A DNA stretch of 24,361 nt, taken from positions 1-24,361 of the forward strand of contig DASSSG010000213.1 in NCBI GenBank assembly GCA_035708545.1, in the 5' to 3' direction. The stretch is from Bryobacteraceae bacterium. Lineage in GTDB: Bacteria; Acidobacteriota; Terriglobia; Bryobacterales; Bryobacteraceae. Every line of letters starts with the position of its first letter. Position 1 is the stretch's first letter. The notes beneath the pieces are model-generated. The model did no database searches. It was given only the letters and a program-made list of their open reading frames with translations, and was not told where the DNA came from. This document shows, in pieces, positions 1-24,361 of this stretch. The translations under genes were made by a program, and so were the position numbers.

Positions 1-2
1 AC

Positions 3-1187
3 CGCGCGGCCAAAGGATTCACCGTCATCCAGGCGTACGTTTTGCGCGGGCTAATGATCCGCAATGTGTACGGCGACCCGACCGTGATCGATCGCGATCC
101 CACGCGGTTGAACGAACCGTTCTTCAGGAATGTCGATTGGATCGTCAGCCGCGCAAACGAACTCGGACTGACTATGGCAATGGTCGTGAGCTACGGCGAG
201 CACGTGAACGGAAAGCTGGAGAAGGTATTCGATCAATCGAACGCCTACACATACGGGAAACTGCTGGGCACCCGCTATAAGAACAATGCTGTGATCTGGC
301 TGCTCGGCGGAGACCGCAATCCGCAACAGGAGGCGGATGTCTGGTCGGCAATGGCGCGCGGGTTGAAGGACGGCAGCGGCAACACGCAACTGGTCTCCTA
401 TCACGGCCCGGGACCCCGCACGGACGCGCAGGGTCCCACCGGATACTCTTCGTCTTTTTGGTTTCACGAGAAGGATTGGCTGGACTTCAACATGATTCAG
501 TCGGGACATCGATGGGCCGTCAAGAACTACAACTTCATCCGCCACGACTACGAGATGAAGCCTCCGAAGCCCACCATCGACATGGAAGCTCGCTACGAAA
601 ACCATCCTGATGGTCCGAATCCCCGGCGCATGGACGCACACCAGGAACGCGAGGCGGCTTACTGGGCAATGCTCGCGGGCGCCGCCGGACACGGCTACGG
701 CTGCAACGACATATGGCAGTTCTACAACCCGGAGCGATTGCCTCCCCCCGACGATAATTCGTTTCCCTTCGAACGCCTTCGGGGCACCACACATTGGAAG
801 AAGGCGATGGACTTCGAGGGCGCTTTTTCCATGGGCGTGATGCGCAGGCTGTTTGAATCGCGCCCATGGTACAGACTCGTTCCGGACCAGTCCATCATTA
901 CTTCGGGACAGGGTGAAGACGAGGATCACGTTCAGGCGGCGCGGGCCGCCGACGGTAGTTTCCTGCTCGCTTACCTGACCTTCGGAAATCCGGTCACGGT
1001 TGATTTGACGAAGCTCAGCGGCCGCTCGCTCCGGGCGCACTGGTTCGATCCGCGAACCGGTTCTTTGCAGTCGATCGGCCAGTTTGCAAACGCCGGCTCC
1101 AGGCAATTTAAACCGCCTACCCAGGGACCAGCTGCCGACTGGGTTCTCGTAGTGGAGGATGCCGCGAAAAAGTTCGCGAAGCCGTAA
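3..1187 (+). CDS. DUF4038 / GH140 (apiosidase-like) glycoside hydrolase with C-terminal putative collagen-binding-type domain; 5'-truncated by the window edge
   Basis: The frame is open from base 3 (RAAKGFTVIQAYVLRG...), so the TTG at 42 is not the real start. Family-typical motifs: R..KGFTVIQ, IWLLGGDRNP, WLDFNMIQSGH, KPTIDMEARYE, AYWAMLAGAAGHGYG, and C-terminal WFDPRTG...DWVLV. Stop TAA at 1185-1187. Confidence 0.8.
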   Translation, partial: RAAKGFTVIQAYVLRGLMIRNVYGDPTVIDRDPTRLNEPFFRNVDWIVSRANELGLTMAMVVSYGEHVNGKLEKVFDQSNAYTYGKLLGTRYKNNAVIWLLGGDRNPQQEADVWSAMARGLKDGSGNTQLVSYHGPGPRTDAQGPTGYSSSFWFHEKDWLDFNMIQSGHRWAVKNYNFIRHDYEMKPPKPTIDMEARYENHPDGPNPRRMDAHQEREAAYWAMLAGAAGHGYGCNDIWQFYNPERLPPPDDNSFPFERLRGTTHWKKAMDFEGAFSMGVMRRLFESRPWYRLVPDQSIITSGQGEDEDHVQAARAADGSFLLAYLTFGNPVTVDLTKLSGRSLRAHWFDPRTGSLQSIGQFANAGSRQFKPPTQGPAADWVLVVEDAAKKFAKP

Positions 1188-1327
1188 GCGGACAGCCAAC
1201 CCAACTCTTTGCGCGGCGGTAGGCAAACGGTCTTCGCTGGTCACTTGGCGGAAACCGGACTCGAAGTGGCTTGGCCGCAGAACCCCGTCTGGTAGCTCAT
1301 CTCGGACAGCGATAGTGATCATCGATC

Positions 1328-1369
1328 GGCAGGAATGTCCGCTCGGGCATCGTGGCTGGAATGTCCGCT
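1328..1369. repeat. Imperfect 16-bp direct repeat GGC(A/T)GGAATGTCCGCT, 26-bp period
   Basis: Copies at 1328-1343 and 1354-1369 differ at one base. The core TGTCCGCT also occurs inverted (AGCGGACA) at 1187-1194. Confidence 0.6.
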
Positions 1370-1884
1370 GAAGCTGCGCATTAAACAACTGCTAATGGTC
1401 TTGCAACGGTGTTCGTGAAAAGCCGGGATGCTCCGGGAAACAGAGCATGACACAAAAATCAATCAGGCGGGCTTTCGGGATATGTCGGGAAAGCCTGTCA
1501 AGTACCTTGAGAACGAAACGGAGCACGTCGTCATTTTCAGCGCGAAGACAGGGCCATAACCCAGTGGTAGAAATGCCAGCTTCTCAGGCTGGCTCCGAGT
1601 CCGTCCCTCCCGGCCAATATCCTTCTTCTCCTTTATCGATATCTTCCGAACGGCGAATCGTACTTGGTGTCCACGTTTGGCGAAAAATGCACACGATGCC
1701 ATGCCATAGTGGGCTCCGCTCCAAGACCCCACCGGGAGGGCAACTCGCCCTGGCGGCAGGCAAGCAGCAGATTATAGCTAAGATCAATCTGTGCTCCGGG
1801 GTGGGAACTATTTCCGCGCGGACACGTGTGCCTGGCAGTTCCTCAACGTCAACCGCTTCGTGTATCGTATAGAAACCGGTCAGG

Positions 1885-2679
1885 GTGGTGCTGGATACCG
1901 CCCTGATCTACGCAATGTGGCAGCACGCACCGTTCGCGAATCTCTGTGTGGGAGACACGGAGGTGCATCTGTGGCTGGTGCCGCTGGCCACTTCATCGGA
2001 AACCCTCGCCCTCGCGAGCGCGTTGTTATCGCTCGAGGAGACGGCTCGCGCGCGGCGGTTCCACCTCGAGAAGGACCGGGCCGCGTGTATTGCCAGCCGC
2101 GCCGTTCTGCGCACGCTGATCGCCCAATACACCGGGATGCCTCCACGTGCAATCGTCTTTGAATACGCGTCGACCGGGAAACCACGACTCGCCGGCGGCC
2201 ACGATCTGCACTTCAATGTCGCCCATTCCGGCGCTCTGGCCCTGTACGGATTTGCGCGTCACTACGAACTGGGAGTCGATATCGAATACGTGCGTGAAAC
2301 GCCCGACCTGGCGGCGATAGCGGACCGGTTTCTCAATGCCGGCGAACGCGGTGATCTCGCAAGCATCTCCGGTCCAGCCAAAACACGGGCATTCTATGAT
2401 TGCTGGACGCGGAAGGAAGCCCTGCTGAAGGCGACCGGGGCCGGCATCTCCGCCGGGCTCGACACCTTTCGTGTCTCCCTTCTGCCGTTTGAGCCGGCGC
2501 GGGTGCTCGCCGGAGACGGCGAATTCGCGCCGGACAGGTGGTCGCTGGTTGATGCGGTGCTCGGCGGCAATTACCGAGGTGCGCTGGCCATTCGCGGATC
2601 GGGATGGCATGTGCGGGCGTGCGCCTGTCGTGACGCGGCGCTCTGCTTGACGCGGGGTATCGCTGAGGATGAGCAGTGA
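1885..2679 (+). CDS. Sfp-type 4'-phosphopantetheinyl transferase
   Basis: Motifs VHLW, R..L..Y, GKP, HFNVAHSG, GVDIE and WTRKEALLKATGAG. The start could be GTG 1885 or ATG 1915. The stop overlaps the next start (GTGA). Confidence 0.93.
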   Translation: MVLDTALIYAMWQHAPFANLCVGDTEVHLWLVPLATSSETLALASALLSLEETARARRFHLEKDRAACIASRAVLRTLIAQYTGMPPRAIVFEYASTGKPRLAGGHDLHFNVAHSGALALYGFARHYELGVDIEYVRETPDLAAIADRFLNAGERGDLASISGPAKTRAFYDCWTRKEALLKATGAGISAGLDTFRVSLLPFEPARVLAGDGEFAPDRWSLVDAVLGGNYRGALAIRGSGWHVRACACRDAALCLTRGIAEDEQ

Positions 2680-4241
2680 AGGACCGCAACCGTCGCTGCG
2701 TGTCCGCGTACCACGAAACGGCAGTCCAGATTGGGGAGACTATCCTCGACTCCGGAGGAAACGCGTTCGACGCATTCGTCGCCTCAACCGCCGCGACTTA
2801 CGTCCTCGGAGAAGGTACTACGAGTCTGGCAGGCTGCTTGGGAGCGCTCACGTACAATGCGCGTACGCGGACGGTGGAGTATCTGGACGCGGATTTCAAT
2901 GAACCCAAAACCCGAAAACGCTGGTGGCGCCGAAGCTCGCCGCCGGGCAACACCGTTCCCGTTCCCGGAGCGGTCGCGGGCCTCGAAGCGCTTTCGAGGA
3001 AGTACGGGCGGTTCAGCTTCGCCGACGCGCTCGCTCCCGCAATCGCGCTGGCGCGCACCGGGTTTCACATCACCAAGTATTACGCTTCAGTGATCAGCGC
3101 GCGCTCACCAGTGCTCCAGCGTAGTGAATACGGCCGCCGGACGTTCTTTCCGGAGGAACGTCCGCTGCGCGAGGGCGATGTCCTCCGCCAGCCCGACGTC
3201 GCTGACTTTCTGACTAATATTGCGCGCTACGGCGCGGAGTACATGTACAACGGCCCGTGGGGCCGGCAGTTCGTCGAAACAGTTCGGGAGCGCGGCGGAT
3301 TGATAAAAAACGATGATCTGGCCGCATACACCGTCGAATGGCGGCAGCCGTGGACGATATCGTACCGGGAGCACGAGGTGTATGCCTGCTCCGGCTTCAC
3401 CTTCGGGGGCCTCTGGACGCTCGTGGCGCTAAAGACGCTGGAGAATATAGCTCCCCCATTTCCGGAGCACTTCTCAACTGCGCCCCAGATGCTGGAAGTC
3501 CTGCTCCGGCTTGCTCGCCAGGTTGATTCGGAAGCGTGGCTGTTCAACTACAAACAGCTCGCGAACCGCGAATACGTTCAATCGCGCCTTGCTCCTGAGT
3601 ACGTCGCCAACATCTGGAGCAGGGTGCAGGCAAGCGGATGCGGAAATTCCACCCGGTCGGGAACCGCGCACAGCTACCACGTCATCGCCATCGACCACGA
3701 AGGGAACGCGGTTACCGGGACAAACACGATCGAATCGGCTCCGTGGGCTGATGGGATCTTCGTGCAGGGCATCCCACTGTCGAATGCGCTGAAAATCCCG
3801 TACGGGACCCGTCCGGGAAAGCGGCGGCTCAATCTGCTGTCAATGCACCTGGTCCTGCGTGACGGCGCATTGCGTTTCGCTATCGGCGCATTCGCGAGTT
3901 CGTTGATCGAAGCGTCTCTCCAGTTCCTCGTAAACCTGATCGATTATCGGCTCAGCCCGGCAGAAGCTGCTCGTCTTCCACGCTTCGGCACCATTCCATT
4001 TGAACTGAACTCCGACGGCGACATCGTCTGGTGCGACACGTCGCGGAACTGGCTCGACAAGCGAGTGAACCCCGAGGTCGTGACCACGCTCGAGAGCCGC
4101 GGTCTGTTATTTCACCAGGAGCATATCGATACGGGACTGGGCAACATCGTCGTGGTCAACGAGGATGGCACCTTGCAGTCCGCGACCACTCCCGTTCAGC
4201 AGTCCGAACCCACACGCGCCAACGTGTCGGAGAACTATTGA
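2676..4241 (+). CDS. Gamma-glutamyltransferase-fold Ntn-hydrolase, atypical (Ser nucleophile, gamma-Glu pocket residues replaced), no signal peptide
   Basis: GGT-family motifs GGNAFDAFVA, VPVPGAVAGLEAL..KYG, LAPAIALARTGF, DLAAY, H..AID.EGNAV..T.TIE, PGKR and PRF. The current stop TGA (4239-4241) lies inside the IS end. Confidence 0.85.
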   Translation: MKDRNRRCVSAYHETAVQIGETILDSGGNAFDAFVASTAATYVLGEGTTSLAGCLGALTYNARTRTVEYLDADFNEPKTRKRWWRRSSPPGNTVPVPGAVAGLEALSRKYGRFSFADALAPAIALARTGFHITKYYASVISARSPVLQRSEYGRRTFFPEERPLREGDVLRQPDVADFLTNIARYGAEYMYNGPWGRQFVETVRERGGLIKNDDLAAYTVEWRQPWTISYREHEVYACSGFTFGGLWTLVALKTLENIAPPFPEHFSTAPQMLEVLLRLARQVDSEAWLFNYKQLANREYVQSRLAPEYVANIWSRVQASGCGNSTRSGTAHSYHVIAIDHEGNAVTGTNTIESAPWADGIFVQGIPLSNALKIPYGTRPGKRRLNLLSMHLVLRDGALRFAIGAFASSLIEASLQFLVNLIDYRLSPAEAARLPRFGTIPFELNSDGDIVWCDTSRNWLDKRVNPEVVTTLESRGLLFHQEHIDTGLGNIVVVNEDGTLQSATTPVQQSEPTRANVSENY

Positions 4242-4262
4242 TCTTCGTAAAATAGGGTGACA
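4238..4262 (+). repeat. IS630 left terminal inverted repeat (25 bp)
   Basis: TTGATCTTCGTAAAATAGGGTGACA versus the reverse complement of the right end, TTGAGGTTCGGATAATACAGTGACA: 19/25 identical by manual alignment. Confidence 0.88.
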
Positions 4263-4292
4263 GATTGGACAGTGCTGTGCGAATATGTGGGT

Positions 4293-4811
4293 ATGAGCCC
4301 CCGCGCGGCGCAGAAGAGGGATTTCGATAAATTAGAGCGGCGGCGGATGGCCGCGGCTAGGTTGCTCAACCGAGGAATCAGCCAGGCAGAAGTCGCGAGG
4401 CGAGTGAAAGTAAGTCGCGAAAGCGTTCGCCGTTGGTCGAATCAGATCCGTCAGCATGGTTCCGCCGCGGCCTTGAAGAAGGCCGGCCGAGCAGGCCGAA
4501 AGCCGGGGTTAACCGCGGCCGACTTGCGGAAACTCGAAGCAATCCTGCGCGCGGGACCGGAGAAAACCGGATTCACCAACGGACTGTGGACGCTCGATCG
4601 CATCGGCGAGGTCATCCGGAACGAGTTTCGGATCGATTATCACGCCGGCCATGTTTGGTGGATCCTGCGCCGGAAGCTCGGCTGGAGTTGTCAGCGGCCG
4701 GTCGGGCGAGCTCGCGAGCGAAACGAGGCAGCGATCCGCCAGTGGAAGGAAGAAACCTGGCCCGCGCTTAAAAAAAAGCCCGGAAAGAGGGCCGGATCAT
4801 CGTCTTCGTAG
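4293..4811 (+). CDS. IS630 transposase OrfA (N-terminal HTH / winged-helix part)
   Basis: HTH SQAEVARRVKVSRESVRRW, GRKP, GLWTLDRIGEVI, WILRRKLGWSCQRP..RARERNE and W.EETWPALKKK. ATG 4293 is preferred because GTG 4257 lies inside the TIR. Confidence 0.88.
   Translation: MSPRAAQKRDFDKLERRRMAAARLLNRGISQAEVARRVKVSRESVRRWSNQIRQHGSAAALKKAGRAGRKPGLTAADLRKLEAILRAGPEKTGFTNGLWTLDRIGEVIRNEFRIDYHAGHVWWILRRKLGWSCQRPVGRARERNEAAIRQWKEETWPALKKKPGKRAGSSSS
4769..4778 (+). promoter_or_regulatory. Programmed frameshift / slippage site T-A8-G
   Basis: An A run at 4770-4777 lies at the OrfA/OrfB junction. A -1 shift joins WPALKK to KARKEGRIIVFVDESG, the usual IS630 arrangement. Confidence 0.8.
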
Positions 4812-5308
4812 ACGAGAGCGGCGTCAGTCAGCGTCCGCATCGGGTGCGTACGTGGTCGAAACGGGGCGTGACGCCGATTCTGCAGCACCAGTTCAATTGG
4901 GACAATCTGTCGGTTGCCGCCGGAATCACGCTGTGGCAGTTCTACTTCCGGATGTACGACGGAACCATGGGCAAGGAGGACGTCCTCGATTTCGTCCGCC
5001 ATCTCAACAAACAGATCACGCAGCCCATTCTGCTGATCTGGGATCGTCTTCCCGGACACCGCAGCCGACTGGTCCAGGACTATCTCGCCAGCTTGCACGG
5101 CAAGATCGAGGCGTTCTATCTGCCCGCTTACGCTCCTGAGTTGCATCCGGCCGAGTACATCTGGGCCCACCTGAAACAGCATGAACTGGCTAACTTCTGT
5201 CCACGCGACCTCTGGAGCCTGTCAGCTGAAGCGCGCTCGGCACTCACCTCCATGCAGCGTCGTCACACGATTGTTACCGCCTGCTGGAAACAGGCTTCTT
5301 TGTTCTAA
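4775..5308 (+). CDS. IS630 transposase OrfB (DDE catalytic domain), reached by -1 frameshift; fused product about 338 aa
   Basis: The -1 frame reads KARKEGRIIVFVDESG...RTWSKRGVTP, then LIWDRLPGH and YAPELHPAEYIWAHLK. These supply D, D and E. The first Asp lies upstream of the ORF-track start at 4844. Confidence 0.88.
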   Translation, partial: KARKEGRIIVFVDESGVSQRPHRVRTWSKRGVTPILQHQFNWDNLSVAAGITLWQFYFRMYDGTMGKEDVLDFVRHLNKQITQPILLIWDRLPGHRSRLVQDYLASLHGKIEAFYLPAYAPELHPAEYIWAHLKQHELANFCPRDLWSLSAEARSALTSMQRRHTIVTACWKQASLF

Positions 5309-5310
5309 CT

Positions 5311-5335
5311 TGTCACTGTATTATCCGAACCTCAA
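5311..5335 (-). repeat. IS630 right terminal inverted repeat (25 bp)
   Basis: TGTCACTGTATTATCCGAACCTCAA, complementary to the left end at 19/25 positions and followed by TA. Confidence 0.88.
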
Positions 5336-7230
5336 TAGATTTTACCGGCGCAATCGCGGGGAATCGCCAGACTGAGGTACTGGTCTCCGTCACGGGCCAT
5401 GATCCTGAGCTGCACCATGCGATCAAGCCAGGTCCTGAGTTCCGCGCCGCCAGGACCGTTGCGCTCGCAGGCGTCGCTATTCAGTGTTTCAATCGAAACG
5501 AATGCAGGATTTTCGTGACCGTTGCGCAGCATCCGCTCGATCGCGACCACCGGGCGCGTCTGGTCGCAGAACTCGTAGACTCGCTTCTCCCAGCCTTGCA
5601 ACTGTGTAGACCGCTGGACCGGATCAGGGCGCATATCGCGGATCATCAGGAGATCCTCGCTCAGCGCATCTGACACCAGGGACGCGCCGCCAGCGTGGGC
5701 CTCGCGCCAGGCGGCAACCCGGTTTTCGATCGGACCTATATAGGCAGACGTGTCCACAGTGTCGGCGTAGTCGTAATCGAAGAAATAAGCGATGTCGGAC
5801 AAATCCGACTCGGGCAGGGGATACAGATATTTGTAGATTTCCATGGGGCGGACTTTCACCATCCCCAGCGAGGCGGGATCCTGAAAGTACGGACTGAAGC
5901 GGTCCAGGCGGATCCTGCCGGTGCCCTCCGGCGGCGGCAGGTGCGCCAGGCACTCCAGCAGCGGCATCATCTCTTCGTAATCGCGAGCGCTTTCGCCGGG
6001 AAACCCGTACAGGAAATTCCAGGTCGGCCGCACGCCGAATTGCCGGCACCACTTGAGCAGCTGCACGTTTTGCAGGGGCGAAACGCCTTTACGCATCAGG
6101 TTGAGAATGTGTTGATGGAGACTCTCGATGCCGGGCTGAATCCATGTGATGCCGGCATCCGCGAGCAGACGGACCTGTTCCTTTGTCAGATTCGCCTTCA
6201 CCTCATAGAAGAAGGTCAGATCCAGCTTTCGGCGCTTCAGCTCGGGCAGAAGATCGCGGAAGTACTGCATGTCAATGATGTTGTCTACTGTCGCGATCTC
6301 ATGCAGCGGGTAATGCGAAACCAGATGATCGAGTTCGGCCAGTACCCGGTCCTTGCTCTTCGCACGATAATGCATCGTCTCCCGGTTCAGGCCGCAAAAT
6401 GTGCAGTGATGTTTGGCGCCCCACCAGCAGCCGCGCGAGGTTTCCATCTGGAGCTTGAGCGGAATTTCCCAGGGAATCGAGCTGTGCTCAAGCTGCAGGA
6501 AGTAATCATGGAATTCCGGAAAGGACAGCGCATCCAGATCCTCGACGGCCCGCGGTGGTGCCGCGAAGACGCTGCCGTTTCCGTTACGGTAAATCAACCC
6601 GGGAATATCGTCCACCGGCCGGCGATGAAGGATGCGGTCCACAAACTCCGGAAAACTTTGGTCCGACTCGCCGGAGAACACGTAGTCCAGAAACGGGAAG
6701 CAGCGGTGCAGTCCGAGGCCCATGCGGTCCTCGCAATTGGCTCCGCCCATGACGGTTGTCTTGGCCGGGTACCACTGTTTCACCGCGCAGGCCAGAGCGA
6801 GCGACGGCAGATTCTGCTCGAACGTGGACGTGAAGCCCACGATTGAATACCGATCCCATGCCGTGGACGCGAGGCAGTAGTCCAGGAACGGTTCCACGAA
6901 CCGCCGCAGCCACACCACGGAATTCAGAACCTCCGGCTCGACAAACCGCTCGCCGCGCAGATAGCGAATGTAGGCGTTGCCGTCCGGTATCTGACCGCGA
7001 AACATATGGTCAGCGAATACCCATTCGCCGATGAAAAGGGTGTGGCTCATATATTCGCTGACCCATTCGTAATACGGCGCGCCGACCCAGTCCGCGAACT
7101 CGATATTGAAGTTCCGGATGTCGCATGGGATTCCGCGCCGGCGTACCGCGGACTGCAGGTTGCCGATTCCGATCGGAGGGCGATCCACGCCGGCGAACGG
7201 CATGTTGATCAGCAGGACGCCACCACTCAT
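5332..7230 (-). CDS. Cobalamin-dependent (class B) radical SAM enzyme, RiPP-maturation type (TIGR03975 / PoyB-PoyC-like), probable C-methyltransferase
   Basis: N-terminal B12-binding region (MPFA..RPPIGIG; VGFTSTFEQN...VMGGANC). ETSRGCWWGAKHHCTFCGLN gives CX7CX2C (Cys codons 6427-29, 6403-05, 6394-96). Also DNIIDM, FYEVKANL, IQPGIESL, WNFLYGFPGE, RLDRFSPYF and C-terminal YLSLA. RBS GGAGGT lies 6 nt before the ATG. The stop lies in the IS right end. Confidence 0.92.
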   Translation of the reverse strand: MSGGVLLINMPFAGVDRPPIGIGNLQSAVRRRGIPCDIRNFNIEFADWVGAPYYEWVSEYMSHTLFIGEWVFADHMFRGQIPDGNAYIRYLRGERFVEPEVLNSVVWLRRFVEPFLDYCLASTAWDRYSIVGFTSTFEQNLPSLALACAVKQWYPAKTTVMGGANCEDRMGLGLHRCFPFLDYVFSGESDQSFPEFVDRILHRRPVDDIPGLIYRNGNGSVFAAPPRAVEDLDALSFPEFHDYFLQLEHSSIPWEIPLKLQMETSRGCWWGAKHHCTFCGLNRETMHYRAKSKDRVLAELDHLVSHYPLHEIATVDNIIDMQYFRDLLPELKRRKLDLTFFYEVKANLTKEQVRLLADAGITWIQPGIESLHQHILNLMRKGVSPLQNVQLLKWCRQFGVRPTWNFLYGFPGESARDYEEMMPLLECLAHLPPPEGTGRIRLDRFSPYFQDPASLGMVKVRPMEIYKYLYPLPESDLSDIAYFFDYDYADTVDTSAYIGPIENRVAAWREAHAGGASLVSDALSEDLLMIRDMRPDPVQRSTQLQGWEKRVYEFCDQTRPVVAIERMLRNGHENPAFVSIETLNSDACERNGPGGAELRTWLDRMVQLRIMARDGDQYLSLAIPRDCAGKIY

Positions 7231-7263
7231 GACACAACCTCCAAAACTGCAGGTCGGAGCCGC

Positions 7264-7821
7264 TCAGCCGGACAGCGCCTCCAGCCTGACCTGGATTTTC
7301 TCGAGGCGGTTGATGGTAGGCTGCACACTCGGCAGCAATCGTTCGAGCTCAGCCCGATAAGAATCGAACGCGCGCTCGCTGGCTCCGGCAACGCGGGTCG
7401 CGGTTGAAACGTCAGACTTGCCGAATCGACGCACATAGGCCTGAATTTCCTGGCCCTGCGCTATCAGTCGGATATCTTCCTGCACAGAATCAGCAAGCTG
7501 CTTACCTTTCTCCAGCAGATCCCGCACATACTGCCTGCACTCGGGAAGGCAGGCTTCCCGTTCGTGCTCGTCGATGGTTTCGAGATAACGCAAATAAGCC
7601 TCGATGTCAGTCGGCATCCGTTCGAGAAATTGCAGCACCGCGGAGTGCTCTCCAAGCGCATGCGTGTATTTGGACAGCAGCGGTCCTTTAATCGAGGAAT
7701 CGGCGTGAATATTCGCCGGCGCGGACACCGCACCTGACGACATCGACGCGAAGTAATCTGAGTAACCCTGAAGATACGCGCACCATATCCGTTCCTCCGG
7801 AGACTGCGACGAACCGATCAT
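7264..7821 (-). CDS. Hypothetical protein, 185 aa, apparently alpha-helical
   Basis: Its ATG overlaps the TGA of the upstream NRPS (ATGA), and it fills the gap before the radical SAM gene. No family motif recognised. Confidence 0.7.
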   Translation of the reverse strand: MIGSSQSPEERIWCAYLQGYSDYFASMSSGAVSAPANIHADSSIKGPLLSKYTHALGEHSAVLQFLERMPTDIEAYLRYLETIDEHEREACLPECRQYVRDLLEKGKQLADSVQEDIRLIAQGQEIQAYVRRFGKSDVSTATRVAGASERAFDSYRAELERLLPSVQPTINRLEKIQVRLEALSG

Positions 7822-10800
7822 TGCTTCATCTCCTGCGCATCATCCTGAAGCAACCGTCTCAGCAGGACGTCCACGTCCGCATCGGAAAGCTGATTCAGAT
7901 CCGGGGTCTGTTCTGTGATGTGAGGAATCGACCCCGCAGGGCTGGCGCCTTGAGACGTGTGCTCGTCGATTGCCCTGGCGAGTGCGTCTAGTCTCGGGTT
8001 TTCGAACAAAGTGCGGAGAGGTAAGTCGACTCGGAACACGTCACGTATGCGAGAAACGACCTGCGTTGCCAGTAGCGAGTGGCCTCCGAGCTCGAAGAAG
8101 TTGTCATTGGCACCGATCGTTTGAAGCTTGAGAACGCCGGCCCAGATTCCCGCCAGATTCACCTCTGTGGCTGTGCTCACCGGCACGGGCGGAGCGCCGT
8201 CGACCGCACGATTTGTGCCGGGACGGGGAAGCGCTCTGCGATCCAGTTTCCCGCTCGCTGTGAGTGGAAACGTGTCCAGCTGCACGATTGCGGAGGGAAC
8301 CATATACTCCGGCAGCTTCTCCGCCACGAATATGCGAAGCTCGGCCGGGGATGCGGCGGCACCCTCGTGCATCAGCACGTACGCGACCAGCCGCTGGGCT
8401 CCGGGCGCATCTTCAAGCACCGTGCATACTGCCTGGCGCACGGAGGGGTGGTGAGTCAGGGCCGTCTCCACTTCGCCCAACTCGATCCGGTACCCGCGTA
8501 GTTTAACCTGAGTATCGATCCGGCCCAGGAACTCAATGTTCCCATCCGGGAGATACCGTGCCCTGTCGCCGGTCTTGTACAAACGCGCGCCGGGAGACTC
8601 GCTGAAGGGATCGGAGGTAAATCGCTCGGCTGTAAGTTCTGGCTGATTTCTGTAGCCGCGGGCCACACAGTCTCCGCCGATGTGCAACTCGCCTGGAACA
8701 CCGACGGGTGCCGGACTGCCGAAGCGGTCGAGGATATAAAGCCGAGCGTTGGCGATGGGACGGCCGACAGGTGGCACGCCCGGCCACTGACGGGGTGCTC
8801 CCGTCAAACGGAATTCGCTGACGACGTGTGCTTCCGTCGGCCCGTATTGATTCGACAGCACGCACCCGTCGAGTCTCTCGAACCAGAGAACGATCTCCGG
8901 CGTAACCAGCAACTGCTCGCCGGCAGTGATGACCTCGCGCAAAGCCGTCGGGACGATCCCGCTGCCCGCTCCCAGCTCGGCCAGCTGGCGCAGCGCTACG
9001 AATGGAAGGAACAGGCGCTCAACGCCTGAGTCCGCGATCAGGCGGAGGAGTTCCCTGGCATCCCGCCGCTGCTCCTCGGAGACAAGGACGAGAGTGCCCC
9101 CGGAACAGAGGCAAGTGAAGATCTCCTGGAATGAGACGTCGAAGCTCAGCGGCGAAAACTGGAGTGTGCGCGCGGGCGCGGCGAGGGCCGTTGTCCGAAG
9201 CTGCCAGGTGATCAGATTGACCAGTGCCCGGTGCGGCATTTCAACGCCTTTTGGCACTCCTGTCGAACCCGACGTGTACATTACGTATGCCAGGCTGTTG
9301 GAGTCGGCGCCGCTTTCCACGTCTTCGGCGGATTCGCGGGCAATCTCCGGCCAGTCGCGATCCAGACAGACCACCCGCGCCTCGGACGCCGGCAGCCGCT
9401 TCGTCAGCTCTTCCTGCGTCAGCAGAACGGTAGCGCGAGAATCAGAAAGCATGAACGCGAGCCGCTCATTTGGATACGCCGCATCGAGGGGCACGTACGC
9501 CGCGCGCGCCTTGAGGATGCCGAGCAGGCCCACAATGGCCTCAAACGAGCGTTCCGCACACAGCGCGACCAAAGGCCCCGGCCCGGCGCCCAGCCTGTGC
9601 AGATAACGCGCCACCTGGTTTGCCCGCCGGCTGAGTTCCCGATACGTCAACTCCCGGCCGCCGAACCGCAATGCCACGGCATTCGGTGTGCGCTCGACCT
9701 GTGCTTCAAACAACTGCTCTACAGTACTGGTTCGCGGATACTCGGCGGCAGTCGTATTCCAGTCCATCAGAACCTGCCGCCGTTCCAATTCCGTCAGCAG
9801 CGGCAGTTCCGAGATGCGCCGGTCCGGATGCTCGACTATGGCTTCAAGCAGTGTCTGGAAGTGACCGACCATGCGCGCGATGGTGGCTCGATCAAAAAGA
9901 TCGGTGCTGTACTCGATTGACCCCTCGATCGCTCCGGAGCCCTCGAACAGATGGAAACCGAGATCCACAATCGATGTGCCTTTGGCTACATCGAACGATC
10001 CCGGTTCGGGCGCCGGGCGGCCGGCGCAGGCGTCTGCTCCCGTTCCTGTGCTGAACACCTGGAACAGAACCTGAAACAACGGATTCCGGCTCAGGTTGCG
10101 TTCCGGCTGAAGCTCCTGAACCAGCCTCTCGAACGGCAGGTCCTGATGAGCATAGGCTCCAAGTGCGACTTCGCGGACGCGCTGCAGCGCATCACGGAAG
10201 GTCCGGTTGCCCGACAGATTGACTCGCATCACCAACGTATTCACGAAAAATCCGATCAGGCCTTCGATCTCGCGGCGGGTGCGATTTGCCATCGGCGAAC
10301 CGACTACGATGTCGTTCTGACCTGAATACCGGTGCAGCAGGATCTGAAATGCGGTGAGGAGCGTGATGAAGAGGGTCGTACCTTCCCGGCGGGCTAGTGC
10401 TCGCACCGCGTCGGACAGCCGTTCCGGCAAGCGGATGTTAAGGTGGCTGCCGACGTAGCGTTCAACCGGCGGGCGCGGTCTGTCGGTCGGAAGCTCCAGG
10501 ACCGGCAAGCCGTCCAGTTGCCGCTTCCAATACCGGAGCTGCTCCTCCAATACCTCACCTTGCAGCCTCTGCCGCTGCCAGACGGCGAAGTCGGCGTACT
10601 GGATTGGCAGCTCGGGCAGAGGCGAAGGCTTTCCCTCCGCGAAAGCGGCGTAAAGCGCCATCAGCTCGCGGAAGAGCACACCCATGGACCAGCCGTCCGC
10701 AACGATGTGGTGAATGGTCAGAAGGAACAGGTGATCGTCGTCGCTAAGCCGTACGACACCGGCCCGCACCAGAGGGCCCTTGGCCAGGTCGAACGGCTGA

Positions 10801-11258
10801 ATGGCTTGCGTGGTCGCCAGGCGCAGCGCTTCCTCATCTCGCCCGCCGGGCGGAAGATGCGTGAGGTCGGTCACGCTCAGCGGTATCGCGAGTGCGGGCG
10901 CGATAATCTGTACCGGCTCGCCGTTCACCGTTCCGAAGGTCGTGCGCAGGGCTTCGTGGCGGCGCACAATTTCGTTGAGACTGCGTTCGAGCGCACGAAC
11001 ATTGAGCCACGCTTTCCAGTGAAATGCGTTGTCGACGTTGTAGAACGCGCTCCCGCCCGCGAGCTGGTCCAGAAACCAAAGGCGCTCCTGAGCAAACGAC
11101 AGCGGCGGCGCGGTCGAGGGCTCACGGCGCGGGATCGGCGCGAGCGCCGAGTCCCGGCCCTCCTGCTTCAGCAGCCTTGAGAGCAGATCGCGCTTGCCCT
11201 GAGGCAGGGCCGCGATCCGTTGCGCGGCCGCCGTGCGGATCTTCGTGTTGGGGGTCAT
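7818..11258 (-). CDS. NRPS module C-A-T, proline-like specificity, no TE
   Basis: C: PLSFAQERLWFL and HHIVADGWS. A: YTSGSTGVPKG, FDVSFQE, NQYGPTE, YKTGD, RIELGEVE and SGKLDR. T: NFFELGGHSL. Manually extracted pocket code DVQFIAQVVK. ATGA overlaps at both ends. Confidence 0.95.
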   Translation of the reverse strand: MTPNTKIRTAAAQRIAALPQGKRDLLSRLLKQEGRDSALAPIPRREPSTAPPLSFAQERLWFLDQLAGGSAFYNVDNAFHWKAWLNVRALERSLNEIVRRHEALRTTFGTVNGEPVQIIAPALAIPLSVTDLTHLPPGGRDEEALRLATTQAIQPFDLAKGPLVRAGVVRLSDDDHLFLLTIHHIVADGWSMGVLFRELMALYAAFAEGKPSPLPELPIQYADFAVWQRQRLQGEVLEEQLRYWKRQLDGLPVLELPTDRPRPPVERYVGSHLNIRLPERLSDAVRALARREGTTLFITLLTAFQILLHRYSGQNDIVVGSPMANRTRREIEGLIGFFVNTLVMRVNLSGNRTFRDALQRVREVALGAYAHQDLPFERLVQELQPERNLSRNPLFQVLFQVFSTGTGADACAGRPAPEPGSFDVAKGTSIVDLGFHLFEGSGAIEGSIEYSTDLFDRATIARMVGHFQTLLEAIVEHPDRRISELPLLTELERRQVLMDWNTTAAEYPRTSTVEQLFEAQVERTPNAVALRFGGRELTYRELSRRANQVARYLHRLGAGPGPLVALCAERSFEAIVGLLGILKARAAYVPLDAAYPNERLAFMLSDSRATVLLTQEELTKRLPASEARVVCLDRDWPEIARESAEDVESGADSNSLAYVMYTSGSTGVPKGVEMPHRALVNLITWQLRTTALAAPARTLQFSPLSFDVSFQEIFTCLCSGGTLVLVSEEQRRDARELLRLIADSGVERLFLPFVALRQLAELGAGSGIVPTALREVITAGEQLLVTPEIVLWFERLDGCVLSNQYGPTEAHVVSEFRLTGAPRQWPGVPPVGRPIANARLYILDRFGSPAPVGVPGELHIGGDCVARGYRNQPELTAERFTSDPFSESPGARLYKTGDRARYLPDGNIEFLGRIDTQVKLRGYRIELGEVETALTHHPSVRQAVCTVLEDAPGAQRLVAYVLMHEGAAASPAELRIFVAEKLPEYMVPSAIVQLDTFPLTASGKLDRRALPRPGTNRAVDGAPPVPVSTATEVNLAGIWAGVLKLQTIGANDNFFELGGHSLLATQVVSRIRDVFRVDLPLRTLFENPRLDALARAIDEHTSQGASPAGSIPHITEQTPDLNQLSDADVDVLLRRLLQDDAQEMKQ

Positions 11259-12181
11259 TTCGGTTTGCTAAGCCGCAGAATGCGATAGCTCAGAACGCCG
11301 GATTGCATGTCGCGATAAACCTGCGAGCCGGGCATGCTGAGGAACTCGCCAACCACTTCGAACCGGTTCCGGTCTCCACCGAATGCCTGGAAACGGGCGG
11401 GCGAAGACTCGTCACACGCCAGGAGCACGTTATGCGTGATGTCCCGGTCCACTTCCACCTGGAGCCCTGTAGCGCGCAGCCAAACGAACCACCTGGCGGA
11501 GAAATCGGCCGGCATGCAGTCGCTGTACAGAAACTTGCCGCCGGGCTTCAGCAGCCGGAAGACTTCCTTATAAAAAGCCTCGACGTCCAGGTAGTGATTT
11601 GAGGATTCCAGGTTGGTCACAACGTCGAAGTACCCGCTGCGGAACGGCAGTTGCTCGGCGTCGGCCTGTACGAACGATACGTTCGCATACTTGTGCGTCC
11701 GCTGGCAGTACGCGATCGGCCCGAAGGACAGATCAGCTCCGACGAAGCTTCGTGGCTTGAAGTATTCCTCTGCGACGAAGACGACGGCGCCGCGGCCGCA
11801 ACCGACATCCAGTATGTTCAGCCCGTCGATCGGGCAATCGCCGATGAGTTCAAGCACCAGACGGACGGCGTTCTTGCCGAGCAACCGTTCGGGTAATCGG
11901 ACCACCGAGTACTCCGGGCTGCCGTCCGGCACATAACCCAGATTCATGAAACACGCGTATCGTCCGACGGGCGTCGAATCGAGTTGCCGGCTGGCGGTGT
12001 CATAGAGGCGCTGGGTGACCGCGCGCAATTCGGCTGGAGAACGCGGATCTCCGAATTCGAGGGGCTCGGGCGCCTCGGCGGCCACCGGCGAAGCCGACCG
12101 GCGCGCCACCAGCCGCTCGAAGCACTCGCGTTTCTCGGGAGTGAGTTTAGCCAGGCGCGACAATACATCGTGCGACATCAT
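11255..12181 (-). CDS. Stand-alone class I SAM-dependent methyltransferase (probable O-methyltransferase, phthiotriol/fatty-acid O-MT-like) with N-terminal docking-like helix
   Basis: FMNLGY, ILDVGCGRG, GADLS, FVQADAEQLPF, FDVVTNLESSNHY and LLKPGG. ATGA overlaps with the PKS and the NRPS. Confidence 0.88.
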   Translation of the reverse strand: MMSHDVLSRLAKLTPEKRECFERLVARRSASPVAAEAPEPLEFGDPRSPAELRAVTQRLYDTASRQLDSTPVGRYACFMNLGYVPDGSPEYSVVRLPERLLGKNAVRLVLELIGDCPIDGLNILDVGCGRGAVVFVAEEYFKPRSFVGADLSFGPIAYCQRTHKYANVSFVQADAEQLPFRSGYFDVVTNLESSNHYLDVEAFYKEVFRLLKPGGKFLYSDCMPADFSARWFVWLRATGLQVEVDRDITHNVLLACDESSPARFQAFGGDRNRFEVVGEFLSMPGSQVYRDMQSGVLSYRILRLSKPK

Positions 12182-15100
12182 CCCTGTGACTCCTGATGTT
12201 TCGCGAGTAACGCTTTGACTTCGCTCTCAGGAAGCCCCTCCACGAAATCGAGCAGCTCTGCGATCCTGCTCTCTTCCTCCGGCGCGGCCGCGGTCTCAAT
12301 CGCAGCAGCGACCGCCGCGACCGTCGGGGCCTGAAAGAGCTGATGTACCGGTAAGTCCACGCCGAACTTCTCACGGAATCGCGAAATCATCTGGATGGCA
12401 AGAAGGGAGTGGCCGCCGAGATCGAAAAAGTTATCGTGAATGCCGACGGGCTCGATGCCGAGCAGATCCTGCCATACTTCAGCGACCACCCGTTCACGAT
12501 CGTCGCGAGGAGCAAAGTACTCGTTGACTAATGTGGGCCGCGGATGCCGAGGAACGCCGGCGGGTGGTTTCGCGTCGAGGGTGTACTCGCTCGGCTCCGC
12601 CCACAGCCACTGGTTCATGCGGGCATCGGGATCTCCGGTGGCCACGACCACTTGCCCCGGCAGGTGCTCCAGAACGCGTCGAAAAGCCGCGACCGCTTCG
12701 TCCGCCGAGAGCTCATCAGAGTCCCCGGAGCGACGAGCACTGTGGGGAAACACCCACTCGTCCCAGTTCACGCTTGTCCACGGCGCCGTGCCGGCAGAGT
12801 TGTGGCGAGCCGCGAAGGCATCCAGGAAGTTGTTCGCTGCCGAATACGCTGCAAATCCGGCTCCCACCTGAAACGACGCGAACGAGGAGAGCAGAACGCA
12901 GAAGTCGACTCCCGGTTCGAGAAGCGCCTCGAGGATCATCGCTCCCCGCGCCTTCGAGCCGAAGTGTTCCTCACAGCTGTCTCGGCTGAGCTGCGTCAAT
13001 GGGACGAACGCTTCGGGCGAGATCTGTCCAGCCGCATGGATCACGCCGTGCAGTTCGCCAAAACGCTCATAGATCGCGGCCAGCGCCGCCCCCATCTGGT
13101 CTGCGTCGGAGACGTCGGCGGTCAACACTAACACCGTCCCGCCGAGCTGCTCGATCTGCAGCAGCCGCCGGATCTTGCTGCTGACGTCGTCCTCGCCATG
13201 CAGTGCGAGCCAGGGCTCCCATTCATGCCGCTCGGGAAATGCCGAGCGGCCACTCAGGACAACCCTGGCTTGCACGGAACGCGCAAGCTCCTCGGCAAGG
13301 GCGAGTCCGATCTGTCCCAACCCGCCGGTGATCCAATATACGCCGTTCAGCCGCAGTGTCCTGGGTCTCTCGGCCGGGGCAGCAAGCGGGAGCTGCTCGA
13401 AACCCTGGACGAGGCGGGTTTCGCCGCGGTATGCGACCACCGTGTCCCGTTCCGCTGAGGTCAACTCCGCAATGATACTGTTGGCCACGCCGTCGTCCAG
13501 GGCGACGTCGATGCTGCAACACCGGATTGCAGGATATTCGTACGCCGCCACGCGGCAGACCCCCAGCAGAGTCGCTTTGCCGGGATGCAGCCGCTCGTCT
13601 TCGAGCAGTGCGTGGAGATGGTTTGACACGATTCCGACCTGAATGTGATTCAGGAGATTTTGTCTTTCGAGCGCCTGTACCAGAGCAACCACACTGTAGA
13701 AGCCGAACTCCTGGCACTCGTCAAAGGACGTCTCCTCGGCGGCCACAGTCCAGAGATGTGCGACAACGTCGGGCAGGCGGTCAGTGATCCGAAGTTCGTC
13801 GAGCAGGCTCTCATAATCTTTGCGGTCGGCGGGGCGCACGGCAAAGGCTTCGCTGCCCAGGCGGGCGTACTCGGTGCCAGGCATCACGACGATATTGGTG
13901 TGTCCCAGTTGCTCGAGTTGTCTGACCATAGCCGGCCCGACCCCGCAAGCATCGGCGAGGATCAGCCAACGCAGCGGCCGGCCGGCATTGTCGAGACGGT
14001 CGTTTGCGAGTGGGGAGACCTGCCATGAGGGTATGTAGAGCCAATCGGCCACATCCCGCCCGGGGCCGACTTCGGCCGCATCCGCCTCTGCGGCTTGCTC
14101 CGGCACGCCGATCCAATAGGTCTGCCGTTCGTACGGATATGTCGGCAGCTCGATCCGTCGGCGAGGCTCGCGGGAATGAACGGCCGGCCAGTCAGGCGTG
14201 ATGCCATTCAGCCACAGTCGGCCAAGCGCTTCGAACAATACTGCGGATTCCGCCTGTCTGTCTTGTGCCCCCGGCATGGACGTGAGCACTGTCTGACCTG
14301 ACCAACTGTCCTGCTGCTGCCGCAAGAGCATGCCGAGTGTGCGTCCGGGTCCGACTTCAAGGAACACGCGCTCGCTATCCGTCAGCAGTTCGCGCAGTCC
14401 ATCGGAGAAACGGACCGTTTGGCGAACGTGCCATCCCCAGTAGCTCGGGTCGCGCGCCTCATCGGGCGTGATCCATGTGCCCGTGACATTCGAAATATAC
14501 GGGATCTGCGGTGCGTTGAGACTGATGTTCTGCACCCGTTCGGTGAATTGCCAGACGATCGGCTCCATCATCGCAGAGTGGAACGCGTGCGATGTGTGCA
14601 GCCGCTTTGCCGCGATGCCCGCAGCAGCGAGCTGCCCGGCTGCCGCATCGATCGCGCCTGCAGGCCCGGAGAGCACAATCAGCGAGGGCGCGTTCACGGC
14701 CGCCACACTGATGCCGTTCGTGAGCAACGGCTGCGCTTCCGCCTCCGAGAGCGATACCGCCAGCATCGCCCCTGTGGGCATAGTGTCCATCAGCCGCCCG
14801 CGCGCCGCCACGAGGGCCACAGCGTCCTCAATGGAGAGCACGCCCGCCAGACACGCGGCCACCCACTCACCAATGCTGTGGCCTGTCATCGCCGCCGGAT
14901 AGATTCCCCACGACATCCACAGCGCGGCCAACGCGTACTCGATCGTAAATAGTGCCGGTTGTGCAATGGCTGTGCGCTGAAGCCTCTCATCCCACAGCTG
15001 CGGCGGGGCAGCGGAGGACGAACCGGCGTCGGCGGGGTACAGCAGTTCGCGCAGGTCCACGCGCAAATGCGGACGGAACAAGTCGGCGCAGGCATCGAGA

Positions 15101-16788
15101 GCTTCCTGGAAGGTGGGTTCAGTCCCGTAAAGCTCCTGGCCCATACCGATGTATTGCGTGCCCTGGCCCGGAAAGAGGAACACGACGGGACGGTTCTTCG
15201 CATCGGTTACCGCGGTGAAAACGCGCTGGGGATCGCGCTGCTCCAGAGCTGTGACCGCATCCATGGGATCGAATGACGAGCAAACCACAGCGCGGCGGTG
15301 GGCGAAGGGCTTCCGGCCCACCTGGGTCGTGTACGCAACATCGGGGATCGAGATGTCCTCGTGCCGGGCCAGGTGAGCGGCGAGATTATCCGTCGCGTTC
15401 TCGAGCGCTTGCTCGCCTCGGGCGGAGAGCAGGATCAGCTGCGAAGCGCGGGTAACCGCCGGCGCCTCTGCCGGAGGCGCCTCTTCCAGGATCACATGTG
15501 CGTTCGTTCCACCGACGCCGAATGCGCTTACGCCTGCGCGTCGCGGTCGGCCGTCAGACTGCCACTTCTTCAACGCGCTATTCACATAGAACGGGCTTTT
15601 ATCGAAATCGATCTTCGGATTCGGCTTTGTGAAGTTCAGGCTCGCCGGCAGCAGCTTATGTTCGAGTGACAGCACCGTCTTGATCAGGCCCGTAACGCCG
15701 GCCGCTGCGTCCAGATGCCCGACGTTGCTCTTCACCGAACCGATCGCGCAGAAGCCCCGCTCAGGCGTGCTGGCGCGGAACACTTCGGTGAGGGCGGTGA
15801 TCTCGATTGGATCGCCAAGCGGTGTAGCCGTACCGTGTGTCTCGACGTAGCTGATGGTGGCCGGATCGACGCCGGCCATAGCCTGCGCCATTGCGATCAC
15901 CTGCGCCTGCCCTTCGACACTCGGGGCCGTGTAACCGACCTTGCCCGAGCCGTCATTGTTGACAGCCACGCCGCGGATGATTGCGCGGATGTTGTCGTTA
16001 TCGCCCAGCGCATCGGAAAGCCGCTTCAGCAGAACCAGGCCGACACCGTTGCCGCCCCAGAAACCCTGCGCGGAGGCATCGAACGGACGGCAATGGCCAT
16101 CGGGGGAAACGATACCGCCAGGCTGGTAGTAATAGCCTTTGCGCTGTGGGACGTGAATGGCGGCGCCGCCCGCGAGCGCCATATCGCACTGGTAGCTCCA
16201 CAGGCTGTGACACGCCATCGCCACGGCCACCAGGGAAGTTGAGCAGGCCGTCTGCACCACGACGCTCGGGCCCCTGAGGTTCAACTTGTATGACACCCGG
16301 GTCGCAAGGTGATCCTTGTCATTCGCCACCATCAACTGGAATTCATCGACGAGTCCCAGCCGGTCTCCGGCGAACAGGAGGTTATAGAGATAGCTGCTGG
16401 CCGCGGTGCCGGCGAAAACACCGATAAGGCCCGGATACGACTCTGGGTTGTATCCGGCGTTCTCTATGCATTCCGAGGCGCATTCCAGGAAGATCCGGTG
16501 TTGCGGGTCGGTGATCTCGGCCTCGCGCGCGCTGAAGCCGAAGAATGAGGCGTCAAACCGGTCGACTCCGTCGAGAATGCCGCCCGCGTTGACATAGTTC
16601 GGATCAGCGATGATCGCGGGATCGACGCCCGCGGCCTCCATCTCCTCGGGGGAGAAGCGCGAGGAGCATTCCACACCCCGCCGGAGGCTGTCCCAGAACT
16701 GCTCCACGTTGCGAGCGCGGGGAAACCGCCCGCTCATGCCGATGATCGCAATGCTCTCGACTGCTGAATCCTGTTTGCCGTTATCCAT
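12178..16788 (-). CDS. Type I PKS module KS-AT-KR-ACP (malonyl-CoA extender; no DH or ER)
   Basis: KS: VQTACSTSL (Cys 16243-45), ETHGTAT and SNVGHL. AT: GHSIGE (Ser 14875-77) and HAFH. KR: TGGLGQIG, K, SS and YSAAN (Tyr 12844-46). Carrier: NFFDLGGHSL. Confidence 0.95.
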   Translation of the reverse strand: MDNGKQDSAVESIAIIGMSGRFPRARNVEQFWDSLRRGVECSSRFSPEEMEAAGVDPAIIADPNYVNAGGILDGVDRFDASFFGFSAREAEITDPQHRIFLECASECIENAGYNPESYPGLIGVFAGTAASSYLYNLLFAGDRLGLVDEFQLMVANDKDHLATRVSYKLNLRGPSVVVQTACSTSLVAVAMACHSLWSYQCDMALAGGAAIHVPQRKGYYYQPGGIVSPDGHCRPFDASAQGFWGGNGVGLVLLKRLSDALGDNDNIRAIIRGVAVNNDGSGKVGYTAPSVEGQAQVIAMAQAMAGVDPATISYVETHGTATPLGDPIEITALTEVFRASTPERGFCAIGSVKSNVGHLDAAAGVTGLIKTVLSLEHKLLPASLNFTKPNPKIDFDKSPFYVNSALKKWQSDGRPRRAGVSAFGVGGTNAHVILEEAPPAEAPAVTRASQLILLSARGEQALENATDNLAAHLARHEDISIPDVAYTTQVGRKPFAHRRAVVCSSFDPMDAVTALEQRDPQRVFTAVTDAKNRPVVFLFPGQGTQYIGMGQELYGTEPTFQEALDACADLFRPHLRVDLRELLYPADAGSSSAAPPQLWDERLQRTAIAQPALFTIEYALAALWMSWGIYPAAMTGHSIGEWVAACLAGVLSIEDAVALVAARGRLMDTMPTGAMLAVSLSEAEAQPLLTNGISVAAVNAPSLIVLSGPAGAIDAAAGQLAAAGIAAKRLHTSHAFHSAMMEPIVWQFTERVQNISLNAPQIPYISNVTGTWITPDEARDPSYWGWHVRQTVRFSDGLRELLTDSERVFLEVGPGRTLGMLLRQQQDSWSGQTVLTSMPGAQDRQAESAVLFEALGRLWLNGITPDWPAVHSREPRRRIELPTYPYERQTYWIGVPEQAAEADAAEVGPGRDVADWLYIPSWQVSPLANDRLDNAGRPLRWLILADACGVGPAMVRQLEQLGHTNIVVMPGTEYARLGSEAFAVRPADRKDYESLLDELRITDRLPDVVAHLWTVAAEETSFDECQEFGFYSVVALVQALERQNLLNHIQVGIVSNHLHALLEDERLHPGKATLLGVCRVAAYEYPAIRCCSIDVALDDGVANSIIAELTSAERDTVVAYRGETRLVQGFEQLPLAAPAERPRTLRLNGVYWITGGLGQIGLALAEELARSVQARVVLSGRSAFPERHEWEPWLALHGEDDVSSKIRRLLQIEQLGGTVLVLTADVSDADQMGAALAAIYERFGELHGVIHAAGQISPEAFVPLTQLSRDSCEEHFGSKARGAMILEALLEPGVDFCVLLSSFASFQVGAGFAAYSAANNFLDAFAARHNSAGTAPWTSVNWDEWVFPHSARRSGDSDELSADEAVAAFRRVLEHLPGQVVVATGDPDARMNQWLWAEPSEYTLDAKPPAGVPRHPRPTLVNEYFAPRDDRERVVAEVWQDLLGIEPVGIHDNFFDLGGHSLLAIQMISRFREKFGVDLPVHQLFQAPTVAAVAAAIETAAAPEEESRIAELLDFVEGLPESEVKALLAKHQESQG

Positions 16789-19700
16789 GATGAGCCGACC
16801 TCGCCTGTAGCTGCTTTCTGACCCGGACGATGGCTTCCCGCTGTTTCGCCGCGCGCTCCGTGAAGTCCGCCGCCGGCACGCCCTCTTCCTGAGCAGTCAG
16901 GAACTTCGCGAGGGAGCCAACGGTCGGATAGCGGAACAAATCGATGATCGAGAACTCCGCCGCGATCACGTCACGCAGCCTGACGTGGAGGCGGTAGAGC
17001 ATCATCGAATGGCCGCCGAGATCGAAGAAGTTATCATCGACGCCGACGGCGGGCATTCCGAGTACTTCCCGCCACACGCCGGCGATCTTCCTCTCCAACT
17101 CATTTCGAGGCGCGCCGGACGCCCCGTCGGCCCGCGACCTGGCCTGATCGGGCAGGGGGAGGGCGCGCCGATCCACTTTCCCATTCGGTGTGAGGGGCAG
17201 CGAGTTCAGCAATACGACTGCGGCTGGAACCATGTATTCGGGAAGGCGGCTCCTCAGGTAGTCCTTGAGCGCCGGTGTGAGTTTTTCGACGAGCTGCGCC
17301 TGGAGCGGATTGTTGGTCCAGGCGCTCCAGTTCGGCGCGGCGGAGCGCGCCGGAACAGCGGCGGCGGGCGATAAAGCCTCCGTGTGCCGCCTGAACAGCA
17401 CGTCGTACTCAGGGCCGGCGCCATGGCCGGACCAACTGATCGAGACGTGGCAGTCCAACTCCTTCTCGAGCGCCCAGAAGTCGTGCGGGTCTACGCCGTC
17501 TCGTTTGAGTTTGTTCAGGCTCCGTTTTATCTCGCCGACGGTGAGCGGGCAATCGTCCGACCACAGCAGGTCGGCCGCGCGCACGTCTGTCTCGACACGT
17601 GCGTTGGGCACTCGCGTTATGGCGAGCGCATCGAGACCGCACTCGCGCACCAGGTCGCGCACGGTCGTGAGGCTTCGCACCTCTGCCCAGTCGAGCGACG
17701 GCGGCTCGGGAGCGCCGGCGGCGGGCCCCGCGGTCAGGACGCAGTCATAACGGTACCGCGTGAGCTCGTTATGAAACCGGCCGCGTTTCAACTGCACTTC
17801 GATGCCGCCGACGCGTGAGATTCGCTGGCCCAGGGCAAGAAACAGTGCCGGATCGACAAGCAGCTCTTCTTCGCTGTGCAGCCGCCGTTCGATGCGTTGC
17901 CGCAACTCCCTGGCGAGCATTCCGTCCGGGGCCCGGTGCAGTTCCACCGCGGTTCGGAATGCCTTCAGCAGCGGCAGGCCGCGGATATCTCCAACGAAGA
18001 CGTACCCGCCGTCGCGGGTTGTCTCGACGGCTCCTTCGAGCACCCGCAGGAGGTATTCGGCGTCGGAGAAGTATTGCACGACCGAGTTCAGCACAACGAC
18101 GTCAAACGCGCGCCGTGAGATCAATTCGAAATCGTCCGCCGTGCGTTCGAGGAGCGTCACGTTGGTGAGTCCCCGAGGCGCCAACTGACGTCGCACATGG
18201 TCGAGCGACACCCGGGAGAAATCGGTGCCCACGTATTCGTCACAGTGCGGCGCGATACGAAACAGCAGCAATCCGGTCCCACATCCGATCTCCAGAACCC
18301 TGCGGGGCCGTAATTGCAGGATGCGTTGCGAGGCGTGCTCGACCTGCTCGCGCATCTCCGCCTCCGGAATCGGCAGGCCGGTGTAACTGCTGTTCCAGCC
18401 GGCAATGTGAAAAGCGCCGTCGTGGGGCGGAGCGGCTTCGCTCATCGTCTGGTCGAAGACCTTGCGCCACTGCGCGACCTGGTCGGACGATGCGAGCCCC
18501 TCCATCGCGCCCGCACCGCGCGCATCCGGCACAACATAGGCGACAACCCGCTTTTCGCCGTACGCCTCCTCACGTGCCACGATTACCGCCTCTCTAACGG
18601 CGGGATGCTGGCGCAAATTCGATTCGATCTCACCGAGTTCGATGCGGAACCCGCGGATCTTGACCTGGTCATCCGTGCGGCCAAGGAATTCGAGATTGCC
18701 ATCGGCGCGCCAGCGCACGAGGTCGCCGGTTCGGTACAGGCGTGCGCCTTCGCGCGGGTCGAACGGATGCGGAATGAACTTCTCGGCCGTCAGTTCCGGG
18801 CGATTCAGGTAACCGCGCGCAAGACCGTCCCCGCTGATATGCAGTTCGCCCGGCACTCCGATCGGCACTGGCTGGAGATGCGCGTCGAGCACGTAAACTC
18901 GTTTGTTCGAGATCGGCCGCCCGAGCGGCGGCTCGCCCGCAGAGCCGCCGGCCAGGAGCGGTGCGCAGGTCGTAACCACCGTATCCTCGGTCGGACCGTA
19001 ATGGTTGAACACGGAGAACGGCAATCCGCTGCGCGGCCAGTGCTGCAAACGGTCGCCTCCGGTAAGCAGGCCGCGGAGGCGCACTCCGCCGGTCCAGGAC
19101 AGCTCGAGGACTGCCTCGGCGAGCGGCGTCGGCAGGAAGCAAAGTGTGATTCGCTCCGCCGTCAGCCATCTCACCAGCCCCGGCGGCGAAGCCAGCGTCG
19201 CTTCGCCGGGAATGTGGAGACTGGCGCCGCGCGCCAGATACGGCCAGATCTCCCACACGGACGCGTCGAAGGCGGGACTCGCGATCAGCGTGGCGCGGTC
19301 CTCGTGCGTGACGCTATAGGCCCGGTGGTGCCACGCGACAAGGTTGAGCAAACCGCCGTGCTCGATCTCCACTCCGCGCGGCGTGCCGGTGGAGCCGGAC
19401 GTATAGATGACATACGCACGGCTGGAGGTTGACAGCGCAGAATCACACTCACTGTCAGCCAGAGCCGGCCCGTCCGCCGGTGCCTCATCCAGGCAGACAC
19501 GCTCGAAGCCGCCCTCAGGCAGCTTGTCCAGGAACCTTCGTACCGTCAGTACAACCGGGGTCTTTGTGTCGGCGAGCATGAACGCCAGCCGCTCACGCGG
19601 ATACGCCGGGTCGAGTGGTACGTATGCGGCTCCTGCCTTGAGCACGCCTAAGACGGCGATTACAAGTTCAAGCGACCGCTCCAGACACACCGCGACCAGC

Positions 19701-21376
19701 GAATCGCCTCCGACGCCACGATCGAGGAGATGGCGTGCGATCTGGCCGGCGCGCCGGTTCAACTCGGAATACGTGAGACTGCGGTCCTGCTGGACCACGG
19801 CAATCGCCGACGGATCGCGACGTGCCTGATCGGCCACGAGCTGATGGACACAGCGGTCGCGGCTGTACGCTCGTGCGGTCGCGTTCCACTCGTCGAGCAA
19901 CCGTGCCTGCTCGGAAACACTCAGCAGCGGCAGCTCCGACAGCCTGCGATCGGGGTGTGCGGCAATCGCCGCGATCAGCACGTGAAAATTCGCGGCGAGG
20001 CGGGCAATCGTGTCATCCTCAAAAAGGTCGGTGCTGTATTCGAACTGACCGTTCAGGCCTCCCGGAGTCTCAAGCAAATCGAACCGCAGGTCGAACTTCG
20101 CGGTTCCCAGTTCCACCTGGGGCGCGGGCGGCAGCTCCTCAGCCGGTTCGGCGCCCGTCGATGGCGGCCCACTTAGCAGCTGGAACGTTACCTGGAATAG
20201 CGGATTTCTGCTGACGTCGCGCTCCGGCCGCAATTCCTCCACCAGTTTTTCGAACGGCACATCCTGGTGTGCGTATGCCGCCAGTGCGACCTGCTTTGCT
20301 CGCCGAAGCGCCTCTCGAAACGTTGGATCGCCAGACACGTCGATGCGCATCACCAGTGTGTTGACGAAGAACCCGATCAGCCCCTCGAGTTCCTCGCGAT
20401 TGCGATTCGCTATGGGTGCGCCGATGACAATGTCGTCCTGCCCCGTGTAGCGATGCAGCAGCTCCGCGAACGCAGCCAGAAGCGTGATGAACAGGGTAGT
20501 GCCCTCGCGCTGCGTCAGCGCCGTCAGCCGGCCCAGCTCAGGATCGCGAATCTCGATCTCCCGGCGAGCGCCGCGGAAGCTCGGCACCGCCGGCCGCTGA
20601 CGATCAGCGGGCAACTGCAGCACGGGCAGATTCGCGAGTTGCCTTTTCCAGTAGCTCAGTTGCTCGTCGAGGACCTCACCGCTGAGCCATTCCCGTTGCC
20701 ACACTGCGAAATCGGCGTACTGAATCGGCAGTTCCGGAAGAGGCGAAGCCTGGCCCATCGCGAACGCACCATAGAGCGCGGTCAGCTCGCAGAAGAACAC
20801 GTCCATCGACCAGCCGTCGCAAACGATGTGGTGCATCGTGAGCATGAATACGAACTCCTGCTCCGAACATCTGACGAGTGCGACACGGACCAGCGGATCG
20901 CGTGAGAGATCGAAAGGGGCGTATGTCTGTTCGAGTGCAAGGCGCGCTATCTCGGCTTCCCTCTCCTCGCGCGGCATCTCCGTGAGGTCGATGAGTGGCA
21001 TCGACAGGCGGAGAGAGGGCGCGATGACCTGCCGGGGCTCGCCGTCGATAATGCGGAATGTGGTGCGTAACGCCTCGTGGCGTCGCACGATCTCGTTCAG
21101 GCTTCGCTCCAGCACTGCGGGATCGAGCGCAGCTTCCACTCGGAACGTGCTGGTTTCGTTGTATGATGACGAGCCCGGCATCAACTGATCGAGAAACCAC
21201 AGCCGTTGCTGGGCAAATGAGAGCGGCGCAGGCCCTGGCTGTGTACGCCGCGGAATAGAATTCGACTGGCGTCCCTCGCCGCGCAACCTCTTTTCGAGCA
21301 AGGCACGCTTCACCGCCGAAAGCTCCGGCCTGGCTGGAGTCGCCTGTTCTGACTTGCTTCCGCCCACGGCGCTCAT
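16781..21376 (-). CDS. NRPS module C-A(N-methyltransferase inserted between A8 and A9)-T, leucine-type specificity
   Basis: C: HHIVCDGWS. A: YTSGSTGTPRG, FDASVWE and NHYGPTE; manual pocket code DAWFLGHVVK. N-MT (about 17303-18484): GWNSSYTG.PIP, LEIGCGTGLL and NSVVQYF. T: NFFDLGGHSM. The stop overlaps the PKS start by 8 nt. Confidence 0.95.
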   Translation of the reverse strand: MSAVGGSKSEQATPARPELSAVKRALLEKRLRGEGRQSNSIPRRTQPGPAPLSFAQQRLWFLDQLMPGSSSYNETSTFRVEAALDPAVLERSLNEIVRRHEALRTTFRIIDGEPRQVIAPSLRLSMPLIDLTEMPREEREAEIARLALEQTYAPFDLSRDPLVRVALVRCSEQEFVFMLTMHHIVCDGWSMDVFFCELTALYGAFAMGQASPLPELPIQYADFAVWQREWLSGEVLDEQLSYWKRQLANLPVLQLPADRQRPAVPSFRGARREIEIRDPELGRLTALTQREGTTLFITLLAAFAELLHRYTGQDDIVIGAPIANRNREELEGLIGFFVNTLVMRIDVSGDPTFREALRRAKQVALAAYAHQDVPFEKLVEELRPERDVSRNPLFQVTFQLLSGPPSTGAEPAEELPPAPQVELGTAKFDLRFDLLETPGGLNGQFEYSTDLFEDDTIARLAANFHVLIAAIAAHPDRRLSELPLLSVSEQARLLDEWNATARAYSRDRCVHQLVADQARRDPSAIAVVQQDRSLTYSELNRRAGQIARHLLDRGVGGDSLVAVCLERSLELVIAVLGVLKAGAAYVPLDPAYPRERLAFMLADTKTPVVLTVRRFLDKLPEGGFERVCLDEAPADGPALADSECDSALSTSSRAYVIYTSGSTGTPRGVEIEHGGLLNLVAWHHRAYSVTHEDRATLIASPAFDASVWEIWPYLARGASLHIPGEATLASPPGLVRWLTAERITLCFLPTPLAEAVLELSWTGGVRLRGLLTGGDRLQHWPRSGLPFSVFNHYGPTEDTVVTTCAPLLAGGSAGEPPLGRPISNKRVYVLDAHLQPVPIGVPGELHISGDGLARGYLNRPELTAEKFIPHPFDPREGARLYRTGDLVRWRADGNLEFLGRTDDQVKIRGFRIELGEIESNLRQHPAVREAVIVAREEAYGEKRVVAYVVPDARGAGAMEGLASSDQVAQWRKVFDQTMSEAAPPHDGAFHIAGWNSSYTGLPIPEAEMREQVEHASQRILQLRPRRVLEIGCGTGLLLFRIAPHCDEYVGTDFSRVSLDHVRRQLAPRGLTNVTLLERTADDFELISRRAFDVVVLNSVVQYFSDAEYLLRVLEGAVETTRDGGYVFVGDIRGLPLLKAFRTAVELHRAPDGMLARELRQRIERRLHSEEELLVDPALFLALGQRISRVGGIEVQLKRGRFHNELTRYRYDCVLTAGPAAGAPEPPSLDWAEVRSLTTVRDLVRECGLDALAITRVPNARVETDVRAADLLWSDDCPLTVGEIKRSLNKLKRDGVDPHDFWALEKELDCHVSISWSGHGAGPEYDVLFRRHTEALSPAAAVPARSAAPNWSAWTNNPLQAQLVEKLTPALKDYLRSRLPEYMVPAAVVLLNSLPLTPNGKVDRRALPLPDQARSRADGASGAPRNELERKIAGVWREVLGMPAVGVDDNFFDLGGHSMMLYRLHVRLRDVIAAEFSIIDLFRYPTVGSLAKFLTAQEEGVPAADFTERAAKQREAIVRVRKQLQARSAHHG

Positions 21377-21380
21377 AACT

Positions 21381-24359
21381 TCATCGTGCTCCTTGCAGCA
21401 GATTTTGGGCGTGCTCCTCGCTCAGGCCGCCGATCTCCTTCAATAACGCGTCTTCAATCACTTCAGCCAGACCGGCGATCGTCGGCGACTGGAAGATGTG
21501 CTGCAGCGGCAGCTCGACCTGGAAGACCTTGCGCACGCGCGACATGAGCTGCGTCGCCATGAGCGAGTGACCGCCGAGCTCGGTGAAGAAGTTATTGTGT
21601 ATTCCGACCTGTTTGAGTCCCAGCAACTCACACCAGATGCTGGCCAGCTGCTCCTCAGCCGCGGTACGCGGACCGACGAACCGCTCTTCTGGATCGGACC
21701 AGTTCCGGTCTGGACCGGGCAGACTCCGCCGATCCACTTTGCCGTTCGGAGTTCTGGGCAAGGCGTTCAGGACGAGAAAAGCCGCGGGCGCCATGTGAGC
21801 GGGAAGCCGCTCGCCAAGGTAGCTGGCCAGCATCGGCCCGAGGTCCTGGGCTTTTTGCCCGGCCAGAGGATTGTTCGCATACGCCGTCCACGGTTTTGAC
21901 GCGGGCTTTGGCCGGGCCGGAAAATCGGCGACGCGCGGGCCGTCCGATGCGGAGCTTAAAAACAACGCGTTGAAGTCCGCCTCGGACGCCGAATACGCCC
22001 AACCGACCAGAACATCCCTGCCCAGCCCACGTCCGAGCGCCCAGAATGCCTCCGGCTCGACACCACGTCCGGCCAGTGTGGATACCGCCTCCTTCAACTC
22101 GGCGGCTGTCGAAGGCCCGTATGGATCGGCCAGCAACTCCAAAGCCCCCACGGCGGCCGAAAGCCGCGCATTGGGGACGCCGGTCACCAGAACATCGCCT
22201 GTGGCAGCATCCGTCAGCGCTTCCCCCAAAGCGGCGGCGCTGCCGAGGCGAGCCCATTCGAGGACCTGCACTTCGCTGGCACGGGCAGGCGAATGGCCGA
22301 TGCGAAGCGCGACATCGTACCGGAATATCGTGAGCTCGTTGTGATATTGTCCGCGCTTGAGCTGCTGCTCGACAGCTCCGATCCGCGGATTGCTCGCCGC
22401 AAATGCGGTGAAGAAAGCGGGATCGAGCAGCAGTTCCCGTTCCTGCGCCATGCGCTGTTCTACTCTCTGCCGCAGATGCGACAGCGGAAGAGAGCCCGGC
22501 ACCCGGTCGAGCTCTAACGAGGTAAGAAACGCCTTTGCCAGCGGCAGAGCGCGGACATCTCCCACAAAGACAGTTCCGCCGTCCGACAGCACCTGCACCG
22601 CGCCGTTGAGAACGCGCAGCAGGTATTCCACGCTCGGGAAATACTGCACGACCGAGTTCACAATGACGAGGTCAAACGCACCTTCCTCGAGTCCCTCGAA
22701 GTTCTCGGCGGAGCGCTCGAGCAATTCCACCTGCGCCAGAAGGAGGCGGTCTGCCTCGCGGCGCACGTGCGCCAGCGCGGCTGCCGAGAAGTCCGTTGCC
22801 ACATATCGCGAGCAGTACGACGCGATGCGGAAAAGCAAAAGCCCCGTGCCGCAGCCGATTTCCAGTACCCGGCGGGGATGGAGCCGAAGGATCCGTTCCA
22901 CCGTTCGGTCGACTTGCTCCTGCATCTCCGCAGTCGGGATAGGCAGCCCGGTGTAGCTGCTGTTCCAGCCGATGGTATTGAACGTCGGATCCGGCTGCGG
23001 ATTCGGTTGAAGGTAGATGTCATCGTACAATTCCCGCCAGCGGGCGACCTGCTCGGCACCCGGCGCATCCTCCTGCGCAAAGAGCGCGCGGTAAAACGGA
23101 TTCGCTCTGAAGGGTGCGCGTTCGTAGTACGAGCAGTAGTCGAATGCAATCTCTTCCCCGCTTTTCCGCACGAGTGCGCCACGCATTCGGTAATCCGGCG
23201 TCCAGCCGTTGTCGCTGGGTGCGGCGGCAAAGACTGCGCGGATCGAATCACCTTCCTCGACGGGCACACCGGGGTAGAAAACGGGGAAGAACACGGGGAG
23301 CCATGTGTATTCGCGGCTAAGCACGTCGATCAGCTCCTCACGGTCGGGCCACAGGTTCAGCCAGAGCAGGAATCCATCGAGTCGTGAAGCCTTGTTGATG
23401 GTCAGGCTGATGTCGCGTTCGTATGCCGGCGTGATGTGCGCGGTGAAATCCAGTTCCTCGGCCACAGCGGAGTTCGACAGGATATGCGAGTGCGGCAGAT
23501 TCTTCACACACACTCTCACGTCGAATGGATGTCCGACCTTTTCGAAGATCTTCTGCGTGTAGTGAGACGTCATGTCGCCGAACTTCGGACGGCCTGCAAG
23601 CGCGTCGGGCAGCGAGACGGCGGCGATCTTTGTTTCGCTTCGCCAGGGGATCATAACGCCCCCCGGCTTCAGAAAGCGCCACGCATTGTTGAGCAGCGGA
23701 ACGACGCCCTCGGAAGACGCGATAGTGCCGATCAGCTCGGACACGCATACGTCGACTTTTTCGGGAAGCTCAACTTCGAGAGAGTCGCCGTGGATGAGCG
23801 TAACCCTGTCTTCGAGCCCCAGGCTGCGGATCAGCGTGCGCGCCCCTTCGAACGAGTCATCGAGCATCTCGATTGCATACACGCGTTCAGCGCCGGCTTC
23901 GGCACAGATGCGCGCCAGAATCGCGTCCCTTCCCGTGCCGATATCGACGACAGTCTTGCCCCGGACCACGCGCTCAATGGCGGCTCGGTAGGCCGCGATG
24001 CGCGGTTCATCGTGCGTCATAGCGTAGTAGAGCAGCTCATCGTATATGAAGTACTCGCCCACCGAGGGCCACAGTTCCGGCTGTTTCCCGACGGGCACCA
24101 CGTAAGCGACGAGCACAGCGTCGCTTCGCTCCTCGTCGGTGCGCGCGACGACAACCGCGTCCTCAACGGCCGGATGGTCTTTCAGGTGTGCCTCGATTTC
24201 GCCGAGCTCGATCCGAAAGCCCCGTACCTTGACCTGCTGATCGACTCGGCCCATGTATTCAAGGGCGCCGTCCCTGCGGTAGCGGGCCAGGTCTCCAGTC
24301 CGGAACAAGCGGCTGCCTTCTTCGTCAGAGAACGGGTTCGCTATGAATTTGGCTCGCGT
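21381..24359 (-). CDS. NRPS, 5'-truncated: A(C-terminal part) interrupted by PRMT-like MT plus backbone N-MT, then A-subdomain and T
   Basis: The frame is open to the window edge (TRAKFIANPFSDEEGSRLFRTGD). A7/A8 motifs are followed by MT1 (about 23079-24080), MT2 (about 21864-23057), NGKVDR and T NFFTELGGHSL. Confidence 0.93.
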   Translation of the reverse strand, partial: TRAKFIANPFSDEEGSRLFRTGDLARYRRDGALEYMGRVDQQVKVRGFRIELGEIEAHLKDHPAVEDAVVVARTDEERSDAVLVAYVVPVGKQPELWPSVGEYFIYDELLYYAMTHDEPRIAAYRAAIERVVRGKTVVDIGTGRDAILARICAEAGAERVYAIEMLDDSFEGARTLIRSLGLEDRVTLIHGDSLEVELPEKVDVCVSELIGTIASSEGVVPLLNNAWRFLKPGGVMIPWRSETKIAAVSLPDALAGRPKFGDMTSHYTQKIFEKVGHPFDVRVCVKNLPHSHILSNSAVAEELDFTAHITPAYERDISLTINKASRLDGFLLWLNLWPDREELIDVLSREYTWLPVFFPVFYPGVPVEEGDSIRAVFAAAPSDNGWTPDYRMRGALVRKSGEEIAFDYCSYYERAPFRANPFYRALFAQEDAPGAEQVARWRELYDDIYLQPNPQPDPTFNTIGWNSSYTGLPIPTAEMQEQVDRTVERILRLHPRRVLEIGCGTGLLLFRIASYCSRYVATDFSAAALAHVRREADRLLLAQVELLERSAENFEGLEEGAFDLVIVNSVVQYFPSVEYLLRVLNGAVQVLSDGGTVFVGDVRALPLAKAFLTSLELDRVPGSLPLSHLRQRVEQRMAQERELLLDPAFFTAFAASNPRIGAVEQQLKRGQYHNELTIFRYDVALRIGHSPARASEVQVLEWARLGSAAALGEALTDAATGDVLVTGVPNARLSAAVGALELLADPYGPSTAAELKEAVSTLAGRGVEPEAFWALGRGLGRDVLVGWAYSASEADFNALFLSSASDGPRVADFPARPKPASKPWTAYANNPLAGQKAQDLGPMLASYLGERLPAHMAPAAFLVLNALPRTPNGKVDRRSLPGPDRNWSDPEERFVGPRTAAEEQLASIWCELLGLKQVGIHNNFFTELGGHSLMATQLMSRVRKVFQVELPLQHIFQSPTIAGLAEVIEDALLKEIGGLSEEHAQNLLQGAR

Positions 24360-24361
24360 GA

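What the first reader, a model, noticed from the sequence alone, without database searches (positions are those of the whole stretch)
2676..4241. GGT-fold enzyme with Ser nucleophile and no gamma-glutamyl pocket, coupled to the cluster PPTase
Seen, by manual alignment to the E. coli GGT motifs: TTHYSVVDKDGN becomes SYHVIAIDHEGN (nucleophile Thr391 to Ser, codon 3672-3674). The D-F-R-E motif becomes D-A-D-F (Arg114 to Asp, 2892-2894). NNQMDDF becomes SNALKIP (Asp433 lost), KRPLSSM becomes KRRLNLL (Ser462/463 lost), and GSPGG becomes GAFAS (oxyanion Gly-Gly altered). There is no signal peptide. Known: these residues bind the gamma-glutamyl group, and GGT-like proteins have been repurposed in secondary metabolism (e.g. 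LmbA in lincomycin). Inference: this is a different amidase, acylase or peptidase. It overlaps the PPTase (GTGA) and originally abutted the radical SAM gene, so it may release, trim or activate the NRPS product.
Basis: partly seen in the sequence, partly recalled or inferred. Interest (0 to 1): 0.72.

Follow-up and report, generated by a model that had tools for sequence, protein, structure and literature searches.

The report
Serine-type GGT-fold hydrolase of NRPS clusters
This gene encodes an intact enzyme with the gamma-glutamyltransferase fold that uses serine instead of threonine and has lost the glutamate-binding pocket; its relatives sit almost always next to peptide-synthetase genes, so it is probably an undescribed helper enzyme of natural-product assembly lines, with its substrate still unknown.

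Summary
ORF 2676-4241 is an intact 521-aa PF01019 protein (E 8e-69) that scores below the GGT equivalog cut-off. Aligned to E. coli GGT, it has Ser333 at Thr391, Asp73 at Arg114, and has lost Asn411, Gln430, Asp433, Ser462/463 and Gly483/484. It has no signal peptide and overlaps the PPTase gene (GTGA). The AF2 model (pLDDT 90.5) has the GGT fold.

The NRPS link is supported by comparative genomics, not by the overlap. In one large clade of 42-55% identical homologues, about 20 independent loci from several phyla lie beside NRPS genes that end in a carrier domain. Sister clades (0 of about 16 loci) do not. The gene was not found in 440 other Acidobacteriota genomes.

Three caveats apply:
- A Ser nucleophile ("H-S") is common in a large uncharacterised PF01019 radiation, so it is not unique.
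- The window copy is a long branch of unresolved placement.
- Many NRPS-linked relatives look exported, which argues against direct release from the carrier.

Best reading: a pathway-dedicated, self-processing Ser-Ntn amidohydrolase that matures a free peptide intermediate. Chain release is the main rival. I class it as a new variant of a known kind. The scan has not reported this on other DNA.

The parts
2676..4241 (+). GGT-fold Ser-Ntn hydrolase gene (521 aa; predicted subunits 37.2 and 20.8 kDa after self-cleavage)
   Evidence: PF01019 E 8e-69; AF2 pLDDT 90.5 with the GGT fold; 125 of 135 clade-conserved columns kept; subunit masses
3669..3674 (+). His332-Ser333: predicted autoprocessing site and N-terminal nucleophile (aligns with Gln390-Thr391 of E. 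coli GGT)
   Evidence: His 117/121 and Ser 108/121 in the subfamily; low-pLDDT linker at 321-330 just before it
2892..2894 (+). Asp73 at the position of the gamma-glutamyl alpha-carboxylate binder Arg114
3831..3836 (+). Asn386-Leu387 at the positions of Ser462-Ser463
3894..3899 (+). Ala407-Ser408 at the positions of the oxyanion-hole residues Gly483-Gly484
2665..2669 (+). GAGGA ribosome-binding site, 6 nt before the GTG start
   Evidence: read from the sequence
1885..2679 (+). Sfp/HetI-type 4'-phosphopantetheinyl transferase, translationally coupled (GTGA) to the hydrolase gene
   Evidence: PF01648 and PF22624; NF042922 169 bits, below cut-off. A PPTase also lies beside the homologue in P0006, L015, L019 and L099
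4238..5337 (+). IS630-family element (HTH ORF 4257-4811, DDE_3 ORF 4844-5308) between the hydrolase gene and the convergent radical SAM gene
5332..7230 (-). B12-binding radical SAM C-methyltransferase (TIGR03975), last gene of the convergent NRPS-PKS operon
7818..24359 (-). NRPS-PKS operon: A(PRMT-like+NMT)-T; C-A(NMT)-T; KS-AT-KR-ACP; stand-alone MT; C-A-T. No TE, R or terminal C domain is visible
   Evidence: homologous genes (40-53% identity) flank the GGT-like gene in L016 and L071-L076

Best explanation
The gene encodes a cytoplasmic accessory enzyme dedicated to the adjacent N-methylating NRPS-PKS pathway. It is a GGT-fold N-terminal-nucleophile hydrolase.

Inferred mechanism, by homology:
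1. It cleaves itself between His332 and Ser333, giving subunits of about 37 and 21 kDa.
2. The freed Ser333 then attacks an acyl (amide) carbonyl.
3. The resulting acyl-enzyme is resolved by water or an amine.

Shown: the gamma-glutamyl pocket is gone, so the substrate is not glutathione.

Most likely role (inference): a late, off-line maturation step on a released peptide-polyketide intermediate. This would be removal of an N- or C-terminal pro- or protecting moiety, or hydrolysis of a terminal amide. It would be analogous in logic to PvdQ, ClbP/XcnG or MelJ.

Confidence that it is a pathway-dedicated non-GGT hydrolase is about 0.8. Confidence in the specific 'off-line amide maturation' role is about 0.45.
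For: The protein is an intact member of the fold.
- PF01019 E 8e-69 and AF2 pLDDT 90.5.
- His-Ser, Asp340, Gly343-Asn344, Thr351, Arg383 and Arg436 are all kept. 125 of 135 columns conserved in the NRPS-linked clade are retained.

The gamma-glutamyl binders are lost. The same genome carries a canonical GGT with every one of them (C528).

The link to NRPS pathways rests on these points.
- In clades c30, c9 and c54, about 20 independent loci have the homologue directly after, or within a few kb of, NRPS or PKS genes. They come from Acidobacteriota, Gemmatimonadota, Alphaproteobacteria and many soil metagenomes. Several gene pairs have overlapping stop and start codons.
- These clusters share the window's gene set: KS-AT-KR-ACP PKS, stand-alone MT, C-A(NMT)-T, and an A domain with a PRMT-like insert.
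- Sister clades (c10, c14, c15) have no NRPS neighbour in about 16 loci.
- The gene was not found in 40 close relatives or in 400 genomes sampled from the phylum. This fits arrival with the cluster.

The off-line role is favoured for three reasons.
- By a crude hydropathy and positive-inside call, 18/30 (c30) and 8/9 (c9) NRPS-linked members carry signal-peptide-like or N-in anchors. Their catalytic domain would then be outside the cytoplasm, where it cannot reach a carrier domain.
- Characterised Ntn hydrolases act on free substrates by acyl transfer; all are amidohydrolases except the LmbA/Ant6 C-C hydrolases (PMC5519988).
- PvdQ is a precedent for a periplasmic Ntn hydrolase that matures an NRPS product (PMC6206403).
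Against: No substrate, product or activity is known for any member of the subfamily.

The window copy lacks the N-terminal extension that nearly all NRPS-linked relatives have (a signal or anchor, or the 'F-x-Q-P-A-E' motif). It sits on a long branch (0.74-0.77). The quick IQ-TREE places it outside the NRPS-linked clade (SH-aLRT 97). The AU test does not reject joining them (p 0.35). Recruitment here could therefore be independent.

In the window it is convergent to the NRPS operon, not part of it.

Sub-clade c54 looks cytoplasmic: 30 members have no TM segment and 15 have an N-out anchor. Localisation is therefore mixed and does not point to one compartment.

No N-terminal pro-moiety module has been seen, because no cluster start was recovered.

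The topology calls are crude. No SignalP or TMHMM was available.
Confidence: 0.5

Rival explanations
1. Trans-acting chain terminator. After self-processing, Ser333 takes the finished chain from the last carrier domain's thioester as an acyl-enzyme. It then passes the chain to water or an amine, replacing the missing thioesterase.
For: Every NRPS gene found directly upstream of a homologue ends in a T domain, with no TE, R or terminal C domain. Stop and start codons overlap in L015, L071, L073 and L075. No convincing PF00975 gene was found in the window's genome, which is only 77% complete. Sub-clade c54 and the window copy look cytoplasmic. GGTs are natural transacylases.
Against: Most c30 and c9 members look exported. 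A separate PF00975 thioesterase is present in at least four such clusters: P0009, L072, L076 and L099. In L075 an NRPS gene follows the hydrolase gene. No Ntn hydrolase is known to act on carrier-bound thioesters. Only parts of clusters were seen, so TE domains may lie elsewhere. In the window the gene is outside the operon.
Confidence: 0.2
2. Self-resistance or salvage enzyme. It hydrolyses the cluster's own (or a competitor's) peptide to an inactive form, or recycles shunt products.
For: Cluster-linked hydrolases with variable localisation are typical of resistance functions. The broader subfamily consists of secreted or lipoprotein hydrolases, some with a PDZ fusion, that are unrelated to NRPS clusters and look like general peptide amidases.
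Against: In P0009 and L072 a glyoxalase/Ble-like gene, a more usual resistance candidate, sits two genes downstream. Tight translational coupling to the last NRPS gene is more typical of biosynthetic partners. There are no data on bioactivity.
Confidence: 0.12
3. Building-block enzyme of the LmbA/Ant6 type. It acts on a small precursor, by C-C or C-N hydrolysis, to make an unusual monomer for one adenylation domain.
For: LmbA is a GGT homologue repurposed in secondary metabolism (PMC5519988). LmbA structures are among the Foldseek hits, with TM about 0.8. A PhyH-type oxygenase is an immediate neighbour in L073, L074, L085 and the P0062 contig (L104 ends within one), and could prepare such a precursor.
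Against: Identity to LmbA is only 18-19%. The nucleophile is Ser with a preceding His, not Asp-Thr. None of the alkyl-proline pathway genes is present in the window. Exported relatives do not fit monomer supply.
Confidence: 0.08
4. Bystander. It is a housekeeping or decaying GGT paralogue that merely lies beside the cluster and its PPTase.
For: It is convergent to the operon, an IS630 lies next to it, it sits on a long branch and it has no N-terminal extension.
Against: The ORF is intact and 93% of clade-conserved columns are kept. A 94% identical copy has the same PPTase coupling in another sample. It was not found in 440 other genomes of the phylum. The clade shows a strong NRPS association. 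A canonical GGT is present elsewhere in the genome.
Confidence: 0.07

Closest known systems
Canonical bacterial gamma-glutamyltransferase (E. coli GGT, PDB 2dbu/2e0w; TIGR00066)
   Same: Same Pfam family and the same alpha-beta-beta-alpha Ntn fold (TM about 0.8). The position of the nucleophile, Thr409 (as Thr351), Asp398, Gly401-Asn402 and Arg513 are conserved.
   Different: About 26% identity. Ser replaces the Thr nucleophile, and His replaces Gln before it. Arg114, Asn411, Gln430, Asp433, Ser462/463 and Gly483/484 are lost, and the lid loop is deleted. There is no signal peptide. The score is below the equivalog cut-off.
LmbA/Ant6 GGT homologues (lincomycin and anthramycin; PDB 6j3i; PMC5519988)
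   Same: A GGT-fold enzyme without gamma-glutamyl activity that has been recruited into a secondary-metabolite cluster and is expected to self-process.
   Different: 18-19% identity. LmbA/Ant6 use Asp-Thr, and Ser is not tolerated in LmbA. They cleave a C-C bond of a free pyrroline monomer and are linked to the alkyl-proline genes, not to a T-ending NRPS gene.
PvdQ (pyoverdine) and other pro-moiety-removing hydrolases (ClbP, XcnG, SfmE)
   Same: Working analogy only. PvdQ is a self-processing Ser-Ntn hydrolase encoded with an NRPS pathway. It trims a released precursor, often outside the cytoplasm (PMC6206403).
   Different: PvdQ belongs to the penicillin-acylase family (PF01804), not PF01019. 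ClbP and XcnG are S12 peptidases. No homology was detected to any of them.
Class IV cephalosporin acylase / YwrD-type and Thermoplasma GGT-related proteins (PDB 2nlz, 2i3o)
   Same: GGT-fold proteins with altered substrate pockets, some cytoplasmic. Foldseek TM is 0.78-0.87.
   Different: 18-24% identity. By established knowledge they use a Thr nucleophile. They have no NRPS context.

Membership tests
PF01019 / GGT-fold Ntn hydrolases (MEROPS T03 fold) | Profile match over the whole domain, above the gathering score | tested here: met
   233 bits against a cut-off of 27; profile 2-508 of 512
PF01019 / GGT-fold Ntn hydrolases (MEROPS T03 fold) | Four-layer alpha-beta-beta-alpha fold superposable on solved GGTs | tested here: met
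   AF2 pLDDT 90.5. Foldseek E 1e-33 to 3.5e-34 and TM 0.79-0.85 to 4y23 and 2e0w
PF01019 / GGT-fold Ntn hydrolases (MEROPS T03 fold) | Hydroxyl nucleophile at the conserved processing site; autoproteolysis into two subunits | not testable with these tools
   Ser333 occupies the site. Whether it is cleaved needs protein work. Ser supports weak processing in Ant6 T430S but none in LmbA T421S
Canonical gamma-glutamyltransferase (TIGR00066 equivalog, EC 2.3.2.2 / 3.4.19.13) | Equivalog HMM score at or above the curated cut-off | tested here: not met
   205 bits against 358; NF007187 121 bits against 990
Canonical gamma-glutamyltransferase (TIGR00066 equivalog, EC 2.3.2.2 / 3.4.19.13) | Thr nucleophile plus the gamma-glutamyl binders Arg114, Asn411, Gln430, Asp433 and Ser462/463 | tested here: not met
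   The residues are Ser, Asp, Glu, Ala, a deletion, and Asn/Leu. The paralogue on C528 has the full canonical set
Canonical gamma-glutamyltransferase (TIGR00066 equivalog, EC 2.3.2.2 / 3.4.19.13) | Export signal (periplasmic or extracellular enzyme) | tested here: not met
   The domain starts at residue 8, with no hydrophobic N-terminus. An in-frame stop upstream excludes a longer ORF
LmbA-like C-C hydrolases | Asp/Glu-Thr processing motif and co-location with the alkyl-proline genes (LmbB1/B2/W/X/Y types) | tested here: not met
   The motif is His-Ser. None of those families is among the window's ORFs. Identity is 18-19%
NRPS-linked 'G-S-H-S-Y-H' GGT-like clade (defined here: c30+c9+c54) | Subfamily signature (His-Ser-Tyr-His/Gln, Arg-Arg-Leu, Gly-x-x-Ser-x-Ser) and at least 40% identity | tested here: met
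   42-55% identity; signature columns kept
NRPS-linked 'G-S-H-S-Y-H' GGT-like clade (defined here: c30+c9+c54) | Phylogenetic placement inside the clade | tested here: inconclusive
   FastTree gives a polytomy at the clade's base. The quick IQ-TREE puts it outside (SH-aLRT 97). The AU test of joining them gives p 0.35
NRPS-linked 'G-S-H-S-Y-H' GGT-like clade (defined here: c30+c9+c54) | Gene lies immediately after a T-ending NRPS gene (or after PhyH) | tested here: not met
   In the window it is convergent to the operon and follows a PPTase gene. It is still within the same cluster, about 3.6 kb from the last NRPS gene, of which 1.1 kb is IS630
NRPS-linked 'G-S-H-S-Y-H' GGT-like clade (defined here: c30+c9+c54) | N-terminal extension (signal or anchor, or the F-x-Q-P-A-E motif) | tested here: not met
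   Absent in the window copy and in its 94% twin P0006
Thioesterases (PF00975) and other known NRPS release domains | Alpha/beta-hydrolase TE, R or CT domain signature | tested here: not met
   PF01019 is the only Pfam hit

The most novel reading that the evidence does not exclude
A clade of serine-nucleophile GGT-fold Ntn hydrolases is the chain-terminating enzyme of a widespread family of thioesterase-less N-methylating NRPS-PKS assembly lines in uncultured soil bacteria. It would take the finished chain from the last carrier domain and pass it to water or an amine. That would be a release chemistry not known for any Ntn hydrolase.
Probability: 0.2. Interest if true: 0.85.

Novelty: new variant of a known kind. 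Interest (0 to 1): 0.62.

Why it matters
GGT-fold enzymes repurposed in natural-product pathways are so far known only from the LmbA/Ant6 C-C hydrolases. This work defines a second, much larger recruitment. It is a Ser-nucleophile clade without a gamma-glutamyl pocket, and it is a signature gene of a family of N-methylated, statine-type NRPS-PKS clusters found in several phyla of mostly uncultured bacteria.

The clade gives genome miners a marker gene for these clusters. It also gives enzymologists a naturally Ser-dependent GGT scaffold. Depending on the assay result, it will be either a new pro-moiety or amide-trimming enzyme, or a new way of off-loading assembly lines that lack a thioesterase.

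The work also shows that 'H-S' GGT homologues form a large uncharacterised part of PF01019 that databases currently name 'gamma-glutamyltransferase'.

Tried and rejected
- A complex prediction of the processed hydrolase (residues 1-332 and 333-521) with the T domain and tail of the last NRPS gave no verdict. It is not used as evidence either way.
- The first attempt at that job failed because the machine was busy.
Whole clusters could not be walked.
- No complete cluster start was recovered. The Longimicrobium MAG has 94 C-domain hits on fragmented contigs. Whether these assembly lines lack a TE altogether, or begin with a pro-moiety module, remains open.
- Plasmid collection: only conventional GGTs at 29% identity or less, and no close homologue, for example near known didemnin-type clusters.
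- Literature searches for a GGT-like enzyme in NRPS release, prodrug activation or a Ser-nucleophile GGT found nothing relevant. The aetokthonostatin cluster has a cis TE and no GGT-like gene.
- NCBIfam has no specific model for this subfamily or for the wider H-S clades.
- The promoter scan of 1150-4300 found nothing. The inverted-repeat finder missed the imperfect IS630 ends.
- DNA of the 94% twin was not available, so no dN/dS could be computed.
- A decaying pseudogene was rejected: the ORF is intact and 125 of 135 conserved columns are kept.
- A canonical GGT was rejected.
Full report
THE GENE. The window is a whole 24.4-kb contig (C213) of a 77%-complete MAG, which an earlier follow-up note calls an uncultured soil acidobacterium. 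ORF 2676-4241 (+) is open and encodes 521 aa. It starts at a GTG six bases after a GAGGA, and this start overlaps the TGA of the upstream Sfp/HetI-type PPTase gene 1885-2679 (GTGA). An in-frame stop just upstream excludes a longer N-terminus. The GGT domain begins at about residue 8, with no hydrophobic segment, so the protein is predicted to be cytoplasmic.

Downstream lies an IS630-family element (HTH and DDE_3 ORFs, with imperfect terminal repeats). After it comes the 3' end of a convergent operon: a B12 radical SAM C-methyltransferase, a 185-aa unknown, NRPS C-A-T, a stand-alone MT, PKS KS-AT-KR-ACP, NRPS C-A(NMT)-T, and NRPS ...A(PRMT-like+NMT)-T. No TE, R or terminal C domain is visible.

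CHECK OF THE OBSERVATION. The protein matches PF01019 end to end (E 8e-69). It reaches only 205 bits on the GGT equivalog TIGR00066, whose cut-off is 358. I took E. coli GGT from a public record (L077; 580 aa, with TTHYS at 391, so standard numbering holds). I aligned it with 146 subfamily sequences and 64 more distant sequences. phmmer against PDB 2e0w gives the same register.
- Thr391->Ser333 (AGC, 3672-3674)
- Gln390->His332
- Arg114->Asp73 (2892-2894)
- Thr409->Thr351 (kept)
- Asn411->Glu353
- Gln430->Ala371
- Ser462/463->Asn386/Leu387
- Gly483/484->Ala407/Ser408

Asp433 and the Tyr444 lid loop fall in a deletion, so they are not substituted one for one. The AF2 model (40-row alignment) has pLDDT 90.5 and pTM 0.92, with a low-confidence linker just before Ser333. 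Its best structural matches are the GGT precursors 4y23 and 2e0w, cephalosporin acylase 2nlz, Thermoplasma 2i3o and LmbA 6j3i, at TM 0.76-0.82 normalised to the model (0.68-0.85 to the target).

THE SERINE IS NOT UNIQUE. The 120 best homologues (41-55% identity, plus one at 94%) share a G-[ST]-H-S-[YF]-[HQ] motif. His332 is present in 117 of 121 and Ser333 in 108 of 121, with Thr in the other 13. More distant PF01019 clusters at 150-200 bits are also mostly 'x-H-S-D/A/S' (53 Ser, 11 Thr) and also lack Arg114. None of these has a specific NCBIfam model.

Ser-nucleophile 'H-S' GGT homologues are therefore a large, uncharacterised radiation that databases label 'gamma-glutamyltransferase'. In the characterised GGT-type enzymes the nucleophile is Thr. 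Ser supports only weak self-processing in Ant6 T430S and none in LmbA T421S (PMC5519988). The same genome has a fully canonical GGT on contig C528 (Arg114, TTHYS, Asn411, Asp433, Ser-Ser, Gly-Gly) and two other Thr-type paralogues.

THE DECISIVE EVIDENCE: GENOMIC CONTEXT OF RELATIVES. I looked up 12 metagenomic homologues.
- P0006 (94% identity) has the same PPTase-hydrolase coupling.
- P0009, P0010, P0014, P0018, P0022, P0030, P0039, P0057, P0062 and P0086 all lie in NRPS or NRPS-PKS clusters.
- Only P0060 does not.

Further NRPS-adjacent members came from other sources. GTDB genomes added L015 (Rubritepida), L016 (Longimicrobium), L019 (Sphingomonadales) and L055 (an alphaproteobacterium). 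A metagenome-contig scan added L089, L090, L093, L095 and L099 as new NRPS-adjacent loci, plus L104, a short contig with only PhyH visible upstream; L101 is the same contig as L085.

Typical gene orders are:
- (PKS KS-AT-KR-ACP, MT,) NRPS C-A(PRMT-like+NMT)-T -> hydrolase, often with overlapping stop and start codons (L015, L071, L073, L075);
- NRPS -> PhyH -> hydrolase (L074, L085, the P0062 contig; L104 shows only PhyH -> hydrolase);
- NRPS -> hydrolase -> free carrier protein -> glyoxalase/Ble-like -> PF00975 thioesterase (P0009, L072);
- TE -> C-A(NMT)-T -> hydrolase, with a convergent PPTase (L099).

Every upstream NRPS gene examined ends in a T domain. The flanking genes are homologues (40-53% identity) of the window's own NRPS, PKS and MT genes, so this is one family of clusters.

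On a 146-row tree, all NRPS-linked members fall in one 93-row group (sub-clades c30, c9 and c54). The sister clades c10, c14 and c15 contain Planctomycetota, Aminicenantes, Bdellovibrionota and Pacearchaeota sequences, which are often lipoproteins or PDZ fusions. These clades have no NRPS neighbour in about 16 loci. Four loci in the NRPS group were uninformative: they were short contigs, or flanked by transposases as in L086.

The gene was not found in 40 genomes of the same family and order (best hits 35% identity or less, which are ordinary GGTs). It was also not found in 400 genomes sampled from the phylum at E<=1e-70. This patchy distribution fits acquisition together with the cluster.

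POSITION OF THE WINDOW COPY. The window copy and its twin sit on a long branch (0.74-0.77). FastTree leaves them in a polytomy at the base of the NRPS-linked group. A quick IQ-TREE puts them weakly (86) with c15 and outside the NRPS-linked clade (SH-aLRT 97). An AU test does not reject holding them together with the NRPS-linked clades (p 0.35).

The copy keeps 125 of 135 columns that are at least 85% conserved in the NRPS-linked clade, so it is not decaying. It lacks the N-terminal extension of its relatives, and it is convergent to the operon rather than directly after a T-ending NRPS gene. Membership in the clade is therefore likely but unproven. Membership in the cluster is supported by the PPTase coupling, which recurs in P0006, L015, L019 and L099.

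HOW IT MOST LIKELY WORKS. What is shown: the fold, the catalytic-site residues, the loss of the gamma-glutamyl pocket, and the NRPS association of the clade. What is inferred by homology: self-cleavage between His332 and Ser333 into subunits of 37.2 and 20.8 kDa, followed by acyl-enzyme chemistry on Ser333.

Which acyl group it acts on is open. A crude hydropathy and positive-inside analysis gave these calls:
- c30: 18 of 30 have signal-peptide-like or N-in anchors.
- c9: 8 of 9 have signal-peptide-like or N-in anchors.
- c54: 30 have no TM segment and 15 have an N-out anchor followed by an Arg/Lys cluster and a conserved F-x-Q-P-A-E-x-P motif. These are cytoplasmic or tethered to the inner face of the membrane.

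An exported catalytic domain cannot reach a carrier domain. At least four clusters also carry a separate thioesterase. I therefore favour an off-line step on a released intermediate. This could be removal of a pro- or protecting group, or hydrolysis of a terminal amide. The logic is that of PvdQ (a periplasmic Ntn deacylase of the pyoverdine precursor; PMC6206403) or of ClbP/XcnG/MelJ (named from established knowledge).

The main rival is trans-acting chain release. It is attractive because of the consistent position after a T-ending NRPS gene and the absence of any visible cis release domain. I give it about 0.2. Resistance or salvage, LmbA-type monomer formation, and a bystander gene are less likely.

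COMPARISON AND NOVELTY. The protein is a member of PF01019 and of the GGT fold. It is not a canonical GGT, since three defining features were tested and not met. It is not LmbA-like. It has no sequence relation to PvdQ or ClbP, which it may resemble only in role.

I found no paper describing a GGT-fold enzyme with a natural Ser nucleophile, or one linked to NRPS termination or maturation. The library is incomplete, so this is absence of evidence only. I class it as a new variant of a known kind: a repurposed GGT-fold Ntn hydrolase in secondary metabolism. The novel part is the clade-wide NRPS association shown here.

LIMITS.
- No whole cluster was recovered, so both 'no thioesterase anywhere' and 'no pro-moiety module' are untested.
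- Topology calls were made without SignalP or TMHMM.
- Tree placement of the window copy is unresolved.
- Loci were found through patterns and look-ups that favour longer contigs.
- Kin are not independent, so the counts are descriptive and not statistical.

Noticed in passing
P0190-P0270; not in the window: A very large set of PF01019 proteins (5,468 representative clusters at E<=1e-10 to the query) includes many with an 'x-H-S-D/A/S-x-V-V-x-V-D-x-x-G-N' site. They have a Ser nucleophile and no Arg114. No NCBIfam model covers them and they are annotated as gamma-glutamyltransferase.
   Followed up: partly
L073:11898-12683, L074:5002-6135, L085:8862-10031, P0062 contig, L104:1-747: A PhyH-family Fe/2OG oxygenase gene lies directly next to the GGT-like gene in at least four independent clusters. 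This suggests a two-enzyme step (oxidation, then hydrolysis) at the end of the pathway.
   Followed up: partly
L072:11808-12155, L071:7941-8228, P0009 contig: A free-standing carrier protein of about 115 aa follows the GGT-like gene in three clusters. In two of them a glyoxalase/Ble-like gene and a PF00975 thioesterase come next.
   Followed up: no
L071:6108-7790 and L071:10001-11686: One cluster carries two GGT-like paralogues, separated by a carrier-protein ORF and a 505-aa protein with no Pfam hit.
   Followed up: no
c54 homologues, e.g. P0038, P0039, P0044 and P0017, P0029, P0062: A conserved N-terminal 'F-x-Q-P-A-E-x-P' motif is preceded either by a TM helix followed by an R/K cluster (N-out, catalytic domain cytoplasmic) or by a short amphipathic helix. 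It may be a membrane-tethering or docking element. The window copy lacks it.
   Followed up: partly
L019:453-1868: The Sphingomonadales homologue (T domain -> GGT-like -> PPTase) has one in-frame stop codon. This is either a pseudogene or an assembly error.
   Followed up: no
L099:1677-3200 and 17038-18534; L073:15670-17133; P0009 contig: Subtilase (Peptidase_S8) genes recur near three of these clusters. L099 also carries a glycosyltransferase and TylF/CmcI-type methyltransferases.
   Followed up: no
window 1188-1884: A 700-bp gap lies between the apiosidase-like gene and the PPTase gene. It holds only a low-complexity ORF (1447-1872), and no sigma-70-like promoter was found by the consensus scan.
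   Followed up: partly
G000:C528, C700, C441 (L001-L003): The genome has one fully canonical GGT and two Thr-type paralogues with altered pockets. With the window gene that makes four full-length PF01019 genes (a fifth, partial match lies on C486), of which the window gene is the only Ser-type.
   Followed up: partly
G041 (Longimicrobium MAG holding L016): This 6.7-Mb MAG gives 94 condensation-domain matches, an unusually NRPS-rich genome for Gemmatimonadota.
   Followed up: no
window 4238-4241 and 5332-5337: The last codon and the stop of the GGT-like gene (Tyr-TGA), and the stop of the radical SAM gene, lie within the ends of the IS630 element.
   Followed up: partly

What the first reader, a model, noticed from the sequence alone, without database searches (positions are those of the whole stretch)
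1885..24361. Candidate undescribed system: methylation-dense, TE-less NRPS-PKS line with borrowed enzyme families
Seen: four modules are served by five predicted methylating units of four kinds (two backbone N-MTs, a PRMT-like MT, a docked O-MT-like enzyme and a B12 radical SAM), plus a remodelled Ser-Ntn hydrolase, an unknown protein and a dedicated PPTase, with no TE. Inference: the C-terminal product segment is roughly (N-Me, side-chain-Me X)-(N-Me-statine, possibly O-Me)-(Pro/Pip, possibly C-Me). I do not recognise this combination as a characterised cluster, but only part of it is visible. Host taxon is undetermined.
Basis: partly seen in the sequence, partly recalled or inferred. Interest (0 to 1): 0.8.

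Follow-up and report, generated by a model that had tools for sequence, protein, structure and literature searches.

The report
Methyl-rich NRPS-PKS cluster with odd helpers
This contig carries most of a hybrid peptide-polyketide gene cluster from an uncharacterised but recurring cluster family, whose signature is a Ser-type GGT-like hydrolase next to a doubly methylating peptide-synthetase module, and which here also includes a radical SAM methylase of a type normally found in ribosomal-peptide pathways.

Summary
The gene and domain inventory is real. On the minus strand: ...A(MT,MT)-T; C-A(N-MT)-T; KS-AT-KR-ACP; a free MT; C-A-T; a 185-aa orphan; a B12-type rSAM. On the plus strand: an IS630, a GGT-like gene and an Sfp-type PPTase.

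Three readings change.
1. The "PRMT-like" MT is the known type III side-chain methyltransferase of interrupted A domains (52% identical to CrpC, 46% to a DidJ-like ORF). Back-to-back with an N-MT it forms the published "family 5b". It lies in a distinct subclade tied to an unassigned A-domain code, DVLDTGMISK.
2. The cluster is not TE-less. A 91-97% identical sister contig has a free-standing thioesterase gene abutting the start of NRPS1. NRPS1 starts with an elongation-type C domain, so earlier modules exist.
3. The hydrolase does co-occur with these NRPS genes. Its invariant-Ser GGT subfamily sits directly after the same module type in at least 7 independent metagenome contigs. One of them carries four TIGR03975 rSAMs and an S8 peptidase.

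Predicted segment: (N,side-chain-diMe X)-(N-Me-statine, possibly O-Me)-Pro. The roles of the rSAM, the hydrolase and the orphan are inferred only. Verdict: uncharacterised variant of a known kind, moderately interesting.

The parts
21381..24359 (-). NRPS1, 3' 992 codons of an 1856-codon gene: end of the A domain, type III side-chain MT (about 23040-24077), N-MT (about 21780-23039), a9-a10, T domain (about 21456-21653), and a docking-like tail
   Evidence: Pfam. Full-length sister protein P0249 is C-A(MT,MT)-T. MT1 is 52% identical to CrpC and 45.5% to the T. mobilis DidJ-like ORF.
16781..21376 (-). NRPS2: C-A(N-MT)-T, A code DAWFLGHVVK (Leu-like)
   Evidence: Pfam. Code read by hand. The same code recurs in related clusters L129 and L131.
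12178..16788 (-). PKS module KS-AT-KR-ACP. The AT has GHSIG...HAFH (malonyl type), the KS has the TACSTS cysteine, and there is no DH/ER
   Evidence: Pfam; motifs
11255..12181 (-). Free-standing class I MT (308 aa) with an N-terminal docking-like helix. It is a split form of the C-terminal MT domain of KS-AT-KR-ACP-MT proteins
   Evidence: Pfam and NCBIfam. 39-40% identical to the MT domain of 1776-aa KS-AT-KR-ACP-MT ORFs in G127/G408. 42-49% identical free MTs occur in related clusters.
7818..11258 (-). NRPS3: C-A-T, A code DVQFIAQVVK (Pro-like), C-terminal docking-like tail, no TE/R/terminal C
   Evidence: Pfam; code. 8 of 9 code positions equal those of the A domain directly upstream of the Me2Tyr module on T. 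mobilis pTM3.
7264..7821 (-). Orphan 185-aa predicted helical protein whose start overlaps the NRPS3 stop
   Evidence: One homologue among 5.8 billion proteins, the sister contig's copy at 87% identity. No family hit. The Atlas model gives only a generic helical bundle.
5332..7230 (-). B12-type radical SAM C-methyltransferase of the RiPP family TIGR03975, last gene of the minus-strand operon
   Evidence: NCBIfam 682 bits against cut-off 281.85. Homologue names and contexts. Tree.
4238..5337 (+). IS630-family insertion (HTH ORF 4257-4811, DDE ORF 4844-5308) between the convergent rSAM and GGT-like genes. It adds one Tyr codon and a new stop to each gene
   Evidence: Pfam and NCBIfam. Sequence ends. 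The sister proteins end one residue earlier...KI and ...EN.
2676..4241 (+). GGT-fold Ntn-type hydrolase with a Ser at the nucleophile position and no gamma-glutamyl pocket. It belongs to a subfamily linked to this cluster family and lacks the N-terminal anchor that most relatives have
   Evidence: Pfam. Alignment to E. coli GGT 2e0w. Subfamily alignment with invariant H-S. Contexts. N-termini.
1885..2679 (+). Sfp/HetI-type PPTase whose stop overlaps the GGT-like start
   Evidence: Pfam and NCBIfam. The PPTase-GGT pair is kept in the sister sample. GGT followed by PPTase is seen in L129 and L132.

Best explanation
The window is most of a hybrid NRPS-PKS biosynthetic gene cluster from a MAG that is probably Acidobacteriota/Pyrinomonadaceae. 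That placement rests only on the source names of the nearest homologues. The cluster belongs to an uncharacterised family that recurs in metagenomes. Most parts of the following set are seen in each related contig: a C-A(X)-[type III side-chain MT]-[N-MT]-T module, a C-A(Leu-like)-N-MT-T module, often a KS-AT-KR-ACP module, a ~310-aa docking MT, and a Ser-nucleophile GGT-like hydrolase, sometimes with an Sfp-type PPTase.

Shown: the domain order, and homology of each part to parts of known function. Inferred: NRPS1 receives a chain from modules encoded elsewhere, because its C domain is elongation-type. It adds residue X, methylated on the backbone N and on the side chain. NRPS2 adds N-Me-Leu. 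The PKS extends it with malonate and reduces the ketone, giving N-methylstatine. The free MT docks on a C-terminal tail and probably O-methylates that hydroxyl. NRPS3 adds Pro. A discrete thioesterase encoded just upstream of NRPS1, seen only in the sister contig, is the likeliest release or editing enzyme.

The TIGR03975 rSAM most likely C-methylates an unactivated carbon of the NRPS-made peptide. The GGT-like enzyme most likely hydrolyses an amide bond of the product or of a pro-form. In most relatives it carries a signal or anchor sequence, so there it would act after export. The 185-aa protein has no assignable role.
For: Architecture. Sister contig with TE, S8 and small ORFs, all on one strand. 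MT1 is a type III M domain. Published family 5b: PMC8341866. A codes and AT motif. C1 is 55-61% identical to the internal C2/C3 and has a docking head. The MT matches the C-terminal MT of KS-AT-KR-ACP-MT proteins.

Cluster family: contig Ga0669154_0000096 carries a 51%-identical NRPS1-like gene, a 46%-identical NRPS2-like gene, a 46%-identical 308-aa MT, four rSAMs (44-48%), an S8 peptidase and two GGT-likes (47%), interleaved on one strand. L122/L164, L128, L129, L131, L132, L143 and L153 have the O-MT-bearing module directly upstream of the GGT-like gene. Where it could be read, their X code is D[VA]xD[TVI]G[ML]I[STN], and their M domains form one clade with 99% support.

Hydrolase: Ser nucleophile and lost pocket. 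Signal/anchor in L128, L122, L118a/b and L125, less clearly in L129.
Against: No product is known and X is unassigned. The code matches no published code in the searchable literature, so even O- versus N-methylation of its side chain is not settled.

The rSAM's nearest relatives (55-60% identity) all lie in RiPP-type contexts: ThiF-YcaO-nitroreductase, or coupled to an S8 peptidase. None of the 16 other rSAM loci tested by tblastn has NRPS or PKS neighbours. The window's rSAM and the four on L118 are not one clade.

The JGI loci were chosen by their GGT-like gene. The reverse rule is not shown: the five X-clade loci found through the M domain (L026, L038, L040, L057 and the related-code L038/L040 rows) show no GGT-like gene within their flanks, some of which are short. 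About two thirds of GGT-subfamily loci of 5 kb or more show no NRPS or PKS.

In two relatives (L121, L129) the free MT follows an NRPS module rather than a PKS, which weakens the statine-O-methylation reading. The window's hydrolase lacks the anchor its relatives have. The TE is known only from a Pfam label on a contig whose DNA could not be read.
Confidence: 0.6

Rival explanations
1. Two systems, not one. The rSAM, together with the S8 peptidase and the small ORFs at the other end of the sister contig, is a RiPP unit into or beside which an NRPS-PKS block has landed. The rSAM then methylates a ribosomal peptide and does not touch the NRPS product.
For: The rSAM is a full TIGR03975 member. 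Its closest relatives are in YcaO/ThiF RiPP clusters. Its sister on the tree, P0005, is coupled to an S8 peptidase with small ORFs nearby. 0 of 16 other loci tested have NRPS neighbours. The MAG has its own rSAM-ThiF-YcaO locus on C170. The sister contig has an S8 peptidase plus 73/161/98-aa ORFs.
Against: In the sister contig every gene from the S8 peptidase through the NRPS genes to the rSAM runs on one strand with short gaps. The rSAM lies 33 nt after a gene that overlaps NRPS3 and is bracketed by the cluster's PPTase. On L118/L121 the rSAMs are interleaved with two GGT-like genes and a free PCP directly after the NRPS1-like gene. No precursor-like ORF lies beside the rSAM in the window or on L121.
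Confidence: 0.28
2. Non-colinear order. NRPS3 (Pro) acts before NRPS1, with its C-terminal tail docking on NRPS1's unpaired N-terminal head. The PKS is then the last module, the free MT docks on the PKS tail, and the discrete TE releases a C-terminal O-methyl-statine acid.
For: There are three LS(D/E)xxxxxLL-type tails (NRPS1, PKS, NRPS3) and four LxxxKRxLLxxL heads (NRPS1, NRPS2, NRPS3, MT). NRPS1's head has no partner encoded upstream in the sister contig. In G127/G408 the MT is the C-terminal domain of a KS-AT-KR-ACP-MT protein.
Against: NRPS3 also starts with an intact elongation-type C domain and a head, so it would still need a donor. Gene order favours colinearity. Docking was not tested. 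The MAG holds a separate FAAL-T-C start on C843 that could supply the missing donor.
Confidence: 0.12
3. One reading: a PRMT-like domain that N-methylates a basic or amide side chain of X, rather than O-methylating a hydroxyl.
For: Weak PRMT5/PrmA Pfam hits. The E-x8-E loop is present. The X-type A code differs from Tyr codes and has an acidic residue at position 278. The X-type M domains form their own clade.
Against: The same E-x8-E loop and 46-52% identity are shared with the Tyr O-methylating domains of CrpC and the DidJ-like ORF. All characterised members of this M type are O-methyltransferases (PMC8341866).
Confidence: 0.15
4. The GGT-like enzyme makes the building block X, as LmbA/Ant6 do for 4-alkylprolines, rather than maturing the finished product.
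For: In every GGT-ascertained NRPS locus where the module could be read, the hydrolase gene directly follows the X module, and all those modules share the unusual code. GGT homologues with non-GGT chemistry in natural-product precursor supply are documented (PMC5519988).
Against: Most relatives carry a signal or membrane anchor, which fits action outside the cytoplasm. No other precursor-pathway genes are conserved beside it.
Confidence: 0.15

Closest known systems
Family 5b interrupted adenylation domains (DidJ of didemnin, VatN of vatiamide; Lundy et al. 2020, PMC8341866) and the CrpC O-MT domain of cryptophycin
   Same: Two M domains sit back-to-back in the a8-a9 loop, side-chain MT first and then N-MT. 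MT1 is 45.5-52% identical over its whole length to the DidJ-like and CrpC domains, and NRPS1 is collinear with the 2187-aa T. mobilis ORF.
   Different: The A-domain code is DVLDTGMISK rather than the Tyr codes DASTLAAVC / DASTIAGIG. The M domain falls in a separate, well-supported subclade tied to that code. The substrate and the methyl acceptor are therefore unknown.
Statine/dolaisoleuine-type NRPS-PKS module pairs (didemnin isostatine, dolastatin-10-type Dil units)
   Same: C-A(N-MT)-T followed by KS-AT(malonyl)-KR-ACP, with an O-MT candidate and a following Pro module.
   Different: The O-MT is a separate docked protein rather than an embedded domain. The host is not a cyanobacterium. The accessory genes (GGT-like, TIGR03975 rSAM, S8) are not part of those clusters as far as I know (recollection, not tested). 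No MIBiG comparison was possible.
Proteusin/TOMM-type RiPP B12-radical SAM C-methyltransferases (TIGR03975; PoyB/PoyC-like)
   Same: Full-length family member at 682 bits, 55-60% identical to enzymes in YcaO/ThiF clusters.
   Different: It sits as the last gene of an NRPS-PKS operon with no precursor gene beside it. A second, independent NRPS-linked set of four paralogues exists on L118/L121.
GGT homologues and Ntn hydrolases in natural-product pathways (LmbA/Ant6, PMC5519988; PvdQ of pyoverdine, from my own knowledge)
   Same: GGT/Ntn fold used for non-glutathione chemistry inside a biosynthetic cluster. Like PvdQ, most relatives are exported. A FAAL-initiated NRPS start exists in the same MAG.
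   Different: Ser instead of Thr at the GGT nucleophile position, with Arg114, Asp433, Ser462/463 and the Gly-Gly oxyanion pair all replaced. Relatedness to LmbA or PvdQ was not tested. The window's copy lacks the anchor.

Membership tests
Interrupted A domain family 5b (A8-M[III]-M[I]-A9) | Two methyltransferase domains back-to-back between A-domain motifs a8 and a9 | tested here: met
   In P0249, the first half of AMP-binding_C is at 918-956, MT hits lie at about 991-1101 and 1342-1474, the a10 motif is at about 1731, and T is at 1767-1832.
Interrupted A domain family 5b (A8-M[III]-M[I]-A9) | The first M domain is the type III side-chain MT (the DidJ/VatN/ThxA2 type) | tested here: met
   45.5% identity to the T. 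mobilis pTM3 DidJ-like ORF and 52% to CrpC over 97-98% of the domain.
Interrupted A domain family 5b (A8-M[III]-M[I]-A9) | The substrate is L-Tyr (Tyr/Phe-type specificity code) | tested here: not met
   The code is DVLDTGMISK, against DAST[ILV]A[AG][VI][CG] in CrpC, the DidJ-like ORF and most of the 69 GTDB loci. The M domain lies in a separate clade.
TIGR03975 RiPP maturation radical SAM C-methyltransferase | Score above the curated NCBIfam cut-off over the full length | tested here: met
   682.1 bits against 281.85, covering residues 5-623 of 632.
TIGR03975 RiPP maturation radical SAM C-methyltransferase | A ribosomal precursor peptide and RiPP partners (YcaO/ThiF etc.) in the neighbourhood | tested here: not met
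   None in the window. The neighbours are NRPS genes. The small ORFs of the sister contig could not be read.
Gamma-glutamyltranspeptidase (TIGR00066 / PF01019) | GGT fold match | tested here: met
   PF01019 at 233 bits over residues 22-506.
Gamma-glutamyltranspeptidase (TIGR00066 / PF01019) | Thr nucleophile and gamma-glutamyl-binding residues (E. coli R114, D433, S462/S463, G483-G484); equivalog score | tested here: not met
   Ser at the T391 position and R114 replaced by D; the other residues are replaced or gapped. The Ser is invariant in the subfamily. TIGR00066 scores 205, below its cut-off of 358.
Sfp-type PPTase | ACPS plus the AASDHPPT N-terminal domain | tested here: met
   PF01648 at 64 bits and PF22624 at 48 bits. 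The HetI model scores 169, below its equivalog cut-off of 370.
Characterised (MIBiG) cluster | A full-architecture match to a cluster with a known product | not testable with these tools
   No MIBiG or antiSMASH is available here. Literature searches for the A-domain codes and for TIGR03975 gave nothing relevant.

The most novel reading that the evidence does not exclude
A family of NRPS(-PKS) clusters has co-opted ribosomal-peptide tailoring enzymes, namely leader-independent TIGR03975 B12-radical SAM C-methyltransferases and an S8 protease, together with a new Ser-nucleophile branch of the GGT fold. These enzymes remodel and mature a non-ribosomally made, heavily methylated peptide built around an unknown residue X. 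The two separate rSAM lineages found in two members of the family would then reflect independent recruitment for the same job.
Probability: 0.3. Interest if true: 0.75.

Novelty: new variant of a known kind. Interest (0 to 1): 0.55.

Why it matters
If the accessory enzymes act on the NRPS product, this would be a case of RiPP-type radical SAM C-methylases working without a leader peptide. It would also add a new catalytic branch of the GGT/Ntn fold dedicated to secondary metabolism. Both would be useful for enzyme discovery and peptide engineering.

The cluster family comes from poorly explored soil phyla. The nearest homologue names are Pyrinomonadaceae, Gemmatimonadota and Longimicrobium. 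It encodes statine-type, multiply N/O-methylated peptides, a chemotype associated with protease inhibition and cytotoxicity in cyanobacterial products.

The distinct A-domain code plus M-domain subclade also flags an unassigned building block that current predictors would miscall as Tyr.

Tried and rejected
- Extending the contig inside the MAG failed. No other contig carries the NRPS1 N-terminus or a real TE; the PF00975 hits are 22-28 bits, and the only other C domain is on C843.
- The DNA of the sister contig (ERZ1758598) could not be fetched, so its S8, small ORFs and TE are known only as Pfam labels and lengths.
- The record behind L118 could not be searched.
- 40 relatives in the same family or order have no double-MT A domain.
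- 400 phylum genomes have no GGT-like homologue at E<=1e-50. Only two have an MT homologue, in both cases fused to a PKS.
- u185: no homologue beyond the sister copy, no family, no similarity to the unknown ORFs of L118 or L129 or to the neighbours of other rSAMs; the Atlas gives only generic helical matches.
- Naming the host failed. rpoB is missing from the MAG and the cluster look-ups returned no names.
- No TubC-type docking Pfam hit on the N-termini.
- Literature searches for the A codes and for TIGR03975 gave nothing useful.
- KR stereochemistry could not be typed from motifs: neither the LDD nor the W signature is present.
- No complex prediction or structure prediction was run.
Full report
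**What is there.** The window is the whole of contig C213, the longest contig of a 4.7-Mb, 843-contig, 77%-complete MAG with GC 0.63.

ORF listing and Pfam/NCBIfam scans give one minus-strand operon:
- NRPS1 fragment 21381-24359: end of the A domain, two MT domains, T.
- NRPS2 16781-21376: C-A(N-MT)-T.
- PKS 12178-16788: KS-AT-KR-ACP.
- A free 308-aa MT, 11255-12181.
- NRPS3 7818-11258: C-A-T with a ~50-aa tail.
- An unknown 185-aa ORF, 7264-7821, whose start overlaps the NRPS3 stop.
- A radical SAM gene, 5332-7230.

Convergent on the plus strand are an Sfp-type PPTase (1885-2679), coupled to a GGT-fold gene (2676-4241). An IS630 (about 4238-5337) lies between the two convergent ends. An apiosidase-like gene (3-1187) marks ordinary flanking DNA. 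ORF 1447-1872 looks non-coding.

**What the window hides.** One ENA metagenome contig (ERZ1758598, 29,415 bp) carries the same genes at 87-97% protein identity. Its gene table shows, all on one strand with short gaps: an S8 peptidase (458 aa), ORFs of 73, 161 and 98 aa, and a 265-aa PF00975 thioesterase whose end abuts NRPS1. NRPS1 follows, then NRPS2, PKS, MT, NRPS3, the 185-aa ORF and the rSAM.
- Full-length NRPS1 (P0249, 1856 aa) is C-A(MT,MT)-T.
- Its C domain is 55-61% identical to the internal C domains of NRPS2 and NRPS3. It is preceded by the same LxxxKRxLLxxL head, so it is an elongation C domain that expects an upstream donor.

"TE-less" and "four modules" are therefore properties of the contig break, not of the cluster.

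The PPTase-GGT pair lies on a separate 3.2-kb contig of the same sample. The sister rSAM and GGT-like proteins end one residue earlier (...KI and ...EN) than in the window. This fits the IS630 having inserted into overlapping stop codons and supplied a Tyr codon and a new stop to each gene.

The only other NRPS fragment in the MAG is C843, which starts a gene with FAAL-T-C. It could be the missing initiation part, or it could belong to another cluster.

**The "PRMT-like" domain.** A tblastn search of the first MT domain against plasmid records hit two NRPS genes over 97-98% of the query:
- The NRPS lying between two large synthase genes on Nostoc sp. ATCC 53789 plasmid pNsp_c. I take this to be the cryptophycin CrpC position from my own knowledge. 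Identity is 52%.
- A 2187-aa ORF on Tistrella mobilis pTM3, at 45.5%.

Their A-domain codes are the Tyr codes DASTIAGIG and DASTLAAVC.

Lundy et al. 2020 (PMC8341866) classify exactly this arrangement as "family 5b": a type III side-chain O-MT immediately followed by a type I N-MT inside the a8-a9 loop. Their representatives are DidJ and VatN. So the architecture is known, though rare.

The domain type is common: 248 relatives among GTDB species genomes. Six of the 80 loci kept have the back-to-back form.

**A twist: residue X.** Reading the specificity codes by hand and by alignment gives DVLDTGMISK for A1, which is not a Tyr code.
- Among the 69 GTDB loci with a type III M domain whose code could be read, most have DAST/DAWT Tyr/Phe-type codes.
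- Smaller groups have DVE[DN].GAIT or D[VA]xD.G[ML]I[STN].
- On a tree of the M domains, the rows with the latter code, including the window, form one clade with 99% support.
- No paper in the searchable library contains these codes.

The side-chain methylation is therefore real, but its acceptor, and even whether it is O or N, is not established. I call the residue X.

**The rest of the line.**
- A2 reads DAWFLGHVVK, one position off the Leu code DAWFLGNVVK as I recall it.
- The AT has GHSIG and HAFH, the malonyl type. The KS cysteine and the KR catalytic residues are present.
- A3 reads DVQFIAQVVK. Eight of nine positions match the A domain directly upstream of the Me2Tyr module on pTM3. From the structure of didemnin, that domain should load Pro.

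The free MT is 39-40% identical to the C-terminal MT domain of 1776-aa KS-AT-KR-ACP-MT proteins in two genomes of the same class. So it is a split-off PKS MT domain that kept a docking head. O-methylation of the statine hydroxyl is the natural guess. However, in two related clusters the MT follows an NRPS module instead, so I hold that at about even odds.

**Do the odd genes belong? The hydrolase.** Alignment to E. coli GGT (2e0w) puts Ser at the Thr391 position and Asp at Arg114. It removes Asp433, Ser462/463 and the Gly-Gly pair.

An exhaustive search found a subfamily of about 55 representative clusters at 33-49% identity, in which the His-Ser motif at the nucleophile position is invariant.

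The nearest member (49%) lies on JGI contig Ga0669154_0000096. On one strand that contig carries:
- an NRPS2-like C-A(N-MT)-T (46% identity);
- a 308-aa MT with the same docking head (46%);
- an NRPS1-like C-A(MT,MT)-T of 1849 aa (51% over the full length);
- then rSAM, rSAM, a 247-aa ORF, rSAM, S8 peptidase, GGT-like, rSAM, aldolase, a free PCP, a second GGT-like, MT, a flavoprotein and another MT.

A metagenome scan seeded with the hydrolase alignment, followed by tblastn and Pfam, found the O-MT-bearing module directly upstream of the hydrolase gene in L122/L164, L128, L129, L131, L132, L143 and L153.
- These loci often also carry the free MT and a KS-AT-KR-ACP or a Leu-type N-MT module. 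L128 is the clearest: AT-KR-ACP | MT | C-A(MT,N-MT)-T | GGT-like | TylF MT | C-A(N-MT)-T.
- L129 and L132 have a PPTase after the hydrolase.
- L125 and L148 have a PKS nearby.
- All the modules whose code could be read have the X-type code, and two carry the identical Leu-like code.

This is independent evidence that the hydrolase is part of a recurring cluster family.

Caveats:
- These loci were selected through the hydrolase.
- About two thirds of subfamily loci of 5 kb or more show no NRPS or PKS.
- The X-clade loci found through the M domain show no hydrolase within their, sometimes short, flanks.

Most NRPS-linked hydrolases have an N-terminal hydrophobic anchor or signal sequence; the window's copy does not. 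That favours a maturation role after export in the relatives. It argues against direct off-loading from a carrier domain.

**Do the odd genes belong? The rSAM.** It is a full member of TIGR03975.
- Its nearest non-sister relatives (55-60% identity) sit in rSAM-ThiF-YcaO-nitroreductase clusters, or next to an S8 peptidase and small ORFs.
- None of the 16 other loci tested by tblastn has NRPS or PKS neighbours.
- The MAG has its own rSAM-ThiF-YcaO fragment on C170.
- On the tree, the window's enzyme groups with the S8-coupled P0005 inside a RiPP-context clade. The four L118 paralogues form a separate clade.

So NRPS linkage has arisen at least twice within the same cluster family: in the window's lineage and in L118/L121, with a distant third in L143.

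I read this as recruitment of RiPP-type C-methylases to an NRPS product. I keep about 0.28 on the rival that a RiPP unit (S8, small ORFs, rSAM) is merely interleaved with the NRPS block. The small ORFs that would decide this could not be read.

**The 185-aa ORF.** It has one homologue among 5.8 billion proteins, the sister's copy at 87% identity, which makes it the least conserved gene of the cluster. It has no family hit and only a generic helical-bundle model. It is not conserved in the related clusters. Its function is unknown, and the CLPEC motif noted earlier is not conserved in the sister copy.

**Verdict.** It overstates novelty for the MT domains and is wrong about the thioesterase.

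It is a new variant of a known kind (a hybrid NRPS-PKS cluster). Three parts deserve follow-up: residue X with its own M-domain subclade, the Ser-type GGT-fold hydrolase, and the RiPP-family radical SAM methylases in an NRPS setting.

Host placement in Acidobacteriota/Pyrinomonadaceae rests only on the source names of the nearest homologues.

Noticed in passing
G000 contig C843 (L009:2-2560, minus strand): The start of an NRPS gene with a fatty-acyl-AMP ligase, a carrier region and a C domain that runs off the contig end, directly after a pyruvate kinase gene. It is the only other NRPS fragment in the MAG and may be the missing initiation part of this line.
   Followed up: partly
G000 contigs C170 (L011) and C45 (L010): Two further TIGR03975-like rSAM paralogues (52% and 40% identity). 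The C170 copy sits in a classical rSAM-ThiF-YcaO RiPP arrangement.
   Followed up: partly
window 4238-5337: An IS630 with imperfect terminal inverted repeats and TA flanks is inserted where the stop codons of the convergent rSAM and GGT-like genes overlapped. Both genes gain one Tyr codon compared with the sister strain. The transposase is split into an HTH ORF and a DDE ORF.
   Followed up: partly
L018:14340-19670 (G127) and G408:C67: Stand-alone KS-AT-KR-ACP-MT synthases (1776-1780 aa) in two genomes of the same class. Their C-terminal MT domain is the closest genomic relative of the window's free MT. They have no NRPS neighbours, and a zinc-ribbon rSAM lies nearby in G127.
   Followed up: partly
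L025, L030, L035, L037, L082, L097 (Pyrinomonadaceae); L034, L053, L036, L087 (cyanobacteria): A third group of A domains carrying the type III M domain has codes DVE[DN].G[AC]I[TS], which are neither Tyr-type nor X-type. This suggests that this M domain serves at least three substrate classes.
   Followed up: no
L118/L121 (JGI Ga0669154_0000096): Four tandem TIGR03975 paralogues (a local duplication clade), two GGT-like genes, a free PCP, a class II aldolase and a flavoprotein follow an NRPS that ends in T with no TE or docking tail.
   Followed up: partly
L128:16982-19240 and L128:11548-12426; L131:11796-12701: Related clusters add a TylF-type O-MT directly after the GGT-like gene, and L128 also has two PhyH-type dioxygenases. 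Oxygenation and methylation load therefore varies within the family.
   Followed up: no
window 1447-1872: A 141-codon ORF rich in Ser/Thr/Arg, with no family hit and not called in the sister sample. Probably not a gene.
   Followed up: yes

What the first reader, a model, noticed from the sequence alone, without database searches (positions are those of the whole stretch)
4233..5340. IS630 inserted into the shared stop codons of two convergent genes, and its ends rebuild both stops
Seen: removing 4238-5337 (the element plus one TA) leaves ...GAG AAC TAG ATT TT... On the plus strand the GGT-like gene ended E-N-TAG. On the minus strand the radical SAM gene ended K-I-TAG. Both TAGs overlapped in one CTAG palindrome. 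Each IS end begins TTGA after the TA, so both genes now read TAT TGA, gaining one Tyr and then stopping. Known: IS630 targets CTAG and duplicates TA. Inference: this is a nearly neutral landing site inside a dense cluster, and TA-TTGA termini may be a general stop-codon-restoring strategy for this IS subgroup.
Basis: partly seen in the sequence, partly recalled or inferred. Interest (0 to 1): 0.7.

Follow-up and report, generated by a model that had tools for sequence, protein, structure and literature searches.

The report
IS630 element sitting in two stop codons
A 1.1-kb jumping gene of the well-known IS630 family landed in the four bases CTAG that served as the stop signal of two facing genes; its ends supply new stops, so each gene only gains one tyrosine. 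This is a neat but ordinary by-product of the family's target taste, not a special strategy.

Summary
A 1098-bp IS630-family element (4238-5335) lies between two TA copies (4236-37, 5336-37), with C before and G after. Removing it with one TA gives GAG AAC TAG ATT. That one CTAG holds the TAG stops of the GGT-like gene (+) and the radical SAM gene (-). Both element ends read TTGA, so both genes now end TAT TGA.

The closest relatives' proteins (94% and 97% identical) end exactly one residue earlier, at ...SEN and ...SKI, as predicted. I could not obtain the IS-free junction DNA, and those two genes lie on separate contigs in that assembly.

The element looks intact. It has 19/27 inverted repeats, HTH plus DDE halves covering the whole IS630 profile, and a conserved A8 slippery site.

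The generalisation fails as stated:
- TA|nTGA ends are general in this subgroup, and the target is YTAR (TAA or TAG on either strand).
- Of 114 independent insertions in three related genomes, 8 (7.0%) are in stop codons, against 5.6% of 2288 background YTAR sites (odds ratio 1.27, p=0.53).
- Against intergenic sites the odds ratio is 0.95. Coding sites are about two-fold depleted.

Stop codons are therefore tolerated landing sites, not preferred ones. The scan recorded a similar case before in a haloarchaeon (e1-891443).

The parts
2676..4241 (+). GGT-like (gamma-glutamyltranspeptidase family) gene. The last two codons, TAT TGA (4236-4241), are built from the target TA plus the element's first four bases.
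   Evidence: ORF list; Pfam PF01019 E=8e-69; 94%-identical relative P0121 is one residue shorter and ends ...MSEN
4236..4237 (.). Left copy of the duplicated target TA (preceded by C 4235)
   Evidence: sequence
4238..5335 (+). IS630-family insertion sequence, 1098 bp, single copy in this draft genome
   Evidence: similarity of relative contigs in run X2 stops exactly at 4237 and resumes at 5336 (records 11 and 12)
4238..4264 (+). Left terminal inverted repeat, starts TTGA; closes all three incoming reading frames within 8 codons
   Evidence: 19/27 match to the right end; first stops after 1, 5 and 7 codons
4293..4811 (+). Transposase orfA (HTH DNA-binding part); matches positions 1-134 of the IS630 profile
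   Evidence: Pfam HTH_33/HTH_23; NF033545 87.9 bits
4770..4778 (+). A8-G run containing the in-frame slippery heptamer A_AAA_AAG (4772-4778). A -1 shift, or transcriptional slippage, joins orfA to orfB.
   Evidence: TTAAAAAAAAGCCC is identical in four elements that are only 67-81% identical overall
4778..5308 (+). Transposase orfB in the -1 frame (DDE catalytic part, starts ...IVFVDES); fused product 338 aa
   Evidence: Pfam DDE_3 E=1.5e-19; NF033545 positions 140-298, 105.4 bits (cut-off 100); D174, D251, E288
5309..5335 (-). Right terminal inverted repeat, reads TTGA inward
5336..5337 (.). Right copy of the duplicated target TA (followed by G 5338)
   Evidence: sequence
5332..7230 (-). RiPP-type B12/radical SAM methyltransferase gene. 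The last two codons, TAT TGA, are built from the target TA plus the element's last four bases.
   Evidence: ORF list; Pfam PF04055; 97%-identical relative P0001 is one residue shorter and ends ...CASKI

Best explanation
An intact IS630/Tc1-mariner-type insertion sequence transposed by cut-and-paste into the TA of a CTAG and duplicated the TA. That CTAG was the overlapping TAG stop of two convergent genes. One is the GGT-like gene that ends the PPTase-GGT operon; the other is the radical SAM methyltransferase gene that ends the NRPS-PKS operon. Each end of the element begins TTGA, so the split stop TA|G becomes TAT TGA on both strands. Each protein gains one C-terminal tyrosine and nothing else, and neither gene has a downstream gene to suffer polarity. 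The insertion is therefore close to neutral and survived. The stop rebuilding is a mechanical by-product of two fixed properties of this IS subgroup: a YTAR target (which is TAA or TAG on either strand) and conserved nTGA termini. It is not a targeting strategy. Stop codons are hit in proportion to their share of YTAR sites and are tolerated like intergenic sites, whereas coding sites are purged. Shown: the anatomy, family membership, conservation of the termini, the relatives' protein ends, and the lack of enrichment. Inferred: that the two flanks were contiguous before insertion, that the element is active, and that the extra Tyr is harmless.
For: Anatomy and frames. Family: Pfam HTH + DDE_3; the NCBIfam IS630 profile is covered 1-134 and 140-298 by the two frames. 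The A8 slippery site is conserved in four diverged, multi-copy elements, so the two-ORF layout is programmed and not a defect. The closest relatives' proteins are exactly one residue shorter and lack the Tyr (P0001 631 aa ...SKI, P0121 520 aa ...SEN). Contigs of a 96-97% identical relative in run X2 lose similarity exactly at 4237 and regain it at 5336. X1 contigs bridge both junctions. Related elements in G057, G059 and G012 all have TA|[T/C]TGA ends and YTAR targets. 8 of 114 insertions sit in a gene's stop codon, against 128 of 2288 background sites: odds ratio 1.27, p=0.53; against intergenic 0.95; CDS against intergenic 0.52, p=0.001; stable over three gene-call thresholds. 4-5 of 75 further ends in other genomes close a long coding ORF in the TAT-TGA frame, a rate similar to background. 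In the window's own genome 24% of the 393 classified CTAG sites touch a stop codon and 1% are double stops; the reconstructed site was called a double stop by the same caller. TA duplication and CTAG preference are established for the family (PMC2170065 and its references to Tenzen 1990/1991).
Against: The IS-free junction was never seen as DNA. In the only close relative assembly (ENA ERZ1758598) the two genes lie on separate contigs. The GGT contig stops 116 nt after its stop codon. The radical SAM contig carries a 156-aa ORF call on the other strand 167 nt past its stop, which does not fit the GGT gene. A 2-bp invariant duplication cannot by itself prove that the two flanks were adjacent. 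The gene calls behind the enrichment test come from my own crude codon-usage caller (77-80% coverage). The background is the +/-5 kb around IS copies, not whole genomes. The elements tested are only 67-81% identical to this one. With 114 sites, an enrichment below about 2.4-fold cannot be excluded.
Confidence: 0.78

Rival explanations
1. Adaptive design. The subgroup's TA|TTGA termini and its TAR-containing target have been selected so that insertions into TAA/TAG stop codons regenerate a stop at once, giving the element a class of harmless landing sites that it favours.
For: nTGA termini are conserved across elements that are only 67-81% identical inside. The target YTAR equals a TAA/TAG stop on both strands. 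Stop-codon insertions are not depleted relative to intergenic ones, while CDS insertions are. All three incoming frames are closed within 8 codons at both ends.
Against: There is no enrichment of stop-codon targets over their share of YTAR sites (7.0% v 5.6%, p=0.53; a similar rate). The outermost bases of transposon ends are generally conserved because the transposase needs them for cleavage and strand transfer (established for Tc1/mariner/ISY100, PMC2170065), which explains the conservation without any stop function. Stop codons add only about 11% to the non-coding YTAR sites (128 v 1014), so the selective gain would be small.
Confidence: 0.1
2. The two flanks were not neighbours before. Two copies of the element had each inserted at a TAR stop codon of a different locus, and recombination between the copies joined the PPTase-GGT unit to the end of the NRPS-PKS cluster. 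Every copy is flanked by Y-TA...TA-R, so the hybrid looks like a simple insertion.
For: The duplication is only TA and is invariant. In the relative assembly the genes are on different contigs, and the ORF called downstream of the radical SAM gene does not fit GGT. Amino-acid identity to the relative differs between the two genes (97% v 94%).
Against: It needs two independent stop-codon hits (each a few percent) plus a recombination, and the draft genome holds only one copy. A PPTase next to an NRPS-PKS cluster is a functionally expected native neighbour. Contig breaks in that relative assembly may be due to strain mixture or low depth; X2 contigs break every few hundred bases.
Confidence: 0.1
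3. Assembly or binning artefact: the element was placed between two unrelated contig ends by the assembler.
For: The genome is a fragmented MAG (843 contigs, 77% complete), and IS elements often cause misjoins.
Against: Independent Logan contigs of run X1 cross both junctions with no differences (records 3 and 4), though X1 is probably the source sample. The element is single-copy in the assembly, so there is no repeat to misjoin through.
Confidence: 0.02

Closest known systems
IS630 of Shigella sonnei (prototype of the IS630 family; Tenzen et al. 1990, Tenzen & Ohtsubo 1991, cited in PMC2170065)
   Same: About 1.1 kb, terminal inverted repeats, DDE transposase with N-terminal HTH domains, insertion at TA within CTAG with TA duplication.
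   Different: Here the transposase is read from two frames joined at an A8 run. The subgroup's target is the looser YTAR. No near-identical copy was found in the genomes searched.
IS870 of Agrobacterium vitis and ISMt1 (Fournier et al. 1993, as cited in PMC13630536)
   Same: IS630-type elements whose link with CTAG involves a stop codon: the TAG of the target is used as a translational stop.
   Different: In IS870 the target's TAG ends the element's own transposase ORF. Here the transposase ends inside the element (TAA 5306-5308), and it is the host genes whose stops are replaced by the element's termini.
ISY100 (Synechocystis) and Tc1/mariner elements (PMC2170065)
   Same: Cut-and-paste mechanism, TA target, TA duplication, transposase alone sufficient; this is the mechanism assumed here.
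   Different: ISY100 has a single transposase ORF and little context preference beyond TA.
IS630-family elements with programmed recoding, e.g. the Roseiflexus IS630-like element (transcriptional realignment; PMC5009743)
   Same: orfA and orfB are fused through slippage on an A run.
   Different: Whether slippage here is ribosomal (-1 at A_AAA_AAG) or transcriptional was not tested.
Earlier scan cases: e1-891443 (IS630 element at the TA shared by two convergent stop codons in a haloarchaeon) and e1-2685999 (IS1380-type MITEs on YTAR stop codons)
   Same: The same picture: TA/YTAR-targeting elements parked on stop codons, explained by target taste plus selection.
   Different: Different hosts and element lineages. 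Here the no-enrichment test was run on 114 copies.

Membership tests
IS630 family (IS630/Tc1/mariner superfamily) | Transposase matches the curated IS630-family profile | tested here: met
   NCBIfam NF033545: orfA covers profile 1-134 (87.9 bits) and orfB covers 140-298 (105.4 bits, cut-off 100); Pfam DDE_3 plus HTH_33/HTH_23
IS630 family (IS630/Tc1/mariner superfamily) | Insertion at TA with 2-bp TA duplication | tested here: met
   TA at 4236-37 and 5336-37. 111 of 114 unique related copies are flanked by TA on both sides within YTAR. Contiguity of the flanks before insertion is inferred, not seen.
IS630 family (IS630/Tc1/mariner superfamily) | Terminal inverted repeats bounding a ~1.1-kb element | tested here: met
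   1098 bp; ends match 19/27; the same end motif occurs in 92 stretches of other genomes
IS630 family (IS630/Tc1/mariner superfamily) | DDE catalytic triad with a short D-to-E spacing (about 34-37 residues) | tested here: met
   D174 (VFVDES), D251 (LIWDRL) and E288 (HPAEYIW) in the fused product, with 36 residues between the second D and E. The residues were assigned by motif inspection within the DDE_3 match, not by structure.
IS630 family (IS630/Tc1/mariner superfamily) | Preference for CTAG around the TA (a feature of IS630 itself, not of all members) | tested here: inconclusive
   This copy sits in CTAG. Related copies use CTAG, CTAA/TTAG and TTAA, i.e. YTAR.
IS630 family (IS630/Tc1/mariner superfamily) | Transposition activity | not testable with these tools
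   Only indirect: intact ends and ORFs here; relatives with 14 to more than 50 copies at 99-100% identity
   8/114 v 128/2288, odds ratio 1.27, p=0.53; against intergenic odds ratio 0.95

The most novel reading that the evidence does not exclude
The YTAR target taste and the conserved nTGA termini of this IS630 subgroup are co-adapted. Together they make every TAA/TAG stop codon, on either strand, a harmless landing site (+1 Tyr, then stop). Closure of all three incoming frames within 8 codons also shields the element from host translation. This would be a harm-minimising design that helps such elements reach 50 or more copies in Bryobacterales genomes.
Probability: 0.1. Interest if true: 0.5.

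Novelty: new member of a known kind. Interest (0 to 1): 0.25.

Why it matters
The practical value is small. The element is an intact, previously unnamed IS630-family member inside an NRPS-PKS/radical SAM gene cluster of an uncultured soil acidobacterium. Both flanking genes should be annotated as intact, each one Tyr longer than in relatives, and not as disrupted.

The case shows cleanly why TA/YTAR-targeting elements are often found parked on stop codons:
- The target motif is itself a stop codon on both strands.
- In this genome 24% of the very rare CTAG sites lie on stops.
- The element's ends close the frame at once.

The test run here argues against reading such cases as a targeting strategy.

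Tried and rejected
1. DNA search with the element plus 1-kb flanks in 60 related genomes found only about 67%-identical IS interiors and no flank match, so no empty site.

2. The look-up of encoding contigs for the two close relative proteins returned gene tables but no DNA, because the sample file is too large.

3. The third member of the radical SAM protein cluster (P0242) was an N-terminal fragment, useless for the junction.

4. A 'shorter proteins' search with the GGT C-terminal part, meant to fish Logan contig fragments, found nothing.

5. An exact-pattern scan of JGI metagenome contigs for the predicted junction (TCNGAGAACTAGATTTTAC) gave one hit, unrelated by BLAST and so a chance match.

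6. Read laying listed no joint 4237->5338 in any run. The 32- and 27-letter loose tails of X2 records 11 and 12 were not printed, so they could be neither read nor assigned. Runs X3 and X4 hold only small shares. This is no evidence for or against an empty allele.

8. Contexts of 55-60% identical radical SAM homologues (P0009, P0011, P0013) are YcaO/ThiF/nitroreductase RiPP clusters without GGT, so they say nothing about the ancestral junction.

9. The element's interior has no close match among the 80 loci that share its end motif; the best hits are 75% over 225 nt and 84% over 68 nt.

10. I considered whether the TTGA ends form a -35-like promoter box but found no suitably spaced -10, and did not pursue it.
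Full report
**1. Observation**

The window reads ...GAG AAC TAT TGA... at 4230-4241 and, on the other strand...AAA ATC TAT TGA at 5343-5332.
- The ORF list gives a 521-aa ORF 2676..4241 (+) and a 632-aa ORF 5332..7230 (-).
- Pfam names them gamma-glutamyltranspeptidase family (E=8e-69) and radical SAM (E=9e-20).
- Neighbours are a PPTase upstream of the GGT-like gene, and an NRPS and a 185-aa ORF upstream of the radical SAM gene.
- Between the two genes lie 1098 bp (4238-5335) flanked by TA (4236-37, 5336-37), with C at 4235 and G at 5338.
- Deleting 4238-5337 gives GAG AAC TAG ATT TT. The single CTAG carries a TAG in the frame of each gene.

The two rebuilt stops are one event, not two. The ends are inverted repeats (19/27) and both genes used the same TA, so what happens at one end must happen at the other.

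**2. What the insert is**

- The first frame (4293-4811) carries HTH_33/HTH_23 domains. The -1 frame (4778-5308) carries DDE_3.
- Against NCBIfam the two pieces cover positions 1-134 and 140-298 of the 299-position IS630-family profile, with 87.9 and 105.4 bits (cut-off 100).
- They are joined at an A8-G run whose heptamer A_AAA_AAG (4772-4778) is in the zero frame. The -1 frame continues ...GRIIVFVDES, the first catalytic Asp.
- The same TTAAAAAAAAGCCC motif and the same two-frame layout occur in related elements of three other genomes. These are only 67-81% identical overall but are present in 14 to more than 50 copies at 99-100% identity.
- The frameshift is therefore programmed. Frameshifting and transcriptional slippage are both on record for the IS630 family (PMC5009743).
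- The fused product is 338 aa, with D174, D251 and E288.

The element is single-copy in this draft genome, a 77%-complete MAG of 843 contigs. Logan contigs of run X1 cross both junctions without a difference (records 3 and 4). X1 is probably the source sample, so this rules out a scaffolding artefact but is not independent occurrence.

**3. State before insertion**

No genome of the same genus is held, and the flanks were not found at DNA level in 60 relatives. The protein database holds one close relative of each gene, both from ENA assembly ERZ1758598.
- P0001 is 97% identical, 631 aa, and ends ...DCASKI.
- P0121 is 94% identical, 520 aa, and ends ...ANMSEN.
- The window's proteins end ...DCAGKIY and ...ANVSENY.
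- Both relatives stop exactly where the reconstructed CTAG predicts, and both lack the Tyr.
- In run X2, contigs of a 96-97% identical strain carry the same V-to-L and Q-to-H changes as P0121. They lose similarity exactly after 4237 and regain it exactly at 5336 (records 11 and 12).

These results support the element boundaries and the one-residue extension.

The junction itself was not shown. No DNA could be fetched for ERZ1758598.
- There the two genes are on different contigs.
- The GGT contig ends 116 nt after its stop.
- The radical SAM contig shows a 156-aa ORF call on the other strand 167 nt beyond its stop. This does not fit the GGT gene as it stands in the window.

So that strain may be polymorphic at the site, carry something else there, or be arranged differently. 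The duplication is only TA, and every copy of this subgroup is flanked Y-TA...TA-R. A recombinant between two copies would therefore look the same. I rate that rival at about 0.1, because it needs two stop-codon hits plus a recombination in a genome with one visible copy.

**4. The generalisation**

Related elements in 11 loci from relatives all begin TA|TTGA, with single ends reading CTGA or GTGA. I then collected copies from three nearly complete genomes with 5 kb of flank on each side: 57 in G057, 52 in G059 and 14 in G012.

All have TA|[T/C]TGA ends. After removing duplicates there are 114 independent sites. Counted over all copies before that step, the targets are:

| Target | Copies |
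|---|---|
| CTAG | 32 |
| CTAA/TTAG | 59 |
| TTAA | 25 |

The target is therefore YTAR, which is TAA or TAG on both strands.

I excised each copy in silico and called genes with a simple codon log-odds caller trained on each genome (coverage 77-80%). I then classed each target, and every other YTAR site in the same 1.04 Mb.

| Class | Targets (114) | Background (2288) |
|---|---|---|
| Stop codon | 8 (7.0%) | 128 (5.6%) |
| Intergenic | 67 | 1014 |
| Coding | 39 | 1146 |

| Fisher test | Odds ratio | p |
|---|---|---|
| Stop v rest | 1.27 | 0.53 |
| Stop v intergenic | 0.95 | 1.0 |
| Coding v intergenic | 0.52 | 0.001 |

The picture holds at gene-score thresholds 10, 25 and 50.

A second, cruder sample came from a scan of GTDB representative genomes for the window-type end motif. 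It gave 92 stretches in Acidobacteriota (Bryobacterales, Terriglobia), Verrucomicrobiia, Planctomycetota and others.
- Of 75 unique ends with enough flank, 5 close a long coding-like ORF in the TAT-TGA frame. One of these lacks a proper TA.
- Only 1 interrupts a long ORF in another frame.

Stop-codon insertions thus recur, but at about the rate at which stop codons occupy YTAR sites. They behave like intergenic insertions, while coding insertions are lost.

In the window's own genome the same caller classed 393 CTAG sites. Of these, 94 (24%) touch a stop codon and 4 (1%) are double stops. Over all YTAR sites, 23 of 4002 are double stops. The reconstructed site at 4236 is one of them. A double stop is a rare landing place, but it is a single event picked out after the fact.

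**5. Mechanism**

Cut-and-paste transposition into TA with TA duplication is established for this superfamily, and CTAG preference for IS630 itself (PMC2170065 and its references).
- Given a YTAR target and nTGA ends, any hit on a TAA/TAG stop yields TA[T/C] TGA: one Tyr, then a stop.
- Here both genes are last in their operons, so there is no polarity. Their C-terminal tails are not conserved among homologues.
- The insertion should be close to neutral.
- Conservation of the outermost bases is most simply explained by transposase recognition and cleavage.
- Both ends also close the other two incoming frames within 5-8 codons. This may limit host translation running into the element, but such AT-rich ends would often do so by chance.

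**6. Comparison and verdict**

The element meets every testable criterion of the IS630 family. The known link between this family, CTAG and stop codons is IS870/ISMt1, where the target TAG ends the element's own ORF (PMC13630536, citing Fournier 1993). Here it is the host genes that borrow a stop from the element.

The scan has recorded the same picture before in a haloarchaeon (e1-891443), and YTAR-targeting MITEs parked on stop codons (e1-2685999). My tests agree with their verdicts.

This is a new member of a known kind and a tidy, near-neutral insertion. The proposed strategy is not supported. Interest is low to moderate.

Noticed in passing
whole genome G000 (window = contig C213): CTAG is extremely rare: 428 sites in 4.7 Mb, against 15,965 expected from base composition (ratio 0.027) and 2,108 from a second-order Markov model (ratio 0.20). 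The other YTAR words are also depleted (0.54-0.68). By my crude gene calls, 24% of CTAG sites lie on stop codons, and TAG makes up about 25% of stops.
   Followed up: partly
window 4770-4778; the same motif in elements of G012, G057, G059: The slippery motif TTAAAAAAAAGCCC is identical in four IS630-type elements that are only 67-81% identical overall. This points to conserved programmed recoding (a -1 frameshift or transcriptional slippage). The downstream predicted hairpins are not conserved.
   Followed up: partly
window 4236-4264 and 5309-5337: Reading inward from either end, all three frames hit a stop within 1, 5-6 and 8 codons. This may block host translation entering the element, or may just reflect the AT-rich ends.
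   Followed up: no
G057:C1 and G059:C1-C4 (loci L045-L124): There are massive expansions of related IS630-type elements in two Bryobacterales genomes: at least 57 and 52 copies within the fetched stretches alone, and 295 and 349 first-look candidates.
   Followed up: partly
ENA ERZ1758598 contigs encoding P0001 and P0121 (no DNA held): The close relative's assembly breaks at this very junction. The GGT contig ends 116 nt past its stop, so its last 119 letters begin at the TA. That would fit a k=119 assembly graph branching at the TA, from either a polymorphic site or a repeat. The radical SAM contig has an unexplained 156-aa ORF call on the opposite strand.
   Followed up: no
run X3, record 23, laid on window 5270-5339: A soil metagenome contig carries an element end about 93% identical to this element's right end (5 differences in 70 letters). 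It is followed by TA-GA and then unlike sequence, so it looks like a closely related copy at another TAG-type site.
   Followed up: no
window 5332-7230 and loci L231, L232: The nearest homologues of the radical SAM methyltransferase outside the one close relative (55-60% identity) sit in YcaO/ThiF/nitroreductase RiPP clusters. Here the gene closes an NRPS-PKS operon.
   Followed up: no

What the first reader, a model, noticed from the sequence alone, without database searches (positions are those of the whole stretch)
5332..7230. RiPP-type B12 radical SAM methylase closing an NRPS-PKS operon, with no precursor peptide in view
Seen: B12-binding domain, the CX7CX2C motif in CWWGAKHHCTFC, and a position as last gene of the NRPS-PKS operon. 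I found no short precursor-like ORF nearby. Known: this family includes the polytheonamide enzymes PoyB/PoyC and the bottromycin methylases, which C-methylate unactivated carbons (Val, Pro, Phe and others) on ribosomal peptides. Inference: it has been recruited to methylate a non-ribosomal, possibly carrier-tethered substrate such as the Pro-like or Leu-derived residue.
Basis: partly seen in the sequence, partly recalled or inferred. Interest (0 to 1): 0.7.

Follow-up and report, generated by a model that had tools for sequence, protein, structure and literature searches.

The report
RiPP-type radical SAM pair in NRPS operon
The last gene of this NRPS-PKS operon is a genuine PoyC-family B12 radical SAM enzyme, but the overlooked 185-residue gene just before it belongs to a small-protein family that always accompanies related enzymes, so the enzyme probably kept a ribosomally made partner or substrate.

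Summary
ORF 5332-7230(-) is a full-length TIGR03975 enzyme (682 bits, cut-off 282) with the CX7CX2C motif, a TokK/TsrM/CysS-like cobalamin radical SAM fold and an RRE-like C-terminal domain. It is the last, co-directional gene of the NRPS-PKS operon.

The premise "no precursor in view" fails. The 185-aa ORF 7264-7821(-), here called P0002, overlaps the NRPS stop codon by 4 nt. It belongs to a rare family of small proteins ("A"). In all five other places with readable context, an A gene lies at most 3 kb upstream of a related B12 radical SAM gene, which is followed by an S8 peptidase. Its motif AYLQGYSDY occurs only in A proteins and in the repeat proteins ("B") beside them.

The enzyme nests among RiPP-context relatives, next to one with an S8 peptidase and inside a clade with YcaO clusters. 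It is far from the one NRPS-linked member I sampled. The likeliest reading is a RiPP-type partner-plus-enzyme cassette captured by an NRPS-PKS operon, with P0002 as cognate substrate or partner (0.45). Tailoring of the non-ribosomal product, as shown for DscE in 2025, remains a serious rival (0.33). Other windows of this scan reported NRPS-linked TIGR03975 enzymes before. The embedded partner gene is the new part.

The parts
5332..7230 (-). P0001, a 632-aa class B (cobalamin) radical SAM enzyme of family TIGR03975
   Evidence: TIGR03975 682 bits. The AF2 model matches TokK, TsrM, CysS and OxsB. It is 97% identical to the orthologue on a sister contig with the same synteny.
6394..6429 (-). CX7CX2C [4Fe-4S]/SAM cluster motif CWWGAKHHCTFC (residues 268-279)
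   Evidence: Translation. C268, C276 and C279 are invariant in 26 homologues. PoyC is described as having a Cx7Cx2C motif (PMC11285071).
5371..5685 (-). C-terminal RRE-like domain (about residues 516-620; three strands, three helices, then a hairpin)
   Evidence: Secondary structure of the models. The best VIA-align matches are leader-binding RRE proteins: TbiB1 with leader (5v1u, Z 8.6, 79 aligned residues), lasso B1 (6jx3, Z 7.8) and the RRE of TigE (8vpo, Z 7.3). Foldseek alone gave only weak winged-helix hits.
5458..5514 (-). Lineage-specific insertion of about 19 residues between helices 2 and 3 of the RRE-like domain
   Evidence: Present only in P0001 and its 97% orthologue among 18 aligned C-terminal domains. 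pLDDT is below 50.
7238..7242 (-). Shine-Dalgarno GGAGG, 7 nt before the radical SAM ATG, inside the 33-nt gap after P0002
   Evidence: Sequence. No terminator-like site lies in the gap.
7264..7821 (-). P0002, 185 aa, a member of the 'A' family of small helical proteins that accompany this radical SAM clade; probable cognate ribosomal partner or substrate
   Evidence: The ATGA overlap with the NRPS stop codon is seen in the coordinates. The coding signal is normal. Homologues P0128-P0138. An HMM of the family hits only genes upstream of TIGR03975 enzymes. Contexts.
7753..7779 (-). Motif AYLQGYSDY (P0002 residues 15-23), the hallmark of the A proteins and of the repeat proteins (B) of related clusters
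   Evidence: The pattern [AST]Y.Q[GA]..[DGA][YF] occurs only in A/B proteins and P0002 among 2.45 million residues of six-frame ORFs. It occurs once in the whole own genome. The first 26 residues are identical in the 87%-identical orthologue.
7818..11258 (-). Last NRPS module in the window (C-A-T) with a C-terminal docking-like tail and no TE
   Evidence: Pfam, translation.
11255..24359 (-). Upstream part of the operon: stand-alone SAM methyltransferase, PKS KS-AT-KR-ACP, NRPS C-A(MT)-T, and an NRPS A(MT,MT)-T that is open at its 5' end
   Evidence: Pfam.
4238..5335 (+). IS630-type element (HTH ORF and DDE_3 ORF) inserted at a TA between the convergent GGT-like and radical SAM genes
   Evidence: Pfam. 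TA duplication at 4236-4237 and 5336-5337; excision restores overlapping stops in CTAG. The sister orthologue ends ...SKI, without the added Tyr.
1885..4241 (+). Convergent pair: Sfp-type PPTase (1885-2679) and GGT-like Ntn hydrolase (2676-4241), probably part of the same gene cluster
   Evidence: Pfam and NCBIfam.

Best explanation
The radical SAM gene is one half of a two-gene RiPP-type cassette that has been welded onto the 3' end of an NRPS-PKS operon. Shown: P0001 is an intact TIGR03975 cobalamin radical SAM enzyme with an RRE-like C-terminal domain. Shown: the gene before it, P0002, belongs to a rare small-protein family (A) that in other bacteria opens clusters of the form A, repeat protein B, sometimes a SPASM radical SAM, a TIGR03975 radical SAM and an S8 peptidase. 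Shown: P0002 carries the same AYxQGxxDY motif as those A and B proteins. Inferred: P0001 binds P0002, possibly through the RRE-like domain. It would then use the usual class B chemistry. The [4Fe-4S] cluster reductively cleaves SAM to a 5'-deoxyadenosyl radical, the radical abstracts a hydrogen from an unactivated carbon, and methylcobalamin donates the methyl group. The target would be one or more residues of P0002, perhaps in or next to the motif. Inferred: because the pair is translationally coupled to the last NRPS gene, the modified P0002 and the NRPS-PKS product are made together and probably act or mature together. How they relate is unknown.
For: Family identity and fold. RRE-like domain: (TbiB1 with its leader, Z 8.6, stands first of 48,161 chains). 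P0002 is a real gene: its codon log-likelihood of 0.23 per codon is like that of neighbouring genes, and it stays open and 87% identical on the sister contig. A-family homology. Linkage: all five other A genes with readable context lie upstream, on the same strand and within 3 kb, of a B12 radical SAM gene of about 630 aa that is followed by an S8 peptidase. These are L097, L016, L018, L099 and a 4.0-Mb genome. Motif specificity: there is no background hit in 2.45 million residues, and one hit in the own genome, which is P0002. The first 26 residues of P0002, motif included, are invariant while the rest has 24 changes. Tree: P0001 is sister to P0007, which sits beside an S8 peptidase (SH-aLRT 99). 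It lies inside a clade of 47 rows that also holds the A/B/S8-linked enzymes and YcaO-linked ones. Among 80 species-representative loci and 37 phylum loci with TIGR03975 genes, only one (L129) had an NRPS condensation domain within about 10 kb, none had KS or AT hits, and L129 lies on a distant branch. Operon integration: ATGA overlap, own Shine-Dalgarno, no terminator.
Against: No chemistry was measured, so P0002 may be an accessory rather than a substrate. The window and the assembled genome (77% complete) lack the B repeat protein and a linked S8 peptidase. The cassette is therefore incomplete, and nothing obvious would release a peptide from P0002. P0002 has a 63-residue C-terminal extension that other A proteins lack, and a different middle region. 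The nearest relatives of P0001 at 55-58% identity with long contigs sit in YcaO clusters without an A gene. A tightly coupled operon usually means one pathway, which favours a role in making the NRPS-PKS product. DscE shows that such enzymes can methylate non-ribosomal peptides. The A family is tiny, about ten sequences, so the linkage rests on few independent lineages.
Confidence: 0.45

Rival explanations
1. DscE-like tailoring. P0001 C-methylates an unactivated carbon of the NRPS-PKS product, of a carrier-tethered intermediate such as the Pro-like residue of the last module, or of a free building block. P0002 would be an adaptor or an activating 'leader in trans' that the RRE-dependent enzyme still needs.
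For: The radical SAM is the last gene of a tightly coupled NRPS-PKS operon, and this synteny is kept on a sister contig. DscE, a cobalamin radical SAM methyltransferase in an NRPS cluster, methylates discodermin D at Val5 in vitro (PMC12858407). CysS acts on a pantetheinylated substrate, going by the PDB entry titles. Another Acidobacteriota genome has an NRPS ending in TE followed directly by a TIGR03975 gene (L129). The B protein and the S8 peptidase of the native cassette are missing here. The enzyme carries a lineage-specific insertion in its RRE-like domain.
Against: P0001 does not group with the NRPS-linked member sampled; the NRPS label needs at least two origins on the tree. It keeps a family-specific ribosomal partner with the conserved motif. 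A pure small-molecule tailoring enzyme would not be expected to need such a partner, and L129 has no such gene. The DscE sequence could not be compared.
Confidence: 0.33
2. A physical hybrid. The chain on the last T domain, which has no TE, is passed to or built onto P0002, or P0002 serves as a scaffold peptide, and the radical SAM modifies the conjugate.
For: There is no TE, reductase or terminal C domain in the window, and only one weak thioesterase-family hit in the assembly (27.6 bits). The last NRPS ends in a docking-like tail with no partner in view. The P0002 start overlaps the NRPS stop. A GGT-like Ntn hydrolase and a PPTase converge on the operon. Carrier-peptide logic involving cobalamin radical SAM enzymes appears in the title and abstract of PMC9303977 (I did not read the paper).
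Against: No ligase, PEARL-type or transferase gene is present. The genome is 77% complete, so a TE or further modules may simply be unassembled. No sequence feature of P0002 points to an acceptor site.
Confidence: 0.08
3. A passenger with no role in this pathway. The cassette landed here by chance and either decays or serves a precursor encoded elsewhere, such as the Cys-rich 116-aa peptide next to the genome's second TIGR03975 gene.
For: An IS630 element abuts the gene. P0002 was not found in 60 related genomes. A canonical set of precursor, TIGR03975 enzyme, ThiF-like protein and YcaO exists on contigs C45 and C170.
Against: Both genes are intact. The enzyme is 97% identical between two strains, and all family-invariant residues are kept. 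The IS adds only one Tyr and lies outside the coding body. The other precursor has its own enzyme, which is only 40-52% identical to P0001. The translational coupling argues for selection as part of the operon.
Confidence: 0.1

Closest known systems
PoyB/PoyC, cobalamin radical SAM C-methyltransferases of polytheonamide (a proteusin RiPP); the NCBIfam family name for TIGR03975 is 'RiPP maturation radical SAM C-methyltransferase'
   Same: P0001 scores above the TIGR03975 cut-off. It has the Cx7Cx2C motif described for PoyC. It combines a cobalamin radical SAM fold with a C-terminal domain. That PoyB/PoyC are themselves members of TIGR03975 is recalled from the literature, not tested here.
   Different: No NHLP or Nif11 precursor is found in the window or the genome. 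The neighbour is an A-family protein and the operon is NRPS-PKS.
DscE, the cobalamin radical SAM methyltransferase of the discodermin NRPS cluster in 'Candidatus Entotheonella' (PMC12858407, 2025)
   Same: A RiPP-like B12 radical SAM gene inside a non-ribosomal peptide cluster. DscE methylates Val to tert-Leu on the released peptide.
   Different: Here a family-specific ribosomal partner gene sits between the NRPS and the enzyme, the assembly line shows no TE, and the enzyme's nearest relatives are RiPP-context enzymes. Whether DscE belongs to TIGR03975 or to this clade could not be checked.
Undescribed clusters A, B, sometimes SPASM radical SAM, TIGR03975 radical SAM, S8 peptidase (L097, L016 Geobacter MAG, L018 Nitrospinaceae MAG, L099)
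   Same: An A-family gene upstream of the enzyme on the same strand; the AYxQGxxDY motif; the same 47-row clade of enzymes.
   Different: The window lacks the B repeat protein, the SPASM enzyme and the S8 peptidase. P0002 has an extra 63-residue C-terminal extension. The cassette is fused to an NRPS-PKS operon. I found no paper on these clusters.
TIGR03975 enzymes in YcaO/ThiF/nitroreductase (TOMM-type) clusters
   Same: These are the closest sequence relatives with long contigs, at 55-58% identity (P0013, P0015, P0017). The own genome has a second such cluster with a 116-aa Cys-rich precursor.
   Different: There are no YcaO, ThiF-like or dehydrogenase genes in the window, and no A-family gene in those clusters.
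CysS (cystobactamid), a class B radical SAM methylase that acts on a carrier-linked substrate
   Same: Cobalamin radical SAM fold (Foldseek E 2e-14 to 9n1d), in an NRPS pathway.
   Different: Sequence similarity is only remote (E 5e-5), so it is a different subfamily.

Membership tests
NCBIfam TIGR03975 (rSAM_ocin_1) | Full-length HMM score above the curated cut-off (281.85 bits) | tested here: met
   682.1 bits over profile positions 1-606 of 606.
NCBIfam TIGR03975 (rSAM_ocin_1) | CX7CX2C cluster-binding motif instead of CX3CX2C | tested here: met
   CWWGAKHHCTFC; the Cys are invariant in 26 homologues. PoyC is described with this motif.
Class B (cobalamin-dependent) radical SAM enzymes | N-terminal cobalamin-binding Rossmann domain followed by a radical SAM barrel | tested here: met
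   The model matches TokK, TsrM, CysS and OxsB over 520-590 columns, E 2e-16 to 1e-13. Pfam PF02310 itself is not detected.
RiPP maturases with a recognition element | RRE (PqqD-like: three strands then three helices) domain | tested here: inconclusive
   VIA-align places the leader-bound RRE proteins TbiB1 (Z 8.6) and lasso B1 (Z 7.8) first and TigE fourth. Z 8.6 is only just above the usual noise ceiling, and Foldseek gave no significant match.
Proteusin-type systems (PoyB/C context) | Adjacent NHLP or Nif11 leader precursor | tested here: not met
   There is no TIGR03793 hit and only sub-threshold TIGR03798 hits in the own genome, which is 77% complete.
A/B/radical SAM/S8 clusters (undescribed) | A-family protein with the AYxQGxxDY motif upstream of the enzyme on the same strand | tested here: met
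   P0002 scores E 1e-53 against the family HMM (it is itself one of the eight sequences the HMM was built from) and carries AYLQGYSDY.
A/B/radical SAM/S8 clusters (undescribed) | B repeat protein and S8 peptidase in the cluster | tested here: not met
   There is no B-family hit in the own genome. The only S8-like hits are on unrelated contigs.
NRPS-tailoring B12 radical SAM methyltransferases (DscE-like) | Encoded inside an NRPS cluster | tested here: met
NRPS-tailoring B12 radical SAM methyltransferases (DscE-like) | Descent shared with other NRPS-linked members | tested here: inconclusive
   P0001 does not group with the only NRPS-linked member sampled, L129. DscE and the NRPS-linked branch reported in earlier scan notes were not available for the tree.
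NRPS-tailoring B12 radical SAM methyltransferases (DscE-like) | Methylates the non-ribosomal peptide | not testable with these tools
   This needs an enzyme assay or a knockout.

The most novel reading that the evidence does not exclude
A RiPP enzyme did not lose its ribosomal partner when it joined an assembly line. P0002 may act as a trans-acting leader or adaptor that occupies the RRE-like domain and so lets the B12 radical SAM methylate a carrier-tethered or released NRPS-PKS intermediate. Alternatively, the TE-less assembly line hands its chain to P0002. Either would be a working RiPP/NRPS hybrid in one operon.
Probability: 0.2. Interest if true: 0.85.

Novelty: new variant of a known kind. 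Interest (0 to 1): 0.6.

Why it matters
B12 radical SAM C-methylases install tert-butyl and other hard-to-make groups on unactivated carbons. Until 2025 the PoyC family was thought to serve only ribosomal peptides. This locus appears to be an independent capture of such an enzyme by an NRPS-PKS operon, and the enzyme brought along a ribosomally made partner. That gives a concrete test of how leader- or RRE-dependent RiPP enzymes are re-used in assembly-line pathways: as plain tailoring enzymes, as enzymes activated by a leader in trans, or as parts of true hybrids. It also shows that "no precursor nearby" is an unsafe basis for calling such enzymes NRPS tailoring enzymes. As a by-product, it exposes an undescribed RiPP-like cluster family with repeated AYYQGMADYEA units and long (PPxR)n tracts.

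Tried and rejected
- **Complex prediction:** Complex prediction with P0001 (A1) and P0002 (A2) gave no verdict (score 0.00). I do not use it either way.
- **C-terminal domain, Foldseek:** the 'pdb' search gave only weak winged-helix hits, E >= 0.27.
- **Pfam B12-binding:** not detected in P0001.
- **P0002 in family libraries:** Pfam and NCBIfam gave nothing.
- **Protein atlas for P0002:** only generic helical look-alikes.
- **P0002 against neighbours of the YcaO-type relative L007:** no similarity.
- **Short ORFs upstream of three YcaO-type or short-contig relatives:** none was convincing.
- **NHLP and Nif11 leader searches in the own genome:** negative.
- **C-terminal extension of P0002 against own-genome ORFs:** nothing.
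- **P0002 against the B proteins directly:** no hit. The link is the short motif only.
- **Recent duplication of the genome's other TIGR03975 gene:** rejected, since the two are only 40-52% identical.
- **IS630 truncating the operon:** rejected, since excision restores overlapping stop codons.
- **Literature search for the A/B cluster type:** nothing found.
- **Radical SAM in the aetokthonostatin cluster paper:** no mention.
- **Thioesterase search in the genome:** one weak hit only.
Full report
**The gene.** ORF 5332-7230 on the minus strand is open and encodes 632 residues. It scores 682.1 bits against NCBIfam TIGR03975, whose cut-off is 281.85, over the whole profile. All other B12 radical SAM families score below 85 bits. 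The motif CWWGAKHHCTFC is CX7CX2C, and its three cysteines are invariant among 26 homologues. A review describes the same unusual motif for PoyC (PMC11285071).

Pfam sees only the radical SAM core. An AlphaFold model built on 26 sequences has a mean pLDDT of 87. It matches the solved cobalamin radical SAM enzymes TokK, TsrM, CysS and OxsB over 520-590 columns, with E-values from 2e-16 to 1e-13. The B12 domain is supported at fold level rather than by a Pfam hit.

**The operon.** From 24359 down to 5332 every gene is on the minus strand. The genes are, in order:

- an NRPS module A(MT,MT)-T, open at its 5' end
- an NRPS module C-A(MT)-T
- a PKS module KS-AT-KR-ACP
- a stand-alone SAM methyltransferase
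- an NRPS module C-A-T with a docking-like tail
- a 185-aa ORF, P0002
- the radical SAM gene

Neighbouring genes overlap by 4-8 nt or are 4 nt apart. The P0002 ATG overlaps the NRPS TGA. The radical SAM gene follows P0002 after 33 nt that hold a GGAGG and no terminator-like site.

Downstream lies an IS630-type element, bracketed by TA at 4236-4237 and 5336-5337. Removing it restores GAG AAC TAG on the plus strand and AAA ATC TAG on the minus strand. The radical SAM gene and a convergent GGT-like gene therefore once shared overlapping stop codons. The insertion adds a single Tyr. The orthologue on a sister contig ends ...SKI without it. That sister contig (ENA, 29.4 kb) has the same order NRPS, PKS, MT, NRPS, 185-aa ORF, radical SAM. 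Its enzyme is 97% identical and its 185-aa protein 87% identical.

No TE is present in the window. The assembly, which is 77% complete, gives only one weak thioesterase hit. Contig C843 carries a FAAL-like loading region followed by a C domain that runs off the contig end, and it may be the head of the same line.

**The overlooked gene.** P0002 has a normal coding signal. Its codon log-likelihood is 0.23 per codon, against 0.23-0.35 for the clearly real genes of the window. A word-based search found only the sister orthologue. An exhaustive HMMER search then found small proteins of 90-179 residues with E-values from 5e-7 to 3e-4.

These proteins align over an N-terminal element (ER..AY.QAI..YE.YYQQQ), a variable Tyr/Ser-rich middle and a conserved helical C-terminal part (EWKEYLQ.LLE..KQL..SIEESI). 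I call this family A. One member, P0131, opens a cluster on L097 with this gene order:

- the A protein
- a 236-aa protein
- a SPASM radical SAM
- a TIGR03975 enzyme (673 bits, 44% identical to P0001)
- an S8 peptidase

An HMM of family A, run against all ORFs of about 97 fetched loci, hit only four further places:

- L097
- L096
- a gene 2-3 kb upstream of the TIGR03975 gene in a Nitrospinaceae MAG (L018, E 1e-17)
- a gene 2-3 kb upstream of the TIGR03975 gene in a Geobacter MAG (L016, E 9e-10)

In both MAGs an S8 peptidase follows the enzyme. A profile search added two more members, again in the order A, unknown protein, sometimes a SPASM enzyme, a B12 radical SAM of 635-638 aa and an S8 peptidase. 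So all five A genes with readable context, plus the window and its sister contig, sit at most 3 kb upstream of such an enzyme on the same strand.

**The motif.** The unknown protein that follows A in those clusters is a repeat protein, here called B. It has three to seven copies of (L)SPEEEAYYQGMADYEA(S)L, followed by a long (PPxR)n or (TRPx)n tract. The pattern [AST]Y.Q[GA]..[DGA][YF] occurs only in A and B proteins and in P0002 among 2.45 million residues of six-frame ORFs from all loci. In P0002 it reads AYLQGYSDY, at residues 15-23. In the whole own genome it occurs once, in P0002. The first 26 residues of P0002 are identical in the sister orthologue, while the remaining 159 carry 24 changes.

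The own genome has no B protein and no linked S8 peptidase. P0002 was not found in 60 related genomes.

**Where the enzyme comes from.** Relatives at 55-58% identity with long contigs lie in clusters of radical SAM, a roughly 300-aa protein, ThiF-like, YcaO and nitroreductase genes. P0007, at 60% identity, lies beside an S8 peptidase.

In a maximum-likelihood tree of 122 sequences, and again in one of 163, P0001 and its orthologue are sister to P0007 with SH-aLRT 99. This group lies inside a 30-row clade that also holds the YcaO-linked enzymes. The A/B/S8-linked enzymes form a 100%-supported group inside the same 47-row clade.

I searched 80 species-representative loci, and none had a condensation, KS or AT domain within 10 kb; sixteen had YcaO. 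Of 300 Acidobacteriota genomes, 25 carry the family. Among 37 regions fetched from them, only L129 has an NRPS, which ends in A-T-TE 100 nt before the radical SAM gene. That enzyme sits on a long, distant branch, so the NRPS label needs at least two origins.

Earlier notes of this scan report a large NRPS-linked branch in other genomes. As far as I sampled, P0001 is not part of it. I could not add DscE or PoyB/C themselves to the tree.

**The C-terminal domain.** Residues of about 516-620 form three strands, three helices and a hairpin. Foldseek gave only weak winged-helix matches. An exhaustive VIA-align search ranked leader-bound RRE proteins at the top: TbiB1 with its leader (Z 8.6, rmsd 2.9, 79 residues), lasso B1 with its leader (Z 7.8) and the RRE of the radical SAM enzyme TigE (Z 7.3). 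These alignments start at the first strand. This is moderate support for a peptide-binding recognition element. P0001 and its orthologue alone carry an insertion of about 19 residues between helices 2 and 3.

**The second copy.** The genome has another TIGR03975 gene, split over contigs C45 and C170 and 40-52% identical to P0001. It is preceded by a 116-aa ORF with a Cys- and Gly-rich end. It is followed by a ThiF/SagC-like gene and a YcaO gene. A RiPP precursor therefore exists elsewhere in the genome, but it has its own enzyme.

**Interpretation.** The data show that the radical SAM gene and P0002 form a recurrent pair. They also show that the pair has been captured by an NRPS-PKS operon independently of the other NRPS-linked member I sampled.

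I consider it most likely (0.45) that P0002 is the enzyme's cognate ribosomal substrate or partner and is methylated by the usual class B mechanism. The recurrence of the motif as multiple tandem units in B suggests that it is, or lies next to, the modified site.

The tight operon, the missing B protein and peptidase, the TE-less assembly line and the DscE precedent (PMC12858407) keep a tailoring role on the non-ribosomal product well alive (0.33). In that case P0002 could be an adaptor or a leader acting in trans. A physical hybrid (0.08) and a passenger (0.10) are less likely. The complex prediction gave no verdict and is not used.

**Novelty.** A RiPP-family B12 radical SAM enzyme in an NRPS cluster has been known since 2025, and this scan has noted it in other genomes. 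What is new here is the retained family-specific ribosomal partner, the apparently independent origin of the linkage, and the undescribed A/B/radical SAM/S8 cluster type. I found no paper on that cluster type.

Noticed in passing
L097:318-6728; L016:6900-13445; L018:7716-13421; L099:9001-15269: An apparently undescribed RiPP-like cluster type. It has a small A protein, a repeat protein B with 3-7 copies of SPEEEAYYQGMADYEASL and a long (PPxR)n or (TRPx)n tract, sometimes a SPASM radical SAM, a TIGR03975 B12 radical SAM and an S8 peptidase. It is seen in Geobacter and Nitrospinaceae MAGs and two other assemblies.
   Followed up: partly
window 4238-5335: An IS630-type element is inserted at a TA inside the overlapping stop codons (CTAG) of the convergent GGT-like and radical SAM genes. 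Both genes gain one Tyr and a new TGA from the IS ends. The sister strain lacks the insertion.
   Followed up: yes
G000 contigs C45 (L015:932-1282, minus strand) and C170 (L014): A second TIGR03975 gene is split over two contig ends. Upstream lies a 116-aa precursor-like ORF that ends ...CECFECQCGPCACVQGGGGGFGGGFGGFGF. Downstream lie ThiF/SagC-like and YcaO genes, which makes a canonical TOMM-type cluster.
   Followed up: partly
window 5458-5514: An insertion of about 19 residues (PAFVSIETLNSDACERNGPGG) in the RRE-like domain, found only in this enzyme and its 97% orthologue. It is predicted to be disordered.
   Followed up: partly
L129:4-10906: An Acidobacteriota genome (G093) has a giant NRPS of at least 2973 aa that ends in A-T-TE. 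A TIGR03975 gene follows after 100 nt, with no A-like gene between. This is a separate, distant lineage of NRPS linkage.
   Followed up: partly
G000 contig C843 (L138:2-2560, minus strand): A FAAL-like loading region (AMP-binding plus DIP2-like domain) is followed by a C domain that runs off the contig, directly after a pyruvate kinase gene. It may be the start of the window's assembly line.
   Followed up: partly
window 7818-7970: The last NRPS module ends in a T domain plus an acidic docking-like tail (…LSDADVDVLLRRLL…). There is no TE, reductase or terminal C domain in the window, and no clear TE elsewhere in the 77%-complete assembly.
   Followed up: partly
window 1885-4241: An Sfp-type PPTase and a GGT-like Ntn hydrolase overlap by 4 nt and converge on the NRPS operon. 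The hydrolase could process a product or prodrug.
   Followed up: no
window 7264-7728: The automatic gene call for P0002 starts at an internal GTG (154 aa). This cuts off the conserved motif. The family alignment supports the upstream ATG that overlaps the NRPS stop codon.
   Followed up: yes

What the first reader, a model, noticed from the sequence alone, without database searches (positions are those of the whole stretch)
12178..21376. Module pair predicted to build an N-methyl-statine / dolaisoleuine-like unit
Seen: Leu-type code DAWFLGHVVK plus an N-MT, followed by KS-AT(HAFH)-KR with intact catalytic residues and no DH, then a probable O-MT and a Pro-like module. Known: Leu + malonyl + ketoreduction gives statine (the aspartic-protease inhibitor motif). 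N-methyl-Ile treated likewise and O-methylated is dolaisoleuine, which precedes a Pro-derived unit in dolastatin 10. Inference: the product contains N-methyl(-O-methyl)-statine followed by Pro/Pip, suggesting a protease- or tubulin-directed scaffold. The KR has neither a clear LDD nor a W fingerprint, so stereochemistry is unpredicted.
Basis: partly seen in the sequence, partly recalled or inferred. Interest (0 to 1): 0.68.

Follow-up and report, generated by a model that had tools for sequence, protein, structure and literature searches.

The report
N-methyl-statine-type NRPS-PKS module pair
Two coupled genes of an uncultured soil acidobacterium encode an N-methyl-leucine-type peptide module and a ketoreducing polyketide module that should build a gamma-(N-methylamino)-beta-hydroxy (probably beta-methoxy) acid, a known kind of building block in an uncharacterised gene cluster.

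Summary
On the minus strand, 21376-16781 encodes C-A(N-MT)-T with pocket code DAWFLGHVVK. That is one residue from the commonest Leu code, and its nearest solved pocket is McyB A1. 16788-12178 encodes KS-AT(GHSxG/HAFH)-KR-ACP with all catalytic residues, no DH and no LDD or W fingerprint.

The genes are joined by ATGA-type overlaps to a 308-aa methyltransferase and a C-A-T module with code DVQFIAQVVK (Pro-like). The methyltransferase's nearest characterised relatives, by profile and by fold, are the mycobacterial phthiotriol O-methyltransferase and fatty-acid O-MT.

In about 60 related loci, 45 of 59 copies of this methyltransferase with a readable neighbour follow a DH-less KS-AT-KR-ACP module. 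Some are fused to it. Eleven follow NRPS modules instead, so beta-O-methylation is likely but not settled.

A 95%-identical soil contig supplies the missing upstream part: a standalone TE and a C-A-(PRMT-like)-(N-MT)-T module. It shows no loading module.

The predicted N-methyl(-O-methyl)-statine unit is well supported as a prediction. The dolastatin, tubulin and protease analogy is only local: there is no second PKS after Pro and no Val-type neighbour. Verdict: a new member of a known kind, of moderate interest.

The earlier scan notes retrieved were all on this same window; none concerned other DNA.

The parts
16781..21376 (-). NRPS gene P0001: C-A(N-MT)-T elongation module (1531 aa)
   Evidence: ORF and translation. 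Pfam domains. The whole A-MT-A region aligns in one stretch with the solved interrupted A domain 5wmm, E 5.5e-148.
19895..21229 (-). Condensation domain of P0001 (residues 50-494; MHHIVCDGWS)
   Evidence: Pfam PF00668, 391 bits. The His motif is visible in the translation.
18512..19834 (-). Adenylation domain, N-terminal part up to a8 (residues about 515-955); pocket code DAWFLGHVV
   Evidence: Pfam PF00501. Code. The pocket region is most similar to McyB A1 (8hlk), whose aligned residues read DAWFLGNVV.
17222..18499 (-). N-methyltransferase inserted between a8 and a9 (residues about 960-1385; VLEIGCGTG, NSVVQYF, NELTRYRYD)
   Evidence: Pfam methyltransferase families at 1007-1132. It keeps 48 of 53 columns that are >=95% conserved in 15 homologous N-MT domains.
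16898..17089 (-). Thiolation domain of P0001 (residues 1430-1493; LGGHS)
   Evidence: Pfam PF00550, 58 bits.
12178..16788 (-). PKS gene P0002: KS-AT-KR-ACP (1536 aa); its start overlaps the stop of P0001
   Evidence: Junction sequence.
15631..16758 (-). Ketosynthase (residues 11-386) with Cys in TACSTS, His in HGTAT and His in NVGH
   Evidence: Pfam PF00109 and PF02801. Motif positions. It keeps 102 of 102 conserved columns. Best solved relatives are hybrid or cis-AT KS-AT didomains such as 8xjy and CurL 4mz0.
14254..15183 (-). Acyltransferase (residues 536-845) with GHSIGE and HAFH (malonyl-type motif)
   Evidence: Pfam PF00698. Motifs. That HAFH indicates malonyl-CoA is established knowledge and was not assayed.
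12754..13920 (-). Ketoreductase: structural subdomain (957-1106) and catalytic subdomain (1149-1345); no DH between AT and KR
   Evidence: Pfam PF21394 and PF08659. Nothing else is found in 840-1150 at E<=1. NADPH motif and K/S/Y/N present, no LDD or W. Nearest solved KRs are StsA 6ulw, MlnE 5d2e and PksJ 4j1q.
12298..12489 (-). ACP (residues 1434-1497; LGGHSL), followed by a C-terminal docking-like tail (to 12181)
   Evidence: Pfam PF00550, 68.9 bits. Tail sequence.
11255..12181 (-). Standalone class I SAM methyltransferase P0004 with an N-terminal docking-like helix; probable O-methyltransferase for the beta-hydroxyl
   Evidence: - Pfam.
- NCBIfam nearest families: phthiotriol dimycocerosate O-MT at 132.6 bits and Mtf2 at 120.8 bits, both below cut-off.
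- AF2 model, pLDDT 86.7. Best Swiss-Prot fold hits are the same two families, TM 0.74/0.83, 30% identity.
- 45 of 59 family copies with a readable neighbour follow KR-ACP.
7818..11258 (-). NRPS gene P0005: C-A-T, code DVQFIAQVV (Pro-like), C-terminal docking-like tail, no TE
   Evidence: Pfam. Code. Nearest solved pocket is GrsB1 8p5o. DVQFVAQVVK is listed as Pro for a Tem22 homologue in PMC9113097.
21381..24359 (-). 3' part of the upstream NRPS gene: A(a7-a8), PRMT-like MT, N-MT, a9-a10, T
   Evidence: Translation and Pfam. The full-length 1856-aa homologue (91% identity) is in L015, starts with a C domain and has code DVLDxGMIS.

Best explanation
P0001 and P0002 are consecutive subunits of a hybrid NRPS-PKS assembly line in an uncultured Bryobacteraceae-like soil bacterium.

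Proposed steps:
1. P0001 condenses the incoming peptidyl chain onto a leucine-type aliphatic amino acid. It has adenylated that residue, loaded it on its T domain and N-methylated it with the methyltransferase embedded in its A domain.
2. The KS of P0002 takes over this N-methyl-aminoacyl/peptidyl thioester and extends it with malonyl-ACP loaded by its own HAFH-type AT.
3. The KR reduces the beta-keto group. With no DH, the ACP then carries a 4-(N-methylamino)-3-hydroxy-6-methylheptanoyl unit, i.e. the N-methyl-statine skeleton.
4. The next gene product, a methyltransferase with the same N-terminal docking-type helix as the NRPS subunits, most probably O-methylates the 3-hydroxyl while the chain is on the ACP. 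That would give the leucine isomer of dolaisoleuine.
5. The chain then passes to a proline-type C-A-T module.

Shown here: domain content, intact motifs, gene coupling, nearest relatives, and recurrence of the KS-AT-KR-ACP plus methyltransferase cassette.

Inferred: substrate identities, the timing and site of the extra methylation, KR stereochemistry, colinear order, and the product.
For: - Domain architecture and motifs.
- The A pocket is one residue (N322H) from DAWFLGNVVK. PMC12283262 names that code the most commonly encountered one in its Leu group, and all four Leu-activating domains of the scytocyclamide cluster carry it (PMC7524897).
- The interrupted A domain aligns end to end with the solved A-MT-A protein 5wmm.
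- Share of columns that are >=95% conserved in homologues and are kept here: N-MT 48/53, KR 23/25, KS 102/102, AT 54/56.
- ATGA-type overlaps link P0001, P0002, P0004, P0005 and the next ORF.
- A soil metagenome contig that is 95% identical in DNA keeps all these genes intact and in the same order.
- Methyltransferase, nearest relatives: by profile and by fold, the phthiotriol O-MT and Mtf2. By established knowledge the phthiotriol enzyme methylates a secondary alcohol on a polyketide-derived lipid.
- Methyltransferase, context: 45 of 59 family copies with a readable neighbour follow a DH-less KS-AT-KR-ACP, and about 15 appear fused to the ACP; fusion was verified in G013, a 1781-aa KS-AT-KR-ACP-MT protein.
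- The N-terminal helix motif is nearly invariant across the methyltransferase family.
- Pro reading for P0005.
- The same biosynthetic logic is proposed for dolaisoleuine in aetokthonostatin (PMC10556625).
Against: - No biochemical data exist, and the code DAWFLGHVVK itself was not found in the searchable literature.
- The same code occurs in three related clusters (L016, L017, L019) in N-MT modules that are followed directly by a methyltransferase of this family, with no PKS. Either the family is not restricted to KR-derived hydroxyls, or this A domain's residue carries or acquires a methylatable group.
- The methyltransferase tree is unresolved and does not place P0004 in a clean after-PKS clade.
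- P0004 scores far below the curated cut-offs of its nearest families.
- KR stereochemistry cannot be read.
- All three NRPS subunits start with ordinary C domains. No loading module lies on this contig or on the 29.4-kb relative contig, so the order of subunits and the position of the unit in the product rest on colinearity only.
- An IS630-type element sits at the 3' end of the operon.
Confidence: 0.6

Rival explanations
1. The module pair makes free N-methyl-statine with the 3-OH retained, and P0004 methylates something else. Candidates are a carboxylate (Mtf2-like ester formation), the alpha-carbon of the beta-ketoacyl intermediate before reduction, or a side chain of a neighbouring residue.
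For: Eleven copies of the methyltransferase family follow NRPS N-MT-T modules with no KR-derived hydroxyl, including modules with the same DAWFLGHVV code. The second-nearest characterised family is a carboxyl O-methyltransferase, Mtf2. The tree does not separate the context classes.
Against: Every KS-AT-KR-ACP gene in the related clusters that is followed by a readable gene, except L003, is followed by this methyltransferase, and fused forms exist. The top fold and profile match is the secondary-alcohol O-MT of phthiocerol synthesis. No relationship closer than to O-MTs was seen with PKS C-MT domains in the sequence or fold searches.
Confidence: 0.25
2. The A domain of P0001 does not load leucine. 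It loads another residue (Ile, Val, a non-proteinogenic aliphatic acid, or a hydroxylated Leu), so the unit is a different gamma-amino-beta-hydroxy acid.
For: Position 322 is His instead of the Asn of the canonical Leu code. The exact code has no literature record. In L016, L017 and L019, modules with this code are followed by an O-MT-like enzyme.
Against: Nine of ten code residues and the whole pocket segment match the Leu-type McyB A1 best among solved structures, E 5.3e-49 against 6.6e-34 for the next. Ile and Val codes in the same cluster family look different: DAFFLGVTF and DAFWIGGTF. Leu codes are also used where 3-OH-Leu is made after loading (PMC7524897).
Confidence: 0.2
3. The genes are real, but the line is not colinear or not functional in this genome. 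Reasons would be the missing loading module, the IS630 insertion, and subunit order set by docking rather than gene order. In that case the predicted neighbours of the unit, basic residue before and Pro after, would be wrong.
For: All NRPS subunits begin with elongation-type C domains. No loader is present within the 29.4-kb relative contig. Three similar C-terminal tails and four similar N-terminal helices allow other pairings. An IS630-type transposase lies next to the last gene. The only other NRPS piece in the MAG is FAAL-(T)-C on contig C843, and its linkage is unproven.
Against: ATGA overlaps through the operon and 95% conservation with intact frames in an independent soil sample argue for a functional, co-translated set. 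The P0001 tail and the P0002 KS head are adjacent and overlapping, so at least the pair itself is almost certainly consecutive.
Confidence: 0.15
4. The cluster makes a dolastatin-10 or auristatin-like tubulin binder.
For: There is only a local resemblance: an N-methyl aliphatic residue, malonate, a KR and a methyltransferase, followed by a Pro module.
Against: No PKS follows the Pro module, so no dolaproine can be made. No Val/Ile-type upstream module is present; the relative's upstream A code is DVLDxGMIS with a PRMT-like domain. No terminal Phe-derived module is present. The extra genes (RiPP-type rSAM methylase, GGT-like) are foreign to the aes description.
Confidence: 0.03

Closest known systems
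Dolaisoleuine-forming steps of the aetokthonostatin (aes) and dolastatin 10 pathways in cyanobacteria (PMC10556625)
   Same: An N-methylating NRPS module for a branched aliphatic amino acid, followed by a malonate-extending PKS with KR and no DH. Standalone class I SAM methyltransferases are held responsible for O-methylation. A Pro module comes next.
   Different: - The code here is Leu-type, not Ile.
- The host is an acidobacterial MAG with 63% GC, not a cyanobacterium.
- Here the methyltransferase gene sits in line between the PKS and the NRPS gene and carries a docking-type helix.
- No second PKS follows Pro, so there is no dolaproine.
- The flanking modules differ.
- Sequences of the aes proteins were not available here, so homology was not measured.
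Statine-type (gamma-amino-beta-hydroxy acid) hybrid NRPS-PKS modules, e.g. didemnin isostatine, hapalosin N-methyl gamma-amino-beta-hydroxy acid, spiruchostatin/FK228-type units (from general knowledge, not tested here)
   Same: An amino-acid module handing over to KS-AT-KR-ACP without DH.
   Different: Here there is N-methylation plus a probable O-methylation. The KR belongs to a distinct subtype (HxAGxxxxxxF, LGGLG..AY) that accompanies the docked methyltransferase.
Phthiotriol/phenolphthiotriol dimycocerosates O-methyltransferase (Rv2952 family, NF045823) and fatty-acid O-MT Mtf2 (NF045825)
   Same: These are the best profile and fold matches of P0004: 30% identity and TM 0.83 by hit. By established knowledge the phthiotriol enzyme methylates a secondary alcohol on a polyketide-derived chain.
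   Different: P0004 scores 132.6 and 120.8 bits against cut-offs of 300 and 400. It has an extra N-terminal docking-like helix and linker of about 50 residues. It is encoded inside an NRPS-PKS operon.
Embedded O-MT domains of myxobacterial PKS modules (StiD/StiE; PDB 6ecx)
   Same: Beta-hydroxyl O-methylation of ACP-bound intermediates; class I fold. StiE O-MT appears among the fold hits (rank 30).
   Different: P0004 is not a specific sequence relative: there was no hit in the PDB sequence search at E<=0.001. P0004 is free-standing, or in relatives fused after the ACP, rather than placed between KR and ACP.
McyB A1 (Leu-activating A domain of microcystin synthetase, PDB 8hlk)
   Same: Same A-domain subtype (xLTGGDxL, NxYGPTE) and nine of ten code residues.
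   Different: N322 is replaced by His. Here the domain is interrupted by an N-MT.

Membership tests
NRPS elongation module with an N-MT-interrupted A domain (C-A(M)-T) | C domain with the HHxxxDG motif | tested here: met
   PF00668 at 391 bits; MHHIVCDGWS is in the translation.
NRPS elongation module with an N-MT-interrupted A domain (C-A(M)-T) | A domain with core motifs and Asp235/Lys517, with a methyltransferase inserted between a8 and a9 that has a SAM-binding motif | tested here: met
   PF00501 at 248.6 bits and a split PF13193. MT families match at 1007-1132; VLEIGCGTG is present. There is a single-stretch alignment to 5wmm.
NRPS elongation module with an N-MT-interrupted A domain (C-A(M)-T) | Carrier domain with the Ser attachment motif | tested here: met
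   PF00550 at 58 bits; LGGHS is present.
cis-AT type I PKS beta-ketoreducing module (KS-AT-KR-ACP) | KS Cys-His-His triad | tested here: met
   TACSTS at 180, HGTAT at 318, NVGH at 355. It keeps 102 of 102 conserved columns.
cis-AT type I PKS beta-ketoreducing module (KS-AT-KR-ACP) | AT with GHSxG Ser and the malonyl-type HAFH motif | tested here: met
   GHSIGE at 636, HAFH at 734. Substrate choice was not assayed.
cis-AT type I PKS beta-ketoreducing module (KS-AT-KR-ACP) | KR with an NADPH-binding Gly motif and catalytic Lys, Ser, Tyr and Asn | tested here: met
   GGLGQIG at 1155; K in GSKARG; S in LLSSFAS; Y and N in AAYSAANN.
cis-AT type I PKS beta-ketoreducing module (KS-AT-KR-ACP) | Absence of DH and ER | tested here: met
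   Only the psi-KR is found between AT and KR at E<=1. The AT-to-KR spacing is 871 nt.
A-type or B-type KR stereochemical classes (Caffrey/Keatinge-Clay fingerprints) | LDD motif (B-type), or Trp eight residues before the catalytic Tyr (A-type) | tested here: not met
   The KR has HAAGQISPEAF and Gln at position -8. A canonical HAAGVLDDG KR from a relative genome aligns as a control. The class is therefore unassignable.
Dolaisoleuine/statine-type unit-forming module pair | An aliphatic amino-acid module immediately upstream of, and coupled to, KS-AT(malonyl)-KR-ACP | tested here: met
   Overlapping stop and start. The code is one residue from Leu.
Dolaisoleuine/statine-type unit-forming module pair | O-methylation of the beta-hydroxyl (for the Dil type) | tested here: inconclusive
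   Nearest relatives are O-MTs, and 45 of 59 family copies with a readable neighbour follow KR-ACP. However, 11 follow NRPS modules and the tree is unresolved.
Dolaisoleuine/statine-type unit-forming module pair | The product contains the gamma-amino-beta-oxy acid | not testable with these tools
   This needs expression and MS/NMR.
Dolastatin 10 / aetokthonostatin-type cluster | A second KR-containing PKS after the Pro module (dolaproine) | tested here: not met
   P0005 is C-A-T and is followed by a 185-aa ORF and a radical SAM enzyme.
Dolastatin 10 / aetokthonostatin-type cluster | A Val/Ile-type module directly upstream of the Dil modules | tested here: not met
   The upstream module has a PRMT-like MT plus an N-MT. 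In the 91%-identical homologue its code is DVLDxGMIS.
Phthiotriol dimycocerosates O-methyltransferase (NF045823 equivalog) | Score at or above the curated cut-off (300 bits) | tested here: not met
   132.6 bits. It is the nearest family but P0004 is not a member.
Pro-activating A domain | Code of the type DVQ(L/F/Y)(I/V)AHVVK | tested here: inconclusive
   The code is DVQFIAQVV, with H322Q. The nearest solved pocket is GrsB1. DVQFVAQVVK is listed as Pro for a Tem22 homologue (PMC9113097). No assay was done.

The most novel reading that the evidence does not exclude
The KS-AT-KR-ACP gene plus an in-line, docking-helix-bearing O-methyltransferase is a dedicated, widespread soil-bacterial cassette for beta-methoxy units. 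Here, combined with an N-methyl-Leu module, it would make the leucine isomer of dolaisoleuine. In that case the characteristic auristatin-type building block exists outside cyanobacteria, in a methylation-dense peptide family from Acidobacteriota and other soil phyla whose products are unknown.
Probability: 0.35. Interest if true: 0.65.

Novelty: new member of a known kind. Interest (0 to 1): 0.42.

Why it matters
Gamma-amino-beta-hydroxy or -methoxy acids are the pharmacophore-bearing units of pepstatin-type protease inhibitors and of dolastatin 10 and the auristatins.

A confident genetic recipe for an N-methyl(-O-methyl)-statine unit in an uncultured Bryobacteraceae-like bacterium gives a concrete target for heterologous expression, using the 29-kb soil contig that carries the intact operon.

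The comparative result may be the more useful one. A KS-AT-KR-ACP module followed by, or fused to, a specific methyltransferase family recurs in dozens of soil metagenome loci. This gives a testable rule for predicting methoxy groups, and a possible portable in-trans O-methylation part for engineering.

In itself the finding is a routine colinearity prediction, not a new mechanism.

Tried and rejected
1. Looked for the rest of the assembly line in the same MAG. Only contig C843 (pyruvate kinase, then FAAL-(T)-C running off the end) has NRPS sequence, and its linkage to this cluster could not be shown. The upstream genes seen in the relative contig (S8 peptidase, small ORFs, TE) are absent from the MAG.

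2. Literature search for the exact codes DAWFLGHVVK and DVQFIAQVVK gave no papers.

3. The dolastatin 10 cluster paper (PMC10915760) is not held, so comparison with that cluster rests on the aetokthonostatin and dolastatin 15 papers.

4. PDB sequence search with P0004 returned only generic Rossmann methyltransferases and was uninformative about the acceptor atom.

5. The phylogeny of the methyltransferase family, labelled by upstream neighbour, has an unresolved backbone. P0004 sits on a long branch and the after-NRPS label has at least three origins, so no clade-based functional call is possible.

6. An even sample of 400 genomes of the phylum gave only two further methyltransferase matches, both fused to a PKS. 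The family is rare in reference genomes although common in soil metagenomes.

7. KR stereochemistry fingerprints give neither class.

8. Starter-C hypothesis for the upstream NRPS: its C domain matches ordinary elongation C domains (Txo1/Txo2) best, so lipo-initiation by that domain is not supported.

Full report
WHAT IS THERE

The window is a whole 24,361-bp contig, the longest of a fragmented 4.7-Mb MAG with 63% GC and 77% completeness. Its flanking GH140 gene is 86% identical to one from a Bryobacteraceae MAG, so the organism is most likely a soil acidobacterium.

All assembly-line genes lie on the minus strand and are joined by ATGA-type stop/start overlaps. In order of transcription:
- The 3' part of an NRPS gene: A(a7-a8), a PRMT-like MT, an N-MT, a9/a10 and T (24359..21381).
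- P0001, C-A(N-MT)-T (21376..16781).
- P0002, KS-AT-KR-ACP (16788..12178).
- P0004, a 308-aa methyltransferase (12181..11255).
- P0005, C-A-T (11258..7818).
- A 185-aa ORF with no family match.
- A B12-type radical SAM enzyme, TIGR03975 at 682 bits.

An IS630-type element, a convergent GGT-like gene and an Sfp-type PPTase follow. The finding's coordinates are exactly P0001 plus P0002.

CHECK OF THE OBSERVATION

The A-domain code, read both by GrsA spacing and by column mapping in a MAFFT alignment, is DAWFLGHVV(K). Among solved structures, the pocket segment is by far most similar to McyB A1 (8hlk): E 5.3e-49 against 6.6e-34 for the next. The aligned residues of McyB A1 read DAWFLGNVV. PMC12283262 names DAWFLGNVVK the most commonly encountered code in its Leu group. 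All four Leu domains of the scytocyclamide cluster use it (PMC7524897). The only difference here is N322H.

The methyltransferase lies between a8 and a9. The whole A-MT-A region aligns in a single stretch with the solved interrupted A domain 5wmm (E 5.5e-148). It retains 48 of 53 columns that are at least 95% conserved in 15 homologous N-MT domains, and most of the five differences are conservative.

In P0002 the KS triad, the AT GHSxG and HAFH motifs, the KR NADPH motif, the KR Lys/Ser/Tyr/Asn and the ACP Ser are all in place. KS keeps 102/102, AT 54/56 and KR 23/25 conserved columns. Between AT and KR there is only the KR structural subdomain, and no DH or ER is found even at E<=1.

The KR has HAAGQISPEAF where B-type KRs have LDD, and Gln where A-type KRs have Trp. 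A canonical HAAGVLDDG KR from a related genome aligned alongside as a control. Its closest solved relatives are the StsA NRPS KR and trans-AT KRs.

THE METHYLTRANSFERASE

P0004 is a class I SAM enzyme. Against NCBIfam its best matches are the phthiotriol/phenolphthiotriol dimycocerosate O-MT (132.6 bits) and the fatty-acid O-MT Mtf2 (120.8 bits). Both are well below cut-off, so P0004 is a relative and not a member.

An AlphaFold2 model (pLDDT 86.7) gives the same answer by fold. The phthiotriol O-MT is the top reviewed-UniProt hit (TM 0.74/0.83, rmsd 2.4 A, 30% identity, E 2.5e-24). There is a gap of about six orders of magnitude in E-value to the next families, EryG and other O-MTs. In the PDB the best matches are sugar and small-molecule O-MTs, with the StiE PKS O-MT at rank 30. 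By established knowledge the phthiotriol enzyme methylates a secondary alcohol of a polyketide-derived chain, which is a close chemical analogy.

The family is large in soil metagenomes: 351 proteins at E<=1e-10, about 45% identical. It has a nearly invariant N-terminal helix (consensus RIAxLSPERRxLLERLL). The helix resembles the N-termini of the NRPS subunits here, which suggests recruitment to carrier-protein tails.

I reconstructed domain orders in 80 metagenome loci plus relatives. Of the 59 methyltransferase copies with a readable upstream neighbour:
- 45 follow KR-ACP of a KS-AT-KR-ACP gene. The AT-to-KR spacing is about 0.9-1.0 kb, so none has a DH.
- 11 follow an NRPS N-MT-T or T.
- 2 follow another copy of the methyltransferase.
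- 1 follows a TE.

About 15 copies start within about 100 nt of the ACP and appear fused to it. This was verified in G013, a 1781-aa KS-AT-KR-ACP-MT protein in a complete genome of the same family. The nearest cluster in a related genus (G004, PKS 54% identical) has the same PKS, methyltransferase and C-A-T order.

This association and the fusions argue that the enzyme serves the ketoreduced PKS product. Two caveats remain. The tree of the family is unresolved and the after-NRPS copies arose several times. In L016, L017 and L019 a methyltransferase of this family follows an N-MT module with the very same DAWFLGHVV code and no PKS. I therefore rate beta-O-methylation as probable (about 0.6), not established.

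THE PRO MODULE AND THE REST OF THE LINE

P0005's code is DVQFIAQVV. Its pocket is closest to the Pro-activating GrsB1 (8p5o). The near-identical DVQFVAQVVK is listed as Pro for a telomycin Tem22 homologue (PMC9113097). The same code closes the G004 cluster.

A soil contig (JX_forest_Scaff14798985) is 95% identical in DNA, with every gene intact and in the same order. It supplies what the window lacks:
- A standalone 265-aa thioesterase directly upstream. The line is therefore not TE-less.
- The full upstream NRPS, C-A-(PRMT-like)-(N-MT)-T, with code DVLDxGMIS. Asp at position 278 hints at a basic substrate, which is an inference.

The upstream NRPS has a C domain of the ordinary elongation type. 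No loading module lies on either contig. In the MAG the only other NRPS fragment is a FAAL-(T)-C gene on contig C843, and its linkage is unproven.

Hence the pair itself is securely consecutive. Its place in the final molecule rests on colinearity.

COMPARISON WITH WHAT IS KNOWN

The logic equals that proposed for dolaisoleuine in aetokthonostatin: an N-Me-Ile module, the KR-containing PKS AesJ, standalone class I methyltransferases, then Pro (PMC10556625). It also equals that of statine-type units in general.

It is not a dolastatin-type cluster. No PKS follows Pro, the neighbours are different, and the extra genes (a RiPP-type rSAM C-methylase, a GGT-like protein that recurs at the end of related clusters in L016-L018, and PRMT-like domains) belong to another, uncharacterised BGC family. 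Nothing here speaks to tubulin or protease targets.

VERDICT

The unit prediction is well supported, though only as a prediction. The pharmacological analogy is unsupported.

Confidence in each part of the prediction:
- A gamma-(N-methylamino)-beta-hydroxy acid is made from an aliphatic residue: about 0.75.
- That residue is Leu: about 0.65.
- The 3-OH is O-methylated: about 0.6.
- Pro is the next residue: about 0.6.

This is a new member of a known kind, of moderate interest. The recurrent KS-AT-KR-ACP plus docked or fused methyltransferase cassette is the most reusable result.

Noticed in passing
window 21381-24359 (-); L015:4426-9996; also L016, L017, L025, L028: The upstream A domain is interrupted between a8 and a9 by two methyltransferases, a PRMT5/PrmA-like one and an ordinary N-MT. 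Modules with the PRMT-like insert recur in related soil clusters. All of them have codes of the form DVxDxGMI(T/S), with Asp at position 278, which suggests a basic (Arg-like) substrate with side-chain N-methylation.
   Followed up: partly
window 2676-4241 (+); L016:12928-14607, L017:14398-16125, L018:16615-18333: A GGT-family (Ntn-hydrolase) gene sits at the end of this cluster and of at least three related clusters from other soil bacteria. It looks like a conserved pathway component, perhaps for maturation or release, rather than a neighbour by chance.
   Followed up: partly
window 5332-7230 (-): The last operon gene is a confident member of TIGR03975, 'RiPP maturation radical SAM C-methyltransferase' (682 bits, cut-off 282), inside an NRPS-PKS operon. 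Among the related loci examined it was seen only here and in the 95%-identical contig.
   Followed up: partly
L015:1104-3565 (relative contig, upstream of the TE): Upstream of the cluster in the 95%-identical contig lie an S8 peptidase and three small ORFs. Two of them (161 and 98 aa) are Tyr/Glu/Gly-rich with repeated AYYQGMxDYEASL-like units and have no family match. They could be RiPP-like substrates for the rSAM enzyme or unrelated. They are absent from the MAG assembly.
   Followed up: no
L015:3629-4426; L013:8037-9062; L018, L026, L027, L034: A standalone thioesterase gene opens this cluster and several related ones, directly before the first assembly-line gene. The apparent lack of a TE in the window is therefore an effect of the contig end.
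   Followed up: partly
L103:12212-17557 (G013); also L021, L022 and about 12 metagenome loci: Single-module PKS proteins, KS-AT-KR-ACP fused to a C-terminal methyltransferase of the P0004 family (1781 aa in G013), occur with no adjacent NRPS genes within the 20-kb region examined. They form a well-supported clade of 25 sequences. Their product is unknown.
   Followed up: partly
L016:6431-7354, L017:9001-9984, L019:9001-9951: Methyltransferases of the same family follow N-MT modules that carry the identical DAWFLGHVV code and no PKS. What they methylate is unexplained and bears on both the Leu and the O-MT assignments.
   Followed up: partly
G000 contig C843 (L001:2-2560, -): A gene starting with a fatty acyl-AMP ligase, followed by a C domain, runs off the contig end next to pyruvate kinase. 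It is the only other NRPS fragment in the MAG and a candidate lipo-initiation module for this line.
   Followed up: partly
window 4257-5308 (+): An IS630-family transposase, split into an HTH ORF and a DDE_3 ORF, lies between the convergent radical SAM and GGT-like genes. In the relative contig this element is absent downstream of the rSAM gene in the about 660 nt before that contig ends.
   Followed up: no
KR alignment of about 40 loci: KRs that precede the docked or fused methyltransferase form their own sequence subtype (HGAGxTxxxxF with a 3-residue longer loop, and LGGLGxxAY). It differs from canonical A- and B-type KRs, and its stereochemical outcome is unknown.
   Followed up: partly

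What the first reader, a model, noticed from the sequence alone, without database searches (positions are those of the whole stretch)
21864..24080. Adenylation domain doubly interrupted by a protein-arginine-methyltransferase-like domain and an N-MT
Seen: between A8 and A9 sit two MTs. The first (about 23079-24080) shows PRMT hallmarks in order: EYF..Y...M..D..R..AY..AI, motif I VVDIGTG, VYAIE, VDVCVSELIGTIASSEG with an exact E-x8-E double-E loop (Glu codons 23736-38 and 23709-11), DGFLLW, and a THW-loop-like YTW (Trp 23301-03). The second is a canonical backbone N-MT. Known: the PRMT double-E loop (E144/E153 in PRMT1) positions the guanidinium. Back-to-back MT inserts are known (ColG, N,O-dimethyl-Ser), but with a side-chain O-MT. 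Inference: a trifunctional module making an N-alpha, N-omega-methylated Arg (or other side-chain-N-methylated residue) with a PRMT-fold enzyme acting on a carrier-bound amino acid. I know of no biochemical characterisation of such a domain, but could not search. The A pocket lies outside the window, so Arg selectivity is unverified.
Basis: partly seen in the sequence, partly recalled or inferred. Interest (0 to 1): 0.82.

Follow-up and report, generated by a model that had tools for sequence, protein, structure and literature searches.

The report
Known PRMT-fold methyltransferase pair in NRPS
The arginine-methyltransferase-like domain inside this peptide-synthetase module is real. It belongs to an already catalogued class of built-in side-chain methyltransferases known from O-methyl-tyrosine pathways such as didemnin and cryptophycin, so it is a new member of a known kind, although its exact substrate here is still unread.

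Summary
Between motifs A8 and A9 of a 5'-truncated minus-strand NRPS gene sit two methyltransferases. The first has a PRMT fold and an exact E-x8-E loop. The second is a canonical backbone N-methyltransferase.

The interpretation (N-alpha,N-omega-methyl-arginine, uncharacterised domain type) is not supported as stated. The first domain meets the published motifs of the type III M domain, Ms(O,Tyr,a8-a9). The pair has the published family 5b layout of interrupted A domains (DidJ, VatN, LynB3/5). It is 45% identical to DidJ (N,O-dimethyl-Tyr) and 52% to CrpC (O-methyl-Tyr). Both carry the same double-E loop, as do 95 of 96 relatives hosted by tyrosine-coded A domains. The double-E loop therefore does not indicate arginine.

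One caveat is new. This copy lies in a well-supported subclade with its own change inside the double-E loop (Ser for Gly). Every subclade host A domain that can be read has a non-canonical, uncharacterised pocket code (D-x-[LWVC]-D-[TI]-G-[MI]-I-[TG]). The window's own pocket is missing from the assembly and could not be recovered.

A tyrosine-like phenol is the most likely acceptor (about half). Another side chain is not excluded. Arginine specifically is unlikely. This scan has met the same family several times on other DNA.

The parts
21381..24359 (-). 5'-truncated NRPS gene (992 codons kept): ...A7-A8 / M_III / M_I / A9-A10 / T / docking-like tail, then the stop codon
   Evidence: ORF list and translation; Pfam AMP-binding_C, methyltransferase families, PRMT5 and PP-binding. 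The contig ends inside the A domain.
24192..24251 (-). A8 core motif GRVDQQVKVRGFRIELGEIE. A7 (FRTGDL) lies at 24288-24305.
   Evidence: Motif positions computed.
24093..24113 (-). A/M boundary LVAYVVP, the last A-domain strand before the insert. It matches the published boundary pattern L(V/A/I)(A/G)(Y/F)xxx.
   Evidence: pattern quoted from PMC8341866.
23079..24077 (-). PRMT-fold side-chain methyltransferase, type III M domain (residues 95-427 of the ORF)
   Evidence: PDB phmmer, PRMT6 E 7.5e-22. Foldseek, top 50 all PRMTs. 51.9% identity to CrpC and 45.5% to DidJ. Type III motifs i and iv match exactly; ii and iii match with conservative changes.
23922..23951 (-). SAM-binding motif I, VVDIGTGRDA. 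This is the GxGxxA variant typical of type III M domains. Post-I VYAIE lies at 23868-23882.
   Evidence: published description.
23706..23789 (-). Type III motif ii with the double-E loop, GDSLEVELPEKVDVCVSELIGTIASSEG. Glu codons at 23736-23738 and 23709-23711. The subclade-specific Ser (ORF residue 215) lies two residues before the second Glu.
   Evidence: aligned to the PRMT6 double-E loop.
23514..23549 (-). Type III motif iii, IFEKVGHPFDVR (FDLR is FDVR here)
23280..23309 (-). Type III motif iv at the position of the THW loop, YTWLPVFFPV. Trp codon at 23301-23303.
   Evidence: Trp is kept in 260 of 266 relatives. The residue before it is Cys in 80 of 96 Tyr-coded hosts and Ser or Asn in this subclade.
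21825..23042 (-). Type I backbone N-methyltransferase (M_I), directly after M_III
   Evidence: Pfam Methyltransf_25/11/12/31 at residues 497-605. Motifs GWNSSY, VLEIGCGTG, RYVATDFS, DLVIVNSVVQYFPSVEYL, ERELLLDPAFF, NELTIFRY.
21729..21806 (-). A9 (LPAHMAP) and A10 (NGKVDR): the A domain resumes after the two inserts
21561..21575 (-). Carrier (T) domain phosphopantetheine site GGHSL, the presumed holder of the methyl acceptor
   Evidence: Pfam PP-binding at residues 903-968.

Best explanation
This is a family 5b interrupted adenylation domain. Two SAM-dependent methyltransferases are spliced back to back into the A8-A9 loop of an NRPS A domain. The first is a PRMT-fold type III side-chain M domain. 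The second is a type I backbone N-methyltransferase. By analogy with the characterised ColG and TioS systems, the A domain loads its amino acid onto the downstream T domain, and the two inserts then methylate the carrier-bound aminoacyl thioester, once on the side chain and once on the alpha-amine. The residue is then passed to the next module (C-A(N-MT)-T, Leu-like code). By precedent from DidJ, VatN, LynB3/5 and CrpC, the side-chain step is most likely O-methylation of a tyrosine-like phenol, giving an N,O-dimethyl aromatic residue. Shown here: domain order, fold, family motifs and homology to DidJ and CrpC. Inferred: timing on the carrier, and the identity of the acceptor. The acceptor is uncertain because this copy belongs to a subclade whose host A domains carry an unassigned pocket code.
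For: Type III motifs i and iv match exactly; ii and iii match with conservative changes (SEI to SEL, FDLR to FDVR). The domain is 356 residues against a published 350 +/- 10. The order is side-chain M then N-M between a8 and a9, as in all published family 5 members. tblastn gives 51.9% identity over 95% of the domain to Nostoc ATCC 53789 CrpC (E 5e-106) and 45.5% to Tistrella DidJ (E 4e-84). DidJ reads C-A-M-M-T-TE and CrpC reads C-A-M-T-E. The lyngbyapeptin paper assigns the PRMT-like first MT of LynB3/5 to Tyr O-methylation. The family is large and NRPS-embedded: 612 representatives at E<=1e-30. The double-E loop is present in 95 of 96 members with canonical Tyr codes. A cyanobacterial member with an E239 code (DVENVGAIT) groups with the CrpC and Moorena Tyr O-MT domains in the quick tree (one row only). 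Related ApnA A1 codes such as DVESIGAIAK admit Tyr. Non-canonical host codes are therefore compatible with tyrosine.
Against: The window's own A pocket (A3-A6) is absent from the contig, from the rest of the assembly and from the public contigs searched. In both trees the query falls in a clade apart from DidJ and CrpC: 22 rows at SH-aLRT 99, and 43 rows at local support 91. In that clade no readable host code is a canonical Tyr code. The innermost 30 rows are 21 of 21 D-x-[LWVCA]-D-[TI]-G-x-x-x. That clade differs from Tyr-coded hosts at two fixed positions, one of them inside the double-E loop (Ser against Gly). No paper in the library lists these codes. The O-methyl-Tyr role of type III domains itself rests on product structures, not on assays.
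Confidence: 0.55

Rival explanations
1. The subclade has a different acceptor. The type III-like domain methylates a non-phenolic side chain other than arginine, for example a Lys or Orn amine, a Gln or Asn amide, or an aliphatic hydroxyl, on a residue chosen by the unassigned D278-type pocket.
For: The query's clade has no canonical Tyr host codes. It has fixed differences in the catalytic loops: G/S against A/G at domain positions 7 and 121, and Ser/Asn/Thr instead of Cys before the conserved Trp. Elsewhere in the family the loop covaries with the host code. Members hosted by Gln-like codes (DAQDIALVD, DAWQFGLID) have lost the first Glu, and members exist in pockets with three acidic residues (DPEDIGHVD). 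The D278/G301 scaffold resembles the classical Gln and Glu codes DAQDLGVVDK and DAKDLGVVDK as I recall them; I did not check those against a source.
Against: No characterised member of the family does anything but Tyr-type O-methylation. Both Glu, the Trp and all SAM motifs are kept exactly as in the Tyr enzymes. M-domain clades also follow host taxonomy (soil Acidobacteriota and Gemmatimonadota MAGs), so the D278 code could simply be another way to bind Tyr. The window's own A code is unknown.
Confidence: 0.3
2. The module activates arginine and the PRMT-fold domain methylates the guanidinium (N-omega), giving N-alpha,N-omega-methylated Arg.
For: True PRMT fold, intact double-E loop and SAM motifs. 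Some relatives sit in A domains whose codes (DVE[DNS][IV]GAIT) differ by one or two positions from the ApnA A1 codes that select Arg or Arg+Tyr. The nearest relatives keep one acidic pocket residue (D278).
Against: The double-E loop is equally intact in the O-methyl-Tyr enzymes DidJ and CrpC and in 95 of 96 Tyr-coded relatives, so it carries no information about arginine. The nearest relatives' codes lack E239 and an acidic residue at 331; the Arg-only ApnA codes carry E239 and E331. The THW histidine is absent. I know of no described NRPS product with N-omega-methyl-Arg made this way; this is from my own knowledge and was not searched exhaustively.
Confidence: 0.07
3. The PRMT-fold insert is catalytically silent, a structural relic, and only the backbone N-MT works.
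For: No positive evidence was found. Silent M domains are known in NRPSs in general (from my own knowledge).
Against: All SAM-binding and catalytic-loop residues conserved across 266 relatives are present: post-I Glu, Arg26, both Glu and Trp. The model is confident throughout the core.
Confidence: 0.05

Closest known systems
Family 5b interrupted A domains, A8-M_III-M_I-A9: DidJ (didemnin, Tistrella mobilis pTM3), VatN (vatiamides), LynB3/LynB5 (lyngbyapeptin B)
   Same: Same insertion site (a8-a9) and same order (side-chain M, then type I N-M). Same type III motifs and the same E-x8-E loop. 45.5% identity to the DidJ M_III domain.
   Different: Those members have Tyr-type A codes (DidJ: DASTLAAVC) and make N,O-dimethyl-Tyr. 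The window's M_III lies in a separate subclade with Ser instead of Gly in the double-E loop. Its relatives' A codes are of an unassigned D278 type.
Family 2b, single type III M domain: CrpC of cryptophycin synthetase (Nostoc sp. ATCC 53789), ThxA2
   Same: Closest named relative of the PRMT-fold domain: 51.9% identity, E 5e-106, Pfam PRMT5 hit in both.
   Different: CrpC has no N-MT behind the side-chain M domain. It has a Tyr-type code (DASTIAGIG) and the A-I-G-C loop signature, where the window has G-L-S-T.
Family 5a: ColG (columbamides), A8-M_II-M_I-A9, N,O-dimethyl-Ser
   Same: Back-to-back side-chain and backbone M domains in the a8-a9 loop. It is the only such trifunctional domain with published enzymology.
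   Different: The ColG side-chain domain is type II, with a different motif set (DVGx(N/H)xG and others). None of the six type II motifs occurs here.
Eukaryotic type I protein arginine methyltransferases (PRMT6, CARM1, PRMT1)
   Same: Whole-domain fold (Rossmann plus beta-barrel), N-terminal YFxxY / M..D..R helix, motif I, post-I Glu and double-E loop.
   Different: About 25% identity. It is embedded in an NRPS A domain, and the substrate is presumably a carrier-bound amino acid rather than a protein. The THW loop reads YTW. Characterised pathway relatives yield O-methyl-Tyr, not methyl-Arg.

Membership tests
Type III M domain, Ms(O,Tyr,a8-a9) (Lundy, Mori, Garneau-Tsodikova 2020) | Inserted between A-domain core motifs a8 and a9, after an L(V/A/I)(A/G)(Y/F)xxx boundary | tested here: met
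   A8 at ORF residues 37-56, LVAYVVP at 83-89, domain at 95-427, A9 at 852-858.
Type III M domain, Ms(O,Tyr,a8-a9) (Lundy, Mori, Garneau-Tsodikova 2020) | Motif i, V(V/L)(E/D)(I/V)GxGxxA (SAM site with GxGxxA) | tested here: met
   VVDIGTGRDA at residue 137.
Type III M domain, Ms(O,Tyr,a8-a9) (Lundy, Mori, Garneau-Tsodikova 2020) | Motif ii, GD-d-xx-d-x(L/I)PEx(A/V)(D/E)xC(V/I)SEI(V/I/F)GxI | tested here: met
   GDSLEVELPEKVDVCVSELIGTI matches except Ser at the third position and SEL for SEI. The strict pattern fails and the relaxed one matches. The same SEL occurs throughout the query's subclade.
Type III M domain, Ms(O,Tyr,a8-a9) (Lundy, Mori, Garneau-Tsodikova 2020) | Motif iii, (I/V)FxxxxxxFDLR, and motif iv, WLPV(F/Y)(F/L)P-d | tested here: met
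   IFEKVGHPFDVR (Leu to Val) and WLPVFFPV (exact).
Type III M domain, Ms(O,Tyr,a8-a9) (Lundy, Mori, Garneau-Tsodikova 2020) | Sequence homology to named members (DidJ; also CrpC, which I place in family 2b from its C-A-M-T-E layout and Pfam PRMT5 hit) and size of 350 +/- 10 residues | tested here: met
   E 4e-84 and 5e-106, 45-52% identity over 95% of the domain; 356 residues.
Type III M domain, Ms(O,Tyr,a8-a9) (Lundy, Mori, Garneau-Tsodikova 2020) | Host A domain selects Tyr or a Tyr analogue, and the product is O-methylated | tested here: inconclusive
   The A3-A6 part of the host domain is not in the window, the genome or the public contigs searched. The nearest relatives' codes are not canonical Tyr codes. 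The product is unknown.
Family 5b interrupted A domain (A8-M_III-M_I-A9) | A type III M domain followed immediately by a type I backbone N-MT within one a8-a9 interruption | tested here: met
   M_III ends at residue 427 and the type I domain begins about 30-40 residues later (phmmer envelope from residue 466, first motif GWNSSY at 464). Type I motifs i to vi are found, vi with one deviation.
Family 5a interrupted A domain (ColG type, M_II) | Type II motifs (EIFxxxxYxxxG, DVGx(N/H)xG, EPxP, FT(Y/F)YP, DLLK, WxxIxQ) | tested here: not met
   None of the six patterns occurs in the ORF.
Protein arginine methyltransferases (PRMT, type I) | PRMT fold: Rossmann domain plus beta-barrel | tested here: met
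   Foldseek top 50 all PRMTs, TM 0.70-0.77 over about 335-345 columns.
Protein arginine methyltransferases (PRMT, type I) | Double-E loop (E-x8-E) and THW loop | tested here: inconclusive
   The double-E loop is present and aligned to PRMT6. THW is replaced by YTW, with the His lost.
Protein arginine methyltransferases (PRMT, type I) | Methyl acceptor is an arginine guanidinium | not testable with these tools
   Pathway-linked relatives are tied to O-methyl-Tyr.

The most novel reading that the evidence does not exclude
The query's subclade of type III M domains is a separate acceptor-specificity class that methylates something other than a tyrosine phenol, possibly a side-chain nitrogen of a basic or amide residue. 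The subclade has 43 of the 266 sequences sampled, mostly from soil Acidobacteriota and Gemmatimonadota MAGs. It is marked by Gly7 and Ser121, by D278-type host A codes, and by frequent pairing with an N-MT. In at least four of the contigs examined the M module is followed directly by a GGT-like Ntn hydrolase. If true, PRMT-fold chemistry in NRPSs would reach beyond O-methyl-Tyr.
Probability: 0.35. Interest if true: 0.65.

Novelty: new member of a known kind. Interest (0 to 1): 0.3.

Why it matters
As it stands this is one more example of a catalogued trifunctional A domain, and its value is mainly for annotation. Automated tools and unaided readers keep flagging these inserts as 'arginine methyltransferases', and the double-E loop should not be read that way. 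The part worth keeping is the subclade result. The catalytic loops of these embedded PRMT-fold domains covary with the host A-domain pocket code. One uncultured-soil-bacteria clade, which includes this gene, has an unassigned pocket code. If its acceptor is not tyrosine, it would extend the chemistry of a domain type that still lacks any structure or direct enzymology, and would add a new part for engineering doubly methylated residues.

Tried and rejected
1. Recovering the missing 5' part of the A domain failed. No k-mer overlap of the contig ends with any of the other 842 contigs. tblastn of Tyr-type A domains against the whole assembly found only the window's own A domains and one distant ligase. 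The public metagenome scan gave nothing above 60% identity. An exact look-up of the downstream NRPS protein found no other contig. None of 40 related genomes holds the domain.

2. Literature look-ups of the relatives' pocket codes (DVLDTGMIT, DVWDTGMIT, DACDIG... and the DVE... series) gave no assignment. Only DVENAGVVTK was found, at the Ahp position of cyanopeptolin.

3. I first took residue 278 as the Ser/Thr of the P(S/T) motif. The resulting codes looked wrong. I corrected it to four residues upstream and checked it on DidJ, CrpC and the window's Pro-like domain.

4. I first recalled DVENAGVVTK as an Arg code. The paper showed otherwise, so that line of support for arginine was dropped.

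5. Cluster look-up of ten subclade members gave no informative names or accessions; all come from metagenomes.

It was rerun with permitted rows only.

7. PDB similarity of a relative's A domain (best single match a Txo2 module) reflects general relatedness, not specificity, and was not used.

8. Not run: complex prediction, the read-mapping tools (look-up of sequencing runs, read laying), and any AU test of clade membership.
Full report
WHAT IS THERE. The window is a whole 24,361-base contig of a fragmented assembly (843 contigs, 4.7 Mb, 77% complete). On the minus strand an NRPS gene runs off the contig end (21381-24359, 992 codons kept). Its order is A7, A8, a roughly 335-356-residue methyltransferase, a roughly 400-residue methyltransferase, A9, A10, T and a short docking-like tail. 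Downstream on the same strand lie C-A(N-MT)-T (code DAWFLGHVV, Leu-like), KS-AT-KR-ACP, a free methyltransferase, C-A-T (DVQFIAQVV, Pro-like), a 185-residue unknown protein and a radical SAM protein. On the plus strand lie a PPTase, a GGT-like protein and an IS630-type element.

CHECK OF THE OBSERVATION. The PRMT resemblance is statistically strong.
- phmmer against all PDB sequences returns only PRMTs at the top (PRMT6 E 7.5e-22), with SELIGTIASSE aligned on the PRMT6 double-E loop.
- Pfam PRMT5 passes its gathering threshold.
- An AlphaFold2 model built on 30 relatives (pLDDT 92.7) matches PRMT6, CARM1, PRMT8 and PRMT2 over both the Rossmann and beta-barrel halves (TM 0.70-0.77, E down to 1e-26). 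All 50 best hits are PRMTs.
- The second insert carries the published type I backbone N-MT motifs, motif vi with one deviation.
The only correction is that the 'THW-like' loop is YTW, so the histidine is missing.

WHAT IT IS. The literature already holds this architecture. Lundy, Mori and Garneau-Tsodikova (PMC8341866) sort interrupted A domains into families. Family 5b is A8-M_III-M_I-A9: a type III side-chain M domain, Ms(O,Tyr,a8-a9), immediately followed by a type I N-MT. Its representatives are DidJ (didemnin) and VatN (vatiamide), assigned from the N,O-dimethyl-Tyr in the products.

The type III motifs in their Table 1 are found here. Motif i is VVDIGTGRDA, including the unusual GxGxxA. 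Motif ii matches with SEI changed to SEL. Motif iii matches with FDLR changed to FDVR. Motif iv, WLPVFFPV, is exact. The size fits, and none of the six type II (KtzH/ColG) motifs is present. The lyngbyapeptin paper (PMC10127204) notes explicitly that the first MT of the LynB3/LynB5 pairs is about 30% similar to arginine methyltransferases. It assigns that MT to Tyr O-methylation.

I then tested homology directly. A tblastn of the domain against PLSDB plasmids hit Nostoc sp. ATCC 53789 (51.9% identity, E 5e-106) and Tistrella mobilis pTM3 (45.5%, E 4e-84). The Nostoc gene is a 1943-residue C-A-M-T-E protein between two megasynthase genes, one annotated type I PKS. This fits CrpC of the cryptophycin cluster (O-methyl-D-Tyr unit). 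The gene name, like DidJ below, is my inference from organism, replicon, size and domain order, because the records carry no gene names. The Tistrella gene is a 2163-residue C-A-M-M-T-TE protein, which fits DidJ.

Both carry the N-terminal ELWPS..E..VYDE.LY.AMT.D..R helix, GTGxDA, VYA(I/V)E, an exact E-x8-E loop (SEIVGPIGGSEG, SEIIGPIGGCEG) and CWLPV. Across 266 family members gathered here, the first Glu is kept in 245 and the second in 259. Among 96 members whose host A domain has a canonical Tyr code, 95 keep each Glu. The double-E loop is therefore a family trait inherited with the fold.

HOW COMMON IS IT. An exhaustive HMMER search of 1.84 billion representatives found 7,558 relatives at E<=1e-3 and 612 at E<=1e-30. 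The best 150 (E<1e-97) mostly lie in multidomain, NRPS-sized proteins. Of 153 domains in that set, 14 are followed directly by an N-MT. A scan of GTDB species genomes found 269 loci. The best 80 come from many cyanobacteria (Moorena, Okeania, Nostoc and others), from Acidobacteriota, Gemmatimonadota, Chloroflexota and Proteobacteria, and from a few other phyla. This scan's own notebook lists at least eight earlier reports of the same family on other DNA, all reaching the same classification. I had reached mine from the literature and the DidJ/CrpC comparison before reading them.

WHAT IS NOT SETTLED: THE ACCEPTOR. The contig ends between A6 and A7, so the pocket residues are missing, and I could not recover them. 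I therefore read the nine variable Stachelhaus positions of the host A domains of relatives, after correcting my first placement of position 278.

The hosts are more varied than 'Tyr'.
- Many carry DAST[IV]AAVC or DGTITAEV (Tyr), DAWTIAAVC (Phe/Tyr), DIFH.GL.. (Hpg-like) or DLGF[ST]GCVT (Hty-like).
- Others carry E239 codes (DVE[NDSE][IV]GAIT), Gln-like codes (DAWQFGLID, DAQDIALVD), or pockets with three acids (DPEDIGHVD).
- A further group has a hydrophobic residue at 239 and Asp at 278 (DVLDTGMIT, DVWDTGMIT, DAWDTGMVT, DACDIGIIG and similar).

In a FastTree of all 266 domains the query sits in a 30-row clade where all 21 readable hosts are of the D278 type. The enclosing 43-row clade (local support 91) holds 27 D278 hosts, 5 E239 hosts, 11 unreadable hosts and no canonical Tyr code. 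An IQ-TREE (LG+C20) quick tree of 69 rows recovers a 22-row clade at SH-aLRT 99 with 17 D278 hosts, 4 E239 hosts and the query. DidJ, CrpC, Moorena and every canonical Tyr, Hpg and Hty host lie on the other side. These are quick trees with SH-like support only. I ran no AU test.

Two alignment columns separate the 43-row clade from the 96 canonical Tyr hosts almost perfectly. One is Gly against Ala in WPSV(G/A)E. The other is Ser against Gly two residues before the second Glu of the double-E loop. In addition, the residue before the conserved Trp is Cys in 80 of 96 Tyr hosts but Ser or Asn in the clade, and Thr in the window. Back-to-back N-MTs are enriched in the clade (13 of 43 against 11 of 223).

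The predicted pocket of the window's A domain is thus D-x-[LWVC]-D-[TI]-G-[MI]-[IV]-[TG]. No paper in the library assigns this code.

HOW TO READ THAT. Two facts pull towards tyrosine all the same.
- The E239 codes are one or two positions from the ApnA A1 codes. For those, DVESIGAIAK admits Arg and Tyr, while DVEDIGAIEK admits Arg only (PMC5311044). The A domain of an E239 member has ApnA A1 (4d4g) as its best single-domain PDB match.
- A cyanobacterial E239 member's M domain groups with the CrpC and Moorena Tyr O-MT domains in the quick tree, although this rests on one row. A non-canonical code therefore need not mean a non-Tyr substrate.

Two facts pull the other way.
- Both M clades occur in the same phyla. 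For example, Longimicrobiaceae and Pyrinomonadaceae MAGs hold DAST-coded members of the other clade. Taxonomy alone does not explain the split.
- The catalytic loop visibly tracks the host code elsewhere in the family. Gln-coded hosts have Gln or Asn in place of the first Glu.

My estimate is about 55% for a Tyr-like phenol, about 30% for another non-Arg side chain, about 7% for Arg and about 5% for an inactive domain.

MECHANISM, WITH STATUS. Shown: an A domain split at a8-a9 by a PRMT-fold domain and an N-MT, each with an intact SAM-binding motif set, followed by a T domain. Inferred from ColG and TioS enzymology as cited in the papers read: the residue is adenylated, loaded on the T domain, methylated on the side chain and the alpha-amine while tethered, and then condensed by the next module. 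Inferred from the fold: the two Glu and the Trp loop hold and polarise the acceptor, a phenol OH in the known pathways, for in-line attack on the SAM methyl group.

CONTEXT NOTED. Homologues of the window's GGT-like gene (43-47% identity) lie directly after the M_III(-M_I) module in four other loci: L129, L025, L117 and L003. L129 and L025 also carry a PPTase and a UbiE-type methyltransferase like those in the window. In the two loci with called or readable context (L129, L025) the M module is the last NRPS module in view and no thioesterase is seen. This suggests a recurrent thioesterase-less cluster family. I did not pursue it.

VERDICT. The arginine reading and the novelty claim are not supported. 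This is a new member of a known kind (family 5b). It lies in an uncharacterised subclade whose acceptor deserves an experiment.

Noticed in passing
window 2676-4241 (+) and 1885-2679 (+); L129 15613-17718 and 18926-19654; L025 6644-8275; L117 3270-4760; L003 4163-5074: Homologues of the window's GGT-like Ntn-hydrolase gene (43-47% identity) lie immediately after the M_III(-M_I) module in four unrelated metagenomic or MAG loci. L129 and L025 also carry a PPTase and a UbiE-type methyltransferase like those in the window, and show no thioesterase. This looks like a recurrent thioesterase-less cluster family in which the GGT-like enzyme might release or process the chain.
   Followed up: partly
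P0113, P0133, P0115, L023 (first M domain); P0035, P0040, P0090, P0109: Some type III-like M domains sit in A domains whose pockets carry three acidic residues (DPEDIGHVD, DPENIGNVD), which suggests a basic substrate. Others sit in Gln-like pockets (DAQDIALVD, DAWQFGLID), and there the first Glu of the double-E loop is replaced by Gln or Asn. The family may cover more acceptors than tyrosine.
   Followed up: partly
P0008, L055, L059, L062 and other E239 hosts: Host A domains with codes DVE[NDS][IV]GAIT are one or two positions from the Arg/Tyr-bispecific ApnA A1 codes of Planktothrix. For P0008 (the one tested), ApnA A1 (4d4g) is the best single-domain PDB match. A PRMT-fold methyltransferase is thus hosted by relatives of an Arg/Tyr-bispecific A domain.
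   Followed up: partly
window 4257-5308 (+): Two ORFs with IS630/Tc1-type transposase domains (HTH_33 and DDE_3) lie between the convergent GGT-like and radical SAM genes.
   Followed up: no
window 5332-7230 (-) and 7264-7821 (-): A 632-residue radical SAM protein and a 185-residue protein with no Pfam match close the NRPS-PKS operon. No thioesterase, reductase or terminal C domain is seen in the window.
   Followed up: no
P0004 (2785 aa), residues 907-1221 and 2315-2646: One metagenomic NRPS carries two divergent type III-like M domains in two different A domains (codes DGLTVAGVN and DIFDFGTIF). Both are on long branches.
   Followed up: no
G000 against 40 related genomes: None of 40 genomes of the same family or order holds a relative of the PRMT-fold domain at E<=1e-30. 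The cluster is therefore sporadic in this lineage. The nearest relatives are in Gemmatimonadales and Pyrinomonadaceae MAGs (58-59% identity).
   Followed up: partly
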